The position numbers were made by a program, and so were the translations under genes. A stretch of DNA of 64,000 nucleotides, taken from the NCBI GenBank assembly GCA_013115125.1, contig JABANN010000035.1:1-64000 (forward strand), in the 5' to 3' direction. This document shows, piece by piece, positions 1 through 64,000 of this stretch (position 1 is its first letter; each line of letters begins with the position of its first letter). Origin of the DNA: Perkinsus olseni (Eukaryota). Under the pieces are notes generated by a model. That model searched no databases. It worked only from the letters and a program-made list of their open reading frames with translations, and was not told the DNA's origin.

Positions 1-171
1 CCTCAAACACGTAGTATGTGCTGAATTAGACTGATTTTTGTGATTTGCATATCGAATTGGAACACCCTGTAGATCTAGAGAGCGCCCCCAAGATTGAATT
101 CAACGTGTGAAAACGAGTGGCGAGACTCCTGCCACCCGGGGGCGTTCTATTGCCAGCCGGCTTGTTTTCAG

Positions 172-381
172 GATGCATCCTCCTTCCAGTCTGATACATC
201 TCTGTCGCCGAGTGCGGCCCGGGAGATAGTCGACATGGCCGAGCACGAGATGGGCGTCAACGGTGTCTTGCGGATCCGCCAGGCAGCATCGGCATTTGAG
301 AAGAACTCCAATGCTGTCGTTAGAAAATTCGGGAAGTTCCTTCGAGCAGTCCACAACAACCTGCAGGGCGTTATGCGCTGA
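172..381 (+). CDS. 3' terminal exon of a hypothetical protein (gene starts before or at the window edge)
   Basis: ttttcAG acceptor at 170-171 followed by an open frame DASSFQSD...NNLQGVMR* ending TGA 379-381; no recognisable motif. Confidence 0.4.
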   Translation, partial: DASSFQSDTSLSPSAAREIVDMAEHEMGVNGVLRIRQAASAFEKNSNAVVRKFGKFLRAVHNNLQGVMR

Positions 382-553
382 TTTTCGTCCAGTATAGCCT
401 CCTCAGTGTGTTAGATGCCTAGCAGTCGGCAGCCCAATAGTAAGTTCCCCTTTTCGTAGTGCCACCGTACGTATCCCTGCTGTCTGCCTCAGGTTTATGT
501 ATATCTGGAATTCATTCATGCTCGTCTGTTGTCGAAGGTTAATGGATTCGACA

Positions 554-555
<2 letters not shown>

Positions 556-585
<30 letters not shown>
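556..585. repeat. (GAC)10 microsatellite
   Basis: Direct reading of the sequence. Confidence 0.95.
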
Positions 586-1125
586 CGGCGTGGTCGGGGT
601 GCTTTAATCACTAGTGTGCATTGTTATGTCCATTGTTGCTACATGTAAGGATTGACTACTACCAGCAACAGCAGTATCCTCGACTGTTGTGTTGCTAAAC
701 CGTATGGGGGTGCTGCCACGTGCGCATGGATGGCGAGAAACACCAACGGGGCCTGCTGGCGAGCTCTGATGAATGGCGCCTTGCCCGGACCCTCATGCTT
801 CACTGTGAGAGCCCAGCCTCAATACGCTGTACTGCGAGGGCGAGGAGTGCGTCTCGTGCCTAGGCAGAACAGGACGATTCACAGCGGTTCTGATGGCAGC
901 TTGCAAGAGACCTACAAGCTGGACTAGAAGTCCTAGCTCCCTCGCATCTTACCATCTTCAGCATTGGAAGATCAAAACTTGGCGGGGTCACGGGACTCGA
1001 CTACCGTCGCCCTTCATACGAGCATGCTCGTTTTTGTGTTGCTTGTTTTTATGCGCCCAGCCCCTTGCTTCGAGTGTCTCCTTGCAGCTGTGAGAAGTAT
1101 TGTGGAAGTTGTTTCCAGGCCCCTT

Positions 1126-2095
1126 ATGACTCACGGAACGCTGCTTACTCTCATGAGCGTCTGCTTACTGTCGTCTCATCTCCTCGTCGCTGCACAGGGC
1201 ACGAAGTCCGGCAAGCGAGGATGGTTGGAGGATCACAACTATTATCGCTGTCTGCATGGGGCTGCTCCTGTCAAGTGGAGCCGTGGCCTGGCTAGGAAGT
1301 AGGAACACCCCCAGCCAGACACGATCGTTCGTCATGACGATGATCCCCCTCAGAGCGCGGCGGCATGCGGGCAAGCTCAATGCTAAGTACAAAAAATCGC
1401 GGTCCCTTTCCGCAGTAGAGCACTCCAAAAGCTACTTGACGGTCCCCCCAAGTGGAGAGAACATCGCCTTCGGCAAAGGCAGGCCTCCCGAGGGCTGTAA
1501 GACGACCAGCCGGAAGTATGACCAGCACTGCGCTGTCTATGCTTAGTGGGATGAGTACAACGAGTACTTAGTCCATCTCGATGGTTGGATGGAGCATAGC
1601 GACTACCTCAAAGTTGGCCACTTCGCGGCCCTAGTGTGGAAGGGGGTTGACGAGATAGGCTGTGCTCAGTCTGGGTCCTTCTACGTTTGCGAGTACGGTA
1701 GCAGCCGATGCCGACGACGCGCTGGTGACTGCAGAGACCCTCCTCTGCCGGGCTACAACATCGCTGCTTGTGATGAGGAGCAGGGAATGTGCATAGAGGA
1801 TGCCGACTTCTCAAAGAGAGATACTTGCGCTGGCGGAGTAAATGCTACCAGCACGTTGTTAATCGATATCTGCGGCGTCCTTCAGGCGGCCGTGAAGGGA
1901 GCTCAGACCACAGCTCATGCGGTAGTCGGTGGAGAGGAAGTGAGGACTCACACCAATAGTCGATTACCTTCCCATTCCTCTTCTACAGATTCACAAGCGG
2001 GCTGCCAACGGACCTTCCACTGCAGTCCCACCACTCGAGGCCGTAGCGTCGGATGCTGTGGTGAGATTCAGGGTGGTGGCAGAGGCAGCACGTAG
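1126..2095 (+). CDS. CAP/SCP (PR-1/CRISP-like) secreted protein, multi-exon; 3' end approximate
   Basis: Hydrophobic signal-like N-terminus, LEDHNYYRCLHGAAPVKWS, GENIAFG, WDEYNEY, GHFAALVWKGVDEIGCAQSGSFYVCEYG (CAP signature motifs), Cys-rich tail. Confidence 0.9.
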
Positions 2096-2809
2096 ATATT
2101 CGCCAACGGTCCTCTGCGGCGCTAGGGGAGTGTCAGCCCGAACTGCCTTCGTGCCTCTTACGATACGCTCATTGAAAGTCAATATGCATTCCGGTTAGCA
2201 CACCCTAGTGTTTGAGGCTGCCATCGACCCAGCCATCCGAAGTGGTTCGGATGGGGCTGCTGACTTTCCCTCGTTTTCACTGCGCGTGGCTTCGGTCTAT
2301 CACAAGGTCAATCAGCGCTACACCTCACGATTTCACCTATGCTCCTCACCGGTTATCAAACTGTTCGTCAGGCTTGTTCGAGCTGCCAGCCGTTCCTCTT
2401 AGGTCCCCTACAGTGTCATTTTGCCCATCGTCGTTGCCGCTAATTCCATGGTTTGTGCTTACCTCCCTTGAATCGTGAGTCGAAGTCTGTCGTGCTACTT
2501 TGTGTGATGATTGTGCCTTTGCACCCCTGAGACGCGGTTTGCTGCGTTCTTGAGTGTCAGTTTGGACTAGAAGGTTGATGGCATCGTTGCTGGTGAACCA
2601 TCGTTGCGCGTCAAAGGTCGGTCACCAATGTTGTTCCCGCGTAGCACAGCGAGCCAACAATTAAAGGCCTGCTGTTGTAAACTTCGAAAGTGGCCTAGAC
2701 AAAATTCCCAGGTTCACCTGACCTCACTTTCGAGCAAAACATTGTCCAGTGTAAGAAGGCCAACGGGCCACATCACGGCGTGTAATGACAAAACAATGTA
2801 GCGGTGGAG

Positions 2810-3238
2810 CTACTTTGCACGGAGCTGTCTCTGAGCGTGACTTCGCCTCGGGGCTGGCCCGATCCCTTGTGGTACCCCGGGGAATGTCTGATGGATTTGG
2901 CACATTCCCATAACCAAAACGTTAATACTTCCTTTCGCCGGTTCTAAGTCGCTGCACTTTTGACCATAGTCAATTAAGGTAACGGTTGGGTGGGGCCTAC
3001 ACAAGAGGGGCGTCCTTCATACCACACCAATCGCAAATGCTCACTGATGCCATGCCTCGCCACTGCCGCAGCGATACTCAGCGAGCCTTAGGCCCCCGTT
3101 GCTGCGTCTGAACCGAGCCTCTCGACTGTCTGCGAGCCCAAGGTCGCAGGAATCGTCCTTGGACCCGCAGCCATGCAGAGTGAACGCCACCAGCAGGGAT
3201 AGCGTAACGATGATAGAGGTGATACGTTGGGGTATCAT
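2810..3238 (-). CDS. Small secreted/membrane hypothetical protein, two exons, signal peptide ending in LHGC
   Basis: MIPQRITSIIVTLSLLVAFTLHGCGSKDD...; a GT-AG intron at about 2998-3045 joins ...AWHQ to PHPTVTLIDYGQKC... in frame. Confidence 0.55.
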
Positions 3239-3467
3239 CAATAATGAGGGGCCTGTTTGATAAAACTGAGGAGCTTTGATGGCAACAAGCGGACTTCGAA
3301 GGAGGTTTTCCTTGGAGGTTTCCCTAAAGACTGATCGCCGACATTTTGGGCGAGCGAGATTCACCATGCGCTGCCGGGGACGGAGCGGAGTGACGAATTT
3401 CTTACACTTTTGTGATACTAATTTGCTGTGAGCACGTTGCAGGTCCTCCGTAGTTGTACTTTTCAAA

Positions 3468-4341
3468 ATGATTAAATTCATTTTGATGGTCAACAAGCAG
3501 GGGCAGACCCGCCTCGCCAAGTACGCGGATTTCCTGACCATACAGTAATAACGACTCGGCACGGATGATTATTTTTTCCCAGTTGAGTGTCGTTTTAGGG
3601 AACGACAGGCCATAGAGAATGAGCTCATTCGGAAGTGTCTGTCAAGGAGCGAAAGTCAGTGTAGTTTTTTGGAGTACCGCAATTACAAGGTAGCGACTGT
3701 GGCCGTTGGAATCTTGCAGCGGTCAACAGGTCATTTACCGTCGATACGCGTCCCTCTACTTCATCATGGGAGTTGATGGTTCCGATGAAGACAATGAACT
3801 TGCCTACTTGGAATTCATACACACGCTGGTGGAAACTCTCGATAAGTAGTAACGGGGCAAGGGCCGGCAGGGACCTGGCCGGGAGGATATCAGGATCATG
3901 GCTCCGCTTCGTGTCCTCGTTATGGCACCGCTTTGAACATCTGAAGGATTCAAGCAAACTCCGCCTAGCTTTCGGCTTGATTCAACGCTGGATAACGCTG
4001 GCCATGGCGTTCGGTCGTGACAAGCTGGCACGCGTACGGTGGCAGCGGTTCTAACATCAAAGTGTGTCGGGGTATTGCGCCCTCTGAGGAGGCGTTCGGC
4101 CGGTGGAGGATTTAAGGATTCACTGCTAGGTATTTCGAGAACGTATGCGAGCTTGATATTATGTTCAACCTGGAGAAGGCCCATTTCATCCTCGATGAGA
4201 TGCTGGCCAACGGCTGTATAGCGGAGACCAACAAGGCCAATGTAGTATCCTCATACCACTCCATGCGGAACTAATAAGCCACTACAGATACTGGCTCCCT
4301 TGTATCTACTCGATAAGCACGGTGATGGTGCCAACTCGTAA
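3468..4341 (+). CDS. AP4S1: Adaptor protein complex AP-4 sigma subunit (5 exons)
   Basis: Spliced: [19 protein letters not shown]...[38 protein letters not shown]...[69 protein letters not shown] and RKCLSR are typical of sigma-4. Confidence 0.93.
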
Positions 4342-4575
4342 TGTTAATGTATCTTTGCGTACTAGTTTCTTTCCTCACTTGCTTTACATGTCGCGTTGCA
4401 ATTCCGAGTAATAATGTTTTCAGTAATAGAATTATTCTTCCCTCGACTGTTTGCTCTGTCGAGCTTGGACCTTGGAACAACTCAAGGCCACATGTAAAGG
4501 GAAATATCATTGCTACTTGCACGTGGTGCGGGTGGTGATGGATGTATCGAAATATTATTTAATTCACAACAGTTG

Positions 4576-7500
4576 TCAACCAGCCACCGGCCTATCAGAG
4601 GCATTGGCGTCACCTGAATCGTACGTGACGGGAATACTCTCCTCCTCATCCTCGATGGTGACTACTGTTCCGTCGCCCCTGTTCCTCGGCATCCCGCATG
4701 AGGTTCTTCCACCCTTGCCGCTCATCCGAGTCGTTCACATACACTCCCATGTACTCGCCTACAGTGATTCTAACAGCCCGACGGCGTCGTTCCAGCCTAC
4801 CAACTTCGGCAAACCCCACTATTTGACACACAGTTTGCACGATCCGTTTGATGCTGTCGTCAGAGGTGATAGCAGCACTACTCGGGCCGACGGCACCGCC
4901 CGGAGAGATATCACCCATGGAGCCGCTCTCGCTGAGTTCTCCTAAAATATGTGAAATGAAAAGGCGGAGCGATGCAGGTGATTACGAGAAGTATGGCGGG
5001 ATTCTACAAAGAGCTTGTGGATGTGGTCCTGGACGACCTGCAGTAGTCGGAAAGTTCGAACTTCGCAGTCTGAAACGGCAGAGGGCGGGAAGACCTAGAA
5101 GGAGGTGGCCGCTACCTTTTCGATGTTGGGGGACCAAATAATTCCTCAAGTTACGATTGAGTTTGTCGATACATCTGGTGATGAGGACGCGTAGCTGCTC
5201 CTTACGCTCGTCCTCTCTTGACAATTCTAACAGTGCCTGAAGGAATGACCCAGGTTCGATACCCGGCAGAGGTACTATTATCAGACAAACCTTGTAGACT
5301 ATGGTCGTCTCAGCGTTGCTCATGGCTGTGACCACCGCCATGTTCGCCCGTTGCCAGTCTGCGTAGTGTTTATGACGGAACTCTCGATCCGACAAAGACT
5401 GAGGTACCGACGCCTTATGAAATTACACTGACGATCCTCGTACCACAAGGAGCGCTCGCAGGAAGGTCTTGATGCTGGTTGACCTGAGGGTAGACAGCCT
5501 CCGTCGCACCCCACTCGAGAAGGGTCGCCTTACGCGCACTCATCCAGGGCTGTGGCTGATGTCGCCAAGAAATTCGCAAGATCAAGCACGCGCTCTGACA
5601 AGGAGTGAATTGGAGGGATCGAGTTGAGGCTGCCTTGCCCGCCTACCTGAGTCCTCCACGTCAGCGCCATGCCTCGCTATGAGGGTGAGCTCAACGGCAC
5701 ACGCCGCAGCAGTGAGGAAGGCGTCGCAATGGCGAAGCATTTGCTAATATCAGTCTGAGCGGGCGTCTGTGGACGCTGAGCTCACTCTAGGGTCCGACTC
5801 CCCCTGCTCCTTGGTTTTCTTAGACAACTCGGCGATCGACCCGGTCCGCTCCGCGGCAGCAGCAGCGTCACCTGCGGTAAGGTATCGGAGCAGCTACCAA
5901 GGAGCAGCCCTGACCTCCTCTGAGGAGGGCCTCGCAGACCGAGGTCAACTCCTCCGCTGGAGTGGCGGAAGGGAGGGACCAATCACTACCTACAGAGATG
6001 GTCACGAGGGGACGGGGAGTGGGGGGTCTCACCACCAGATACTCGTCCCTGATGAGTCGGAGGATACTCCACCGAGACCCCCGGCACCCTCAGACTGGAG
6101 CTGTCCATCATCGAACAGGCCTCCATCGAGGACGATGCCACAGAGTACTGCTGAGGGCCACGACGACTACCCCAACATGTAGCCGGTAGGGGCCTACTTC
6201 GATAGGCAGCCCGGAGGTGCTCGACTCAGCAGAAAGGCAGGTTGACATCTTCACTGGTGAGCTCTCTCGTTGCTCTCCCTCAGTGGTTGCTGCCGGTACC
6301 GGTGCCTGAGCAACCACGATCTAGCCTAAGGCCTTGCAGCGGGGTTCACTGCCTCCCGCATAGAAGGCGGGGGCAGCCCTCTAGCCTTCATCGTCCCCTC
6401 CGGCTGCGGCTGCGGCTGCGGCTGCGGCTGCGGCTGCTTTGGTAGTCTCCCCTGAGTGGTGTTATGGGGAGGGGATACTACAGTAGAGGTAACCAGCCTG
6501 GCAGGAGCCTCCGAGGACGGCGGTGGGGCTGGCAGGGCCGCCGCTGACTGCATGGGGGCTGAGGAGGCGTCGAGCGTCTTCCTCTCCCTCGCGAGTACTG
6601 CTATTACCTCCAACCCGCGTGAGGGCCCTCCGGTGCCCAGCGACAACCCTCGCTATCCCAGTCGGGGCGGGCATCCGCCTCCCTCCGGTGGGCGCTTGGA
6701 TGCGTGAGAGGCTACTGCTGTTGGTGTCATCATTGATAGAGCCTGAGAATGGACGCCACACCGTGGTCAGACTGAATGCACCGCAAAATTGCTTGATCAT
6801 CGCCTATTAACTTATCATCTTCTATACTTCATGTTCATGCATCCCATTTCTTATAAAATAGTGAATACCACAAATCCCGGTATTCATAAGTCCCTTATTA
6901 CAGTCCCCTCCGCCACCCTTCTCGAGCAGCCACCGATCGAACTTGCTGTTGAGGGCATTCCTATGGTCCTGCTTCAAAGGGAAACCTGCCGAGCATCCCT
7001 GCAGCACCTCGATGAGGGCTCCGTTACCAACCGGGCTCCATCAAGATTTCCCGCAGCCTAGGTATCGTCTCCTCAGTCCCCGTACTCCTCACCTGAGGAA
7101 TGATCTACGCGTCATCTCACTAAGGGCGACCTCACGAAGTGGCCGATGGCGGTCTGCGCGAACTCCCGGACAGCGGCGTCCTTGTCGTTGTACAAAGACA
7201 TAAGCACTCGGCCGACGTCCTTCACAGCCCGGCCAGTGGTTACCGTACCTGCATGCCACCCAGGCCGATGACCCCAACGTCATAGAGGACTAACCTTGAT
7301 GCTGAGTGAGGACTCCGATGAGCAGCTCCAGACAGTCTGCCACCGACTTCTTGTTTTTGCTAGTTTGTATGCAATTGATGAGCATCGGGACCATCGCCTT
7401 GGCTGAGACCAGCGCCTCTGAGTTTACCAAGTGCGTGGTGACCAGATTCTTGATGTGACCGCGGAAGGCCGCCATCTTGTGGCCCATCCTTTCTAGCAAT

Positions 7501-10500
7501 GCTGGTATGAGGACGTGGCACTCCCGTTCCGTGAGGGGCCTGTGGTGGTGACACTGGGGTGACAGCTATCTGGACAAACTTGCCTGGCGACTGTGGGCAG
7601 CAGGGCATCCAATAGGTCGAGCATGGACTTCCAAACCTGCGGGTTGTCCTTGCAGGTCGACAGGAGCCAAGTGCACCACTTGGCGAGGAGATCCAAGATC
7701 TGCAGGGAGGGGTTGAGGCGGGGCACCTCCTTCGAGGACGCACCTCATCAAGCTGGGGCTTCTCGCTATCATCGACCGTGCGATAGTAGTCCGCCCAGAA
7801 GTCGATTGCCGTGACGAACTCCGCAAAGGCCCCTCGAGGGGCGAACATCTTCTCTGCGAGAAGAGGGGCTATGCTGAGGAGAGGAAGTGGCAGACTTACG
7901 AAGGAGGAGGGCGCTGCAGGCGTCCTGCGTATTCACGTTTTGATTCCACTGATGATGCAACGCCGACACCAGAGCCTCGGGGATGTCCTCGACTGGCCTA
8001 GAATGGAGATGGCAACCATGAGGATGGATGATACCCCGCCCCGCTCGCCTACCACATAGAGTGCTTCTCATTGTGCTGCCTCCTCAACCGAGATCCAGCC
8101 GCGGGGACGAGCTCAACGCCTGATAGTTGGGTTGGGGGGTGAGGGGCCTGTAGCCTGCGGCCCTACCTAGAGCTGCACCCGTCTCGAGAGTACTGCTAGA
8201 AGAGGTCAGTGTGGCCTGCCTCAGTAGAGATCCGGTAGGCCTGACCATCAATGATAGTAACCACTCATCCACAGAACACTGACCTCTGTACAGAGCCACC
8301 AGCAGTAGCAGGGCCAGCAGCGCCAGGCCTGCCGTAAGGACGCTGCATACACACTGGAGCAGCTGTGCTCACCTCCCGCGGGGCCGAGATGTCGCCCTAG
8401 GTATGGCCGGCCGTGGTGCCATCATCCCTCGGCCAGAACCCTTACCACTGGCAGCAGCAGCAGTCTGAGCTCACTGGCGGATGTCTGACTGTCGGTAGCA
8501 AAGCACTGGACCTACTGGGGTCACAGCAGCAGGGGTAGGACCGCATGGGAGGGCGGCCGCTGGCGACTCCAATGGTGTTCGCCTCGCCACCTATAAAGGA
8601 AGTCCTGGGAGGCGCCGTCCCACAGCCGCTTACACCCGGTTTGGCGTTGACCCGATTGGTACTGCCTGGTGCTCGACTGCCGGGCAGTCCCCTCACACGG
8701 CGACTGGCGGTGGAATCCACGGAGATCTCTCGTACTCTCGACCCCTGGCCACTGGCTGGGGTGGAACCCGTTCGTAGAGTCGGCACGCCTGACCACACCC
8801 TCACCACAGTGCGGCGGAGAGGCCCTTCCTGTACTTGGTTTGGCAGCAGTCGTGGCGGCAGAGGACATAGGAGTGCTGACGACCTTCAGGCACTTCATCT
8901 TCTCCTCTATCGCCTTACGTCGGGCTGCCGTCATCGTATGCAGCTTGGCCAGTATCACGCCTTGAAGGCTGTCATCTCTAGTGAGTATCTAAGGCGAGCT
9001 TGATACGGCCAGGGGGTCGGGTACCCTGTTACCAGGTCCCCTAGGCTGCAGGCCGCCTCCCTGACAACCTTATCGGACTCATCGAGGCACGGCAAGAGCA
9101 CAGTCTCCGCCATCGGAAGGAGGAGATCCGCCGAGACGAATGGTAGAGCTCGAGAACATATGCCGAGAACCTTAAAGATATTTTACTAGGGTCGACCTTG
9201 GATGCGTCACCTCCCGCCTCCCTATCGGATTCTTATCGTTGATAACCCCGGCCAGGTCCTCGACGAGGCGACTGTCGAGCGACAGGGACTGGTACTTCAG
9301 CAGGGCATCGATGCAGCCAGTAGCCTGAGGTCATTTCGTGGCGCGGTGAACAATCCCTCCATCAACCACCGACCTGCCTAAGCACTCCCGCGTTCTTCTC
9401 CTTAACCTTAGTCAGCATCGTCAACAGCAGCATCCGGCTGTGGGGCATCTCCCCTCGGAGACCGTTAGCCACCGCGCAGAGAGCACTGAGACACAGGCCC
9501 TCCTCAGACCCACTCCAGGGCAGGCCCTACCTGCAGGCCTCCGTCGCTACTGGTATGTTCTGGTCCAGCTTGACCACCTTCATCAGGCACTGCACCACGC
9601 TGGGAGCTGACTCTCCTAATACCTGCGATAGGGGAGTAATGACGGACCCGACCAGACCGCAGCAGGAGGAGGAGGCTGACCATCTTCTTATGCTTCTTGG
9701 CGAGGGCGGTAAGCTGAGCAATCGCGTTCCTCTTGTCAATCCACTTGGCCGCGGAGGTAACCTGAGATACCTGAGAAGGCGTGCGCACGGCAAAGGTCGG
9801 GCTGCGACTACAAAGTCCTTCGGGAGCATCTTGAAGATATCTTGAGGTTGAAGCATGTCATAAGCAGCGTCCTCTGTCGATTGGGCTGCGACTGCAGGGT
9901 TAGCACCGCCGGCCGCACCTACGCGATTGATGATCAGCAGCGGAGCGAAGCAGCAGTATGACCAAGCCCACCTCCCGTCACTGTTGTCGCGCCGTACGCG
10001 AATCTCGTTGCTGCTTCTGAGACGAACCATCGATAAGCGTCGAGGCCGGGACGCTCGGTAGCACACTACTCGGCTGGCACTCTCCTAGCCTCTCGCATCG
10101 AGTCTTGAACTCCTTCATTTGGTTGTCCGCCAGACCGTTGCCACAGGCCTCCACGTCCGGCAGCCATTGATACAGCTCAACCAAAAGAGCGTATCTTTAG
10201 GACGCGTGAGAAGGTCGAGTGACCTATTCCGAGTCCCTCCTTCACCCCGCCTCTCTGACGCCCCTGTCCGTGCTCCCGCAGGCTTCGACTGCCAAGCCGA
10301 GGAACTCCTTCGGGGGCACCACCGTCATCTACGATACACTCTTGCAGAGTGTATCGAGAACCCCAGAGAACTCACACCAAACGCCTCGAGGAGACTAGTG
10401 AGGGCGGCGAGACATCCTGAGATCTGCTTATTGATGATACCCTTCGACGGCATCTTCTTTCCCTTGGGAGGATTCAGCAGACCCTTAGTATGCTCACAGA

Positions 10501-13500
10501 CTGCAACCACTGCCTCCTGAACACGATAGCTCCCCACTCGACCACCCTATGCCCACTACTCCACAGAAGGCCCGGAGACTCGACGCTGCTCACTGTCCCC
10601 TACGGCCACTACTACTCCTACCGCCCTCACCTTGGCGAGGCCCTCCTGGCCTTCTATACCCTTAGCCAAGCACTCCACAGCACAGGAGTGGATCTTCTGA
10701 TTCCCTGCTAGGTATTTCTCGAGCAGACCAGGGAGGAAGGGCCCGAGGGAGAAGTTGGGACCATGGGTGCACGCCTGATGGGCACTTCAAGAATCACCTC
10801 ACCCGCCTACGACTCGTAGGCTACGAGTGGGCAGCCGAACAGAGAGATCATCTCTCAGAGATGCCCTCGCCTGAGGGTGCTTAAACGTCATCAGCGAATC
10901 TCTCATATAGTCGCTTACTAAATCAACTGCACAACAGAGGGGTATCTTTGCGCTATCCTTGACCTTCAGAAATGAACTTAGGCTGCGGTTAGCGGATATT
11001 TTCCGTACTGTACGTCATAAAATTTTCAGCCATTCAGATACTACCACTGAGGAATATGCTGCTGTCTCCTTACCGCGATGGCCTTGCAGGCTCCCTCCTG
11101 ACTGCGTGGGTTGGTCTCACTGGTCACAACGCTAGCTCGGTCCACCAACAGTTCCACCGCAGCGGCAGCCTTCTGCTTATCCTCTACCCCCTCATCAGTG
11201 AATAGTCGATCTATCTCGGTATAAGCACTGAGGAAAGGGAGGTGGTCCAGAGTACGGAGACCCCCTAGCGCAGCACCTCAGCCGAACCTGCCATCGCTTG
11301 TCCTTTAGACGCTCCTCCAAAGTCATGCGGCTGTAGTCGGGATCCGCCGGAGCTGCTGCCTCGGCCATCACGTCAGGTGGGATACCTCCCCCAGTGGAGA
11401 TCGGTGGAGGCATCGGAGGCGCCTGTGGACCTGCCGAGGCCCATCGCCCCAGCTCCCTCCACCCGGCCGGCCCTACCAGCGTCTGCCCCGGCCGTCGCCA
11501 CCCCGATTGGTACAGCAGCTTGCACCTCCTCCGAGGGTGACTTCACAGGAGAGTTCTGCTTCGATGGCGGAGGGGTTATAGCCGGGTCATCCCCCATGAC
11601 GGCCGAAGGCTACAGCAGATCCGCTGCTGACATTCGTCTTGCTACCGCCGCCGTCACCTTGGGTGTCGGGACTCTCACGCTCCGCGGGGTGCCTTCCTTT
11701 TGCGTCACCTCCTCAGCATCAGCTGGTGGAATCTGATGTAATTTTGCGAGTAGCTCAGCGTCAACTGACCTTGGGCAGAGCAACTTAGGAGCCTACAGGT
11801 GTCTGCGCGCAGCCGGCCTCTGCTGCCGCGTCCTGGCAGCATTCCGCCACAGGATGCGCTGGAGTTGGGGCGGCGGCAGGAGAATTGACTTCGCCAGGAG
11901 TCTTCGCGGCGGAGGCGACGGGCGTCGAGTTCCTCCTCGCCGATTTCTATTCGACAACTCCAATCCACCTCACGTGAATGCCGTTCCTACTTTCCCCGTG
12001 TACTGCCTCGGCACAGCTGCCCTAGTGCTGCCCGGAGTCCTCTCGACTGACCCTGTCTGCTTCCCCTCTCCCGGGGTACGAGAGATAGCCTCCTACAGAG
12101 GCCCTTCACACGGACAAGGCGAATACCCTTACCTCTTTCCTATCCTCCTCGGGCACTTCTGTTATGACCGGCTTCTCCTCCTCTTCCTCCGGCCCGGGTA
12201 CGACTGATCCCTCAGCATCTGCTACGCAACATATCCAAAGGAGAGGGGCGAAGGGCTCTGCCTTTATCGTTCTTCCCCTCTTCCATTCCCTCGTCAGCGC
12301 ACTCTGCAGGGTTCTGCTGTACCTCTGCCGCTGGGGACTCGGCCTATGAGACGCCCCTGTGGCCAGAAGGCAGCAACAGCAGCCGTACATACCTCCCCTT
12401 CCTGTTCCTGCTCTCCGCCCTCTGCGTCCTCGGGGCCACCAAAGGGCGTGGCCCACTCCTGGTTGTGGGAAGATGTACACGATACTTCAACATCCTGAAG
12501 ATATCTCCACTCAACGCCAGTTGAATCACTACCAGGACCCCCACCCTCTCAGGGGTCCTCTCTTCCCTCTCCGCAGCCCCACCACTGCCTCCCTGCTCGG
12601 TCGAGTCCTAAAACTATTACAGTCGAGCTGGTTGCATAAAAAGGACAGCCGCCCTACCACTTGTGCATCCACCTGCACGAGCTCTTCTGTAGCGGTAACG
12701 GCGACAGCTTCCTCCTCTCCCCCCTCAGGGATCTCCGCGCTGACGATCGCCTCCTACAGAGGGCATCTCATGACCTCACCCCTCCATTGGCCACACCTTC
12801 CAACTACGGACTCTGATACCAGAGCGACCCTCTGCAGCTGCCGACTTCACTTGTCTTAGGAAAGCGCCTACAGCAGGGCCGTATCCTCCAAGATCGGTTA
12901 ACACAGAAATCGAACGCCCCTTTGGAGACTAGGAGAGAAGGAGTTGTGGATGGATAATAATCCAATAGCATGGGCCCCCATGCGCTCCTATCATTGGCAG
13001 CCTCCCGTTGGACGTGCATACCCTGCTCGCCCCCCCCCCCTACTTGTATCGTCGCTGTCATCTCCCTTGGATATCGGTTTCGACCTCTCGCTCAGCATCG
13101 GCTGTAGTGGCGGCCTTCTAGCCTTCTTTTTGATAGTACTCTCGAAGTTGCGTACTAGATCCATGACCGAGCTACCCCGAACTCTCTCCTCCCTCTCCAC
13201 AGGGGTTCCACTGTGGCTGTGCCGTCGCTGAGAACTCCTTCTACCCCCGGGAGAGGGCCTCGAGGGCGTCCTCAGGATCTCCTTTAACGCCTCGCCTGAT
13301 CATCACCAGCCCACTTTGACACAGCCGTGACCACGAACGTCGAGAAAAACGCCCGCGGTTGGTGACCTAGTCTTGTATATATTACCAGCGGGAAGAGCGG
13401 TATCATTATTATTGTCTGTACTATTAGCAGCGCCCGACGCATTCTCATCCAGTCCGGCCACAGCACCCGCCACAGATGCATCGGGAAGGGCCGATGTTGA

Positions 13501-13521
13501 TGATGACGACGACGAGGCCAT
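4576..13521 (-). CDS. XMAP215/ch-TOG (Stu2/Msps family) microtubule polymerase, many exons; both ends approximate, and the low-complexity 5' 2 kb may be a separate gene
   Basis: TOG-type motifs: DYSRMTLEERLKDKRWQVRL (11300-11340), DIFKMLPKDF..AAKWIDKRNAIAQL, DKSDAVAL, DLLAKWCTW..KDNPQVWKSMLDLL; HEAT-repeat character with S/P/R-rich linkers. Confidence 0.8.
6401..6437. repeat. (CGGCTG)6 hexanucleotide repeat encoding a QP tract on the minus strand
   Basis: Direct reading; ORF 6326..6646 reads KQPQPQPQPQPQPEG. Confidence 0.9.
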
Positions 13522-13694
13522 CTATCGCAACTCAGCTCATCGGATGGCACACAACCCGCAACCCCAATTGACGAAATTGAACTCAACTGGTGGGAGTATG
13601 TAACATGAAACGTTCGCTGCGGAAGGTGGCAGACTCCCCCGGTTGGAGACCGTACGATTGGTATCGATCATCATGGCGTGCGCTAGAGAAACTG

Positions 13695-15472
13695 TCATAC
13701 GGCTCGGTTGGGGTCTGGTCTATCGGCCGGTAGTATAGCCGGCATTGCGGTGGTCGGTTGGCCAAGTTTACGGGTCTGGATCTCTTGCTGCAAGTCTTCG
13801 TATTCATCAGGGATCTAGTGAGGAAGGTATCTTACCTCGAACCATGCAAGATACGAAAGAGGTCACCTCTGACTGAGTTGGGCCGAACAAATACGTCAGT
13901 GTAATCTCATCCACTGTGTCCATCCTTCGATCATCCATGATATCCGGATCGATAAAAAAGAATACTGGCATGTCCACTTCCTAAACCGACCCCAAGGACC
14001 TCCACGACCGAGATGACTCCACCCGGCGCCTACCTCATGCGGCCCCAGCAGCTGCTCGTCGAAACAGAAGCACTGTATCTTATTAAAGTACAGCCCGGCC
14101 TCTAAGGGCAACATATGATACGTTGACATACCTGTACTGGAGATTGAACACGATCGCTGGAGCGCGAATGCCATACCGCTCACAACGATCAGCAAGAACC
14201 CGACTCAGCTACCCTCTATACGACTGTCAGAGTCGCGTCGTCGTCGTCGGCGGGCTTCGGGTGACGCGAAGCAGAAGAGTTACGATGAGAAATGCCGGTT
14301 GTGAGGGGCGGTACAGCGCTCCCCGAGCCGCTATCCTTACCTATGATGGGTTTGTTAGTCCTGTTTTTAGCTCGGAAGAACGCCAGAGCCGTCTCACCAG
14401 GGGTTACCTGAACTAGTGGTGGTGAGAGGAGCCTCGACAGTTGGCCGCCACCACGCATCCTCACGGCCTACGTGCAGTGTGAAGATATCACACTAGGCAT
14501 ATCCTAGGTCGATCATGGGCAAGGACGAAAAACCTCGGACGTACATAGACGGATCGCTGCTCCGGATAGAAATCCCACTTGAGCGTGCTCTGCACCGCCC
14601 CAGCAAAGGTAATCTTGATAATTCTGACAAGAAAAGACGTCATCCGCCGACCAAACCACAGCCGACCATAACCTCTTGCTAGCTTCCCCTTCCTTAGGCG
14701 GCGGTTTATACTCCTTATGTCCCACCGTCGCGAACTGAGACCGACACCTCCACGGCCGAGTTCGAAAGGTTGAGGCGACGTGGTAGATGGATACTCACAC
14801 CTCCCGTGGAACCTTGGCCCGTGGACTTGCAGTACATGTCGTACAATGGTACCGCTACGAAACACATGCCAAACATGAAAACCTGAACCAGTGGAATGGC
14901 GTCAAGGGTGGACGTAGGCGAGTGGGAATGGTTGTGAGCTTTGGCAAAGAGTAACCAGTGGGAATGGGAGAAGATACCGGAAAGTATTGAGTAATTTGGA
15001 GACACTTCGTAAGGCAGATAAGACGACTACTCCTCCCGGTCGAGGAGGAGACGAGGGCCATTGTAGTAGGTCATGAGGGCAGTATGAGGCGAGCCACAGC
15101 AGCAGCAGCAGCAGCTCACGCCAGATGACAGCCAAAGGAAAGACGTGTTGACACTTCTCGTCCGCTTATCGGTCTCCTTTTTAACCTGATGATTTACCTT
15201 GCCCTGATTATTCCTGTCCGACGATTAGACGCCCACCTTGCCGTAGAGCCAGCTGCCACTCCCACCATCTGGGGCGTGCTTCCGCCACCGCCCTGAACCG
15301 TGTATCCGTGAAGCAGCCGTTGGAGCCTCCGTTGCGAAGGCTCTTCCCAAATGGCGTATCTTAACTCCACCGAGCTCGCACAAATACGGGAGCCCCACCT
15401 CACGGTTACCAAATGCCTCTTCTCTTCTGAAAAGCTGGACGCCCTCCACCGAAGCGACTGAAGAGGCCTCAT
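13695..15472 (-). CDS. COX11: Cytochrome c oxidase copper chaperone Cox11
   Basis: FGMCFVAVPLYDMYCKSTGQG, LKWDFYPEQ, VTPGETALAFFRAKN, STYHMLPLEAGLYFNKIQCFCFDEQLLGPHEEVDMPVFFFIDP (CFCF copper motif); Arg-rich N-terminal transit-like peptide. Confidence 0.95.
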
Positions 15473-15955
15473 AGTTCAACCAAATCTACGGAAGGTGTGG
15501 TATTGCACGCATGCACACACCCGCCGTGAATTGAACTTGACGCAACAACATACCCTGACTTGATAAGGCCTCTCGAGAAAGTTGAACATCGTCGACATTA
15601 CGCGGAGACTAACATCACGACACCGCTTATAAAAAGTTCATCGTCGTCTTTCGTATCATCATTATTATTATCATCGCCACCACGCAAATGGAGTCAATTT
15701 TTTCATCATCCCTTAGAGGAGAGGGAGTCCCTCAAGAGACTCTCACAGCAACACCTGTTGCCACGGTCGGACGATACTACAAGACTACTGCTTATCAAGA
15801 CCAGACCAGCAGTCACCCCAAAAAGGGAAGGGGGCGACGTAGCCTGATTTTTTACTAGAATTAAGGACAGAATCGGGGAGGCTTGGAAAACCCGAGTGAC
15901 CTCGAGGTATGTGAGAATGATAAGATTAGAAGAAAAAAGAATAATAATATGGATC

Positions 15956-16141
15956 CTATTCTCTACTACTGCTATGACCGCGCGCCACGAAAATACGCAC
16001 GATAGGGCAACAGAGGGGCTGTCCAGTGACCGATGTCGAGGACGGCGGAGTAGAGAACCGCACACGTCGTAATCTCGAAGGAACGGACCTATAGAAGCCG
16101 TTTGTTAGACCAGAACAAGCGATAAGGACTACAAAAAGCAC
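15956..16141 (-). CDS. Possible last exon of a small RVxF-motif protein (RRVRF)
   Basis: ttctatAG acceptor then RSVPSRLRRVRFSTPP; upstream exons not resolved. Confidence 0.25.
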   Translation of the reverse strand: MLFVVLIACSGLTNGFYRSVPSRLRRVRFSTPPSSTSVTGQPLCCPIVRIFVARGHSSSRE

Positions 16142-17267
16142 AGAGCAAGCAGCAGCGAGCTTCGAAGCCGCACTGCTGCTGCTTAACAGATGAACAGATG
16201 ATGATGACTATTAATACTACTACTAATAATAATAACGTATCTTGGACCGTGGCCACCACACTCATACCGACGAATTGGCACGACGCGGATCGGGTTAAAG
16301 CCGGTCCGCGTCGATACCGCACCGAAGGACTATCAATCGTGTAAATTTGATATTGTTATGAAAGGATAATATATTACTGAAGAGGTAGAGGCAGTAAAAG
16401 ATGTTGCTGATGATGTCGTCGATAAGGCCTGTCTCGCGGTAGGGGCCGATCGCCCCTCGAGAGCCATCAACGACCACAATGTAACAACCCTGTTCGAGGA
16501 GGGCACCAGAGCGATGATCATAAGCTCTTCTACCACTGGCTGCTGAGAGCAGCCCGAATCTGCTTTTGAGAGTGATCACTCCGGGCTTCGCTCCGTCGAG
16601 CAATAACGAGAAAATGGAACAGAATGAAGACCAGTACTCCGAAGGTTGGAGCAACAGCGGTACCGAAAGAAGGGTCTCTCGGTGAACCATGCTGCTGCTC
16701 GGTAAAACAACAAAAATAGTAACCACGACGCCACAGTCCTCGTCCTCGAATGTCGACAAGCTGTTAATCCACATTTATCTACCGTGGGCTGCTAAGAATA
16801 GGTTCCCAGTAGGCCCTTCATTGTGTAGAGAGAGCCTCTAAATCGGTATCATCTTCATCATCATCAACAACAACATCACCATGAGCATTCTTCTAGCCGC
16901 ATGCTCGCCACGATGTCGTCGTTGTGCTTGGGGACTCCGATTATGGACTGCTGGACGGGTAACTACCCCAAGGGGGGCAAAGGAGATACAACAAAGGTAG
17001 ACAGCAGCAGAGGCAGAGCAGCAGCTCGCCCAGGAGGGCGCCAAGTAAACAGCATAGTATAGAGACTACTACTACGATTGGGCAATACTACACTGTAGGA
17101 TGGAGTAGCCGCACGACCACTGCTGAGTATGATGATAAGAGCAGAGAGCTGGAGTGTACCAGCATGGTGCAATGCACCAGACGTCCTTCAAAGCCTTTGT
17201 GCCGTCCTCGTCGATCGTCATACACGAGACAACGACGACGACATCCAAGCGTCGGCAAGTGCTACTA

Positions 17268-17798
17268 TTAGAACGCATAAACTCCTCCTCTAGCGACAGC
17301 CTTGGTAGCTGTTTGTTCTGCCAACTTTTCCGCTTGTTTTTCGTCAGGAGCACCATCATAGTCCGCAGTTCTGCCCAGAGAGACGGAGATCAGTCGATCG
17401 TCGTCAAAGGTGTACTCGACTTGCTGTGGACGGAAATGGACACTCGCTCCGCGCGGACGGGTATCCTCGTCGTAGTCCTCGTAGATATCACCGTATATTG
17501 ACGCGACTGTGGAACATAGCGAGACTGATGACGGTGAGTGCTTCTCGCACGACGCTAGTGACTGTGGTGAATCTGATAGAAAAACCGTAAAAACCAGGGG
17601 AGGCACCCTTGACCCAGGCAGCAACTCACCAACGGTGAGCTCGTTCTGACTAAGCATACTATCAGCCTTCGGAGTTTCCTTCTTCAAAATGCTCCTCCTC
17701 GAGGCGACTGGCTTACTGCCTGTACGCCCTCGGGTCATCCTATAACTACTTGGGCGGACCGGTTTGTCCGGGACTGCCGTACGACTGAAAAAAGACAT
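17268..17798 (-). CDS. Small disordered protein with SILK and RVxF-like motifs (putative PP1 interactor)
   Basis: ATG at 17798; RRSILKK then RGASVHFRPQQVEYTFDDD. Confidence 0.65.
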   Translation of the reverse strand: MSFFSRTAVPDKPVRPSSYRMTRGRTGSKPVASRRSILKKETPKADSMLSQNELTVGELLPGSRVPPLVFTVFLSDSPQSLASCEKHSPSSVSLCSTVASIYGDIYEDYDEDTRPRGASVHFRPQQVEYTFDDDRLISVSLGRTADYDGAPDEKQAEKLAEQTATKAVARGGVYAF

Positions 17799-18378
17799 GA
17801 TTAGCGACAAAGCAGGGAAGGAGTGGTAGCAGCAGAAGGCGACCGTCCTACCATCCTCGCATAGCCGGCTTGAAGCACCCAAATACACGAGAAAGCATAA
17901 ATATAAAAGTAGTATTAAAATAAGCAAGCTAACATGGACGATGAACAGTACCACACTCAGCGGACCAGAGATCATCGAGAAGCCGCCAAGGCTGAGAGGG
18001 GTTGTCGTTAAATACACAGTAGCTGAAGAGAAAAGAAGCAAAGGGGGGAAGAAGAGAATCCAATACGGTCTGTAATAGCATCCGCTAACGACACAAGCAG
18101 GGAGACAGGATGGACACAACGAGGACCCTAGGATATGATGAAGCCAACAACACTACACGGAGGAGGCGAAGAGGTAGCGAGGTGGAGTTATAATCCGTAG
18201 GATTCAGCAAAGGGGAATGGCGACAACAAAGACGGTTAATAATGGTATAAACCAGAGAAAGGTCATTGCGGTCGTTGGTAGGCTCATCATCATCAGAACA
18301 ACAAAACCAACGACCCTGAATGGTATAATCGTAGCAGCTGGCGGCGGCGGCGCGAGTAAGCGCTCTTATACGGCAAGT

Positions 18379-18996
18379 TCACGAACCATTGACGTGGTGA
18401 CTGCCCAGGGAGGCGATGAGACCCTTCGGGGCCCCTTGAGCGCTCGGCAACCGATGGAAGTGAGGACGATCTACCAGGACCTCAGTATGGCTTCTTAACC
18501 GCTGGCGAACCTCTTCGGGAGGGCTCTCGCTCCCGTAAGAACAGCAGGATACCGATTCCTGGAAGTGGACCAGCGGGGCGGCCTGCATCGATTGGCTCCG
18601 TGGCTTGCTTTCCAACGCTCGATCAGCCTTCCGTATACTAGTGTCATCCGCTGATGGAAAGTGAGCTCGCCCCTCTGAACAACGAGACACATACACAACA
18701 CCGGTACTGCTGCTGCTGCGGGCCTTACTCCACCGGAGTCGCCGATTGACCTCCTCCCTGGTATGCTCATGACCCTGGGCGTCCTTAGCTCGCTCCGCTC
18801 CTATTCCCTTCGGGCCGAACAAAATGTCGAGGCACCCCGGAGTGTAGCCGCGCCTAGTTTCCCCTTCCGGATGCTGTCCACTACTAGACGAAGGTTCATT
18901 CTTAGCGCCAGCTCCGGACGTCTCTTGAATCGGAGCAACGGTTGGAGCAGTAGCTGCCTCCTGGGGATTTGGTGATGGTGCGGTAGCAGATCTCAT
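18379..18996 (-). CDS. Small disordered protein with VxF-x8-Y motif (putative PP1 interactor)
   Basis: 205-aa ORF containing APLVHFQESVSCCSYGSESPP. Confidence 0.55.
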   Translation of the reverse strand: MRSATAPSPNPQEAATAPTVAPIQETSGAGAKNEPSSSSGQHPEGETRRGYTPGCLDILFGPKGIGAERAKDAQGHEHTREEVNRRLRWSKARSSSSTGVVYVSRCSEGRAHFPSADDTSIRKADRALESKPRSQSMQAAPLVHFQESVSCCSYGSESPPEEVRQRLRSHTEVLVDRPHFHRLPSAQGAPKGLIASLGSHHVNGS

Positions 18997-19315
18997 AAGA
19001 ACAGAACTAACTCCAATAGCTGCGCGAGCAATGGAAGCATAGACGTAAGAGCCTTCAGGCGTCTCCAGGGCATAGAGACTGTCTCACTCAGGAGACCCTT
19101 CCGGACGGCAGTGGACAAACTGAACGGTGGAATCCCCCCGCTCAACTGATGCGCCGCCATGACCCCAACAGAAGCTGCCCCTTCCCGACCAGTACGAAGG
19201 CCCCAACACAAATCAGTCACTCATCGTTCTGCACTCAGGACTGTAAGAAAAATCTGTCGTTGAGCGGAGCGAAGCTGATACGACACAATAACGTGTAGCC
19301 TTATTATTAAAGTCA

Positions 19316-19351
19316 TCATAATACTGGAAGTGGTCATAATACTGGAAGTGG
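19316..19351. repeat. 18-bp tandem duplication (TCATAATACTGGAAGTGG)x2
   Basis: Direct reading. Confidence 0.9.
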
Positions 19352-19420
19352 AGCAAGAACAACAATTAGGTGGACATATTTCCATTCACGAATGATACAC
19401 TCGAACCACTAAGAAATCGG

Positions 19421-19768
19421 TCACCGGACCTCAAACACAACTCCTAGACGATCGCTATTCTTACCAACACGACAGCGGAGACTTCGGCGGGCTTCTCTCG
19501 GATGGCCCCGTTGAGAGTCCCGGAGCGGCTCCAGTGTGCGGAGGGTTCGCGGATAGCTGCGGCCCGATGAGCGAAGCATGGCAGCCGATTCATAGGTGAG
19601 ACGATCCGTGATGGGGTTGAACGACACGACCCTGGAAGTGCTACTGGCTTCGGACGATGATGAACTGACACTTGTATCATCACCTAAGGGCGGTGGTAGT
19701 ATGGTGGCCAGTGCATGATTGCCTACACTCAGTCCACCGCTGGCAGAGGAAAGGGGCGACGAGATCAT
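19421..19768 (-). CDS. Small Ser-rich protein with RVxF-like motif
   Basis: SSSSEASSTSRVVSFNPITDRLTYE. Confidence 0.55.
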   Translation of the reverse strand: MISSPLSSASGGLSVGNHALATILPPPLGDDTSVSSSSSEASSTSRVVSFNPITDRLTYESAAMLRSSGRSYPRTLRTLEPLRDSQRGHPREARRSLRCRVGKNSDRLGVVFEVR

Positions 19769-20665
19769 CACACTAGCAAATCGATCATTCTTAACGAGGG
19801 GAAGCTAGCACAAATCGCGAGTGCTTCCATCAAGCCACTACGAAAGCGGCAACATCCTTGTGATGCGCCAGCCGGCTGCTGCTGCTCCCTCGCTCACGTC
19901 TAAGAAGGGATGGTCTCTTGTCAACGTCCGATCTTGAGGGAAGCGACCTGATCAGCGAGGCCACTTAAGACCTGGGCAGCATTCCCAGCCCACTGGCGGA
20001 CTCCCCCCTCGCCAAACGCCCGCAGGGTAGGAGCCACGCCTCGAACGGTGGACACAGTGGGCTACTCCCACTACTACGGTGGATACTCCCTAGTAGCTAG
20101 TAATGGCAATATTCAGTCACTACTACTACTACCCCTGCGCAATCTCCTTGTTGGCTGTAATGATGTGTAGTCTCCTAAGGACCAATAAGATACATGACTT
20201 GATAGCAGCTCTACAAGTAGGCGTCGAGTTGGGTCTGATGATGATAGAGGGAGACCATGTACGGCAAGACGCGGCATGACGTAGGGAATACATATATAGC
20301 AACACAGCATTGTGAAATGGACAGCCGACTTCCTCTGTAGTAAACAAACGCAAAATCCCAATATTCAATTCGAGTGTGAAAACCCTTGCGTAATACTGCT
20401 GTTGCTGATGGGTCTCCGAAGCGGATCGTTTGAAGCGACATGGGAGGTAGGGGTAGGGTTTGGTCGGGCTCAACAAGACTATCACAAGGGCAGCGGTAAC
20501 TACGGTTTCAATGATGGTAGTTGTAATAGTAGCGATCTTGATGATGAAAAAATGAGGGAAACGGTGAAAAACGGAGAGCCCCCTATACAAGAAAAGGACA
20601 ATGATTGTGTGGCTGACTGCCACTTACCTACCACGTAATAATAACGGGAGGAAGAGCTACCGGAC

Positions 20666-21320
20666 CTAGACAACAGCCTTCGCGAGGCGGTCGCAGTAGC
20701 GGTTGTGGTGCTTTATTCGATACTTCGACGGTGTGCACAGGAGCTCGAGCTCACAGGAGCGACGGCCGCGCGAAGAGAAGACCGATTCCTCCAAGCGTCG
20801 GTGGTGGTGCGATGGAAGCTCCTTCAAGTAATAAGATATCTCTACGTTAGCATTGAAGTGTACTGAACGTCCGCGACCCCGGGGAAGAGGAGGGCTGCTC
20901 ATAGGTGCCACGATCTCACCATGGCCTAAGATAGAGTAAAAGATACACTCGCCATTCGACCCCGCAATCACAACGCTCTTTGACGAAATTGTGAGCGTAG
21001 GGGTGAGTTGATCCGACGTAATACCACATTTCTCTCCTAACGTGCGGCCGCCATCAGCATCCTCATCATCAGCCTTCCCGCTGGGGTGGTCCACATCCCT
21101 GAAAATAAGCCATGAGGGTACGGTGAATGTCGACACAAAGCAGCGCTCACTGATGCAAAGGGACGGCGGCGGCGAGGTCCAGGCCCTCTCCCAAGGCCAG
21201 AGTGGAGGAGGAGGACGACAGGAGTTTGTAGACGAGTTGGAAAAGTCCGCGAACGGGACGAAACTGTCCTGAATGGGAGGAGGGCCCCTCAAGGGAGCTA
21301 GAACCAACAGGAAGGGTCAT
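20666..21320 (-). CDS. Small protein with RVxF motif, at least two exons
   Basis: Exon 1 MTLPVGSS..RGLFQLVYKLLS; GTgagc...ttttcAG intron near 21099-21150; later RGRGRSVHFNANVEISYYL. Confidence 0.6.
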
Positions 21321-21686
21321 GAAAGTGATGAATCTGAGTGGAGCCAGCGGACCTGCGCCAACCAGCACAACAGTCGTTCCAATTGATACATGCTGGTTGA
21401 AGCTATCGAGTACCATAGGCTTGTGACACCACACTCATGCTGTGGACTAGTCAGGTTGATAGCAATGAATGACGGGAAAGTTGGTAACATCCCTTCGTGA
21501 TGGTCATTAGGCCGCATCGAGGCGGACGACGATACAGGAGAATCTAGGACGATACCACACCATCAAGAACATGTCCGAAACACAACCAAGTGGCAGAGTC
21601 CCACCAACCCGCCAAAAAGGGACCTCCCGAGCAGTAACCTCACATTCGGAGACCACCTTGCTGTTCGGCTGAGAAACACTGTTAGG

Positions 21687-22665
21687 TCATGGCTGAATCA
21701 TAATTGCAAGATATGGACGTAGCGAGACTATGACCATACCGTATTTACCACAATAATGAATATCAAAAATAATAAATAAAGAGGAATAATAAATAAATAA
21801 AATAATACCACTCCAACTTGAAATAGACTTTAACTCAAGGTAATAAGGGTGTAGTAGATCAGTAGCACTCACTTCCTCGAACGACATGAAAAAAGGATTG
21901 AGCCAAAACCATGAACCTTGTGGAGCCCTCGCCTTCAACAACTGAGAGGATCGTCCCCTACCATCACTACCCTGACTCTCTGTGACGGACCATTCAGCGT
22001 CTTCTCCCCATGCCACCGAACGCATCCCGATAGCTACTACCGGAGTAACGTATGGTGAGGCCACAACAGAGATGAAGCACTGAACACAAGCAGGCGACGG
22101 TCAAGAGAAAGCCGCTACAAGGTGATGGGCGGCTGCCAAGAGATGCCGACGATTCAACCTATGATAACCATCTCAGTGGGCCGGAACCCTTTCCGGAAAA
22201 TTATCATCATGTTGACGAGTATCATTTGCGAACAGCCAAAAAACAGCAACATCGAGACCATATGACCGACAAATGAGTTGTGGGACTTCACTACAGACTG
22301 AGGCAAAAGACGACAGCCCAAGAGCAGCACGACGGCCACCCTTACGCTGGCCTAGCCAACGATGCAACAATACCACCCTAGAAAACAACCGAGAACAACA
22401 CTGTTTTTCGTAGCATTGCGGATAGGTCGAAGATGCGGTACTGATGCACCACCATGCTGGATCCAAAAGGGAGGCGTCACATACGACGCGCTTAAACGAC
22501 CGACCTCCTTCACGGCCGCCGCCAACGCAGCGGCACTGGCGGAAGAGCTTAGCGTATCCAGAGGTTTCAGATTGTGATTTTCGAGTTTAGTAGACACTAT
22601 TGGTGATCGCGAAAGAGAATGAGATGAGGGAGGCCTGGGGGATAGGGGACTTGCAACAACACCAT
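21687..22665 (-). CDS. Probable multi-exon small protein with RVxW motif; boundaries uncertain
   Basis: MRSVAWGEDAEW in ORF 21687..22064; upstream low-complexity coding-like segments. Confidence 0.35.
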
Positions 22666-23067
22666 CTCCGAGAGATCCTCACCAACCTCAACACGCCGCC
22701 TGACGAGTACTATACTCGAATGGCGACGGGAGACCTCTTCAGGACAAACCAAAATAAAGCAAATTATACACAGCCATAAAAAAGGAGCCAACGCTGCAGA
22801 ATTGTATGGAGGCACTGAAACGGCCTCCAAGGTGACGGGAGTGGTCGAAATGGTCAGGCCGCACTACTGTGCCTGCTAGATTCCACCAAGGGCAGCAGCA
22901 GGCGGCAGCAGGGGCTTTCACACTTCAGCGCACCCCTTGGCAAAATGATATCCGAGCGCGTAGCGTGGACGGTGAGAGGTAGCCAGTGAGTATAGAACAA
23001 CAAAGGGGAGTGGTACGGAGTCTTGAACGACTATCAAAAAGAGAACAGCGACATAGAGTATCTACAT

Positions 23068-23805
23068 TTACGAGACGACACTGCGAACCTTCCTGTCCAC
23101 CGAGACTGATGCCATGGTACGATCCCTCCTCAGTGCAGCCACTTCGTACCCACTCAAGGGCCTCAGGAACACATCGCTCATCACAGTCGTCTCTCGACGC
23201 CTCGGCCGAGCCAGGTCTGCCGCATACGGCCACCTTGGAGCAGGAGTCCGGTACTGCCGCCGGACCGGCGACCGTTTCATTCTTCTGCCACTCGCCTTGC
23301 TCGTGAGGCCAGTGATCTTGTGGTGACAGCTTCTCAGTCGTGTCACCACATCACCAGCATCGTATTCAACCACGTTAGCCACCCCTTGGAAAGTGACCTT
23401 TTTCGAGCGGGTTGGGTCTCCCTCCAATACAGCCGACAAGGCGCTCAGAGATGAGGAGTGCGAGCGAGCGCTGCGAGACGCGGACGCCTCAGTGGACAAA
23501 CTCCTTAAATCATCGTCGTCATCTGACACGAAGACTCTCTACAAGCCCTCAGCCGCCATCCCCGTACCTGCAGTATCGTCCTCGGCGAGACACGTCCGAG
23601 TTCTCTCAACTTTGCCCAGGGTCAGTCCCGCCAGTCTTGCTTGCTCTTTACCACGGCTCCTAGGGCCTCCTACTGGCGGTAACGAGGTTGGGAAAATCGA
23701 GAAAGTATCGGGAGCTTCCGATGCAGCGTCGGGCTGTTGACGTTTCCGGCCCTTGAAGAAGTGCAGTACTGCCGTGAAGCAACCGGTCTGCCTGGGAACC
23801 AGCAT
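23068..23805 (-). CDS. Small protein with canonical RVxF motif, two exons
   Basis: MLVPRQTGCFTAVLHFFKG...; a 45-nt GT-AG intron removes the TAG at 23539-23541 and restores TADDDDDL; then RSKKVTFQGVANVVEYD. Confidence 0.65.
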
Positions 23806-24420
23806 ACCGGTGGAAAAGAGGGGCTGAACTGAGGGGCAGGAGAGAGTGACCACCAGCTCGATAATGATGCTGAACTCAATACGACCTGCCAAGCCGTAAA
23901 GAGGCTCCAAGTTTAGCGGAACCGCACTAGAGGGGAAAAGCGGGTGAAATTGTGTCCAACAGCGTAACTTCAAGTGCACGTGAGAACGGAGGCGACGCCT
24001 GACGGCCGGAAGTAGAGTTGGTCGTGTGATGGTATGGTTACAGGCTGGGCGCCTACGATGAGCATCTTTCCAAAACCTCGAGGGTCTCGCTGTTTCCGCT
24101 GTCAACCAAGTACCCCTCTCAGCATTCTTACCGCCACGGAATCATCCCAGGCGAGTGCGTACACGTACCTAGGAGTAGTTTGCGCGTCCAGCACGCGACA
24201 CCGCCAAGGCTGGGCGAGCGCTTTTTACATTGCCAAAGAGGAACAATTTTGGGCGAGCGAGATTTTTTATGCGCGTTAGTCTGTCTCCTGCCGGCGTTGC
24301 GACAGCTCATGATGCGAGAATTTGGTCGTCAGGTCGTCGCTCTCAGGTTGGATCTTCTTCGGCCAAGCTTGACGTACCTCCCCGGTGACTCTGTCCTTCG
24401 TAGGCCGACTGCCTTCCCTC

Positions 24421-24477
24421 ACTCTTCGATCTTCCTCAGGTAATGAGCCGCTCATTACCTGAGGAAGATCGAAGAGT
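24421..24477. repeat. Perfect 57-bp palindrome (28-bp arms, 1-nt centre)
   Basis: ACTCTTCGATCTTCCTCAGGTAATGAGC-C-GCTCATTACCTGAGGAAGATCGAAGAGT. Confidence 0.97.
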
Positions 24478-24768
24478 ATGAGATCATTATGAGCGTTTCC
24501 GGCATCTAGACTGATCACACTACGTCTAGGAACGTATCTTTTATTTCGTTTGTCACACGGAGTAACATAAGATTCATAAGGACCTTCTATCCGCGTGTGT
24601 AAGGGTGCAACCATGAGGGAGGCGGAGTAGGGAATCTCGAGGTTGAACCGCGTCACGGACAAGGAAAAAGATACCTCTCAGTCTCACTCCTGCGTACCTG
24701 TCTTGTTGCGTTGAGTCTGTCACCTGAAGGGGAGTCTATGGTTCGATATCAGCGTACACTGCCCTTGC

Positions 24769-27700
24769 ATGTCGGCTGTTGTTGACAACACTCCCCTCAG
24801 TGTCAATCGACGGGCCTCCAATACCACCGTCTACTACTACGACGACCAGAAGAAGGTCGGCTCCCAATGCTCGGGGTCCCTCTACCCACCCCCGAAACCC
24901 CCTTCGGGTCACGTCGCTGGCCTTACTGGTCACCATTCGACCCCTTCCAATGCCTCTGCTGCTGTGTCGGAGCATCTCCTCCACGGAGGTCAGTGCCCCT
25001 ACCCACCTCCTTCCGGGGGATACTGCCGCCTCTCAGGGTCAAGTACCATGCCTGGCACGCCTCACCTGGCTGCCAGCAGCAGCAACAGTAGTTGCATAAG
25101 CCCTTGCGTGCAGGCCTCTCAGCTGCCTCAAGGCTCGACTGTGGAGTACTATAGCCAATCCCTAGGTAGGCACGTCGGCCGCCACCTCCCTCACCTCCTC
25201 GTCAGGTCGTTGGATCCCCGCCAAGGTCATGTCGGTGATCCCTCCAGACGACCCCCGAGCTGGTGGAAGTAAGGTCGGCCTCGTTCACTTAGACTGCAAG
25301 CCCATGGCCAGGGTTGAACAGGTGACCATGGCCGCGGTTCGTCGGCCTCGGCATCTTTCGACAGGTCCGCTACGCTGGTCCCCCAGCGGGCATGCCTCTC
25401 TACTCTAGCGGCCCAGCCTCAGCCCCTACTCCCAACTTTATCGACGTCCCGGCGGCCTTCTCGATGTTCAACTCCCCTCCGCCTTCCTTCATCCCTGGGG
25501 GGCCATCAGTCGGCCCGCCTACTGTCAGGGTCATGCGCAGCTCTACAACTACTATTCCAACTGCAGACCGACGCTCCTCGTACATTACCAAAACCACCAG
25601 CAGGGGCTTCCAGAACCCCGGCAAGGCTGTTCAATTGTAGCCCGCAAGGCCAGTGGATACCCCCTCACACTAGTTGTTCCTCAGAATCTCGGCCAGTGGT
25701 GACAAGCTCGTCGTGAATTCTGAGGCACTCGATCTTCTAGAGGCCCTGGGACACGACAAGCAAGTGAGCGTCGTGACAGTAGTGGGCATGTATCGCAGTG
25801 GGAAGAGCTACTTGCTCAACAGACTCGTCAGAGGTAGCCAGAGAATCTCCTCTTTGTGGCATCCTTTCCACAGGTCCGGATGGCGCCGCTTCGACTGAGG
25901 GGCCACAGAAGGAGAATAAGCTCATTAATAAGCTGTTGAAGTTCGGCCGCAAGAAGGCCGACGCCGCCCATCGCCCCCCACCAGTGGTCTTCGAGACGGG
26001 CAACGAGGTCAATGCCTGCACCAAGGGCATATGGATGTACATCTGCGAGGAGGAGCTTGACGATAAAGTTGTTATCTTCCTTGACTGTGAAGGCCTCGGC
26101 TCTACCGGTCGGGATAAGACCTATGATACCAAGCTGATGGCGATGGCCCTGTTGATGAGCAGCGTCTTCATCTACAACTCCAAGGTGGGAAGGTTTGCGG
26201 GCTGTGGACGACTTGAATGTTCTTGTTAGGGCTGTCTCGATGAGACAGCGTTCAATGGCCTCTCGCTTGTATGCGAGCATGCCAAGCAGCTTATCCGAGA
26301 GTTCAACACTGAGTTCGGCGGAACTGCACCGGGAGGAGTCCTCTCTACCTCCTTCCTTTGGGTCCTGAGGGACTTCGTACTGGCATTGGAGAACGAAAGT
26401 GAGTTGAACGTGGGCCGTATAGTTCCTGGTGTAACGGTTATGATGCTGGTTTATCGTCTTCACGACCTGGGATCGATCCTCTGACAGTCCACGTTTCTCG
26501 TTTTCAGACGGGGAGTCGATCACTTCGTCGGAGTATCTTGAGAGCGCATTGCGGTCGAGAGCGAACAAAGATATCTCCAAGACAATCCTCGAATGCTTCA
26601 TGTACCGGGACTGTGACACATTGGTAAGGACGAGATCCGCGGCTCGAGGCTGACGAGTTGACGGCAGGTCCAGCCCACGATAGACGAGGGCAATCTGCAG
26701 AAGTTGGATACCATTCCTGATGCCAAGCTGAGGAAAGAGTTCATCACCCAAGTTCAATCGCTGTGCGGTAAAATATGGACCATGGCTGGGTCAAGGCCGG
26801 TGACCATCAATAAGCATGGCGGAGGCACTCCCCTCACGCCAGCAGCTTTAGCGGCGTATGTTAGGAAGGTGGGCATTATCAGGGGAGGGAGGGGGCACCA
26901 CAGGTTGCCGCTTTCCAGCTGGGGGAGCATCTGTCCAGTTCTTCCACTCTGGCGGGGTTCAGCCTCCCTTCGACCTGGGTCCAAGTTCAGCATGAAGCAC
27001 TCGCTTCTTTGATCGATAGTAAGCTTATGGTCTTCGGTGAGAGTCGAGTAGTTGCTGAATGGTAGCGCTGAGCCTGGCTCATGGGGACGAGGTTGACGGG
27101 ATGGTCGCGGAGCTGCCACTGGCAACGCGTGAGTTGGACGACAGGCTGGCAGCAGCGATGAGGAGAGTGGAGATTGAGTACAGGAGGAAGGCATTGGGTA
27201 AGGGGGAGGGCAGCATCTTCCATTTCGGCGTCATCATTCGACTGCTTTTAGGAGATGAGACTGATCAGCTTTACCAGCAGTACCTTGATGAGCTTATGCA
27301 GATGGCCAAAGCCCAAGAAGGGAGGGTCTATCCGCTCAACGACGACAAGTAGGGCGGGCTGCTATTCGATTGGTCATGGCTCTCCGACAGGGCCCGAAGC
27401 TCTGTTGAGGAGGTGGCGATGAGGCTTCTGGAGGAGGTCATGCCGGATTTGGTCCCGGGATGGTCGGAAGAGGATCTCGAGATGGTCCTGTCGGAGTCGG
27501 CTAAGCTCCTGACGGAGAAGTTACGGTGGATATTGGAGGAGATCATGACGACAACTCGAGGACCGAGAGGAGCGCGGCTTATGGTTGCGGCTCAGAAGGT
27601 CGGCCGCCCTGCCACTGAGTTCATTCGGTGATACCACTCCTTCCTCAGATCATCGAGATAAGTGGCCTGTTCGTGACTGAGTTGGATAGAAAGGCCGAGG

Positions 27701-28786
27701 GCATCTCGAACGATGAGCGAATCACCCGGCATCAGAGAAACGAGGCACTTGCTGGAATCGACAAGCTGAAGAAGACCGCCTTGACGGTAGGACCTTCCGG
27801 TCAGGTAGGGGTGACAGCTGGCAGTGCCCATCCTCAGGACCTGACGGCCAAGGTAGCAGAGCTGGAAGAGGAGTTGGCTAGGAGGGACAGGAGAGAGAGG
27901 GAGCTGCTGGAGCGGGTTGAAGGCAGGGAGACTGAGATCGAGAAGATGGCTGATAGTGTCAGAAGTCAGTTGGTTGTGGCGGCTGCTTCCGCGTGGGGGT
28001 AAGGAGAATGGAATCTTTGCTGCGCGGCAGATACGATGACCGAGAGGGAGTCTCAGTTGAATGAGAACTGGGAGGGCAAAGTTGAGGATTTGGAAAGGCA
28101 GGTGGAGCAGCTCGTTAGAGAAAAGAAGGAGTTGGAGGATGCTCTGGCTAATACTGAGGAGAGGGCTAAGGAGGCTCATGATGGACAGGTGACCGCCATG
28201 CAGATGACCCGGGTTCGATTCTCGGGAGCACCATTTTATAGGTTGACTTCGAATCTACGAAGAACAACGAGATCGACATGCTGACTGAGACTCTGATCGA
28301 CAAGACCGGGTATTTCTCGAGGCCCCCCACCTCAGTCTCTTGCCAGTTTCAACTTCAGAGAGATCGCGCGCCTGAACGAGGAGTTGGAGAAGGCCCAAGC
28401 AGACCTCGACAACGCTGAGGCTGCCGCAAAGGAAGCCGAGCTCGCCGTCTTCACAGCCACTCGGGACATGGCCGCTGATCATGACAAGAACATCACCGAG
28501 TGGAGAGACAGAGTGGAGCAGTTGCAGTCGGAGAACGCGGAGGTGCAGGCGAGGCTTCGAGAGGAGGTGGAGGGCCGGGAGAAGGCTATTAGGGTGGTGT
28601 ATGAGGAGAAGGCAGCAGCAACAGAGGTAGGAGGGGGGCGTGGGGAGGTGAGGCGATTGGGAGGGCGTTCAGGCGGCACATGAGGCCATGACGAAGTTGA
28701 GGGAAGAAATCAAGGAGCTGAAGGACAGAGTCGCCAGAGGCGGAGGACCACGGTCCAAGCGCAAATGCTTGCCGTTCTGCCGATAA
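24769..28786 (+). CDS. Guanylate-binding protein (GBP/atlastin-type large GTPase) with N-terminal Tudor/SH3-like module and long C-terminal coiled coil
   Basis: VVNSEALDLL, VVTVVGMYRSGKSYLLNRL (G1), ACTKGIWMY (G2), IFLDCEGLG (G3), MALLMSSVFIYNS, FLWVLRDF (G4); E/K/R-rich heptads; ends KRKCLPFCR*. Confidence 0.92.
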
Positions 28787-29110
28787 TTGAATTAGTATCT
28801 TGACGTTGAGCATGCAAGATACAAAATAGGTTGTAGTTGATAACAAGTTGTGATAGTAGGGTGAAGTTTATTATTCGTATAAGGGTGTTGTCTAGAAGAT
28901 TCAATCGTTATCAACTGCCATCTGAGCTCACCGTCAGCGGTTTGTAATATCATGCATGCAATAATCCAATACCACACCATCCGATCATCACAATCAGTCG
29001 TCTCGTCATTATCATCATCATCATGCTCATTACAGTGCCTTTCTAGCTATCCACCATTTATGCTTGAGTTCAGTCCACTCACGTTGTAAGTCTTACTATT
29101 ACCATCTGCG

Positions 29111-31333
29111 ATGCTCCAACGGCCTCGGTTGCTCAGTCACTTGGTACGGCTGTCCTTGGGGAGAGAGTGTCGAGCTAGGGTACTCTCTTACACTGCCAGT
29201 TACTCCTCGCAGCCGCTGCGTTCTGTTTTACCCTCTCCACTGCAACTTCTCCTGGCGGGTGAGTTACCTGTAACCTTTTTGGTGTGACTTGCTGGTCTAT
29301 CGGTAGGACGCCATTGCCGGATGTCGATGACCTCGAGTTCGTTTCCTTGCACGGGTATTTCTCCTTCCCGCTGAGTGACTCTCGTAGTGGTCAGAGTTAT
29401 CTCGGCACGACCGCGCCGCTGGTTCACCCAGGTGAGCCGTCGTCAAGGACTCCGATCTCTCGCTAGACCAGGGCCACGCCCTCAAGACTTCTAACCCCTC
29501 ACCGCGCTTCTCTCGCGCGTGTCCCTTCCACCTTGGTTCCAGTCGAGTACCCTTGCAGCAGGTACGGCTGATGTGTACGGTAGTGTCCTGCAACTCTACA
29601 GTAAAGTCGAAGATCGATTCATCCGAGTCGTAGTCGATACAAAAAGGCTTCTAGAAGATCATCTCAGTGGAAAAACCTGTGAGAATGGGTGGTATCTTTT
29701 TTCCGCTGCTGCTCAGCTTCAACCTCTACTGGATCCGTGGGCGTATCCAAGACAACGAGGGTGCCAGCGTCGATGCTGTCCGTCAGGCGTGCTGAACCCT
29801 TCGAGACGATACTATCGTGCTGTCGCCGAGACCAAGATTCTCGGCTTCGCAAATCCTCCCTGGGATGAGCCGTGGGACTCCAGTAACCCCACGGGGGAGC
29901 CTGTCGAGATGACCATGCAGAACGATGATCTCTCGGAGTGCCGTATGGATGTGGGAGAGATCTCGACTCAGTTCCACGACCCGGCCAGCGATCAACAGGG
30001 ACTCTCGTGGATAGCAACAGGAGGTCGGCTACGGCGTTGGGGTCGCTCTAGGGGCAGCTGTTCTCAGATGATCTGGTCGCGGTGTCACCGGAGTCCCTGC
30101 TAGAAGTACTTGATTTGTCCTTGCCACGGGGGTGAAGTGTGTATCTTGCAGGTCACCTCGGTGGAGGAAGATGATTATGATGATGATCAGGATGACCATG
30201 ATGATGGTGGCGAGGAAATGCAATCGGGCGGGGATGACGAGTCTCGAGAGGAGGGAGGGGGAGGGGATGACGAGTTGGAAAAGGAGGATGATCGTGGTGA
30301 CGAGTTGCGGGAGGAGGAAGAGGACGGCGAGTCGATGAAGCAAAGAAGCAGTGGGTCGGGGGAGCAGGAACGTGATTCGTCGAAGAAAACGGTGAGTGGA
30401 TAGAATTTCTTCTCTACTCGCATAGAGTTGCCATCCTTCGCAGTTGGCGACGGGCGTATCTGAGGTTGATACTGAGATGAGCCAAGTTGGCGAGAGAAGA
30501 TACGCCGAAGGGAAGTTAGCGACCCTCATGGCCTTGGCTTAGTAATAGTCCAATGAGTACCGTTGGCAGTAATCCTCGTTCGTGATCAGCGCTATGCAGG
30601 AGAGTGCCCGGCTAAGGGTGGGCTCTGCTGTCCTGTACTTCACGTAAGCTCAATGCTCGTCTGTCTGATTCGTTGCTTCGTTCCTTCGCCCATGGGGATA
30701 CCTGAGAAACCTTAAATCAACCGTAAGATTGCTGTTCGGGGAAGCATGCTGGACAGGCAATAGCTGCTCATAGTTGCTTCGCTCGTTCCTTGGAACGGAG
30801 GTCGCGATCGGCATGAATGGAAAATGGCCGGCAGTTGTCTCCATGAGTGGGAGACTACCTCTTAACATCAGTACGCTGCTTCCTAGGTACCTCCTCTACC
30901 TGGAGGATATTATACCGATCATCGATGAGCGGTCGGAGATGCTGCAGAAGAATCTTGACGATGCGTGGAAGGAGCTCAAAGATTCCTCCGAGAATGTAAC
31001 CGTGACAGGGGGCGATCGGATGGATGTCGGCTTCGGCAGGTTGCTTATCCTCTCATCAATAGACTCGAGAAGGAGTTCAGTAAAGTGGCGGAGGAGATTA
31101 AGTCGAAGCCCGGCCCCTCGGTACGGCCGGTGTTCATTCGATAGAGTTGGAGCCTTCCCTTACAGGAGGTGTTTCCATTGACCGATTTACGGGTGAAAGT
31201 GATGGGAGGTGGCGGTGAAGGAGGGGGTGATGGCGGGCAGCCGGACGTGAGGGAAGGAGGAGAATCTGATGGAATAACCGCAAACGAGGGAGAGGAAGAT
31301 GCTGATTGGAATGAGGAGACGGAGCAGGAGTAA
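29111..31333 (+). CDS. Hypothetical multi-exon protein with two acidic/Gly-rich tracts; start uncertain
   Basis: Successive plus-strand coding-like frames with GT-AG breaks; EEDDYDDDQDDHDD tract (30160-30400); ends ADWNEETEQE*. Confidence 0.45.
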
Positions 31334-32455
31334 TGATAATGATCATGCTCAGCATCATTATTCCTCTGTGGAACATATTCTTTGTTGATCGCATGGCAGC
31401 ACTGTCTTCTATTCATTTGCGATCTGCGTTTAAAGTAAGACGAACAGCAAACAGTAGAAGTCACCAACCCGGCCCGCGATCGTGTTGCTAGAAACCTTAG
31501 TAGTGTAACAACATCAAGCCAGCCAGCAGACCTTGCCTATGGAGAAGGCAATTTAGCCTCAGCGTAGACTCACTTTAAAGAACGCCCCAGCGAGGACGGA
31601 GAACCCTCTGCAGCCTCATCACTCGAGCCACTCTGGTCGTGACTACCAACCGACATGGAACGCGAGAACTTCTACGCGTCAGTCGAGTTGCCTAAGAAAT
31701 ACTCGTTTATGATTCTGGTCTATTTCACGCTGAGATATCTCTTCTTTTGAATCGATGAGGCTTCGCAGTATCGAGCTTGCCAAGTAGCCCCCGTATTGGT
31801 GTCGGTGGTGTGAGGTGAGACCGTTTCTACCATTGGCATGCCTTGGTGGTAAAACTCTCCGCCGTGGAAGAATGTATCCAAGCGTAGCTGATTCTAGCCT
31901 CGCTTGGATGAGTGCTCACTGAGTACTACTCAGTCGTCACACCGTCAGTTAAACGGAGAGCTGCTCTCCCCGTGGCGATGGGATGCGACTCCTTCAAGGC
32001 AGGATCACGGATTGGGCGCCCACAGCACGTGCTGACTTCTTCAAGTCGGTTTGATGTCACTCTAACCATGTCCTCTTTTTCCGGGCGTACCTCTTGCTAC
32101 CGCATACCCTCGGTTGCCCGTGAATCAGGCGTCGAGTCGTGAGTTTCGAACGGTTTCGAAAAGATACAGCGTAAATGTTTGATGATGACGCCGTCATATT
32201 ATGAAAACACGCCGATAAAGTGTAAAGTGACCGCCAGACAGCCGGCTGCCCCCTTCCGGCGCCACGATAGACTTAGATCTCATGTTTTATAGTAACAACT
32301 ACGTTCAGTGCTGCTGCCTGCCCACCTTGCTCTAAGAGCAATGCTCTTTGTGCGCCTTGTGGTGCCGTACCCCGACTGGCATGCCAACCACGCTACGTAC
32401 GGCCCCATTCCCGAGTTCCTTATAGCTTCTACCAGACGCACTCATTCTCTCGAAT

Positions 32456-33428
32456 ATGAAATTCATCCTAACTTGGTTGATGGCCGCTCGAATTCTGCTC
32501 CTCGTGAGGGCTCAGTATTACGGCAGGTTCAAACGCTCCTCCTCTAACTTCAGTCTGACCTATGATTTGTACGATGGGAATACTGTGGCTATGGTGTTCA
32601 CCCGGGCTGGTCAGTCCTTCGCTACCTGGACCTCTCCCTTCTATGGTTTCGATTCAACTTTCTTCGTTGACACCGTACCCGAAGATACGATCCGTTGATA
32701 TGATGGTATCGGGAGACTCTCCCCTGATGGCCGTCTGGGAGGGAATGATTTGAGGTCTATGACGTTCGACGACGTTGACCCTCTGCGCGCCGACTTCCAA
32801 GGGCAAGAGCTCGAGTTCACCCCGGTCGGTCAAAATCCAAGGAAGCGCGTGCGACAGGGAAGCAAAAGCAACAGAAAAAACCCTGAATTGCGAGTTAAGG
32901 CGGAAACGGGAAACCAGAAACCCCTCCCGAAACCCGACAGGGCAAACCGATCCCGGAACTGTTACCCAGGGCCACCAGGAACCCGAACTGTTGCCCAGGT
33001 AATGCAAATCCCTGGAAACGCTTCCTTGGATTTTGTACTTCTCCCTTGGACTTTGGGAATTACCCGGTGGGGTTCGAGTATGTTGCAGGTCTGTACGAAG
33101 GTGTCGATCCCTTGGCTCCTTATCTGAAGATACTTGTCGAGGTGTTCCGAAACGGGAACTGGATATACGGGTCGTGTGCCACGACAATGCTGCCCCCTTC
33201 TCGGTCTTCTTCTCGGTACAGAATAATGACCCTTACCTGCACTTCGCTTTACAACCGACTCGGTCCAGCTCCCAGGGTCAGCTTCTCAGCCAAGTGAGGG
33301 AAGTGTGTCCCGACAAGGATGTGGAGGATGACGACTCCGCCACGGTAACTTTCGCTACTCCGCGCCTCATCTACCTCACGCTTGGAAATGGCTCCATCGC
33401 AATCCCGCGGTTCTTCACGCAGGGATAA
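32456..33428 (+). pseudogene. Disrupted member of a lineage-specific two-domain secreted protein family
   Basis: Signal peptide, AQYYGRF..., in-frame TGA at 32696-32698, 236-bp insertion, frameshift near 33155; aligns by eye with the 43445 copy (FQGQELEF vs FQGEQLEF; CP..D..T..FA...I..TLG). Confidence 0.75.
32827..33062. mobile_element. 236-bp non-autonomous MITE-like insertion
   Basis: Flanked by direct repeat CCCGGT (32821-32826 and 33063-33068); perfect 17-bp inverted repeat CAAAATCCAAGGAAGCG (32831-32847) / 33019-33035; removal restores ELEFTPVGFEYVAG. Confidence 0.75.
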
Positions 33429-34220
33429 ATTCCGGTGATAGTATTACCTAGACCCTAGGCAGCCTTGCTGTCGTCCACTCTCGCACCCATCGAAGCGGTC
33501 CTCCGGGAGAACGAAGCGAGTTTGGGTCTCGTTCTTTCTGTAAGTCTGTCTCGCATTGTGATGACATAGCAAGCGTGAAGTTTTCCTGCCAATTCTATTA
33601 TTAAGGCAGGTTCCATCATGATGGATTTAATTATTTCGGGTGTTCTCTGTAGCACCATCTCACATGGTTCTTTTTCGCTGATTGTTAACACAATTTCTCT
33701 GGTGGTGTGTACTTTGCGTTCCGCAAGTTCCAACAGTCCTTCGCGTAATATCTCAGCTACGGGACTGGCAAGATCCTTGATCCAGCGATCTGCTCTCGAG
33801 GATTCGGTGACGGGAATCTAGTCAGTGTGACGGCCCATTAAAGACTGTGTCCGATGGCATTCCGGGGCAGGCTCGTTGCCATCAGTGCGGCCACCTGTAG
33901 GTACTCAGTGGAAAAACGAAGAAATCTGTTCGCGCGACCCCTGGTTACCTTTTAGTTCGGTCGTACTACGGAGGCTACTCAAATTGATTTCTACCTGCCG
34001 GTCGAAGGCTATTCAGTAACTCAATAAGCCATTTTGTGTCGTTGTGATAAATTATGGGCGGCTGAAGGTCTCATCATTCACAGCTTTTTCCTTCCGGGAT
34101 TTCGCCGAAATCTCGAAAATCTCTCCGAAATTTCGCTTCTCGGAGAGAGAGAATGGGAGCATTCTGTGATGGGTGGTATCCAACTGAACTAACCCAACAC
34201 CATGATTCTATTGATAAGTA

Positions 34221-34729
34221 TCACCGCCTTCCTAAAGCATACTGGTCTTCCGTCACAACATTGGACACATTCCTCCGTACCTAACAAATGCCATCATCCC
34301 CATCATCCAGCATCGTGCTCCCTACGTGAGGTGGCATCATCAACACTTCCTGCTGCGGCTGCTGCTGCTGCTGCTGAGGAGCAGCAGGCTGTGCGCTCCT
34401 CGTCCCCTCAGTGACGAGTCTACCCTCGAACAGATCATCAACGCTCGGAAGCTTCACTCCTCCTTCATCGTTAGCAGCCCCCTCTTGCTGCATCTTCTTT
34501 GCGACCGCCACACTCGTCCCTGAACGCGCGACAGTGCCAAGTCGAGCGTAGTGGACTTCCGACCAGAAGAGGTTATCCTTTTCAATTTCCCTGCCTCTTC
34601 TTCGTCTCCTCGAGATGACCGGCCTCTCTTGGCTCCCTGGCTGGCCTGCTGGACAGCCTCCGTCTCGGAGTCAGAGGAATCATAATCACCGAGCCCTAGC
34701 CCAGTAGTAGAGCCCTCCTGCCCACTCAT
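34221..34729 (-). CDS. Small conserved-looking hypothetical protein
   Basis: Spliced: MSGQEGSTTGLGLGDYDSSDSE...KLPSVDDLFEG...LMMPPHVRRNVSNVVTEDQYALGRR*; GLGDYDSS, LPSVDDLF and PP-x-R-NVVTED resemble motifs of small eukaryotic nuclear proteins (family not assignable). Confidence 0.6.
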
Positions 34730-34819
34730 AGTGCAACTGAAGGTCCCCGGTTCGATCCCAACACTCGTCACTTCGATACAACAGTAACGACCCCTTGAAA
34801 ATGAATGATATTATATAAG

Positions 34820-35894
34820 CTACACTGCAGGTTCCTCGGTGGCTTTCGGAGCAGCCACCGGCCTCGGCGCTACCCCAAGAGCCTTCAGTAGATCTTTGAA
34901 ATGAATGGTCCTCTGCGTCGCTGAATTCTGCGGAGCCGCGGTCTGAGCCTTGGCTTGCTGCTGCTGTTCCTGTTGGCGGATTTCCCGAGCCAGCTCAGCC
35001 GCCTCCTCATCACTGAGCCTGAGTCAGCTCACTACCCCAGGTTCCGATGAGCCCCCCGTATTACTTTTCCCCCATCGCCTTCAACATGTACAGGAGATCG
35101 TCGATCGGCATGGTGTCGTCTCCTTCTTCATTCATCCTCCTGATTTCTCCCGAGGATTTGCCACCGAAGAAGAAGCGGGTTCCATCCTACACGAAGGAAT
35201 CATAGGTTGAAGCTGGTTTGATACACAATTACGCGGAGACCCTCGAGCTGAGCCGCCGTCGCCGAGCTTTGAATGGACTCATGCTCAGCCCGAGACACTT
35301 GACGCAAGAAAGTCTCCTCCGAAATCTGATCGTAAGGATCCATATCGCGGCTCGGCCGAAGGCTACTACGGACCTTCCCGGTTTCCTGAGGATCAGCGTC
35401 CACAATCATTTGCTGCAGAGTGGCAGCAGGGCAGTTATAACCCAGAGATCGCAGCACAGTCGATAGCTCGTCCACAGGGATCTCTAGATAAACATGAGTA
35501 GCCGAAAAGGTGGTATGAGAGTACGCTCTAGGCCCACGTGATGATCCTGGGGCCCTCGAGTAACGAAAGACTCCTGTTTTGAACAGGGGCGAACCTCACC
35601 AAACAATTGGTACGACAATATATAATTGATGGTCCTCAACCATTTCCGAAATCCCACACTCTCGATGAGCGTGCCCATCGAAACCGTCCAAGAGAATCAG
35701 CACTCCCCCTCCTGGGCCAGAGTTAACTCCCCTGTGAGGTTTCCTCTCTACGCCATCCGACAACTCCATGGGCTGCACACCATCCTCTTCCTCCTCCTTC
35801 CACTATTACCTCCCTCAGACTCCCTGTCAAACATCGAGAAGGCTTCTTTAGCCTCGGCGATTTGATCAGACGATAAATGTCCGGCAATTGACAT
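34820..35894 (-). CDS. Divergent calmodulin/myosin-light-chain-like EF-hand protein
   Basis: LSSDQIAEAKEAFSMFDRESEG|EIPVDELSTVLRSLGYNCPAATLQQMIVDADPQETGK|ISEETFL...GEK..LSDEEAAEL...TIHFKDLLKAL. Confidence 0.8.
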
Positions 35895-36857
35895 TTGTAA
35901 CTACTAATACCATTATTAAGATAATACCAACACAACCTCAAGAGGATGAAATGAACAACAAAGTTATTAACGATTATGAGCGCAGCACTCATCGCCGAGC
36001 TTCCATGTATCCGGTAAATCGGTAAATTGGCCAGCCACTTACTCAAAACCTCAACCATTCAGTGATCCGCTGCACACGCCAGTGTCGGTGACTGAGCGTT
36101 GCCTGGGGCCCTGAGACGTCGGATGAGGCCAGTCACTACCCCCGTTTTAGCCTCACATGTAAGTATTCTAAATGGCCAGTCAGTCATCATCAGTGACTTC
36201 ACACGAGACGACAATTCGGATTTACTTTGATCTTTATCATTAGGACTCGAGCCCTCGTTAGAAAGCAAGGATTCTCGAGACCACAAGAGTCTTGCGACAA
36301 GACTGTGGTATCGTCGCCGTGGTGGTTTCTCTGTCGACGGCGAGACATCCAATGACGATGATCTTTCCCACTATGACCGTTCATAAATTTTATTGTTGTA
36401 CTGAGGTGAACTATCCTGACGCAAGATGGAAGTAATATGTTCAACTTCGATGAAGCTGATCGTGGCGTTGCGTCCGGTTTAAGCTGGACTACCCCGTTAG
36501 GAGGCACAAAGAGAACGCCGAAAAAAGTGGCCCCCATTCTCAGAAAGAAGACATAACATCGGTATCGTTACGACCTTTACACCGCAATCAGACAGCGGGC
36601 GACCGAACAAGATGATACCATCCAGCGCATATCGGAAAAAAGACATATGATAATACCTGACCTCGGCAATATCAGCCGAAGACATTCCGCAGCATAGAAA
36701 GATGAAGAAAGAAAGAGTCGAAGAAATGATGATAAATTGTTATTATAAATTATTGATAATTATGCTTATAGGCTATAAGCTATTATCTATAAGTTATAGC
36801 CGAACGTTTCTTTCCCTTCGGTTCGGAGATCGGAATCTCATGATGGCATATCAAGGT

Positions 36858-37829
36858 TCAAAAGCTCGGCAGTAGAGCCCGCTTAGGGAGAGGCACAGCA
36901 GTGGGGCCGTCATCGCTAACTCTTTCGACAGGGAACCGAAACCCTTGAAGGGGTAAGATGACAAGGTCCGGGGTTGCGAATGTTATCCTTGAGAAATCGC
37001 CTTCCATCAGGTGAAGCTCGGGGCAGTGTTCCTCCACATTTTGGTAGAAGTGCTCCACTGAGTCACCTCCCTTAGAAGATAGACCGAAGCTCAAGTTGAG
37101 TGGCCCCTGAACTAACCGTCTCTGAGTGCCCGATTTATCTGAAAGGTTCTAAACGATAAGTGTCACTTCTGAAAATCCGTCCCTAAGTGTTAGTGGTAGT
37201 GGCAGTTCACTGGCGGTCATGTGAAAGAGGCCCCAGAGCTCTACCCAAGGTTCCTACGTTAGCGCTCTTGTGTTGGCTCTTCTCACGAGCAGAGACGGCT
37301 TTTTCTGAGAACCACTGGCAACTGTTTTTGAACTACGGACGGTTTCATAGGACGACTCATGTAAGAACTTCATGAGCATGTCCAGTGAGTGTATGCGACC
37401 AAAACGTGGGCCTCCTCCGGGGCTCTCTGCAGGCGAGCTTATTGAGTGCAGACTGATGCATTGGATCGAGAGTCGTTCCTAACGGCGGTTGATCGTTGTC
37501 TATATGCTTGCCTTTGATAGTCGATGCATATTCGATGGTAAGCGTCTCTCCGAGAGGTACTCTCGTGGGACTTACGCAGTGAGTAGGGCTCAGGTTCAAG
37601 TTGAACGTCCAACCAGCGGTGTTGAAGTAGCTGCCATTGCCGGAAAAGTGGACGGCTGTCATGTCAGCTATGTTCTTTTTCTGAAGTGTAGTCCGGAAAG
37701 AGGACTATCAGCCTCCCCTACGTTAGCAAAGTTGGATACACGAACCTTACAAGGGATTTCCCGTTTTGTGTCTGCGTACACTAGCACGCAAACGCACAAC
37801 AGCGGAGGAGGCGCCTCAGTACAGCCATG
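36858..37829 (-). pseudogene. Decayed third member of the secreted family seen at 32456 and 43445
   Basis: C-terminus VEEHCPELHLMEGDFSRITFATPDLVILPLQG matches IEKACPHLHAQEGDLSTIAFAHAKLIIITLGG; upstream part is broken by frameshifts and stops. Confidence 0.55.
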
Positions 37830-38410
37830 AGCCCTACCACAATGGTCCGCTGTCGGCCGACAACTACACATTGCTGGATGATCCTTCTCTTGAAGGGAAG
37901 TAGAGACGAGGATTCAATGTGGACACTCGAGTGCCGCTTATGGTATGACGGGCCGAGGGAAGCATGGTAGAGGTGGTATGGGATGTAACACAGCGGCAGC
38001 AGAGCCTCTGCTCTCGCTGTGTTACATTCTCTGCTGCAGAGGCCGAGTCAGCCCGTTGGAGTGTTGAGGGCGCTGTGGATTCAATGGAACACCGCCGGTG
38101 TTCCCGGAATGGTGCTTCACCGGTGCTAGGTCCTTTCCTGTCCTAATCATTTCCCTGCCTGTCGTGATGCTGATGTATGTCGAAGTTCTGAGCAGCTCAG
38201 GATTCCCCAAGCGGTTCCGCTCGAGAAGTTGAGTAGGAATGTACCGAGTAGCACGGACGTCGGTGATTGAGTCGTTGATCACTACTGTACGACACCTGTC
38301 ACCATAGGAACTCTTCCAAGGATGCACAGCTTCTTCCTCGAGGTTGAGCCAAGCCGTCTGTTCGCTTATCCTACTGTAACAGGTGTTTGCCGTAACACTA
38401 CTCCCCTCCA

Positions 38411-40940
38411 ATGGCGGCCACCTTCCGGGGGCTTCTGCGGACGAGTGGGCCGCCCCTTCTCAATCGGAGTGCCGCTTCGATAGCCCGCAAGGCAGGCTCG
38501 GAGCAGCTCAGCCCGACCGTAGAGGACACGACAGTTGTCACTAACAAAGAACTAATTAGTCGGCTTCTCAACAAAATTCGGAACATGACAGCGAGGTAAA
38601 GACGGCGGGCAGATGAGCCACTGCAGGCTAGGGCTATGATTTCAGGAACCACGATCCTTCAAAGGTTGCATGGACACGGACACTGGAAGGGTTTATGGTC
38701 GGACCACTGCTGGGGGTCACTTGGCAGTGTTTGTCCACTAGGTTAATACTGATGACGCGGGCAACGCTGACGCCCCTGAGGAAGACCTGAAGCCGTTGAT
38801 GTCCCGAATGACGGTGTGGGACCTGGTGGAAGTCCTCGACATCATGGCGAGGCACTCACAGTGCAACGCTCAAGTCAAGAGGTGCTATGCCGCCATCGAT
38901 TGGACTTTCTACTTCTCTTACTAGATACCACACCTTTCTCACCAAACTCGCCGAAAGACTTCTGGATCTCCACAGCACCGCCCGGGCTTATGCCACTGAC
39001 GGCAATGTTCTGGCCTCGTCTGCAGCGGCTTTGTTTCGGCCTCGGGAAAGTGAGTGATCTGCTGGACTGTCGGAGTCCGCCACTGTTGCCCTGCACTCAG
39101 CGTTCACCCCCGATATTTGTGTAGCAGCCTGCCATGCTCTCGTCACTATCGGAATACATGTAAGGAGAGACCAACAGCTGAGGCTGCTCCACTGAAGGGT
39201 CAGGTGCGAGACACACTGTATTTGACATCATTTGGCAGCGACCCTGAGGGGAAGTTTCAGAAAGCACAGCGAGCGGCTGCCGGCCTGTACGTCTCTCTAC
39301 TCCCAGTAAGGCAGGACACCTTCCGACTAGGATGAGACCTTCATGTAGATGGCTTTGGGCTGCGTTACGGAGATACCGAAATCCTCACCACCTCGTGGGC
39401 GGAGATCCTCGACTCGCGTACAGGAGGAAGTCCGGCCCACACTGTCAGAGCATGGCAGACGTCGACTTCTGTAGGAAACTCGCTGACCAGTACATGCCGT
39501 ACATGTGCCACCCAGATACACTATAGCGTTACTAGCATTACAACCAGAGTTGCCTCCAGTGGTACTGGCAGCTGTGACGAGGGCCAACGATCAGCTGCGT
39601 GATCTATCCAGATGGTGTCTCTATGACTTGGCGAAGGATAGTGATGTGAAAAGCAAGGCCACGACGGTAGCGTCTTCTTGGCGGCCCTTCAACAGCCCTG
39701 TTCTCAGATATTCTCCCTCGGTGTCCTCTCGAGGCTACAGTTCATACCGCAGGAGTACCCTCATCAGCAATGGCCTGATAAAAGTGTTCGAGTAGCGCCA
39801 AGTAGCTCTCCTAGGGCCTCCGCGATGGGACTCCCTCAGTTGCCCACTATAGTGAGGAGGAGTGCCTCTGAGCTTGACGTTGCTCGTAGCCTCGAGAAGG
39901 CGGCTCAGCCACAGCATGACAACTACCAACTAGATCGACAAGTGAAAGTCGTAAGTCTTGGTCATCGACGCTCCGCTCACTGCCCCGCTAGGTGGATCTG
40001 GTGCGACTCTCGATCGGCCTAGAGCTCCTGCAAATTCCCGCTGATACCTCCCTGGTCGCTGCAGTGCAACGAGAGGTTGAGGAAGCGGTGAAATCGTCAC
40101 ACTGTGAGTCCTTCTCAACACCTGTCGGTGATGCCGTTGTTTCCAGCCGCGGTCAGCGGGGCTGTGCCCGCCCTCTGGTGGACAACACAGATCGTTCGTC
40201 GGACACGGTATCCGATGATACCGTTATGGCACAGGCAATGTCTCAACGACATAGATCATCTCAAGAAAACTGACAGATGGAAAGTAGCCGGGCCCAGGCC
40301 TCACTCAGCCCATTGTCATTCCATCAGGCGTCATTAGCGCTCACGGCTACCCTCAATGCTTTGGCCGGCGTCAACGACCAACAGCATCAACCCCTTTGGG
40401 ATGAGGTTGATTCCGACGTCACTTCCTTCAGTGAAGCGGACGTAGTGATCTCGAGCTGCGGTGCAAAATCAGATTCCCTTCGTTTCTGGTTGACAGATGA
40501 ACTTCCTCAAGTACGTGTTGTCTCACAACTCGTATCAAATGCGGCATCGAGAGCAAGTGTCTTGGGAGATCAACATGATGGGGGTAAAGAAAAAATACTT
40601 CAAGAACCCTGTAAGTGTGATGAAGAATTCTCACGATGATTCATGAGGTTGTCTTGGGAAGTTTCCGTTATGCGTTTCTGTGTAGCTGGCGTAGAGTTGA
40701 CAAGTTCTTGCCAGTGGAGGTTATCAATACTGTCAATTGCCACGCGTCGCGCATACGGTTTCAGAAACGGTTCGCACCATCTCGCCGAGCGAAACGTAGA
40801 ACGGCACGAACGCGATTCTCTTACGATGCCTATGAGAAGCCTCGTGAACAACGACGCTGCAGAACATTGATGGAATCGGGGCAAAGGGTAGTCGTCTTGC
40901 GAGCACTCCGCTAGCTCTTAATAGGGCTTTGAGACCAGCA
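38411..40940 (+). CDS. Multi-exon hypothetical protein, possibly organelle-targeted helical-repeat/RAP-like; 3' end approximate
   Basis: Arg-rich N-terminus MAATFRGLLRTSG..., Leu/Ala-rich helical exons with GT-AG breaks, C-terminal LPVEV...RRCRTLMESGQRVVVL weakly like RAP. Confidence 0.4.
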
Positions 40941-42279
40941 TGCACTCGTTGCCAGACGGCACTTCTTCCATCTTGAGGAACTACGCTCGAGCGTGGTGGG
41001 ATTATACGAAGAGTGCATGATAAGGATGTTCTCGAATGCGTATTCTGGAGGGAGGTTTCAACGCACTAGGCCAAGCTACGCCGGGTACAGGGTCAGTGGC
41101 GGCAGCGAGGTGTCACTTGTGGCAAGGAGAAACAGCGCATGATGTGCATGTCGATGTCAATGTGATTTGTTGATACATACGTTTGTACGCTTCTGTTGAC
41201 TGGCTGAGATTTTTGTATAAGCACTCCCCATGAGCCAGGAAAGTCGTTGAGGATCTTTCCGAGTGACACGTAACCCAATGATGAGGGGTGTTCTTACTTT
41301 TCTGCTCGAAGCCACCGCGCCAATGGGCACGGGGTATTCAGCGGAGGAGAGTTGTCACTCGAGATCTCCTGGGTCGAGGACGTGCAGTTCCACGAACCCG
41401 TTCGCCCTCGCCACTCCCATCGCATGAAGGTCGGGTTCGATCTCCATGATGCGTCCGAACTTCCAGAACATAACGAATCGCAGAGTTACTATGAAACATG
41501 GGTTCAGCTTGAATGGTCGACGAGGCCAATTGCGCTGTTCACCCGTCTGCCAAGCAAACTTGAAAGCTTCGCCTTTACCACCGCGAAACGCTAAGCTATC
41601 GGCCTGAATAGGTCTCCTAAAACCTGTGACCTGAGCTGTGCAATCATATGAGATGATGCAGCAAAATCTATCTCGTTATAAATACTAACACATTACAAAA
41701 TCATGTCAGTGTCATGATGCGATCATGACGGGGAACGCACGTGTTCACTGGGACGAACGTATGTACCACGAGCAAAGGCGCACAAAGAGCAAGGTGGGTA
41801 CGTAGCAGCAATGAAGGTAGTTGTCACTATAGCACAACATAGGCGACGTATAGTGAGGACCTCCTCTCAAGGACCAACCGGTCCGCAGTCTGTCAATCAT
41901 CAGAAGTCGCCAATCATGAATTCACGCGAGGCGCGTACCATCGCCTCGATTGTGGCTGTTCTAGGTATCAAACGGGAGACGTCAGAGAAATCGGCAGTTC
42001 GGGACGGCCGCGGCCGTCCTCTGAAGCTTCTTCAGAGGTCTCGACGGACTGCCGAGTGACACGCTTGTTCCGTGTCAAGACTTCCGAGAACTTCTCTGCT
42101 GTGCTTGAGTAGCGTACAGGAACTGACAATTTGCCGACCGTTCCATCCTTTCTACCGCGCTTTTACCCCCCCCCCCTCATGAAGGCCTGGAACTAACCCC
42201 ATCTTTCCACATTAGCGCAGCTGTGATCATATATTCGTGGTGTTACTATGGTGACAGCGACCATTTTCCATGTCATAGA

Positions 42280-42880
42280 GGACGAGTCTGTCGATGGCGT
42301 CCACACCAAACGATTGCGTACAGCTCTCAAGGAGGACCTCGAAATTATCGAGTCACTTCCAAGACCACGATGAGGGCTGTCAATGACAGCCTGTCATCCA
42401 AATTCATCTATGCCTAAATGTCCTCATCGGATCCCACAGTCCTGAGGAGCTCACCCAGATCCTGCTATCAACATGCATGTTCGATGAAGAAAAATTCGCT
42501 ACAGAGGTCTTGGCGCCAAAAACCCGCTGTATCCGCATGTTTGGTGTTGTAGATAAAATGGCCCCTTGGTGGAAGCCTATGAATCTCTCTGTTCTGGCCC
42601 ACCTGGTTGGAAACCTCTCGCGCGGATTCTGGCGATGCTTTTGGAAGCGGAGTGAACAGGGACGCTCTCAGCGTGGTGACTAGCCCAGGATTAGTGACGA
42701 TGCTGACGTGGCGCTCGAGGTTGTTAAAGCTCGAAACGGAGGCGTTCGAGAATCCCAGCCACTAGGATCGACTCCAATCGGAGACAGGAGCGGTTCTACG
42801 GCGCGACTGTGTGAGGATAGTGGGACAAGACCGACTGGGAAGTTGGTGGAGCTGAGCGACCGTCTTCACACCGTCTGATT
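42280..42880 (+). mobile_element. Possible highly decayed LTR-retrotransposon integrase/C-terminal remnant
   Basis: Intronless broken frames: TIAYSSQGG, DPTVL.SP, RGFWRCFWKR, loosely like BEL/Pao integrase C-termini; no intact catalytic motif. Confidence 0.25.
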
Positions 42881-43444
42881 TTATCCCGACTGCAACAAAT
42901 TATAGATTCTTTCGGGCCAATTGTCCATGCCGAGGTGCAAGCCTCGACTCAGGACCCTGGTTAGCGATCCTGAATACTATTCAGTGAATAGCAGGTGGTT
43001 GCGAGACGCGGGTCCATAGGCCTGTAGGAGAGCGAGGCCACTGGTAAACTGTCTTCCTGTTGTCTTCCTGTATCCCTCTCATGGAACTTCTAACCCTTCT
43101 ATGGTAACTGGTCGTAACTGCTAGTACTCGGCTCTGAGTGAACCTTCCTCTGTGCCCTACGCGAAGACCATATATTGACATCGTTGGTGTTACTTTTCTC
43201 TAAAGCCGCCTGAATAGAGGGCCAGTTCGTTCTGTCCTAATGACGAGTGGCTGAAATTCACGCGTGCGTGCGCTTTCGCACGCTAATTCGATCCATACCC
43301 ATGTAGCTGGAAAGAAGGTGTAAGTTGAAACTCATCATTGTGAGTAGTGGAGCATTCATCTGCTTCCACCACTGAGTCCAACGCTTCAGAAATAGATGTT
43401 CCCTTGTAGCTTCTACTTGCTAACTTCTTCACATTCTCTCAAGA

Positions 43445-44215
43445 ATGAGGTTCGTCCGACCTTGCTTGCTCGCCGCTTGGAGTCTCAGTTCTCTGAATGC
43501 TCAGAGCGTCGGCAGGTTTCTGTACTCTTCGGATACCTTCCGTATGGTCTTTGACGTGTAAGAAGGGGCTGAAATTCTCTTCACCTTCGACGTACCAGAC
43601 CAGGAGGTCTTTACGGATGGTTCGTTCACTCACGGTACTCACTCGCTCTCGGCTCCTGGTGATCAAACATACGCCATAGACCTCGGCACTGCACCCGATG
43701 GAGCCCACTCTTGGTACGCGGGTATCGAAGGACTCCTCCCGGGGACTACTTTCGAGAAGGGCGACTTGACTACGGTAACCTACAAAGGCAACGACGTTCT
43801 GTACGCCCAGTTCCAGGGAGAGCAGCTCGAGTTCAGGAGGAGGATATGGTTCCGCGCCACCCCGGGGTTCTACCAGAGCAGCACTGATTCGGCCCAGAAT
43901 GTGACGATAGCATTCACGCGCCACTCGTATGTGCGCCTCAAGGTTTCATGCGGGGAGAGTGATACAGGGCTATTTCTAAGGTATATCGTGGAGGAGGAGC
44001 TACCCCACCGTCACTATGCTGTAGAGTACTCGACAGCCCAGTCCTTCGCTACGCAAGCTGCGGAAATAGAGAAGGCCTGCCCACACCTTCACGCGCAGGA
44101 AGGGGATCTGTCGACCATTGCATTCGCTCATGCCAAGCTCATCATCATCACATTGGGAGGATCCCAAATCACTTTGAGGAACGTGCCCCCGGCCACACCC
44201 TCACCGGCCCTCTGA
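43445..44215 (+). pseudogene. Intronless secreted-family gene with one premature stop
   Basis: MRFVRPCLLAAWSLSSLNAQSVGRFLYSSDTFRMVFDV*(TAA 43559-43561)EGAE... continues in the same frame to 44215; two internally similar halves each ending P-x5-6-GDL.T. Confidence 0.75.
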
Positions 44216-45195
44216 GATGGAGTCCTCTCTGAATATCCGAGAGATTCTGCTCAGCTGTGTCCCTTCGATCCTTCGTATTCACCTAGACGAAGGGATTCTC
44301 GTTTTTTTTCAATTACGATCTTTGCTCATGCTTTCTGATCGTCCGTCGTGTAAGGTCGCTGTTACGCTCATCGGCTCATCATGGTATGGTAGTAGCAGAT
44401 AATCTATATGACGACATCCCAAGCTTCTTCGACTTCGTCTCACCGAGCGATAACCCGCCATCGGGTACAAAATTAGCGACGGCGGCCTCAGTAGTTTTCT
44501 TTTCGAGAGACAAGCCATCCGTTACTAGCCCGGGGGTACAGGTCCTAGCTCCCAGCTGTATAACGCTTTCTTTGTGGAGAACCGCCGCACCGGCGCAGTC
44601 GGCTCGACCGACGTGAAAACTCCTTAGTCTACAGATGTTCATGCTGTTGCGATTGGCTAGTTAACCTCGGTGATACGTCAAGGAAGATGATTCCCGCGTC
44701 AAAAATGTCTATAATGCGGTTCGGCCTTCACGACAGGCGTCAGTAAGCTAATCTAGGATGATAATTCCACTGCTGCGAGGCAAGCCATCACCGAATGACA
44801 TCCGTCATCCATTTGAGAGAATTCCGGCTTAGGCAAAACAGTGGTAATGATACGCACTCGAAGGGATGCTGCACCACACCACTTGCTTGAAGCGAGGGCC
44901 CATCGGAAGGATGCCATCGACGGTGGATTCATCGCAAGCGCTGCTCTCGCTACCTTAGCAGCGCGGACTAATCGGTCGATTTTTCAAGAAGTCGACTTCG
45001 GCAGTTGGACGCGCCGCAAGCGACACGGAGATGACACTAACTCCCTGTTGAGCCCCGAAGCACGCACCTATCTGATGAGGGCAGCTTCTGGCAACTACTG
45101 TGGGTAACGAAACACATCTGAATGGATGATACTATTTAGACCATGAAAACGGGAATTGTCGACATACACGCAGAACAAATCGGTGAATAGAACAA

Positions 45196-46589
<1,394 letters not shown>

Positions 46590-46791
46590 CTAAAGACGAG
46601 ACAGATGCTGGGGGATGCCGGGTTGAAGCACAGTCGGATGAAGCACCCAGTCCCCTCTCGGTGGCCATACTACAACGCGAGACGGTTGAAGCATGGACGC
46701 AACGAGTATACCCTCAAAAGTAGCATAAACCAAATGAGATCTCAGACTGTCTAGCAGCTCCCGCTGCCAGTGTAATGGTGATCAACGGCGA

Positions 46792-47333
46792 CTAGTTGAT
46801 GTACCTGAGGGAGGGTCTGCTGAGCTGGTAAGGGCGGGGAGGGCGACTCACTTCTTGCCGACGCCGTACTTGGTGGGACCATAGAGACGATCAGCTTCGG
46901 CTAACCTCTTCCTCTGGGACTCCCACAACGGACGAATTTGCTGAGGAGAAGAAGAATCTTCGCGGTGCGTGAAGATACGTCTGACTTACCCAAGCACCGA
47001 AGAAGGCCCACCAGAAGAAATTGAAGGCGCAGAACATGGCAAACCCGAACCAGGGGTTACGATTCTGAGAAGCATGCTTAGTGATTACATACCGTATCTT
47101 AGGGTTGACCGTGGAAGATACGAATCCGGTCAACATCTGTGACCCTCTCTGGCCTCAACACTCACTTGAGTGAAAAAGTCCATAAGCGGCTGTGGCTTGG
47201 GCATATCACCATAGTCCCCAGAAGTGAGTTCAGGGTTAAGACCTCTCTCGAAGGTCGGAGTGTACTTCCAACGACGCGTCACCATGGTGGCCATCATAGG
47301 CCTTCTCGCACATGCTGATGCACGAGAGAGCAT
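46792..47333 (-). CDS. Small probable mitochondrial single-pass membrane protein
   Basis: Transit-like MLSRASACARRPMMATMVTRRW; aromatic TM segment PWFGFAMFCAFNFFWWAFFGAW; spliced end DRLYGPTKYGVGKKYIN*. Confidence 0.65.
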
Positions 47334-47456
47334 AGTGTTACCGGAGTGAGGGATGGTGATAGTTAAGGGACAAAAAGGACATATCTTGCTAACTTACCAA
47401 ATCTTGTTTTTCCTCAACAGCTTTCAAGAGCGCAGTTCTTAGGCCATTCGCTCGTC

Positions 47457-48511
47457 ATGGGAGTGTGCTCATCATCAGCCGCTTCCGAGCACCCTAAACG
47501 TCATGCTGGTGACTCTCCAGAATTCGAGGCTGCCCTAAAGGAGATGGTCAGCCAGTCAAAGGTCTTCACCAGTGTCGTCGTCTACGCACGAGGAGAACTC
47601 GACCTTCACTTCGCCCCCTCCTGTGAGCCCTCTGCACCTTGCCACTCGAACTCGGTCCGCAGGTGACTGTAAGGACCTTCCCACCCGACTGGACTCTGTG
47701 CCAGAGGCTGGTAAATCGCCATCACTGTGATCTCCCTGTCGGCGATGCCGTCCTAAGGTATCATCTTCAAGGGCTCCAACTCGAACCACTTGCTTGAGAT
47801 GACTGACGATGCTGGGCTAGTGTATCAGAGGACCGATACATATCGGTAGCAAGCCACAGTCGGACTCAAATCAAGGATCGAGAGGAGCCCAGGTTCTCGG
47901 TACCCCGGTTCCGTGCAGTATGCACTCTCAAGGGCCGCATCGAACCCAGTGACGTCCTCCAGTATTTATCGGGGAATCTCAAGATGAAAGTATTTACGCC
48001 CGACGGAAGCTTGAGGTGAGTGTGGGCTGAGGGCCTTCTTGTCGCAGAAAGCTCATAGCCCTCTATCGCTCCCAGCTTGTTTCACATATTCAACAGCAGG
48101 TCTCCTATCAGGTATCATGATTTCGCAGTCTCTTTCTTCGATCGACTTCGACTACATTCGGACCCGAACGTTACGCGATTAGTGGTGCATGCTAACGAAA
48201 AGAAGCCGTCTAATGATCGTCCAGTGAAGATCCCGCCGTCTCCGCTGTGAATCGTATGCGTCCTTGAGTTCTCTCGCCGTACTGGTGACATCGCAGACTG
48301 TGATTCGCAGTGGGTCGTTCTCAGGACAGTGGGACGACACGGCGAGCGTGCGCGCGTGTGCATGATCAACTGTTCTCTTAGACGCTTCTCTGAGGATGGT
48401 TACTGGCAGCTCCTACTGTCTCCGAAGTATGTGGTATCACCCGAACTCGACAGGAGTGATACTGATACAAGGCTAATGTTCAATGAATACAGCAGAAACA
48501 AATACTACTAG
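47457..48511 (+). CDS. Hypothetical multi-exon protein with N-terminal MGxCxS acylation-like motif
   Basis: MGVCSSSAASEHPK...; GT-AG interrupted frames; last exon RFSEDGYWQLLLSPKYVV...NKYY*. Confidence 0.55.
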
Positions 48512-49696
48512 CACTAGGGGACAAGTGGATTGTGTCCCTACACAATCACCGTATGGCAACTCAGTTCTGCACAGGAGAGTGAGCACCAACGAAGAGACGG
48601 TGGGGCGGTAGTCCGGTCAGGGCATGGGCTCTGTTCCGGTCGTGCGGTGTGTTTCTAATCCCTCGAAAGATTTCAGGGTCGATTGGTCTTGGAGACAGAT
48701 CGAGTGTGATGCTTGTTTCAACTTCATAAGCGCCACAATTCGGTTGAGGTGCTACACTCATGATAATGCTGATGTAACTGTGGTTAGCCCCGCCCTGGGA
48801 TGCGGGATAACTAACCCTTACGCGTGCGAGACCTCGCCACCAATCAGTTGACGTCCAGCCGCATTCGTTTTTCCGAGTGATCGGTGGGTTTCAGTATGGC
48901 AAACGTTGAACGACGGTACCCGGGTAGCCTTTCGTGCGTGGAAATGAGCTTATGCTCTGGTAACATCTCGCTCGTCTTGGCATATCGATCGTGCTCAAAG
49001 TTTAACTTCCATCTTAGCGCCCCGAAGTGTTTATTATTCCTTTTTCCCCCTTTAGCCGACAAGCTGCATAGAATCAATGAGAGCCGTCGTTAAAGTGAGG
49101 CTGAGCTCTCTGACTAGAATGAAAAGGCTCAACTTCGGTGCTGAGCCGGTGGCTGATTTTACCCTGTCTTCCGCTATGACGCTAGGAAGGGTACAAGAAT
49201 TTGTGTCTGCTGCAGGGTATCTTTCCCACCATGCTTATTGCTGTCGTTAATTGTATTCTGATCGCATCGGTGATTGAGCCAGGATTGGCTCGCCGCCGCT
49301 CCGCTGTCCCGAGTCCAGCTATGAGGTCATTCGGACCATCTCCATATGCGGTTTCAGTCATCGGGCCTCGAGGGTTGAATACCCCGAAGACCGAAGTAGG
49401 CCACCTCAACGCTCCACGTGCTGTTATTTGCATTCTCAGCCGCAGAGGGACAGTCTCGACTTGGAAAGCCTACCGCCTCCCCCTCCTGAGCTGGCTGTTC
49501 CCCCTTCTGAACCTACTGATTCCTCCCCTGAACTTTTTGTACCTCCGTACCAATCACCGCTTTTTCGGAAGTTGAGGAAGTCCGAAGCAGGATTTTCCTT
49601 TCGCCCCCAGTCAGAGGTAGGTCACTCTCACCAATATCGCACTACTGCGGCTTTATTCAGACCTTCGATTCTAGTTCTGACGACGCGTTTACGGCT

Positions 49697-50459
49697 ATGC
49701 AAGTGAGCATCCTCGCCGTCCTGCTGGCCGTATCCTTTGTGTCATCAGGAAGACATTGTGTTATTGAAGCAACGCGTCGATATCTTGGAGAGGCAGTCCT
49801 ATGTAGGCTCTCGGCCCCGGTGAGTTTTGTTTTAGCACTCTCACGACATGCGGAAGGTACATGCTGAGATCCAAGCTACCGCCGATAATGAGTGTGTTCG
49901 GGAAGCTGGCCCATGGGACTTCCACGTTGCTATGAAAAAAGATCATGATAAGTTCTGCTTCGAATTGCATCATCCCGCCGAGCAGAAAGTCGCTATCGAG
50001 TAAGTGACGGTAGAAATCTATCATCTCTGTTCACAAATGCCGCTCAGGTCCAAATGCAGCAACAAAACTGGCGATTTCCTTGCGGTTACTGTCGGGAATG
50101 AAAATGTTAAAGAGAAGAAGGATGTTCACAAGGCCAAGGAGCACTTCAAAACTCTAGATCCCCTCCATCACCTTTCTGTTAAAGAGATCGCTGAAGTGAA
50201 ATCCCTGTTTCCGATCCCTAAAGGCGACCACCACCGGTGCGCGGCTCTGTTCGACTTCATGGCTATTCGCCCACCGAGAGGCGTGGCGAAGGGTTATGAC
50301 TGGATTAGGGACTATTACTTTGAGAGAGCTCAAGATGGAGGCGATTTGATTGCTGGTTGGAATGCCAGGCACGGCACGCTCCGTAGAAGGAAGAGCACAC
50401 TTCGCAGGAAACCGTCGCAAGTTGGAAAACGTAAGCCGAAGAAAGAAGAACCCAAATAG
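49697..50459 (+). pseudogene. Frameshifted intronless secreted-protein gene with basic C-terminus
   Basis: Signal peptide MQVSILAVLLAVSFVSSG, broken middle, open 3' frame ...CAALFDFMAIRPPRGVAKGYDWIRDYYF...RRRKSTLRRKPSQVGKRKPKK. Confidence 0.45.
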
Positions 50460-51413
50460 TAATCCTATTTATAATCATGATGTGTGTATGCTGTTAGATG
50501 TTCCAATCAATAATTTACTGCTAGTCATGAGTTACCAGTTATCACAACAACCCGGTGCATCCTATCACTCGTTCGGGCCCGTCCCAGAGACGCGTCCCAG
50601 CACGACCAGCCGATACGAGTAGGGCCTAGTCACAGGCATATCCGATGCTCAGGGACTGAGCAGATCTGCTCTCTCGCGGAGGTCGTTGGTCATCTAGCGA
50701 TGGCGATGACGAAAGGGAATCATTGACGGAAAGCAGGCAGAGTGCCTGCAAACGTGGACCAGTACGTGCCTCTGATGAAGAAGGATATTTTGTGGGACGA
50801 AAGTGCACGGAGACGTGCTTCGCTAGCCGGGTAGCTTTTGTCGAGGAGGAATTGGTTGGATCCCAGGCAGCACGATTCAACTGTAACACCGCTCGCCTTG
50901 TGAAGGGTAACTCTGAGGGCGAGTCTATCGCCGAGGCCTGTATGAGTTTGAAGTCCAACGACGACAGTACGGTTTGGAATGAGGGATGTGTGTTTGTTTG
51001 TAGATCCTCGGTAATCTACGAAGCCTTGCTGTCTTATTTTCCTCGATACCCAGCCGGAGACTTCCAACTCTAAACATTCAGTTCTCGGCGAGCTTTCATC
51101 CACACCGGAGTGGATCCACACTCTTAGCGACTTTTCGTGAACCACCACCCTTGCGTTTCTCCCCGTTCCATCAGAGGCAATACGTCACGTGAATTATTCA
51201 CCCTCTGGGTAGTCTCAAAGGACCCAACCTTAACAACTTAACTTTACCGTGCAGCGCACTCATATGGCAGTTGCTGTTCGAGCAGTCGTTCACTAGGGAG
51301 TGGTTCATCGCTTTTGGAAAGGATTCCGAGTGTTACCCAGTTCATGCAGGGTTCAGCGAAGAGGCTCATAGACTGTATCACGCAACAACCTGCAAACTGA
51401 AGTTCAAGCTGTA

Positions 51414-54400
51414 TCATATGCTGGACGTGGATGATGATGATGATGAATTATTCAATTTCCATACACGGAATGAGCGGTCGTGAGAAACTGTGACGAACAT
51501 CCCCTCAGCCGACGGGCAAGAAGTCACACCGGCGATGGGCCCCTGACCATCGGAGACACTGTCACTCGCGGTACAGGCAACAGACTCACATTGGAATGCC
51601 GAGACGCGTACTCCCGCTGCAGCGAGGTGCCACGAAGGCTCCACACCTTCACTATGCCATCACGACCAGTTGACACAAGTCGGGAGTCTCGAGGGCCCTG
51701 GCAAGGACACTTATCAGCAGACTTGGTGATGATCCAACTCACCCGGACGAGGCTCAGGGCGGTGATCCAATCGTTGTGAGCTTGAACGCTGGCTAGGCAC
51801 TGTCGACTGCTCATCCGCATACTCACGTCCTGTTGGCCAGATATCGATGCTGGTACCTGGGCTTTGCACGATACCTTTTTCGATGGAGCATGATTGAGAT
51901 CGTCACCTCCCAAAGTTTGATGAATTTATCGCGGGAGCCGCTCACGAAATGAGACGGCCCCCACGGTTGTAGCGAGGAAACGGCGTCGAAGTGTGGGGGT
52001 TGGAAACTGAGCACTGGAAGGAGGAGACCTTCGGTCAGCTCGCCTACACTTGGCCCGTCGGAGTCCTAGTCGGGTCGGTCCACATGCGTATCTGATCAGC
52101 TCGGGCTATGATCACCGAGCGACCCCTGCTGCTGCTGCTGCTGCTGCTGCTGCTTCTAACTGTCTTCTCTCTTCCCCCAGCGAAGAGCTTAGAGTCCTCA
52201 GATGCGGCCACGGCGAAGAGGTCCATGTGCCCACTGGAAAGCTTCACGGGCTGCGGCACAGCCTCCGATGCCCTAACAAGCACACCTTCACCGTCGAACG
52301 TCGTCAACCCTGACCTACGTGGACTCCCGCTTGGTGCCCCGATCGAGCTCCTCAAAGCTTCGTAAATCATACAACTTGAGTCCTGTGGCGGCGATGGCCA
52401 CATGACCAGCTCCCCCGCTAGGCCTGCTCGAGAGTGTCAGCTACTGCGACAAGGGCACGCAGGAGATGACAACACTACACGAGAGCGACTTGGCTGATGT
52501 CCTTGTTCTCTCCCGTCACAACCGTGGCGACGCAGCAGCTGTGGGAAGGACATCCTGTAGTAAACCGATTTAATTCGCAGACAGGATGGGGTACCGCACT
52601 TTTGTCAATTATCTTAACATTATTGGCCACGGCTGCAGCCACGAGGTTCCCGTCAACAGCACACATACTCCTCACAATAACGTTCTGTCCTCCAGCTGGT
52701 ATGGGGACCGATTTAATCTGCCCAAGTGATGAGGTCCATTGCCCTCTTCGACGCAGTTTACTTGTGTTGGTCGGGCGCCAAGATCCCAAACCCGGATGTT
52801 CCCCATGCTTCCCGTCCACAGATGGAGGCTCGGCCCTTCAGTAAGGCAGCAGCTCGTGAGGAAGTAGTCGTGGGCGTCTCGTTCTCGATGAGTGCAACAC
52901 CAACTACAACACCCCAGCCGGGTTCGAATCCCACGGACTGTATATTTTCAATCGACTTTCCCCCCCCCTACGGCGCATTGGCATCATCAGCTCCCCAGAG
53001 CACCTCTCGGTCACCCAAACGAAGGTCTGCCACCGAGCCTGCGCACCAACAACTTCTCAAATCCCTCTACGCTGGTCCGCACCTTTCCGACTGAACTCGA
53101 ATGGTCTATCCACATTCTTCCGATCCCCTTCGTTCTCATTCTCGGTACTCCACTTACGGATGGGCTGCGAGCCTACAGACAGCAGATCGATCACCTTCCC
53201 GAGACGGAGCAGCACCTACGCTTGTAGTCCGCGGACTCTGTCGTTCGAGTTACTTGAGCTAGCCGTGCCCTCTTAGTCGCCTTCAGTGACCCTGCACGTT
53301 CAACCTACGCAAATCGCCTTGCGGGTTGTCTCCGCCACGGGCGACTCACCGATGATGACGAATGGCCTCGTTCTCTCTGAAGAAGTTCTCTCTCTTCTTC
53401 TGCCGTCATCAACTTCCGTCTCAGACTGACATTGATGTCCTCGAGCTCTTCGATGCGGTCCTGCAGCGCCTTGATGTGCTCCGATCGTGTGCGTGACAAC
53501 AGGGCTTCCTGGTACACTGTCTGGGACCTGGTGGCAGACCTAGCTGCTGGAGAGCAGAGCTGCTGCCTGCTAGCCCCCTACTGGAGTTCGAGAACCTCCT
53601 GACTCTCGATGTCATCCACTAGAGAATGCCTCATCCCCTTCCTTCTAAGGGGCATAAACGAAAGGCTGTCGTTGATGCTTGGAGACACGGGTGAGGTTGT
53701 GAAGGCCTGATCGGAACCAGTCTGCAGACGAGTGTGGTATCCAAGGTCGAAGCTGCCATGCCACGGACAGCTAAGATATCGACTGGGCCGAGCCTACCTG
53801 CGGTGCGTCTTCACCAACAGGAGGGGTGTCTTTATTCATGATTGGTATCTCCGAGACCTGAGAGCCCCACTGCCCCTCCGGCAACCAAAGACCCCACCTC
53901 CGTCCGTCCAGGCGTCAATTGCCTTCCCATCTCCCGACACGGTCCGCTGGCTGGAGCTGGTGAGCCTTCTCGGGAGACATCAGACGACCGTACTCCACTA
54001 CGACGACGATGGGTGACTGAGAATAGAAGGCCGCTCCCAGATTGCTACATACAGGCTGAGGAACGACGCAGATTGCAAGCAGCCAGGAAACAGATGGAAA
54101 GACCCACACAATCAACCATGTGCTTACGAGGGGTCGAGGCCTCCACCAGTTGCTTAGAAATCATTGCAAGGTCGGATATCTTTCTCTTTGAGGTGAGCTC
54201 GGATACCCTCCTGGAGAAGTCGTTCCTCAGGAGAGCCATCTTAGAGGCCTGCTCGGCTAGCTGGGATTCCTTCCTGGCGCATTGGTCGCGCAACTCCGTC
54301 AGACGGCTCTCGAGGCTTCCGATCTGCTTGCGGGCTGACAAGGAGCTTTGCCGCCACCAGAATTTCGTGGCGCGCGACGTGAGTGACCATCAATGTACAT

Positions 54401-57400
54401 CACCACAACAACAGGCCTTTAACATAGTCGAGCAAGGGAGCCGGTTATCAATTCTGTCTTCTGGTTATCAATGTGCGGGCCATGCGAGAATAATCAGTAA
54501 AGTTATACGGACCAGAGAGTCGTGAAGGAGGGCCGCAGCCTCACCAGCAAGGAGCTCCTCCCAGAAGACTCTCGCCATGGCGTCAAGGTTAGAGGAAACC
54601 ACCGACAGCACCTACACAAAGTCCTCTAGCGGAGCGAAGCACGAAACTATCCACCTCCTTCAGGCTATCCCCCGGCTGAGTTATTCGATTGGAAGGGTCA
54701 GTGAGCTGAGGTGGGATAGTTGTTCCTCATCGCCGACTAGGTGAGACGGCAAGACCCACCTCGATGTACCGCTTCTGCATCACCGACCATTGAGCCGACA
54801 TCGAGTCAAGATTCTCCTGGGCGTCCAAGAGCTCAGCCTAATGAGTCAGCAGCTGGGCAATTTCGTGGCGCGCGACATACATGGTATCGTTCCCGCGATT
54901 TCCTTCTGTTCTTCAACCCCTCAGTGTCGTCCAGCTTGGCCTCGAGCTCAAGAATGTATCGTCTACTCCAACATCGTTCCTCTCAGACAGCTTCGCTCCG
55001 CCCTCGTTGGCCTACCTCTGCGAATCCAGCCTTTTTTCAAGGTCATCCAACTCCTCCGACAGCTTCTCCGCCTGCCACGCCGCAGCAGGAGCAGCCGATA
55101 GCTACGCGCTTCACCGTCGCTGCCAACCTACTATCTCAGCGGTGCCATCGCGAGCCATCTGCCGGTCTATCATGTCGCGAAGCCAGATCTTGATACTGCT
55201 CGGCTCAGTTCCCGGCACCCCATCCCTCCGTGCTCGAGATCGCTGCTGCTTGGCCCTCGCAGCAGGGCCGAGGGATTTCTTCCGAGAGTCGACTCCTGAG
55301 CCGTTGGAAGGCGGATCAGATCGCCATTGCAGGCCCTTATACCGCAAATCCACCAAATCACGCGATGCCGAGATTCTGGCCCCAAACCACTACTATCTAC
55401 AGCGGTTCAATCTCAGGTAAGCTACTGAGAAGATCAATATTGATGCCCAGACTTCGAAGGAGCGTGGGACTATAGAGAAGTCTTACGACCACCCAGGTTC
55501 ATGCATGGCCACCGTGAGTGTCATCCGTGCCCGGGGGTTCCTCCGAAAGCGTTCACCGTCAAAGGAAGGGAATCACCTCTGCTACCATGACCACGCTCAA
55601 CGAGGACCTACGTCGTTTTTGAGCCTCCTTCAGTGCGTTCAGTTGCTTCAACAGCGTCTCGTTGCGGACCGTGAGTGTAGCAAGAGTCTTCTTGGTAGAC
55701 TGATCGGCAATAACCCATCCTCCCCAGCCGCTGCTGGACCAAAACCACGTCTGCGTCCTTTCTAGCCTCCAACGTCTTCTTCGCCTGGACTCTCTTCAAC
55801 TGATTTATCACTCTGTCACGATCTTGGAGAATTTTTCGGTGTGCCTGAGAGCAAGCAAATCACACCAACCCAACCTCGCAGCACCCGCAGGGGAACGTTG
55901 CGCCGATTCAGCTGATTCAGACACGCATGAAGCGAAAGCAAAGGTTTCCCTCTAGTGTGGGAGAGGGTTTGGATGAGGAATGGAATGACCAGTCGTCACC
56001 CCCTCAATGGAGCAGCAAACACAAACCATACCGACCGACCTCGTCGTGCTCCTTCCTCTGTCGTTGTATACGGACCTTCTCCGCCTTGGCCACCGACAGC
56101 TCCTTCTCCAGCCGGGCAACCTTGCATCAGGTTCCTGCCTCACCGTCACAGCGCCCTCTGAGCCTACCTCCTGACCGCAGCGGTCCTTCGCCTTCTGTAT
56201 GCTGCTCAGCTCTCGACGCAGCTGCTGCATCTCCTTCTGCTGTTGATCCAACAGCCTCTGGTTGTCCCTCTGCCTGAGAAGATTACACTCGACGAACCTC
56301 AGAAAAACTTCGCTCCGCTGTCACTTTCTTTCAAGCAACTCCGTCATTTTCCTGTCACTCTTCTTGGCGTTAATCTGGGCAGCCAATTCCTAAATTCGGC
56401 CAATCGTGAGCGGAGCGAAGCAGTTCCCCCCGACCTCCTTCTCCTTGTTAGCCTTGGCCACCATATCCTCATACATCCTAATTTTCTCAAGATACGCCTG
56501 CTGCATGGCCGCGTGGGAGTCGTGCTCACTACGCAGGCCCTGCAAGTGCCGCTCCTGCGCCGCGATACTGAAAGGAGGAAACCAGCTGCAGTCGTACACG
56601 TGTCGCCCGGCAGACGAAGAACCGAAGAACGGAGTTCGGTCACGATACCTATTTTTGAGCCCATCGTCATCGTCATGGCCCTGGCTGTCCTCGGCACCCT
56701 TGTCCATCCAACTGCTGGTAGCGTGCAACAATGCTTCTACGGCCCCCGCCAGGTCCTCGGCCTCCCCCTGACAGAAGTAACAGCGGCAGCTCTGGAGAGA
56801 CCATCACCACCAATAACCGGAGCAAGCCCCAGACCTCTCAGCATGTATTTCGTGGCGCGCAGTTCGAAGCTCGTACTCCGAACCAAGGACGAAGCCAGAA
56901 GCACTGTACCCACCTCTCCGCCCTCCTCCTGCTGCTGCTCGGCCACTGCGCCGATGAGGTCCGAGAGATTACTCTCATCGAGCTCCAAGTGCTGAGTAAT
57001 TCTATAACCCCACCCCCAGGAAGGATGGTCCCACCTTTGCCAGTCGATCGGTAGTGTCTTGCCCAGCACTGCTAGTGGACGCCGTGTCACCAGCGGTCGA
57101 GGAGGTGTCTAGGCCTGTCTCCTCCGGTGGAGCCTGAGATCATGGCCGAGGACTATGTGAACCTCCGCTTCCCAGATTTTCTAGTCAATAGTTTCACTGC
57201 TATCACTAGACATCAATAAGGCAAACTTAAAACCCTAAGACCGACAGAGCTCGCCTCGAGCCCAAAGTTTAACGCGATGGCCGAGTACTCCGCGAGCCAC
57301 CGCTTCCCGGAGAGCTGAGGTCACTAGGAGAGCATAAAGGAACACTATACTAGATATCAATATGACAGCCGGGCTGTCACAGCCCTACCCTCGAATCCAC

Positions 57401-60400
57401 GGTCGAACGCGCGGCACCCTCCTCCCGTACCTCACTATCGCCTCCTCCTCGGAACCTGCTGATCTCACCATCCAAGTGCTTGTTCCGAGCCCACACCTTC
57501 GCCATCACCTCACGATACTCGGCCAGTTGGGCCTCGAGTGACGTGCACCTGCAATCCAGCGCCGCCCAACCCATGAAGGGCGAGCGGGCTTTGCCGCACT
57601 CACCGCTCCATCAGACGCTTGTTGTTCGCATCGGTACGCTGCGTCGTCGAGGACTTAGCCTCATCAATACAGCCCGGGTGACTGGACGGTGTCTCAAAGC
57701 CTTCCTCGGCCGGATCGATGCCCCGTTCGACGCACAGGCCATGAAGGCGAGCGTATCTTGCAAAGCGTGCGGACTCTTGTTGTAATACCCAGTGCCATGG
57801 TGCGCTTCATCGAAAAGCGAACTGCAAATCCAACTTCAGCTGATTAGCATGTCCTTATGATATTAGGAAGTTGCGGTACTCTCGAAAGGGCGTCACACGC
57901 AACTAATACTGGAAGTAGCAGAGGAAGGTCTCATTCTTAACGGCTTTCTCTTCGATCACCGTGTCGTCATAGAATAGTTTTTCCCACCGACGGATGAGCA
58001 TTCGCACTCGAGGGAGGAATCCTCATGTCTCCCTAGCCGGCCGCGCCCAACTTACTTCCGCTGCCATTGCTCAAGTTCAATCCTAATACCCTCAGCACCC
58101 TCACCAGGACCCAAGCCCATGAACCGAAGCTTCTCCTCCGTTAAATCTCGAATCTGCACTTATCGACTGGACTAGCCCTTCCACCTCTCATCCTCTTACC
58201 TGCTGCCTCAACTCCATCACCAACTTCTTCGTAGGGTCCGTGTTAACCACTGGACGATTGGTGATGCACCGAGCACGACTGGCGTATCTTAGGTTGACCC
58301 CAGTAAGATACGGAACTGCACTCAAGCAGCTGACTTGATCGTGTTGTAGGTCTCGGCAAAGTCCGCTGCTGCCGGAGACACGCAGGCGATCATCACCGTA
58401 CGAGAGTTCCCGCCGAGCGAATCCTGATTGGTCCAAAAGACGAGTCCGTTCCATTAGCGAAGTGGCTTGCCAAGACGACAACACCTTCAAGTGAACCACA
58501 CGGGAGCCTAATTTCCTGGTCGTGCGAGAAGTGGCAGCAGCCGATAATCAATCGCGGTTGAGACACACCGCAGCCGGACGACGCATCAGTCAGTAGAGAT
58601 AGTCAACCAACATCGTTGAACCAAACAAATGGGAAAACATCGAATCCCATGTACATAGCGAGGACAGCTTTCCCGCGCGCCACGAAATTGCTGATCGACT
58701 CAGATAACCCTTACCTGTAATATTCTAGTCAATTTACTGTCCCTATAGGGTATCTAAAGTGCTAAGCCATAGTAAGGTGTTCTCCAAACCACTTGCCCTA
58801 CGTGAGACTGACCCGACGCGGCTGAGCCTCCTGTCGAGTCGGTCGCGTTGAATGCTGCCCCGGCAGTGGTGGTGCTGCTGCTGCCCCCCTCCATAGCCGA
58901 GCTCAAGGCGCAGATAACGTTACCCAGAGCCAACAGACCGCTGAAAAAGTGGAGGGGAAGAGGGTATGTCACAGGTGATGGCAGTTTCTTATGAGACTAG
59001 TTTCGACCTAAGATTCCCTTCAGCTGCGATGGGGACGATAGTCGTAGGCCAAAATACCGCAAAAATGCAGGAATCGCTTAGAACCCCAAAAGGCCACCGA
59101 GAAGAACGCCTCATTGCTGATCTTGATATCGATAGCCCTGGACGTTCCCAACGCTATGAACAGCCACACGAACATCTCCATTCGGGCAAGGCATTCCCCT
59201 TGGTGATGTTGCGCCGCAAACTCCGCCCCCTCACCTGTTGATGTGTATCCCCTCCCTCATCCGGTTGCCAGTCGCCATTGTCCGCTTTATTCGCTCACTA
59301 CCGGCGAGGTCAACGAAATGGAACTTCGCCACCCGATACGAGCACTCCCCCGCAGGAGCGCCATCATCGCTGCCTGGGGGATCGGAGTGGGCTGAGGGGA
59401 GAGCAACTCTGAAGGAAATCTCGGAGCTCCTGTGCCCCGGCTACTTGAGGACAAGGAGATCCACGTGACGATTTTTACAGAGATATGCTCCTCGCGGACT
59501 AGCTGTATTACTCCGTTCGAAAATGCAGCGAAGCTGCGTGAGGGATGGTCGGTAGCATTTTATGCTACTTTTACGTTGATAACGATTCTACGTTCAGATG
59601 TACTGTGATGATACTGCCGCAAATGGGTGGCCATCTCTATTAGAAATTGATACCTTCCCATTGAAGGCCGCCACCCTGCGAGCTGCACAACGACTGCTCC
59701 GAGTGATCCAACCGTCTTAAGTCTGTCCGCTTACTTCTAACAACCATGCCAATTGTGAAGATGGCATGGCTCCGAGACGATTGGCTGTTCATACCGGTGG
59801 AAGCCGTCCTAAAAGCAACCCCAGTAGCATGCAACCACATCACCCACTCGATCGCTTCCAGTGGTTGTCTTTAAACTTTAAAGGTCGAAAGTTCCATATT
59901 TTTCAATAGGAAAATTCGTGCTCTCTTCCTGTACTGAATTTTTAGCGTTTTCGGACTTTGAATTCTTCCGCTGCGAACGACTCGGGACGAAAAAAGTCCT
60001 ATCAGTTCCTTAAAGGTCCTATCCACAGCTTCCAAAATCCGCAAGACGCATTCGAACTCATCTACAAGGAGAGCAAAGCGCACGCCCTATAGCAGTGGCA
60101 TGGGCCTTCGATCTGGGGCCCTCCAAACAATAACGGCAAGTGTTGATGAGTTCAGGAGCAGTCCACTGAAGTCGCCTGCATGTTTTGCCGGTCCCCTTAC
60201 TGTCTAACTACAGAGCCCCGGTCGAGGCAAAGATGTAAGTCAGCTGCGCACTCCACTGGCTCTTCTGTACAGCCGATAACCTAAACAGCAATATGCTGGT
60301 ATGAAGAAGGTATATATCGATTATCGATTAATCGGGCGCGCGCGACTTACAATGATGTTCTTCGACGTTGGATCTTCTATGATACGAATCTTATCACTTG

Positions 60401-61387
60401 GAGCCACAGTCCGACTGATTCCACGTTTCCCACTGGTAAAGGCGCCATTGTTAGTCGACCGAGCTGCTGAAAGATACCACTCGGAAAATCTTCGCTGTGC
60501 GCATGATGTCCATCATGGAGTGACTTACATGAAGTTGGCTCCACAACAGCCGCGGAGGGATCGAGTAGGTCTCGAATTTCCTCGTTGTAAAGCTCGATAA
60601 AACTGAAGGGAAGAATGGTCGAAAACTGCAAGCGGGAGAAGTCCCAGCGCCCCTCGCCGATTTTACTGAGACCACAGGCTGACCATTTTTTCGATGTAAA
60701 AATCGCGGGAAATTTCGGAGAATTTACGATCGTTCAACTGACCTGCACGTGAGCTCGATCGTCTCATCAGGGTTGCCCTCTTCCACTCGTCGGCAAATCT
60801 CCGCGATGACCTGACGGAGGAGGTCCGACGATTAGTAGGCTCGAAGACGCACGCGAGGGATAAGACCGGAGTCCTGGGACACGTAGCTAGCGCTGCCCAT
60901 GGTGTAGGTCTTGCCAGAACCTGGGAAGAGGAGAATGGCAGATGCCGGGATCGAACCCGGGACCTTCACCTGTTTGGCCGTATGCAATTACCGTGCAGTT
61001 GTAGCCTGCGAAAAACTGGTTAACAAGGGGCTCGATAGAGGCAGTGTAGAGCGAACCCTGAAGAGAATGGGTCGCGTGCTCATCTTTATGGCCACCGAAA
61101 GGCACCTGGTCAGAGTCTTGATCGTAGACGCGATCGAAGGTGTAGGCCTTGCTGAGTGAGGGGATGCACACGGTCCTCTCCCCGTCCACTGTTATGCACG
61201 TCGAGGAGCCACCGCTCGCCAGAGTTTCGCTAGTGGTCAAGGGCCGAACTCGGATACAGACCTATCGAGGCTCACAGAGGATTACCCAACACGCCAGATT
61301 CGCTACATTGATATTCTGGGAAGATGATGATGACGACGAATTAGTTGAATCAATTGTTGAGGATGCAGCGCTGCCAGCCGTGGGCAT
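51414..61387 (-). CDS. Kinesin-4 (KIF21-like): motor, long coiled coil, C-terminal WD40 repeats
   Basis: [123 protein letters not shown] motifs [53 protein letters not shown]. Confidence 0.88.
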
Positions 61388-61466
61388 GACGGACAAGACT
61401 GCTAAGTTCGAACCCGAGCCTCTCCCGAAAAAACACCCGGGGAGGGAAATGCTCAATTCAGGCATG

Positions 61467-63097
61467 CTATTGTAGAGTACAGACTGATGGCCGTTCCCCA
61501 TGCGTATCAACGCCTTCAGGAGTCGGCTGGGTCGGCCATCGTGGACACAGGTCGGGGTCCTCGCCTGAGAATTCAATCCCTCACCGGGTCATCGCAACAG
61601 TCATACTTATGTCGTGAACCATCTCCCGGAACAACTTGCCGACTTGCCGAAAATCTTTCGCCGACACGCGCCAGGACCGCATGCCTTGCTCTCGAGCGAA
61701 CAGCTCAGCGGTGTGAGCGATCTGCTGGTACCTTCCACATGAGCCTAAACTACCCACCTATTGCCGCGTTGAGGAAAAGCAAGATAGCAAGATGTCGTGA
61801 AGAGTTTGACCCCGACAGTAACCGCCTTACTTCGAGGAATCTGGGTTCAAATCACACTTGTTGGCTACGAGGTAGACGACGGGTCGAACTCGAACTCTCT
61901 TCCTCTTGAAAGTCTCCTCCATCAACAGTGCAATGTTCAACGCCTCCTCATAAGACTCCTGGCTCGTACCTGCATCCGACCGCATTTGCAGCGAGTCCGT
62001 GTATCACACTGAATCTTGATCTTTGAAGCTGTCACGGACAGCTGATGTCTATCGGCATGATAAAAATTGCATTGCACAACGGGAGTCGATGGCCGATGGT
62101 AGCTCCCATAAAGATGAGCGAGGTGTCCTCAGGAGCGACTACAGAGGGGCTGGCAACGGCATCGTAGCGAAGCGCAGCCCGCCTCACAGATCTTACTGTC
62201 AAAGACGATCATAAATCCCATGCGACCCTCCGAAACCGGACGATACCTGCCGGAGATGAAACATAGAGGGTGTCTCGCCATCCAGCTTTCGCGCTGAATT
62301 TCTCGTGAAAGACGAAGTGTTCGGTGAAGATTTTCTGTCAGCGCACGGTCGGGAGTATACCTAGCGCCATTACCGGCCAACCTTCGGAGCTTCAGCTAGC
62401 CCGAACGGGAGCACCGTCTCATCGACCTGGTCCCTCTCGATGCTCTAACGGCGGGGAGGCTGCTATGGTGGGCTGCTCGGAGCGATCTCACTGCTTGTGC
62501 GTCCGAGATGCGCCGCTTCAGGCCGAGAAAATTCTTAACATTGCGAGGGGTCATGCGACCGTTCTCGCTCAAGGTCTGAGGATGATCAAGTCAGTCGACC
62601 CTGATTGACACTAAAAAATCCGGAGACAGCGTGTCCGAGTGGTTAAGGAGGTGGACTAGAAATCCACTGGGCTCTGCCCGCGCAGGTTCGAATCCTGCCG
62701 CTGTCGTTATAATCACCAACAAAGTCCATCTTTGCTAAGTCCTCATCAAACACACCCACCTTCCCGTCCGCTCTGTAGCTCGAATACGTATCCTCGATCT
62801 CCACCATCGACCACTGATCCGCGCCTTCACAGCCTCTAGTTGACAGAACAGTCTACAACCGCAGCGGGCACTGACACGATGGTTCGCCAAGTGCACGCAC
62901 CTTATAATACAGAGTAGGATGGTCCGTCGGAGGAGTATGTGCATCAACCGCTGCGTTGTTGACCTAGTGGAAGGGGTATCACGATCATCCAACGCCTCAC
63001 CACAGGGTCTTACAAATGCATTGACCAGAGACGTCTTACCACTGCCGCCCATCCCGAGCAGGGTGACACGCAGAATCGGGCAAGTCTCGGCAGCCAT
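61467..63097 (-). CDS. Atypical Ras-family small GTPase with CaaX box, multi-exon
   Basis: LRVTLLGMGGSGKTSLVNAFV (G1), VEIEDTYSS (altered G3), GFMIVFD, ESYEEAL, VYLVANKCDL (G4), VSAKD (G5), ends PSVCTLQ*. Confidence 0.85.
62625..62706 (+). tRNA. tRNA-Ser(AGA)
   Basis: Acceptor GACAGCG/CGCTGTC, D-loop TCCGAGTGGTTAAGGA, anticodon arm GTGGA-CTAGAAA-TCCAC, long variable arm GGGCTCTGCCC, T-arm GCAGG-TTCGAAT-CCTGC, G73. Confidence 0.97.
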
Positions 63098-63169
63098 AGT
63101 TTACATATGAAGATGACGAGACTGTGTTAACAACCCGGGAGATGCTCTTCACCTCTTGGCGAAAAAAGG

Positions 63170-64000
63170 CGGACTTGTCATTCCCGACTCTCGCGCCTCT
63201 CTGCCAATCCTGGATGGAATTCTGCGCACCACCGGAAGTCGGTAGAGCACCATTTTGGAGAGTACAAAAATCGTACGTCCAAATAAGATTTGTGAGCTCG
63301 AGCAGCCCTGCCAATCTCCCAGACCATTCACAGACGCAACACATAACCCCTTCGAGAGCATCAACTTCCTTGACGGAGGGAGGGCGACAACAACATAATC
63401 AGCAGCCGCATGCGATCATTCAGTAACGATGCCGAGTCGTAACTTCTCTCCCTGATATCCAGTGGATATTATCCACCACCTGGCAGACTACTCGTGATGA
63501 TACGCCGGACCATTGGCTGAAGCCCTGCGAAAAAGCGTCGCTACACGACAGCCACCCTCATCTAGAAGCCCCTTGACTATCCTCTACCATCCTTCACAGC
63601 AGGATGAAGTGAGAGAGCTCAGCTGGTGCTACTACTGACTAGCTCCGTCCACAACAGCTCGGACCCTCACCCACTCTGACGACTACAACCCAACAGGTAA
63701 GGTATGCTCCTCTTATACTCCACAATATACCCGATGCAAGCAGCAGCAGTGCAGGAGACGCTACTGGCTTGGCTTACGTTAGAGAGGAGACGGAGGAGGA
63801 CGAAGACTAATGTACTGATGGGTGAATAGTCTGGTGAATTTATTCTACACATAGTTGTTCGCTTAGTTGTGGCGACCTCTAGGGCGAATGAGGAGCAGTT
63901 GTTGCCTCGGTGCGGGCGGACATGACCGGAGGGCTCGACTTGGTTGGCCGTGATTTCGTTTCCACTGGGGCATCGGCATGGGACGAGAAGCAAAACAGCT
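63170..64000 (-). CDS. 3' part of a hypothetical, possibly membrane protein gene entering from beyond the window
   Basis: Coding-like segments (STLVFVLLRLLSN; VWEIGRAARAHKSYLDVRFLYSPKWCSTDFRWCAEFHPG) with GT-AG breaks; structure not resolved. Confidence 0.3.

Follow-up and report, generated by a model that had tools for sequence, protein, structure and literature searches.

Five noncoding stretches in a 64-kb window of Perkinsus DNA (i.e., the whole stretch analyzed here, which sets the scope of every result) carry a perfect B-box, and a sequence-only reading had proposed them to be parts of an intronic system of TFIIIC-binding sites. The question raised by this locus is whether these elements serve as protein-binding sites or are remnants of something else. 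In the explanation that we favor, at about even chances of being correct, they are passive remnants of scattered, 5'-truncated copies of tRNA genes, which have lasted only in places from which splicing removes them. The coordinates of the sites, their surroundings, and the one genuine tRNA gene of the window are presented in Table 1.

Table 1. B-box sites, the introns or spacer that carry them, and other tRNA-related features of the window
Feature	Position	Strand	Description
Site 1	5240..5274	+	tRNA-Gly-like relic that begins in the 3' strand of the anticodon stem and includes the variable loop, the T arm, and A73
Site 2	28196..28233	+	tRNA-Gly-like relic, anticodon loop to A73, followed by TTTT
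Site 3	34737..34770	+	tRNA-Phe-like relic, positions 40-73
Site 4	52918..52942	+	Perfect B-box; the sequence 3' of it is weakly tRNA-like (Leu/Ala-like)
Site 5	60936..60968	-	Phe/Val/Pro-type relic; T arm one base short
Possible sixth, degenerate copy	61406..61423	-	T-arm-like; its end coincides with the 3' splice site of intron 61402-61480 (79 nt; P0001 mapping)
Predicted intron, site 1 antisense	5237..5290	-	54 nt, GT..AG; gene-finder call
Intron, site 2 in sense	28189..28241	+	53 nt, GT..AG; frame-restoring; gene-finder call
Spacer/outron, site 3	34737..34802	-	64-nt gap between two tandem minus-strand genes
Intron, site 4 antisense	52904..52971	-	68 nt; junction exact in P0001 (one of 58 mapped introns)
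Intron, site 5 in sense	60921..60969	-	49 nt; junction exact in P0001
True tRNA-Ser(AGA) gene	62625..62706	+	ARAGORN; Rfam, 59.1 bits

All five motif sites of the sequence-only reading are present in the window, with the start of site 1 at 5250 and not at 5249. Exact CCNGGTTCGAWNC starts at 5250, 28209, 34746, and 52918 on the plus strand and occupies 60948 to 60960 on the minus strand (site 5), which corresponds to approximately one site per 13 kb. With up to one mismatch allowed, CCNGGTTCGAWNC had 9 matches in the window (2.23 expected), a count reached by none of 100 shuffles; besides the palindromic partner and the true tRNA, two of them were one-mismatch matches (chance, all kinds: 2.23). 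The shorter GGTTCGANNC is exact at all five sites, which carry the consensus B-box of extra-TFIIIC (ETC) sites. It occurs seven times in the window (2.59 expected; 3 of 100 shuffles reach 7), one of the matches being the true tRNA-Ser gene and another (47937 to 47946, minus strand) being covered by an unspliced RNA contig. When GGTTCGAATCC was allowed up to two mismatches, 19 matches were obtained versus 16 expected by uniform-base arithmetic, and no clear series or excess of core-mutated copies was recognized in the 64-kb window. The claim that T-stem pairing is broken at some sites around a persistent B-box and terminal YA held up: in the register of the sequence-only reading, 4 of 5 pairs form at site 1, 5 of 5 (including one G-U) at site 2, 2 of 5 at site 3, 3 of 5 at site 4, and 3 of 5 (or 5 of 5 with a 6-nt loop) at site 5, while the core and Y72-A73 are kept at all five. 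The acceptor strands diverge even within a pair of relics. Both orientations relative to the host gene occur, as had also been stated (sites 2 and 5 in sense; sites 1, 3, and 4 antisense).

The resemblance to tRNAs extends past the B-box. Site 2 shares 22 nt exactly with tRNA-Gly(CCC) of our panel (44.1 bits; E = 8.8e-8 per query) and is identical to tRNA-Gly positions 34 to 64 at 28 of 30 bases. Site 1 is identical to positions 36 to 65 of the panel tRNA-Gly(CCC) at 25 of 29 bases (local alignment score, 20; shuffle maximum, 15) and matches tRNA-Gly(GCC) with 32.2 bits (BLAST). The glycine likeness of both sites spans approximately positions 35 to 65. These sites also formed the best nontrivial pair (25 nt in common) in an all-against-all comparison of 73 introns; beyond the 25 nt, their introns are unrelated and are not the near-identical whole-intron copies by which introners are recognized. 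Site 3 is identical to tRNA-Phe at 29 of 34 bases, acceptor strand and A73 included; its 22-mer lies within tRNA-Phe(GAA) at 103 of 120 metagenome loci, and 38.2 bits remain once the panel tRNAs with the 22-mer are taken out. Site 5 has 22 of 23 bases in common with site 3. Its score was 44.1 bits when the full panel was used; against the leave-out panel, its best match was tRNA-Pro (19 of 19; 38.2 bits). The alignment of site 4 scored 18 (shuffle maximum, 16), and its BLAST score (30.2 bits) is at the background level. Similarity past the B-box with the 5' part missing, as in a 5'-truncated tRNA-gene relic, was found at sites 1, 2, 3, and 5 and was borderline at site 4. The relics are best read as two of glycine type, two of Phe/Val/Pro type, and one uncertain, with isotypes called against metagenome-contig tRNAs instead of Perkinsus's own; this panel had been retrieved by means of the 22-mer that sites 3 and 5 carry.

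The 5' side of a tRNA served as an internal control. In BLAST searches, tRNA 3' halves matched four sites of the window with 32.2 to 48.1 bits and matched nothing else in it above background, whereas 896 tRNA 5' halves yielded nothing above 30.2 bits in the window except the true tRNA. A-box patterns were not in excess (6 versus 3.61 expected; 16 of 100 shuffles reach 6), and no complement of the acceptor strand was seen upstream of the sites on direct reading. The absence of a 5' half that had been reported therefore stands for a working 5' half; as a statement about any 5' sequence it goes too far, since site 2 reaches approximately position 34 and site 3 is accompanied by a weak D-arm-like stretch (34697-34709). 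In support of the absence of working tRNA genes at the sites, ARAGORN and Rfam (at the gathering score) gave only the tRNA-Ser. For ARAGORN to call sites 3 and 5, it had to be relaxed to the point of yielding 44 "genes" in the 64 kb. The Rfam tRNA model gave no partial match at the sites in a search of the whole window (E up to 10) and no match in slices of 131 to 141 nt around sites 2 and 3; a weak match to the tRNA-like mascRNA was obtained at site 2 (15.6 bits; E = 0.6). We therefore rejected functional tRNA genes at the sites, as the tRNA finders found no cloverleaf and there is neither an A-box 5' half nor a paired acceptor stem. Partner 5' halves of split or permuted tRNA genes were not seen within the 64-kb window, and we do not favor that reading. 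On sequence comparison, the sites are tRNA-derived (borderline at site 4), devoid of a working 5' half, and present in both orientations.

The sites lie in RNA that is spliced out (for site 1, in a predicted intron) or just upstream of a spliced-leader acceptor. The location in tiny introns and a spacer that the sequence-only reading had given was confirmed by the gene model for sites 4 and 5, by the reading frame for site 2, and by the 64-nt spacer for site 3; for site 1, the intron is predicted only, because it preserves the frame and contains no stop codon, and an ORF test cannot prove splicing. The gene model is that of P0001, a public protein that matches the window, that its source assigns to Perkinsus olseni, and from which 58 introns were mapped. 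No match to the host protein of site 1 was found among proteins of 257 to 2000 residues; the host may be longer. Removal of the intron at site 2 leaves a coiled-coil frame open, and reading through it shifts the frame into a stop. A diverged relative (DNA contig X9) spans 28100 to 29079 with only 4 gaps and has therefore undergone no 53-nt loss, i.e., the site 2 intron is kept in the relative. At site 4, a crude gene finder ended the gene at the TAG within the first GTAG of the intron. The intron at site 5 splits the P-loop of a kinesin (between GQTG and SGKT).

Most of the length of these introns is relic sequence, which also provides splice sites. The 5' splice site of the site 5 intron, GTGAAG, is relic sequence, and sites 1 and 3 have its complement, CCTTCAG, as their acceptor, which adjoins the relic in the predicted intron of site 1. 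Introns here are typically 42 to 53 nt, and the genome, whose introns measure about 45 to 50 nt, is of the Perkinsus type. Relic introns (49, 53, 54, and 68 nt) exceed in length both 12 short introns with RNA support (42 to 53 nt; Mann-Whitney, P = 0.004; P = 0.03 with introns of 101 and 326 nt kept) and 37 other short annotated introns (P = 0.026). Given a rough intron fraction of 16 to 30%, the probability that at least four of five sites fall in introns is 0.003 to 0.03; this fraction comes from a crude gene finder that, according to the penalty set, calls too many or too few introns (182 to 339) and that diverges at a laxer penalty. In the P0001 host gene, introns amount to 5846 nt and exons to 5850 nt, so "in introns" largely means "outside coding sequence." Junction repeats of the AG/GT type were the sole repeats at the relic introns, and terminal inverted or direct repeats were not recognized there. 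The idea that these junctions are unusually strong was dropped, as such junctions are common among the 58 annotated introns (the preceding exon ends in AG at 22 of them, and GT comes next at 15). Pfam searches with single exons returned nothing useful.

At site 3, the end of the spacer is a spliced-leader acceptor built from the relic. Its AG (34738-34737) is the reverse complement of a CT in the relic, and contigs of two sequencing runs, X7 and X10, which are not recorded as RNA but behave as spliced RNA contigs, end or depart from the genome at 34738. Past this point, the X10 contig continues with 11 letters absent elsewhere in the window, extending to a Perkinsus-type spliced leader; the RNA contig of the upstream gene ends at 34803. 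This contig comparison covered 28100 to 48000 and thus sites 2 and 3.

The B-box family is not the only sequence shared among these introns. Together with two further families, AATTTCGTGGCGCGCG and GCGGAGCGAAGC, it provides the top common segments of the 73 introns, and in the P0001 gene the three families have 3, 4, and 4 copies in the introns and none in the exons. All three occur in both orientations. The AATTTCGTGGCGCGCG and GCGGAGCGAAGC families show sharp-edged intronic conservation without a consensus B-box, and by direct reading 8 of 10 positions could form pairs between the two motifs on a single strand. Their likeness to tRNAs is not clearly present (2 of 12 copies above the shuffle maximum).

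Against this background, tRNA-derived relics fit better than a TFIIIC system, and the alternative of tRNA-derived SINE relics or tRNA halves, which the sequence-only reading had mentioned, is supported as to the tRNA origin; a SINE was rejected, as only the 3' part is present, without the head with A- and B-boxes, the body, or the tail. The source copies may have been DNA or cDNA of primary transcripts. In a gene-dense genome, tRNA-gene copies would persist only where splicing removes them, and some relics may have created or reshaped their own mini-intron. The intact B-boxes could still bind TFIIIC as a by-product. Points against passive relics are that no insertion hallmarks were recognized, that the Rfam tRNA model gave no partial match, that site 4 scores at background, and that the core is intact in all five copies with no clear core-mutated series. 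Under neutral decay, one would expect intermediates; either these copies are young, then, or their core is being retained. If it is retained, the sites could be functional extra-TFIIIC-like sites of tRNA-gene descent, with the B-box under selection for chromatin or transcription organization and the introns serving as free space, a reading that we consider possible but doubtful. A core that stays perfect as T stems and acceptor strands vary, one-mismatch matches no more frequent than chance, the use of both orientations, and the lack of an A-box excess all speak for it. However, core conservation is partly ascertainment because an intact core was the feature by which these sites were detected, and changes sparing the invariant bases within pairs are not significant (roughly P = 0.2 to 0.5 per copy). 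Furthermore, the 10 to 20 nt of homology 5' of the B-box are unneeded for TFIIIC, at least two tRNA types are represented, the relics fill introns and supply splice sites, and the AATTTCGTGGCGCGCG and GCGGAGCGAAGC families are equally sharp-edged without a consensus B-box.

Those two families invite a broader reading, in which all three belong to a mini-intron motif system served by DNA- or RNA-level factors unrelated to Pol III (e.g., through binding sites or intron-intron pairing). The rank of the three families among the shared segments, their restriction to introns in the P0001 gene, their occurrence in both orientations, and the potential pairing of the extra motifs agree with it; we nevertheless regard it as improbable, since the B-box family has a specific likeness to tRNAs that the other two do not clearly show, and these may be relics of other repeats. 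At the RNA level, the sites could act in the splicing of very short introns, through a branch-point or hairpin signal, or could give rise to a small tRNA-half-like RNA from the intron. Such a role would suit the position of the relic's TCGAAC, which at the three antisense sites precedes the acceptor by 13 to 18 nt, a plausible branch-point distance. With two sense and three antisense copies, however, the transcripts carry different strands; their folding is not unusually stable (z = +0.34, +0.6, +0.3, +1.07, and -1.32 versus shuffles), the exact core is found in none of 13 other RNA-supported introns, and the acceptor-stem partner is absent, which leaves this role very improbable. Chance resemblance in GC-rich short introns is already unlikely, and we give it almost no weight: the mild enrichment of the GGTTCGANNC 10-mer and the background score of site 4 would suit it, but no shuffle equals the count of the 13-mer, site 2 has its exact 22-nt match to tRNA-Gly, and tRNA 5' halves produce nothing comparable.

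Passive relics of tRNA-gene copies can be compared with several known systems. ETC sites in yeasts and isolated B-box sites of other eukaryotes consist of a consensus B-box that stands alone, with neither a usable A-box nor a tRNA gene; they are orientation independent and possibly descend from tRNA genes. The relics share these features and differ in lying within Pol II genes, in introns of 49 to 68 nt, at their density, and with the additional tRNA homology. tRNA-derived SINEs have a tRNA 5' head with A- and B-boxes plus a tail, and retro-copies typically lack their 5' end. The relics resemble SINEs and pseudogene fragments as dispersed tRNA-related sequence; unlike SINEs, they comprise the 3' part only, and no CCA end, poly(A) tail, or target-site duplication was recognized at them (downstream of A73 there is nothing but a few T residues, at sites 2 and 4). 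Introner elements are known from Micromonas and Aureococcus. In Amoebophrya, too, inserted sequence forms introns (PMC7789003). Introners resemble the relics in that the intron consists of inserted sequence, which may lie in either orientation and which carries splice sites with it or co-opts them; unlike introners, the relic copies share only 22 to 27 nt, come from at least two tRNA types, and include no near-identical whole introns. Within the same genus, Dada DNA transposons of Perkinsus marinus (4.7 to 11 kb) insert into tRNA genes (Kojima and Jurka 2013, PMC3706591), and they show that this species has many tRNA genes, which are scattered and interrupted by mobile DNA. By that account, Dada elements target tRNA genes and are kilobases long, whereas the relics are short 3' parts of tRNAs. 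A search of main texts for Perkinsus introners, SINEs, or tRNA repeats, tRNA-like introns, intronic ETC sites, and tRNA-based intron gain returned nothing on the subject.

One could extrapolate that Perkinsus genomes are seeded genome-wide with short cassettes copied from tRNA 3' parts, and perhaps from other sources (the AATTTCGTGGCGCGCG and GCGGAGCGAAGC families), that enter genes in either orientation and are tolerated because their splice signals come ready-made. Mini-introns and spliced-leader acceptors would then arise by a new, tRNA-derived route, and thousands of intact B-boxes would form a dense intragenic TFIIIC network. Such an extension is speculative, and we think it unlikely to hold as a whole. 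If the pattern is genome-wide, it would bear on the origin of spliceosomal introns and trans-splice acceptors in intron-dense protists and on the role of isolated B-boxes outside tRNA genes. Half-tRNA relics escape tRNA finders and would thus be missed in the annotation of Perkinsus assemblies; since public genomes of several Perkinsus species exist, the central claims are checkable by computation alone.

Near site 5, a possible sixth, degenerate copy matches the 3' half of tRNA-Leu over 18 nt (94%; 28.2 bits), which is at the background level. The real tRNA gene of the window is also intron-borne: the tRNA-Ser(AGA) gene is nested antisense in a 184-nt intron of the P0001 gene (62576-62759, minus strand), whose junction is exact in P0001.

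All five B-box stretches claimed by the sequence-only reading are present in the window, with the correction that the first motif starts at position 5250 rather than 5249. The short core motif GGTTCGANNC has seven matches in the 64-kb window (2.59 expected), a count attained by 3 of 100 shuffles, while its longer version CCNGGTTCGAWNC, with at most one mismatch, has nine (2.23 expected), which none of the 100 shuffles attained.

B-box sites, other GGTTCGANNC matches, and copies of two further intron motifs
Feature	Position (strand)	Setting
Site 1 (GGTTCGANNC match)	5240-5274 (+)	Predicted intron 5237-5290 (-)
Site 2 (GGTTCGANNC match)	28196-28233 (+)	Intron 28189-28241 (+)
Site 3 (GGTTCGANNC match)	34737-34770 (+)	Not intronic; 64-nt gap separating two minus-strand genes in tandem; gap end is a spliced-leader acceptor (RNA contigs)
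Site 4 (GGTTCGANNC match)	52918-52942 (+)	Intron 52904-52971 (-)
Site 5 (GGTTCGANNC match)	60936-60968 (-)	Intron 60921-60969 (-)
Further GGTTCGANNC match	47937-47946	Under an unspliced RNA contig
True tRNA-Ser(AGA) (GGTTCGANNC match)	62625-62706	Antisense within 184-nt intron 62576-62759 (-) of the P0001 Ras-like/kinesin model
AATTTCGTGGCGCGCG, 16-nt motif	9334-9346, 15980-15992, 54363-54375, 54861-54873, 56848-56860, 58675-58687	Four introns of the public model, one predicted intron, one without an annotated or predicted gene
GCGGAGCGAAGC, 12 nt each	4964, 9940, 16585, 19264, 54629, 54990, 56307, 56410	Four annotated mini-introns, two predicted introns, two without an annotated or predicted gene

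At the sequence level, the similarity to tRNA reaches beyond the B-box. We scanned metagenome contigs with a 22-mer common to sites 3 and 5, which yielded at least 120 loci; among the matches listed, the 22-mer lay inside a tRNA-Phe(GAA) gene in 103 of 120. ARAGORN predicted 922 distinct tRNA sequences from these loci (i.e., from metagenome contigs, not from P. olseni's own tRNA genes), and the 896 that were 70 to 90 nt long with a named isotype were kept as a panel. The best alignments were those of site 3 with tRNA-Phe (29/34 identical, from position 40 through the discriminator), site 2 with tRNA-Gly (28/30, positions 34 to 64; 22 nt exact), and site 1 with tRNA-Gly (25/29, positions 36 to 65). 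Site 5 gave a Phe-like alignment with an indel, and site 4 scored 18, barely above the shuffle maximum of 16. As the 22-mer had itself fished the panel, every tRNA containing it was then dropped; sites 3 and 5 each still scored 38.2 bits, and their tRNA origin therefore stands. The apparent isotype of these two sites shifts with the panel, from Phe (full) to Val and Pro (leave-out).

The first 36 nt and the last 36 nt of the 896 tRNAs were each compared with the window. Nothing in the window except the true tRNA exceeded 30.2 bits with the first 36 nt, whereas the last 36 nt gave 48.1 bits at site 3, 44.1 at site 5, 44.1 at site 2, 32.2 at site 1, and 30.2 at site 4. The claim that the sites have no 5' tRNA half holds only in part: the match of site 2 to tRNA-Gly begins at about position 34, and a weak D-arm/A-box-like stretch lies near site 3. 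Neither ARAGORN nor Rfam detected a working tRNA gene at any of the five sites. Because all five lack a CCA at positions 74 to 76 and a short T run follows sites 2 and 4, they resemble copies made from genes or from primary transcripts and not from mature tRNAs. In the main text of articles, we found no work on tRNA-like sequences in Perkinsus introns.

The window sequence is eukaryotic, and very short GT..AG introns are dense in it. Contigs from four public runs were compared with positions 28100-48000, the interval, holding sites 2 and 3, to which the RNA evidence is confined; two of the runs (X7 and X10) contained spliced contigs, whose 14 listed joints define introns of 42 to 53 nt (12 of 14), 101 nt, and 326 nt. 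When one exon was used as the query of a protein search, the public model P0001 was retrieved (1945 aa; named in its source as a kinesin-like protein of Perkinsus olseni), and exact 12-mers of the window translation cover 99.7% of its residues. Mapped back on the window, P0001 has 58 GT..AG introns, of which 40 are no longer than 80 nt (median, 47 nt). The model joins a small GTPase, a kinesin motor, a coiled coil, and WD40 repeats in one protein, and may be an over-merged annotation. The region 15000-24000 shows a strong A-over-T skew (0.15 to 0.18), and our own gene finder returned no more than four models there, all short and of questionable quality.

The placement of the sites in introns and a gene spacer held in part. 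The junctions around sites 4 and 5 are spelled exactly in P0001, and both sites therefore lie in one public gene model; the intron of site 5 splits the kinesin P-loop. Removal of the 53-nt intron of site 2 restores the reading frame. The 54-nt intron of site 1 is in frame and open and is therefore a prediction only, while site 3 occupies a gap. Introns make up 16 to 30% of the window under our own rough gene models, which gives a probability of 0.003 to 0.03 for at least four of five sites being intronic. The intronic position is weaker evidence than it sounds, since introns make up half of the host gene (5846 nt of intron versus 5850 nt of exon for P0001). The window has no true tRNA gene other than tRNA-Ser(AGA).

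In the most likely reading, tRNA-gene copies that were dispersed and truncated at the 5' end left the sites behind as passive relics, which would persist because splicing removes them; some may have built or reshaped their own intron or acceptor. One paper (PMC3706591) gives P. marinus gene counts of 116 for tRNA-Gly-GGA and 349 for tRNA-Leu-CTT, very many tRNA genes in the genus, and transposons aimed at tRNA genes in Perkinsus. A possible alternative, proposed earlier, is that the sites are putative members of a genome-wide intronic system binding the tRNA transcription factor TFIIIC. In its favor, the B-box is indeed kept while tRNA pairing breaks (the core is perfect at 5/5 sites, with stems and acceptor strands decayed), and no clear series of core-mutated copies was seen in the 64-kb window. 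However, the core itself ascertained the sites, and the sample is five, from one 64-kb window. An RNA-level role in the host transcript is unlikely, because folding energies are ordinary and orientations are mixed, as had been noted (sites 2 and 5 are sense; sites 1, 3, and 4 are antisense).

The putative relics occupy most of their introns, which at 49, 53, 54, and 68 nt slightly exceed other short introns in length (Mann-Whitney p 0.004 versus 12 RNA-supported short introns, or 0.03 with the 101-nt and 326-nt introns kept; p 0.026 versus 37 other short annotated introns). The left edge of the Phe-type relic carries TGAAGG, which gives site 5 its donor GTGAAG; the complement CCTTCAG serves as acceptor for site 3 and for site 1 as well. 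At site 3, one X10 contig departs from the genome at 34738, and its next 11 letters are absent elsewhere in the window. On the minus strand, these letters and the genomic AG make up a spliced leader's end; in the full-text literature, this string plus two letters matches two papers and no others, each dealing with spliced leaders of Perkinsus or Perkinsozoa. Because the D-arm/A-box-like stretch (34697-34709) lies 37 nt upstream, site 3 may be what is left of an entire tRNA gene, the antisense strand of which now gives the acceptor, start codon, and N-terminus. The stretch belongs to the opening codons of the minus-strand gene.

When 73 introns were compared all against all, two families of short motifs emerged in addition to the tRNA family, AATTTCGTGGCGCGCG (6 copies) and GCGGAGCGAAGC (8 copies), each with at most one mismatch and in both orientations. 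Their copies have sharp edges and unrelated flanks, and the P0001 gene carries four of each in introns and none in exons. Two AATTTCGTGGCGCGCG copies align weakly to the variable arm and T arm of class II tRNAs and the others do not; Rfam gave no match there. After the copy at 56848 comes a B-box that bears a single change. Between the reverse complement of GCGGAGCGAAGC and the B-box of sites 3 and 5, 8 of 10 positions agree, and GCGGAGCGAAGC could pair with AATTTCGTGGCGCGCG. Both families should also be covered by any definitive explanation of the B-box sites.

All four runs cover the repeats at 32831-33065 and 41724-41832 very deeply, and inverted joints and numerous loose ends occur there; both repeats probably represent multicopy mobile DNA. 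A loose end of the relative X9 at 33065 holds a B-box-like stretch. X8 and X9, which are diverged relatives, skip or replace parts of 42044-44700 (among the joints, 42149 to 44701), apparently through an insertion or deletion that is specific to the strain.

Follow-up and report, generated by a model that had tools for sequence, protein, structure and literature searches.

The specificity of PP1 comes from its partners, which number in the hundreds, are mostly disordered, and are hard to find through homology. HYNE is a known element of the inhibitors that combine SILK and RVxF motifs. On the genomic side, the gene arrays of dinoflagellates are usually composed of near-identical copies of a single gene. 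In Ki-67, RVSF ends at F508 and is followed by F517, an aromatic residue at F+9 (PMC5005033). The pocket occupied by Ki-67 F517 and RepoMan F404 is also used by hPNUTS F413, Gm F82, and RRP1B F696 (PMC5005033, PMC10731240). Both Ki-67 and RepoMan form a beta-hairpin on PP1 (PMC5005033), the Arg motif of hPNUTS (R420) lies at W401+19 (PMC10731240), and PhiPhi[xF] is a frequent extension of the PhiPhi motif (PMC9813921).

The locus compared with these systems here is a run of five consecutive small genes, A to E, on the minus strand of a 64 kb window (the whole stretch of DNA analyzed) of Perkinsus olseni. The genes were defined with RNA-derived contigs (sets X1 and X6), and the spliced models encode products of 157-230 aa (230, 167, 157, 187, and 168 aa for A, B, C, D, and E). 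The array is flanked by a Cox11-like gene on one side and a GBP-like GTPase gene on the other. Small GT..AG introns occur in all five genes, with eight removed across the interval in the two contig sets. Three genes carry the Perkinsus spliced leader at their 5' end (A at 23837, B at 21335, C at 20322); the loose ends match the antisense of PmaSL1 as quoted in the excerpt of PMC3101222. One of the five, gene A, has a poly(A) end, at 22101. Each gene is separately expressed as its own mRNA and matured by cis-splicing. Contigs, splice joints, and models alike support the tandem array of small genes given in the preliminary description, and show that these genes are expressed. Spliced-leader ends in public RNA contigs are also usable as gene delimiters for Perkinsus.

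All features below lie on the minus strand. The mRNA of gene A (22101..23837) extends from its spliced-leader loose end to a poly(A) T-run and has a long 3' UTR; its CDS (23805..23068) is interrupted by a single phase-1 intron (23523-23567), whose joint 23522/23568 is present in X1 and X6. Codon usage supports this frame (0.13 vs -0.30 and -0.20), and the model agrees with public models over the first 137 residues before diverging past the motif. Gene B has an mRNA at 20397..21335, with a spliced-leader end seen in X1 and X6 and an approximate 3' end. Its CDS (21320..20666) contains introns at 21099-21150 (phase 2) and 20926-21024 (phase 1), with both joints in both contig sets. For gene C, the mRNA (19252..20322) likewise has an approximate 3' end, and the motif frame (20293..19421) contains introns at 19948-20132 (phase 2) and 19684-19897 (phase 1), with joints in X1. 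NCBI FOL46_005694 matches the gene C model exactly. Another open frame, 155 aa long, begins at the first AUG and codon usage prefers neither frame; the coding status of C is the least certain among the five. The extent given for the gene D transcript (18180..19021) is that of contig coverage (X6 contig 18180-19021) rather than mapped ends; the CDS (18996..18379) has a phase-1 intron at 18675-18728, with joint 18674/18729 in X1 and X6. Gene E (CDS 17268..17898) has introns at 17785-17851 (phase 2) and 17573-17629 (phase 1), with joints in X1, and its model is 97 % identical to NCBI FOZ62_031272. The spliced models of B-E agree with NCBI P. olseni models. As anticipated for homology-based annotation, the public label of all five is 'hypothetical protein'.

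All five proteins contain V-x-F-x8-[YF]. Gene A encodes KKVTF-x8-Y (23403..23362), a canonical RVxF followed by VV-E-Y at +6 to +9, the PhiPhi[xF] position, and by Arg at +17 and +19. The motif of B is RSVHF-x8-Y (20869..20828), with Tyr at +8 and +9 and Arg at +19 and +20, and that of C is RVVSF-x8-Y (19633..19592). In D the motif is (PL)VHF-x8-Y (18570..18535), with Arg at +19 and +21, and in E it is (AS)VHF-x8-F (17441..17406). Neither D nor E has a basic residue at the two positions preceding V. The motif starts 56-67 aa from the C-terminus in B-E. All five strings in the preliminary description, which located each by the last base of its F codon, were found on the minus strand in expressed genes, each with an aromatic residue exactly nine residues past F. 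The gene models themselves were corroborated by RNA, with X1 and X6 contigs supporting five spliced genes.

The sharing of this motif among A-E is more than chance. Across six frames of the window, V.[FW].{8}[YF] occurs 18 times, approximately as composition predicts. For A-E, the per-protein shuffle probabilities multiply to 1.7e-10. A blind search for the best three-position pattern recovered V-x-F-x8-[FY] again, with a log10 P of -9.35; none of 200 shuffled sets reached this score, the best being -7.23. In an alignment of the five motif exons, the only invariant columns are V, F, and Y. The V codons vary among the genes (GTC, GTA, GTG), and hence the motif is not a DNA repeat.

Two further loci had been proposed, RSVAW (22008) and RRVRF (16054). 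Both strings are present, but in neither is the +9 residue aromatic, and the family HMM matches neither. The ORF with RSVAW (21687..22064) falls past the A poly(A) site but ahead of the B trans-splice site, in intergenic/UTR transcript covered only by the contiguous read-through contig 21418-22316. The ORF with RRVRF (15956..16141) is in a 1.7-kb intergenic/UTR transcript downstream of the E stop codon that has no splice or spliced-leader evidence. Neither is a family member. The RSVAW ORF serves as an exon in chimeric NCBI predictions.

Outside the motif, the five proteins are as mutually dissimilar as originally described. When A-E were searched against each other with phmmer, there was no cross-hit at E<=10; hhalign of the A, D, and E ortholog profiles gave probabilities of <=0.7 %, with the motifs not mutually aligned. 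With these two tools there is no significant similarity between members, and sequence statistics do not support paralogy. Gene structure is shared. The genes are consecutive on one strand, each has a phase-1 intron 20-45 codons ahead of the motif, and the extra upstream intron present in three of them is always in phase 2. The phase-1 intron ahead of the motif exon in all five suggests diverged tandem duplicates. On the basis of tandem position and intron phase, A-E are most likely paralogs by descent.

The motif is also retained over evolutionary distance. Every homologue recovered keeps [VI]-x-F-x8-[YF], as had been expected, with V replaced by I in one A variant and Y by F in P. chesapeaki D. 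Identity between isolates is 78-88 % for A and 86-87 % for B, which fits the earlier portrayal of the family as fast-evolving; for D and E it is 94-97 %, which does not. D and E are 66-69 % identical to their P. chesapeaki counterparts with the motif intact (66 % for D and ortholog P0008). Orthologs of E were identified in P. chesapeaki and two Logan assemblies. Between P. olseni and P. chesapeaki, the whole C-terminal 60-140 residues of D and E hardly change. Conservation of the motif only, as first suggested, is therefore true among the paralogs A-E but not for the orthologs of D and E. Database searches found no homologues of A, B, and C beyond P. olseni.

Structure prediction portrays D and E as largely disordered. 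AF2 modelling covered these two, with mean pLDDT of 47 and 52 and pTM of 0.19 and 0.18, respectively; the models are disorder-like and the motif residues have low confidence (pLDDT <50 in D). The models place the motif of D and E in an intrinsically disordered region. The sole confident element in E is a predicted beta-hairpin (119-124 vs 127-133), which holds the +9 Phe with no partner present. E also has a conserved C-terminal helix. The claim of disorder is upheld by AF2 for these two proteins, and A, B, and C consist of 56-57 % disorder-promoting residues.

We tentatively favor an explanation that we place slightly below an even chance: A-E would be ancient diverged tandem duplicates, largely disordered, that retained a putative string docking the PP1 catalytic subunit. 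This string would begin with ([RK]-x0-1)-V-x-F, continue with hydrophobic residues around +6/+7 and the +9 aromatic, and have an Arg close to +19 to +21. V and F would enter the RVxF pocket of the catalytic subunit, and the +9 aromatic would enter the 'Phe' pocket that RepoMan/Ki-67, PNUTS, and RRP1B occupy. The upstream SILK of E (17682..17693) could act as a second anchor. The rest of the chain, being divergent, would confer a distinct target or regulatory effect on every member. As such, A-E may be a candidate home-grown set of phosphatase regulators. Our literature search found no work naming both Perkinsus and RVxF. Should PP1 binding hold, A-E would be the first lineage-specific regulators of PP1 put forward as candidates in a perkinsid, and an unusually clear case of a docking motif outliving the complete divergence of tandem paralogs.

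Several features of motif grammar bear on this explanation. Judged by sequence, the accessory motifs occur in canonical order, with the +9 aromatic and an Arg in all five proteins and an upstream SILK in E only. The Arg is at +19 to +21 in every protein, and at +19 in A, B, and D; it is lost from +19 in P. chesapeaki D and other B isolates, where it moves to +21/+22. The S-I-L-K of E is within a seven-residue island, RSILKKE, common to P. chesapeaki. The ELM-style regex [KR]-x(0,1)-[VIL]-{P}-[FW] matches the family motif of A, B, and C; in D it matches only at a separate RRLRW (18744..18730), and in E it does not match. The family motif follows the strict RVxF rule in A, B, and C but not in D and E. 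Random ORFs of the window match the regex at a background rate of 2.67 per 1000 residues (49 times in 18,371), and hence a bare match carries little weight. A basic residue in three of the five is about what R/K-rich composition predicts (an estimate of roughly 0.28 per protein).

A second explanation is also quite possible, though we consider it less than probable: A-E would form a lineage-specific tandem family of disordered proteins in which the motif has a role unrelated to PP1. That role might be docking of another partner, or forming the initial strand of a small beta-hairpin required for self-association or for folding upon binding. This accommodates a motif that is non-random yet lacks the RVxF-marking basic residue in D and E, and a +9 Phe that in E lies within an intrinsic, partner-free AF2 hairpin. 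It is also consistent with the conserved block of D and E, which is far longer than a short linear motif; the 60-140 residues would fit an extended PP1-binding domain and any other conserved function equally. Nor does any tool tie A-E to a PP1 regulator. Searches of Pfam, of PDB profiles, and of the ESM Atlas linked none of them to a known one. Pfam IPP-2 (Inhibitor-2), PPI_Ypi1 (Inhibitor-3), and PP1c_bdg (PPP1R15) were not reported for the ORFs or full-length homologues even at E<=10, with most very weak matches being dropped by HMMER filters, and no other Pfam family scored above its cut-off for these proteins. Against a non-PP1 role stands the coincidence of PP1-type features, namely the SILK of E, an aromatic spaced as in RepoMan/Ki-67, an Arg near +19, and flanks that are basic before and acidic after the motif. 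No other docking motif built around V-x-F is, to our knowledge, well described. Should the motif bind another partner, it would represent a new short linear motif and that partner would be worth identifying.

The docking explanation can be extended to the history of the array, in a form that we regard as speculative and rather doubtful. The array would be a birth-and-death 'nursery' of PP1 regulatory subunits: duplication would supply copies, selection would hold only the RVxF-Phe-Arg string, and the rest would drift to new targets. D and E would be old members, fixed across Perkinsus species, and A, B, and C would be young, confined to P. olseni, and 12-22 % different between isolates. If true, the array would offer a direct view, seldom available, of new PP1 holoenzymes coming into being.

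It is improbable that motif sharing is a compositional coincidence, or that part of the gene set, C in particular, consists of non-coding transcripts and no family exists. Similarity among A-E is undetectable by pairwise and profile comparison, codon usage gives no signal for either of the two open frames of gene C, no homologues of A, B, and C were found outside P. olseni, and the motif was defined after inspecting the sequences. However, none of the 200 shuffles matches the pattern score, which leads by two logs. The motif is present in all five consecutive RNA-defined genes and the intron phases agree throughout. Furthermore, D and E are clearly under purifying selection, sharing 66-69 % identity with P. 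chesapeaki and keeping the motif, and A and B show in-frame codon bias.

It is very improbable that the motif exons are parts of a long multi-exon gene, or of two such genes, in which the motif is repeated. In favor are two public models, FOL46_005695 (409 aa) and FOZ61_005799 (396 aa), that combine A with the RSVAW ORF and B (one adds part of C), and RNA contigs that are continuous through intergenic stretches, such as 21418-22316 and 15567-19021. Such read-through is, however, expected from polycistronic precursors in a trans-splicing organism. The spliced-leader acceptors at 21335 and 20322 and the poly(A) end at 22101 divide A, B, and C into mRNAs of their own. Both RNA runs also have the 99-nt intron at 20926-21024 removed, although the 409-aa model keeps it, and there is no A-B or B-C joint among the 15 joints listed of 23. 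The A+B fusions in FOL46_005695 and FOZ61_005799 are contradicted by the RNA evidence, and these public models are corrected here, as they fuse separate mRNAs into a single protein.

As an array, A-E resemble the spliced-leader arrays of dinoflagellates and perkinsids in being head-to-tail on one strand with transcribed intergenic stretches, and in the 5' PmaSL-type leader on A, B, and C. They differ from dinoflagellate arrays in that the copies are mutually unrecognizable except for the motif. Like Inhibitor-2 and Inhibitor-3/Ypi1, they are small disordered proteins, and E has a canonical SILK N-terminal to V-x-F as well as a C-terminal helix. However, the spacing differs, with the SILK of E about 62 aa before V-x-F, there is no Pfam IPP-2/Ypi1 match, and no HYNE-type element was seen in A-E. 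In the excerpt of PMC10066265, Inhibitor-3 has a CCC motif; D carries two Cys soon after its motif, but at +6/+7 rather than +17 to +19.

The string itself also resembles those of RepoMan (CDCA2) and Ki-67. A-E share the V-x-F core and the aromatic at F+9, a parallel that the preliminary description drew correctly, and A, C, and E have an acidic residue right after that aromatic. As in those proteins, the string is in a disordered protein, and a beta-hairpin after RVxF is predicted for E. In A and C the position between V and F is filled by Ser or Thr, as it is in RVSF/RVTF, which Aurora B regulates (excerpt of PMC5005033). RepoMan and Ki-67 are large chromatin proteins, whereas A-E are 157-230 aa and have no sequence homology to them. 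The KiR-SLiM, with consensus FDxxLP(P/A)N(T/S)PL(R/K)(R/K)Gx(T/S)P in the same excerpt, is absent from A-E; only its initial aromatic and acidic residue are present, in A, C, and E.

Finally, A-E can be compared with the PNUTS-type string RVxF-PhiR-PhiPhi-Phe-Arg of human and Leishmania PNUTS, spinophilin, and RRP1B. A-E lack TFIIS or other domains, their Arg is not strictly kept in orthologs, and the likeness is one of sequence. The order of elements is the same and their spacing compatible. The aromatic of A-E lies nine residues past that of RVxF, within the 9-14 of the known cases excerpted (PMC10731240, PMC9813921). The +19 Arg of A, B, and D corresponds in spacing to R420 of hPNUTS relative to W401 (PMC10731240). 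Moreover, the TVTW of PNUTS has a non-basic first position, as do the motifs of D and E (PMC10731240, PMC9813921).

The preliminary description reported that five consecutive small genes on the minus strand (A to E, from the highest coordinates to the lowest) share a family motif, V-x-F-x8-[YF]. This observation is real, and the motif was found where it had been reported in all five proteins. Only 14 ATG-initiated open reading frames (ORFs) of at least 150 aa occur in the window at a G+C content of ~52 %, as a result of which it is read as eukaryotic DNA carrying introns; protein searches assign it to Perkinsus olseni. Transcript evidence over positions 13800-26300 was taken from two sets of RNA-derived contigs (X1, X6) and from the raw reads of two RNA-seq runs (X21, X23). 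The raw reads gave no usable coverage: X21 yielded just 29 partial matches, all in low-complexity DNA close to 15.7 and 16.85 kb, and X23 yielded 0 reads. All of the 15 joints listed from X1 and X6 read CT..AC on the plus strand and are minus-strand GT..AG introns of 45-214 nt; seven of these joints come from a Cox11-like gene at 13.9-15.5 kb, the other eight from within the array. Contig ends at 23837, 21335 and 20322 continue into the antisense of PmaSL1, a Perkinsus spliced-leader sequence quoted in a passage of PMC3101222, and a poly(A) tail at 22101 appears as a T-run in X6. The A-E region is therefore divided into separate mRNAs by one 3' end and no fewer than three independent sites of 5' trans-splicing, and the proposal of separate genes is borne out by introns, spliced-leader ends and a poly(A) end alike.

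Gene models were derived from the minus-strand sequence after intron removal according to the RNA contig joints, with mapped 5' ends for A, B and C. Gene A (CDS 23805..23068, 230 aa) contains one intron (23523-23567, phase 1), as does gene D (18996..18379, 187 aa; 18675-18728, phase 1). Two introns each are present in genes B (21320..20666, 167 aa; 21099-21150, phase 2, and 20926-21024, phase 1), C (20293..19421, 157 aa; 19948-20132, phase 2, and 19684-19897, phase 1) and E (17898..17268, 168 aa; 17785-17851, phase 2, and 17573-17629, phase 1). The models of B-E match independent NCBI models from other isolates with 86-100 % identity, gene C being 100 % identical to FOL46_005694. For gene A, some public models carry an extra intron right after the motif and hence a different C-terminus; X1 and X6 are contiguous there. 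Two fused models, FOL46_005695 (409 aa) and FOZ61_005799 (396 aa), join A, an intergenic ORF and B, in one case with part of C (20666-23805, minus), but such a fusion is contradicted by the poly(A) end and by two spliced-leader ends (21335, 20322). In the 409-aa model, moreover, a 99-nt intron (20926-21024) is kept that the RNA contigs show to be spliced out.

RNA contigs also cross the intergenic stretches without a break, over 15567-19021 (D via E, ending a little upstream of the Cox11-like gene) and over 21418-22316 (from the 3' end of A to a point shortly upstream of the B trans-splice site). Polycistronic precursors resolved by spliced-leader trans-splicing would have this appearance. A small codon-usage model, trained on a set including D and E, showed a preference for the motif frame in gene A and a weak one in gene B. 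In the spliced mRNA of gene C (19252-20322, minus), two frames are open across all three exons, a 155-aa ORF from the first AUG and the 157-aa motif-frame ORF from the second, and codon usage prefers neither. Gene C could be a dual-coding, very young or decaying gene.

Since the motif had been chosen after the fact, we searched blindly for the most improbable three-position pattern common to the five proteins, with 28 residue classes allowed and the span limited to 14. The winner was V-x-F-x8-[FY] itself (log10 P -9.35), a score reached by 0 of 200 shuffled sets (best shuffle -7.23), so the motif exceeds shuffled expectation. Per-protein shuffle probabilities were 0.004-0.028, with a product of 1.7e-10. 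The motif valine is encoded by GTC, GTA or GTG; these differing codons rule out a DNA-level repeat as the source and place the sharing at the protein level. A family HMM run against 1696 window ORFs (at least 25 aa) recovered A-E alone, with no sixth member. The RSVAW (21687..22064) and RRVRF (15956..16141) loci, initially listed as two more loci of interest, do not belong to the family: both are found in transcript that is intergenic or UTR, have no aromatic residue at +9 (counted from the motif F) and give no family HMM match.

Judged from sequence features, it is close to an even matter whether the family motif would dock protein phosphatase 1 (PP1). The rule for RVxF, the main docking motif of its catalytic subunit (PP1c), is satisfied at the family motif by A (KKVTF), B (RSVHF) and C (RVVSF) and elsewhere by D, at a conserved RRLRW; E is without any match. 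The spacing of the +9 aromatic proved identical to that of Ki-67 F517 and RepoMan F404, as described in a portion of PMC5005033. These residues constitute the 'Phe motif', whose pocket is also occupied by PNUTS F413, Gm F82 and RRP1B F696 (excerpt of PMC10731240). The PhiPhi motif is frequently extended to PhiPhi[xF] (excerpt of PMC9813921), and A has VV-E-Y at this position. The Arg motif of hPNUTS lies at +19 from the RVxF tryptophan, according to the same part of PMC10731240; Arg occurs at +19 in A, B and D and somewhere in +19 to +21 in all five proteins, for which the joint chance is ~0.002 for a feature picked post hoc. Gene E encodes S-I-L-K in a seven-residue island shared with P. chesapeaki, ~62 residues upstream of V-x-F. 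AF2 models are mostly of low confidence (mean pLDDT 52 for E, 47 for D), and the sole confident element in that of E is a hairpin that contains the +9 Phe, with a helix after it; a hairpin is likewise formed by Ki-67 and RepoMan when bound to PP1 (portion of PMC5005033). In D, RRLRW (18730-18744, minus) stands directly at the exon-intron boundary and is followed by GRAHF; the two, both present in P. chesapeaki, make up a second RVxF-like pair, located 35-40 residues on the N-terminal side of the family motif.

Several findings speak against PP1, and a real motif with a different function is a reading that we also entertain, tentatively. Random window ORFs contain the bare RVxF pattern at 2.67 per 1000 residues, a basic residue precedes V-x-F in three of the five proteins, no more often than composition predicts, and the position of the Arg moves in orthologs. 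The KiR-SLiM proper is absent from A-E. No link to a known PP1 regulator came from Pfam, the ESM Atlas or PDB profile searches. The Pfam matches to DUF1067 (E 0.06), DUF4578 (E 0.041) and a PEX14-like family (E 7.5) were dismissed as sub-threshold. In the ESM Atlas, the protein of gene E matched unnamed clusters with scores of at most 0.80, a chance level, and no match was usable for D; PDB profile searches with three alignments (A1, A2, A3) returned 0 matches at E<=10. Readings of the motif as calcineurin PxIxIT, LIR, PIP-box or ABBA were dropped, as none of them fitted three or more of the five. On the side of the putative partner, 12 full-length PP1c ORFs were recovered from metagenome contigs with a degenerate pattern that matches an octapeptide specific to PP1; two of them were verified against PP1 structures (E ~1e-200) and 11 were aligned. 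It is unlikely that the motif is shared by chance or that the genes are non-coding. V-x-F-x8-[YF] does occur 18 times in all six frames of the window, about the number estimated from residue frequencies, but the signal is its presence in each of five consecutive RNA-defined genes.

The five proteins are mutually dissimilar, as had been claimed: phmmer gave zero cross-matches at E<=10, and profile-profile comparison among the ortholog alignments of A, D and E detected no similarity. While these sequence statistics speak against relatedness, gene structure speaks for it. A phase-1 intron lies 20-45 codons upstream of the motif in every gene, a further upstream intron is present in three and is phase 2 in each, and the motif starts 56-67 residues from the C-terminus in B-E. 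Based on gene structure and tandem position, we infer that diverged tandem duplicates are the most economical reading. The boldest reading, in which the array serves as a birth-and-death nursery for PP1 subunits, seems less likely than not.

In an exhaustive profile search covering 1.84 billion representatives, nine matches reached E<=0.001, each homologous to one of the five genes, and word-based searches agree. As predicted, homology searches call the proteins 'hypothetical': all named matches carry the NCBI label 'hypothetical protein' and come from P. olseni or P. chesapeaki, and two further matches are in Logan assemblies. The P. chesapeaki orthologs of D and E are adjacent (FOL47_000471 and FOL47_000470; 66 % and 69 % identity). 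Homologues of A, B and C were found in P. olseni isolates only, and shared-word searches restricted to certain lengths found no orthologs of A or B beyond this species. Rapid evolution, proposed for the whole array, holds for A and B (78-88 % and 86-87 % identity between isolates) but not for D and E (94-97 %). Likewise, the motif alone is conserved between paralogs, but not between orthologs, as the whole C-terminal 60-140 residues of D and E are almost unchanged between the two species. The expected retention of the motif was confirmed, [VI]-x-F-x8-[YF] being present in every homologue.

Other features were recorded in the window. The Cox11-like gene (13850-15480, minus) has seven small GT..AG introns (49-209 nt) and yields a 171-aa Cox11-type ORF when spliced; a 114-aa ORF upstream in a different frame suggests that this model still lacks either the true start or one of the junctions. 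Divergent from the array is a guanylate-binding-protein/atlastin-like GTPase gene (24769-26226, plus; Pfam GBP E 5.4e-10 on 25783-26226), with an RNA depth in X1 of ~40 compared with 260-2800 for the array genes. Plus-strand AT skew is strongly positive (0.12-0.19) exactly across the minus-strand gene block (14000-24000) and turns negative at 24 kb, which may be a transcription-associated strand asymmetry. The window also carries a tRNA-Ser(AGA) (62625-62706, plus) and exons for a CAP domain (1547-2092, plus), nitronate monooxygenase (46110-46589, minus), WD40 (51527-51925, minus) and a kinesin motor (60890-61261, minus).

Genes A-E are unannotated beyond 'hypothetical', and our literature search found no paper pairing Perkinsus with RVxF. 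If they do bind PP1, they would represent a new lineage-specific set of a known regulator type with an unusual tandem origin. By their sequences, their closest functional analogues would be the small, disordered regulators of the RVxF-PhiPhi-Phe(-Arg) kind. They fall outside the Ki-67/RepoMan, Inhibitor-2, Inhibitor-3 and PPP1R15 families, because the defining features of these were looked for and are lacking. The array is similar to trans-spliced arrays of tandem genes in dinoflagellates and perkinsids; unlike in those, its copies have diverged past recognition.
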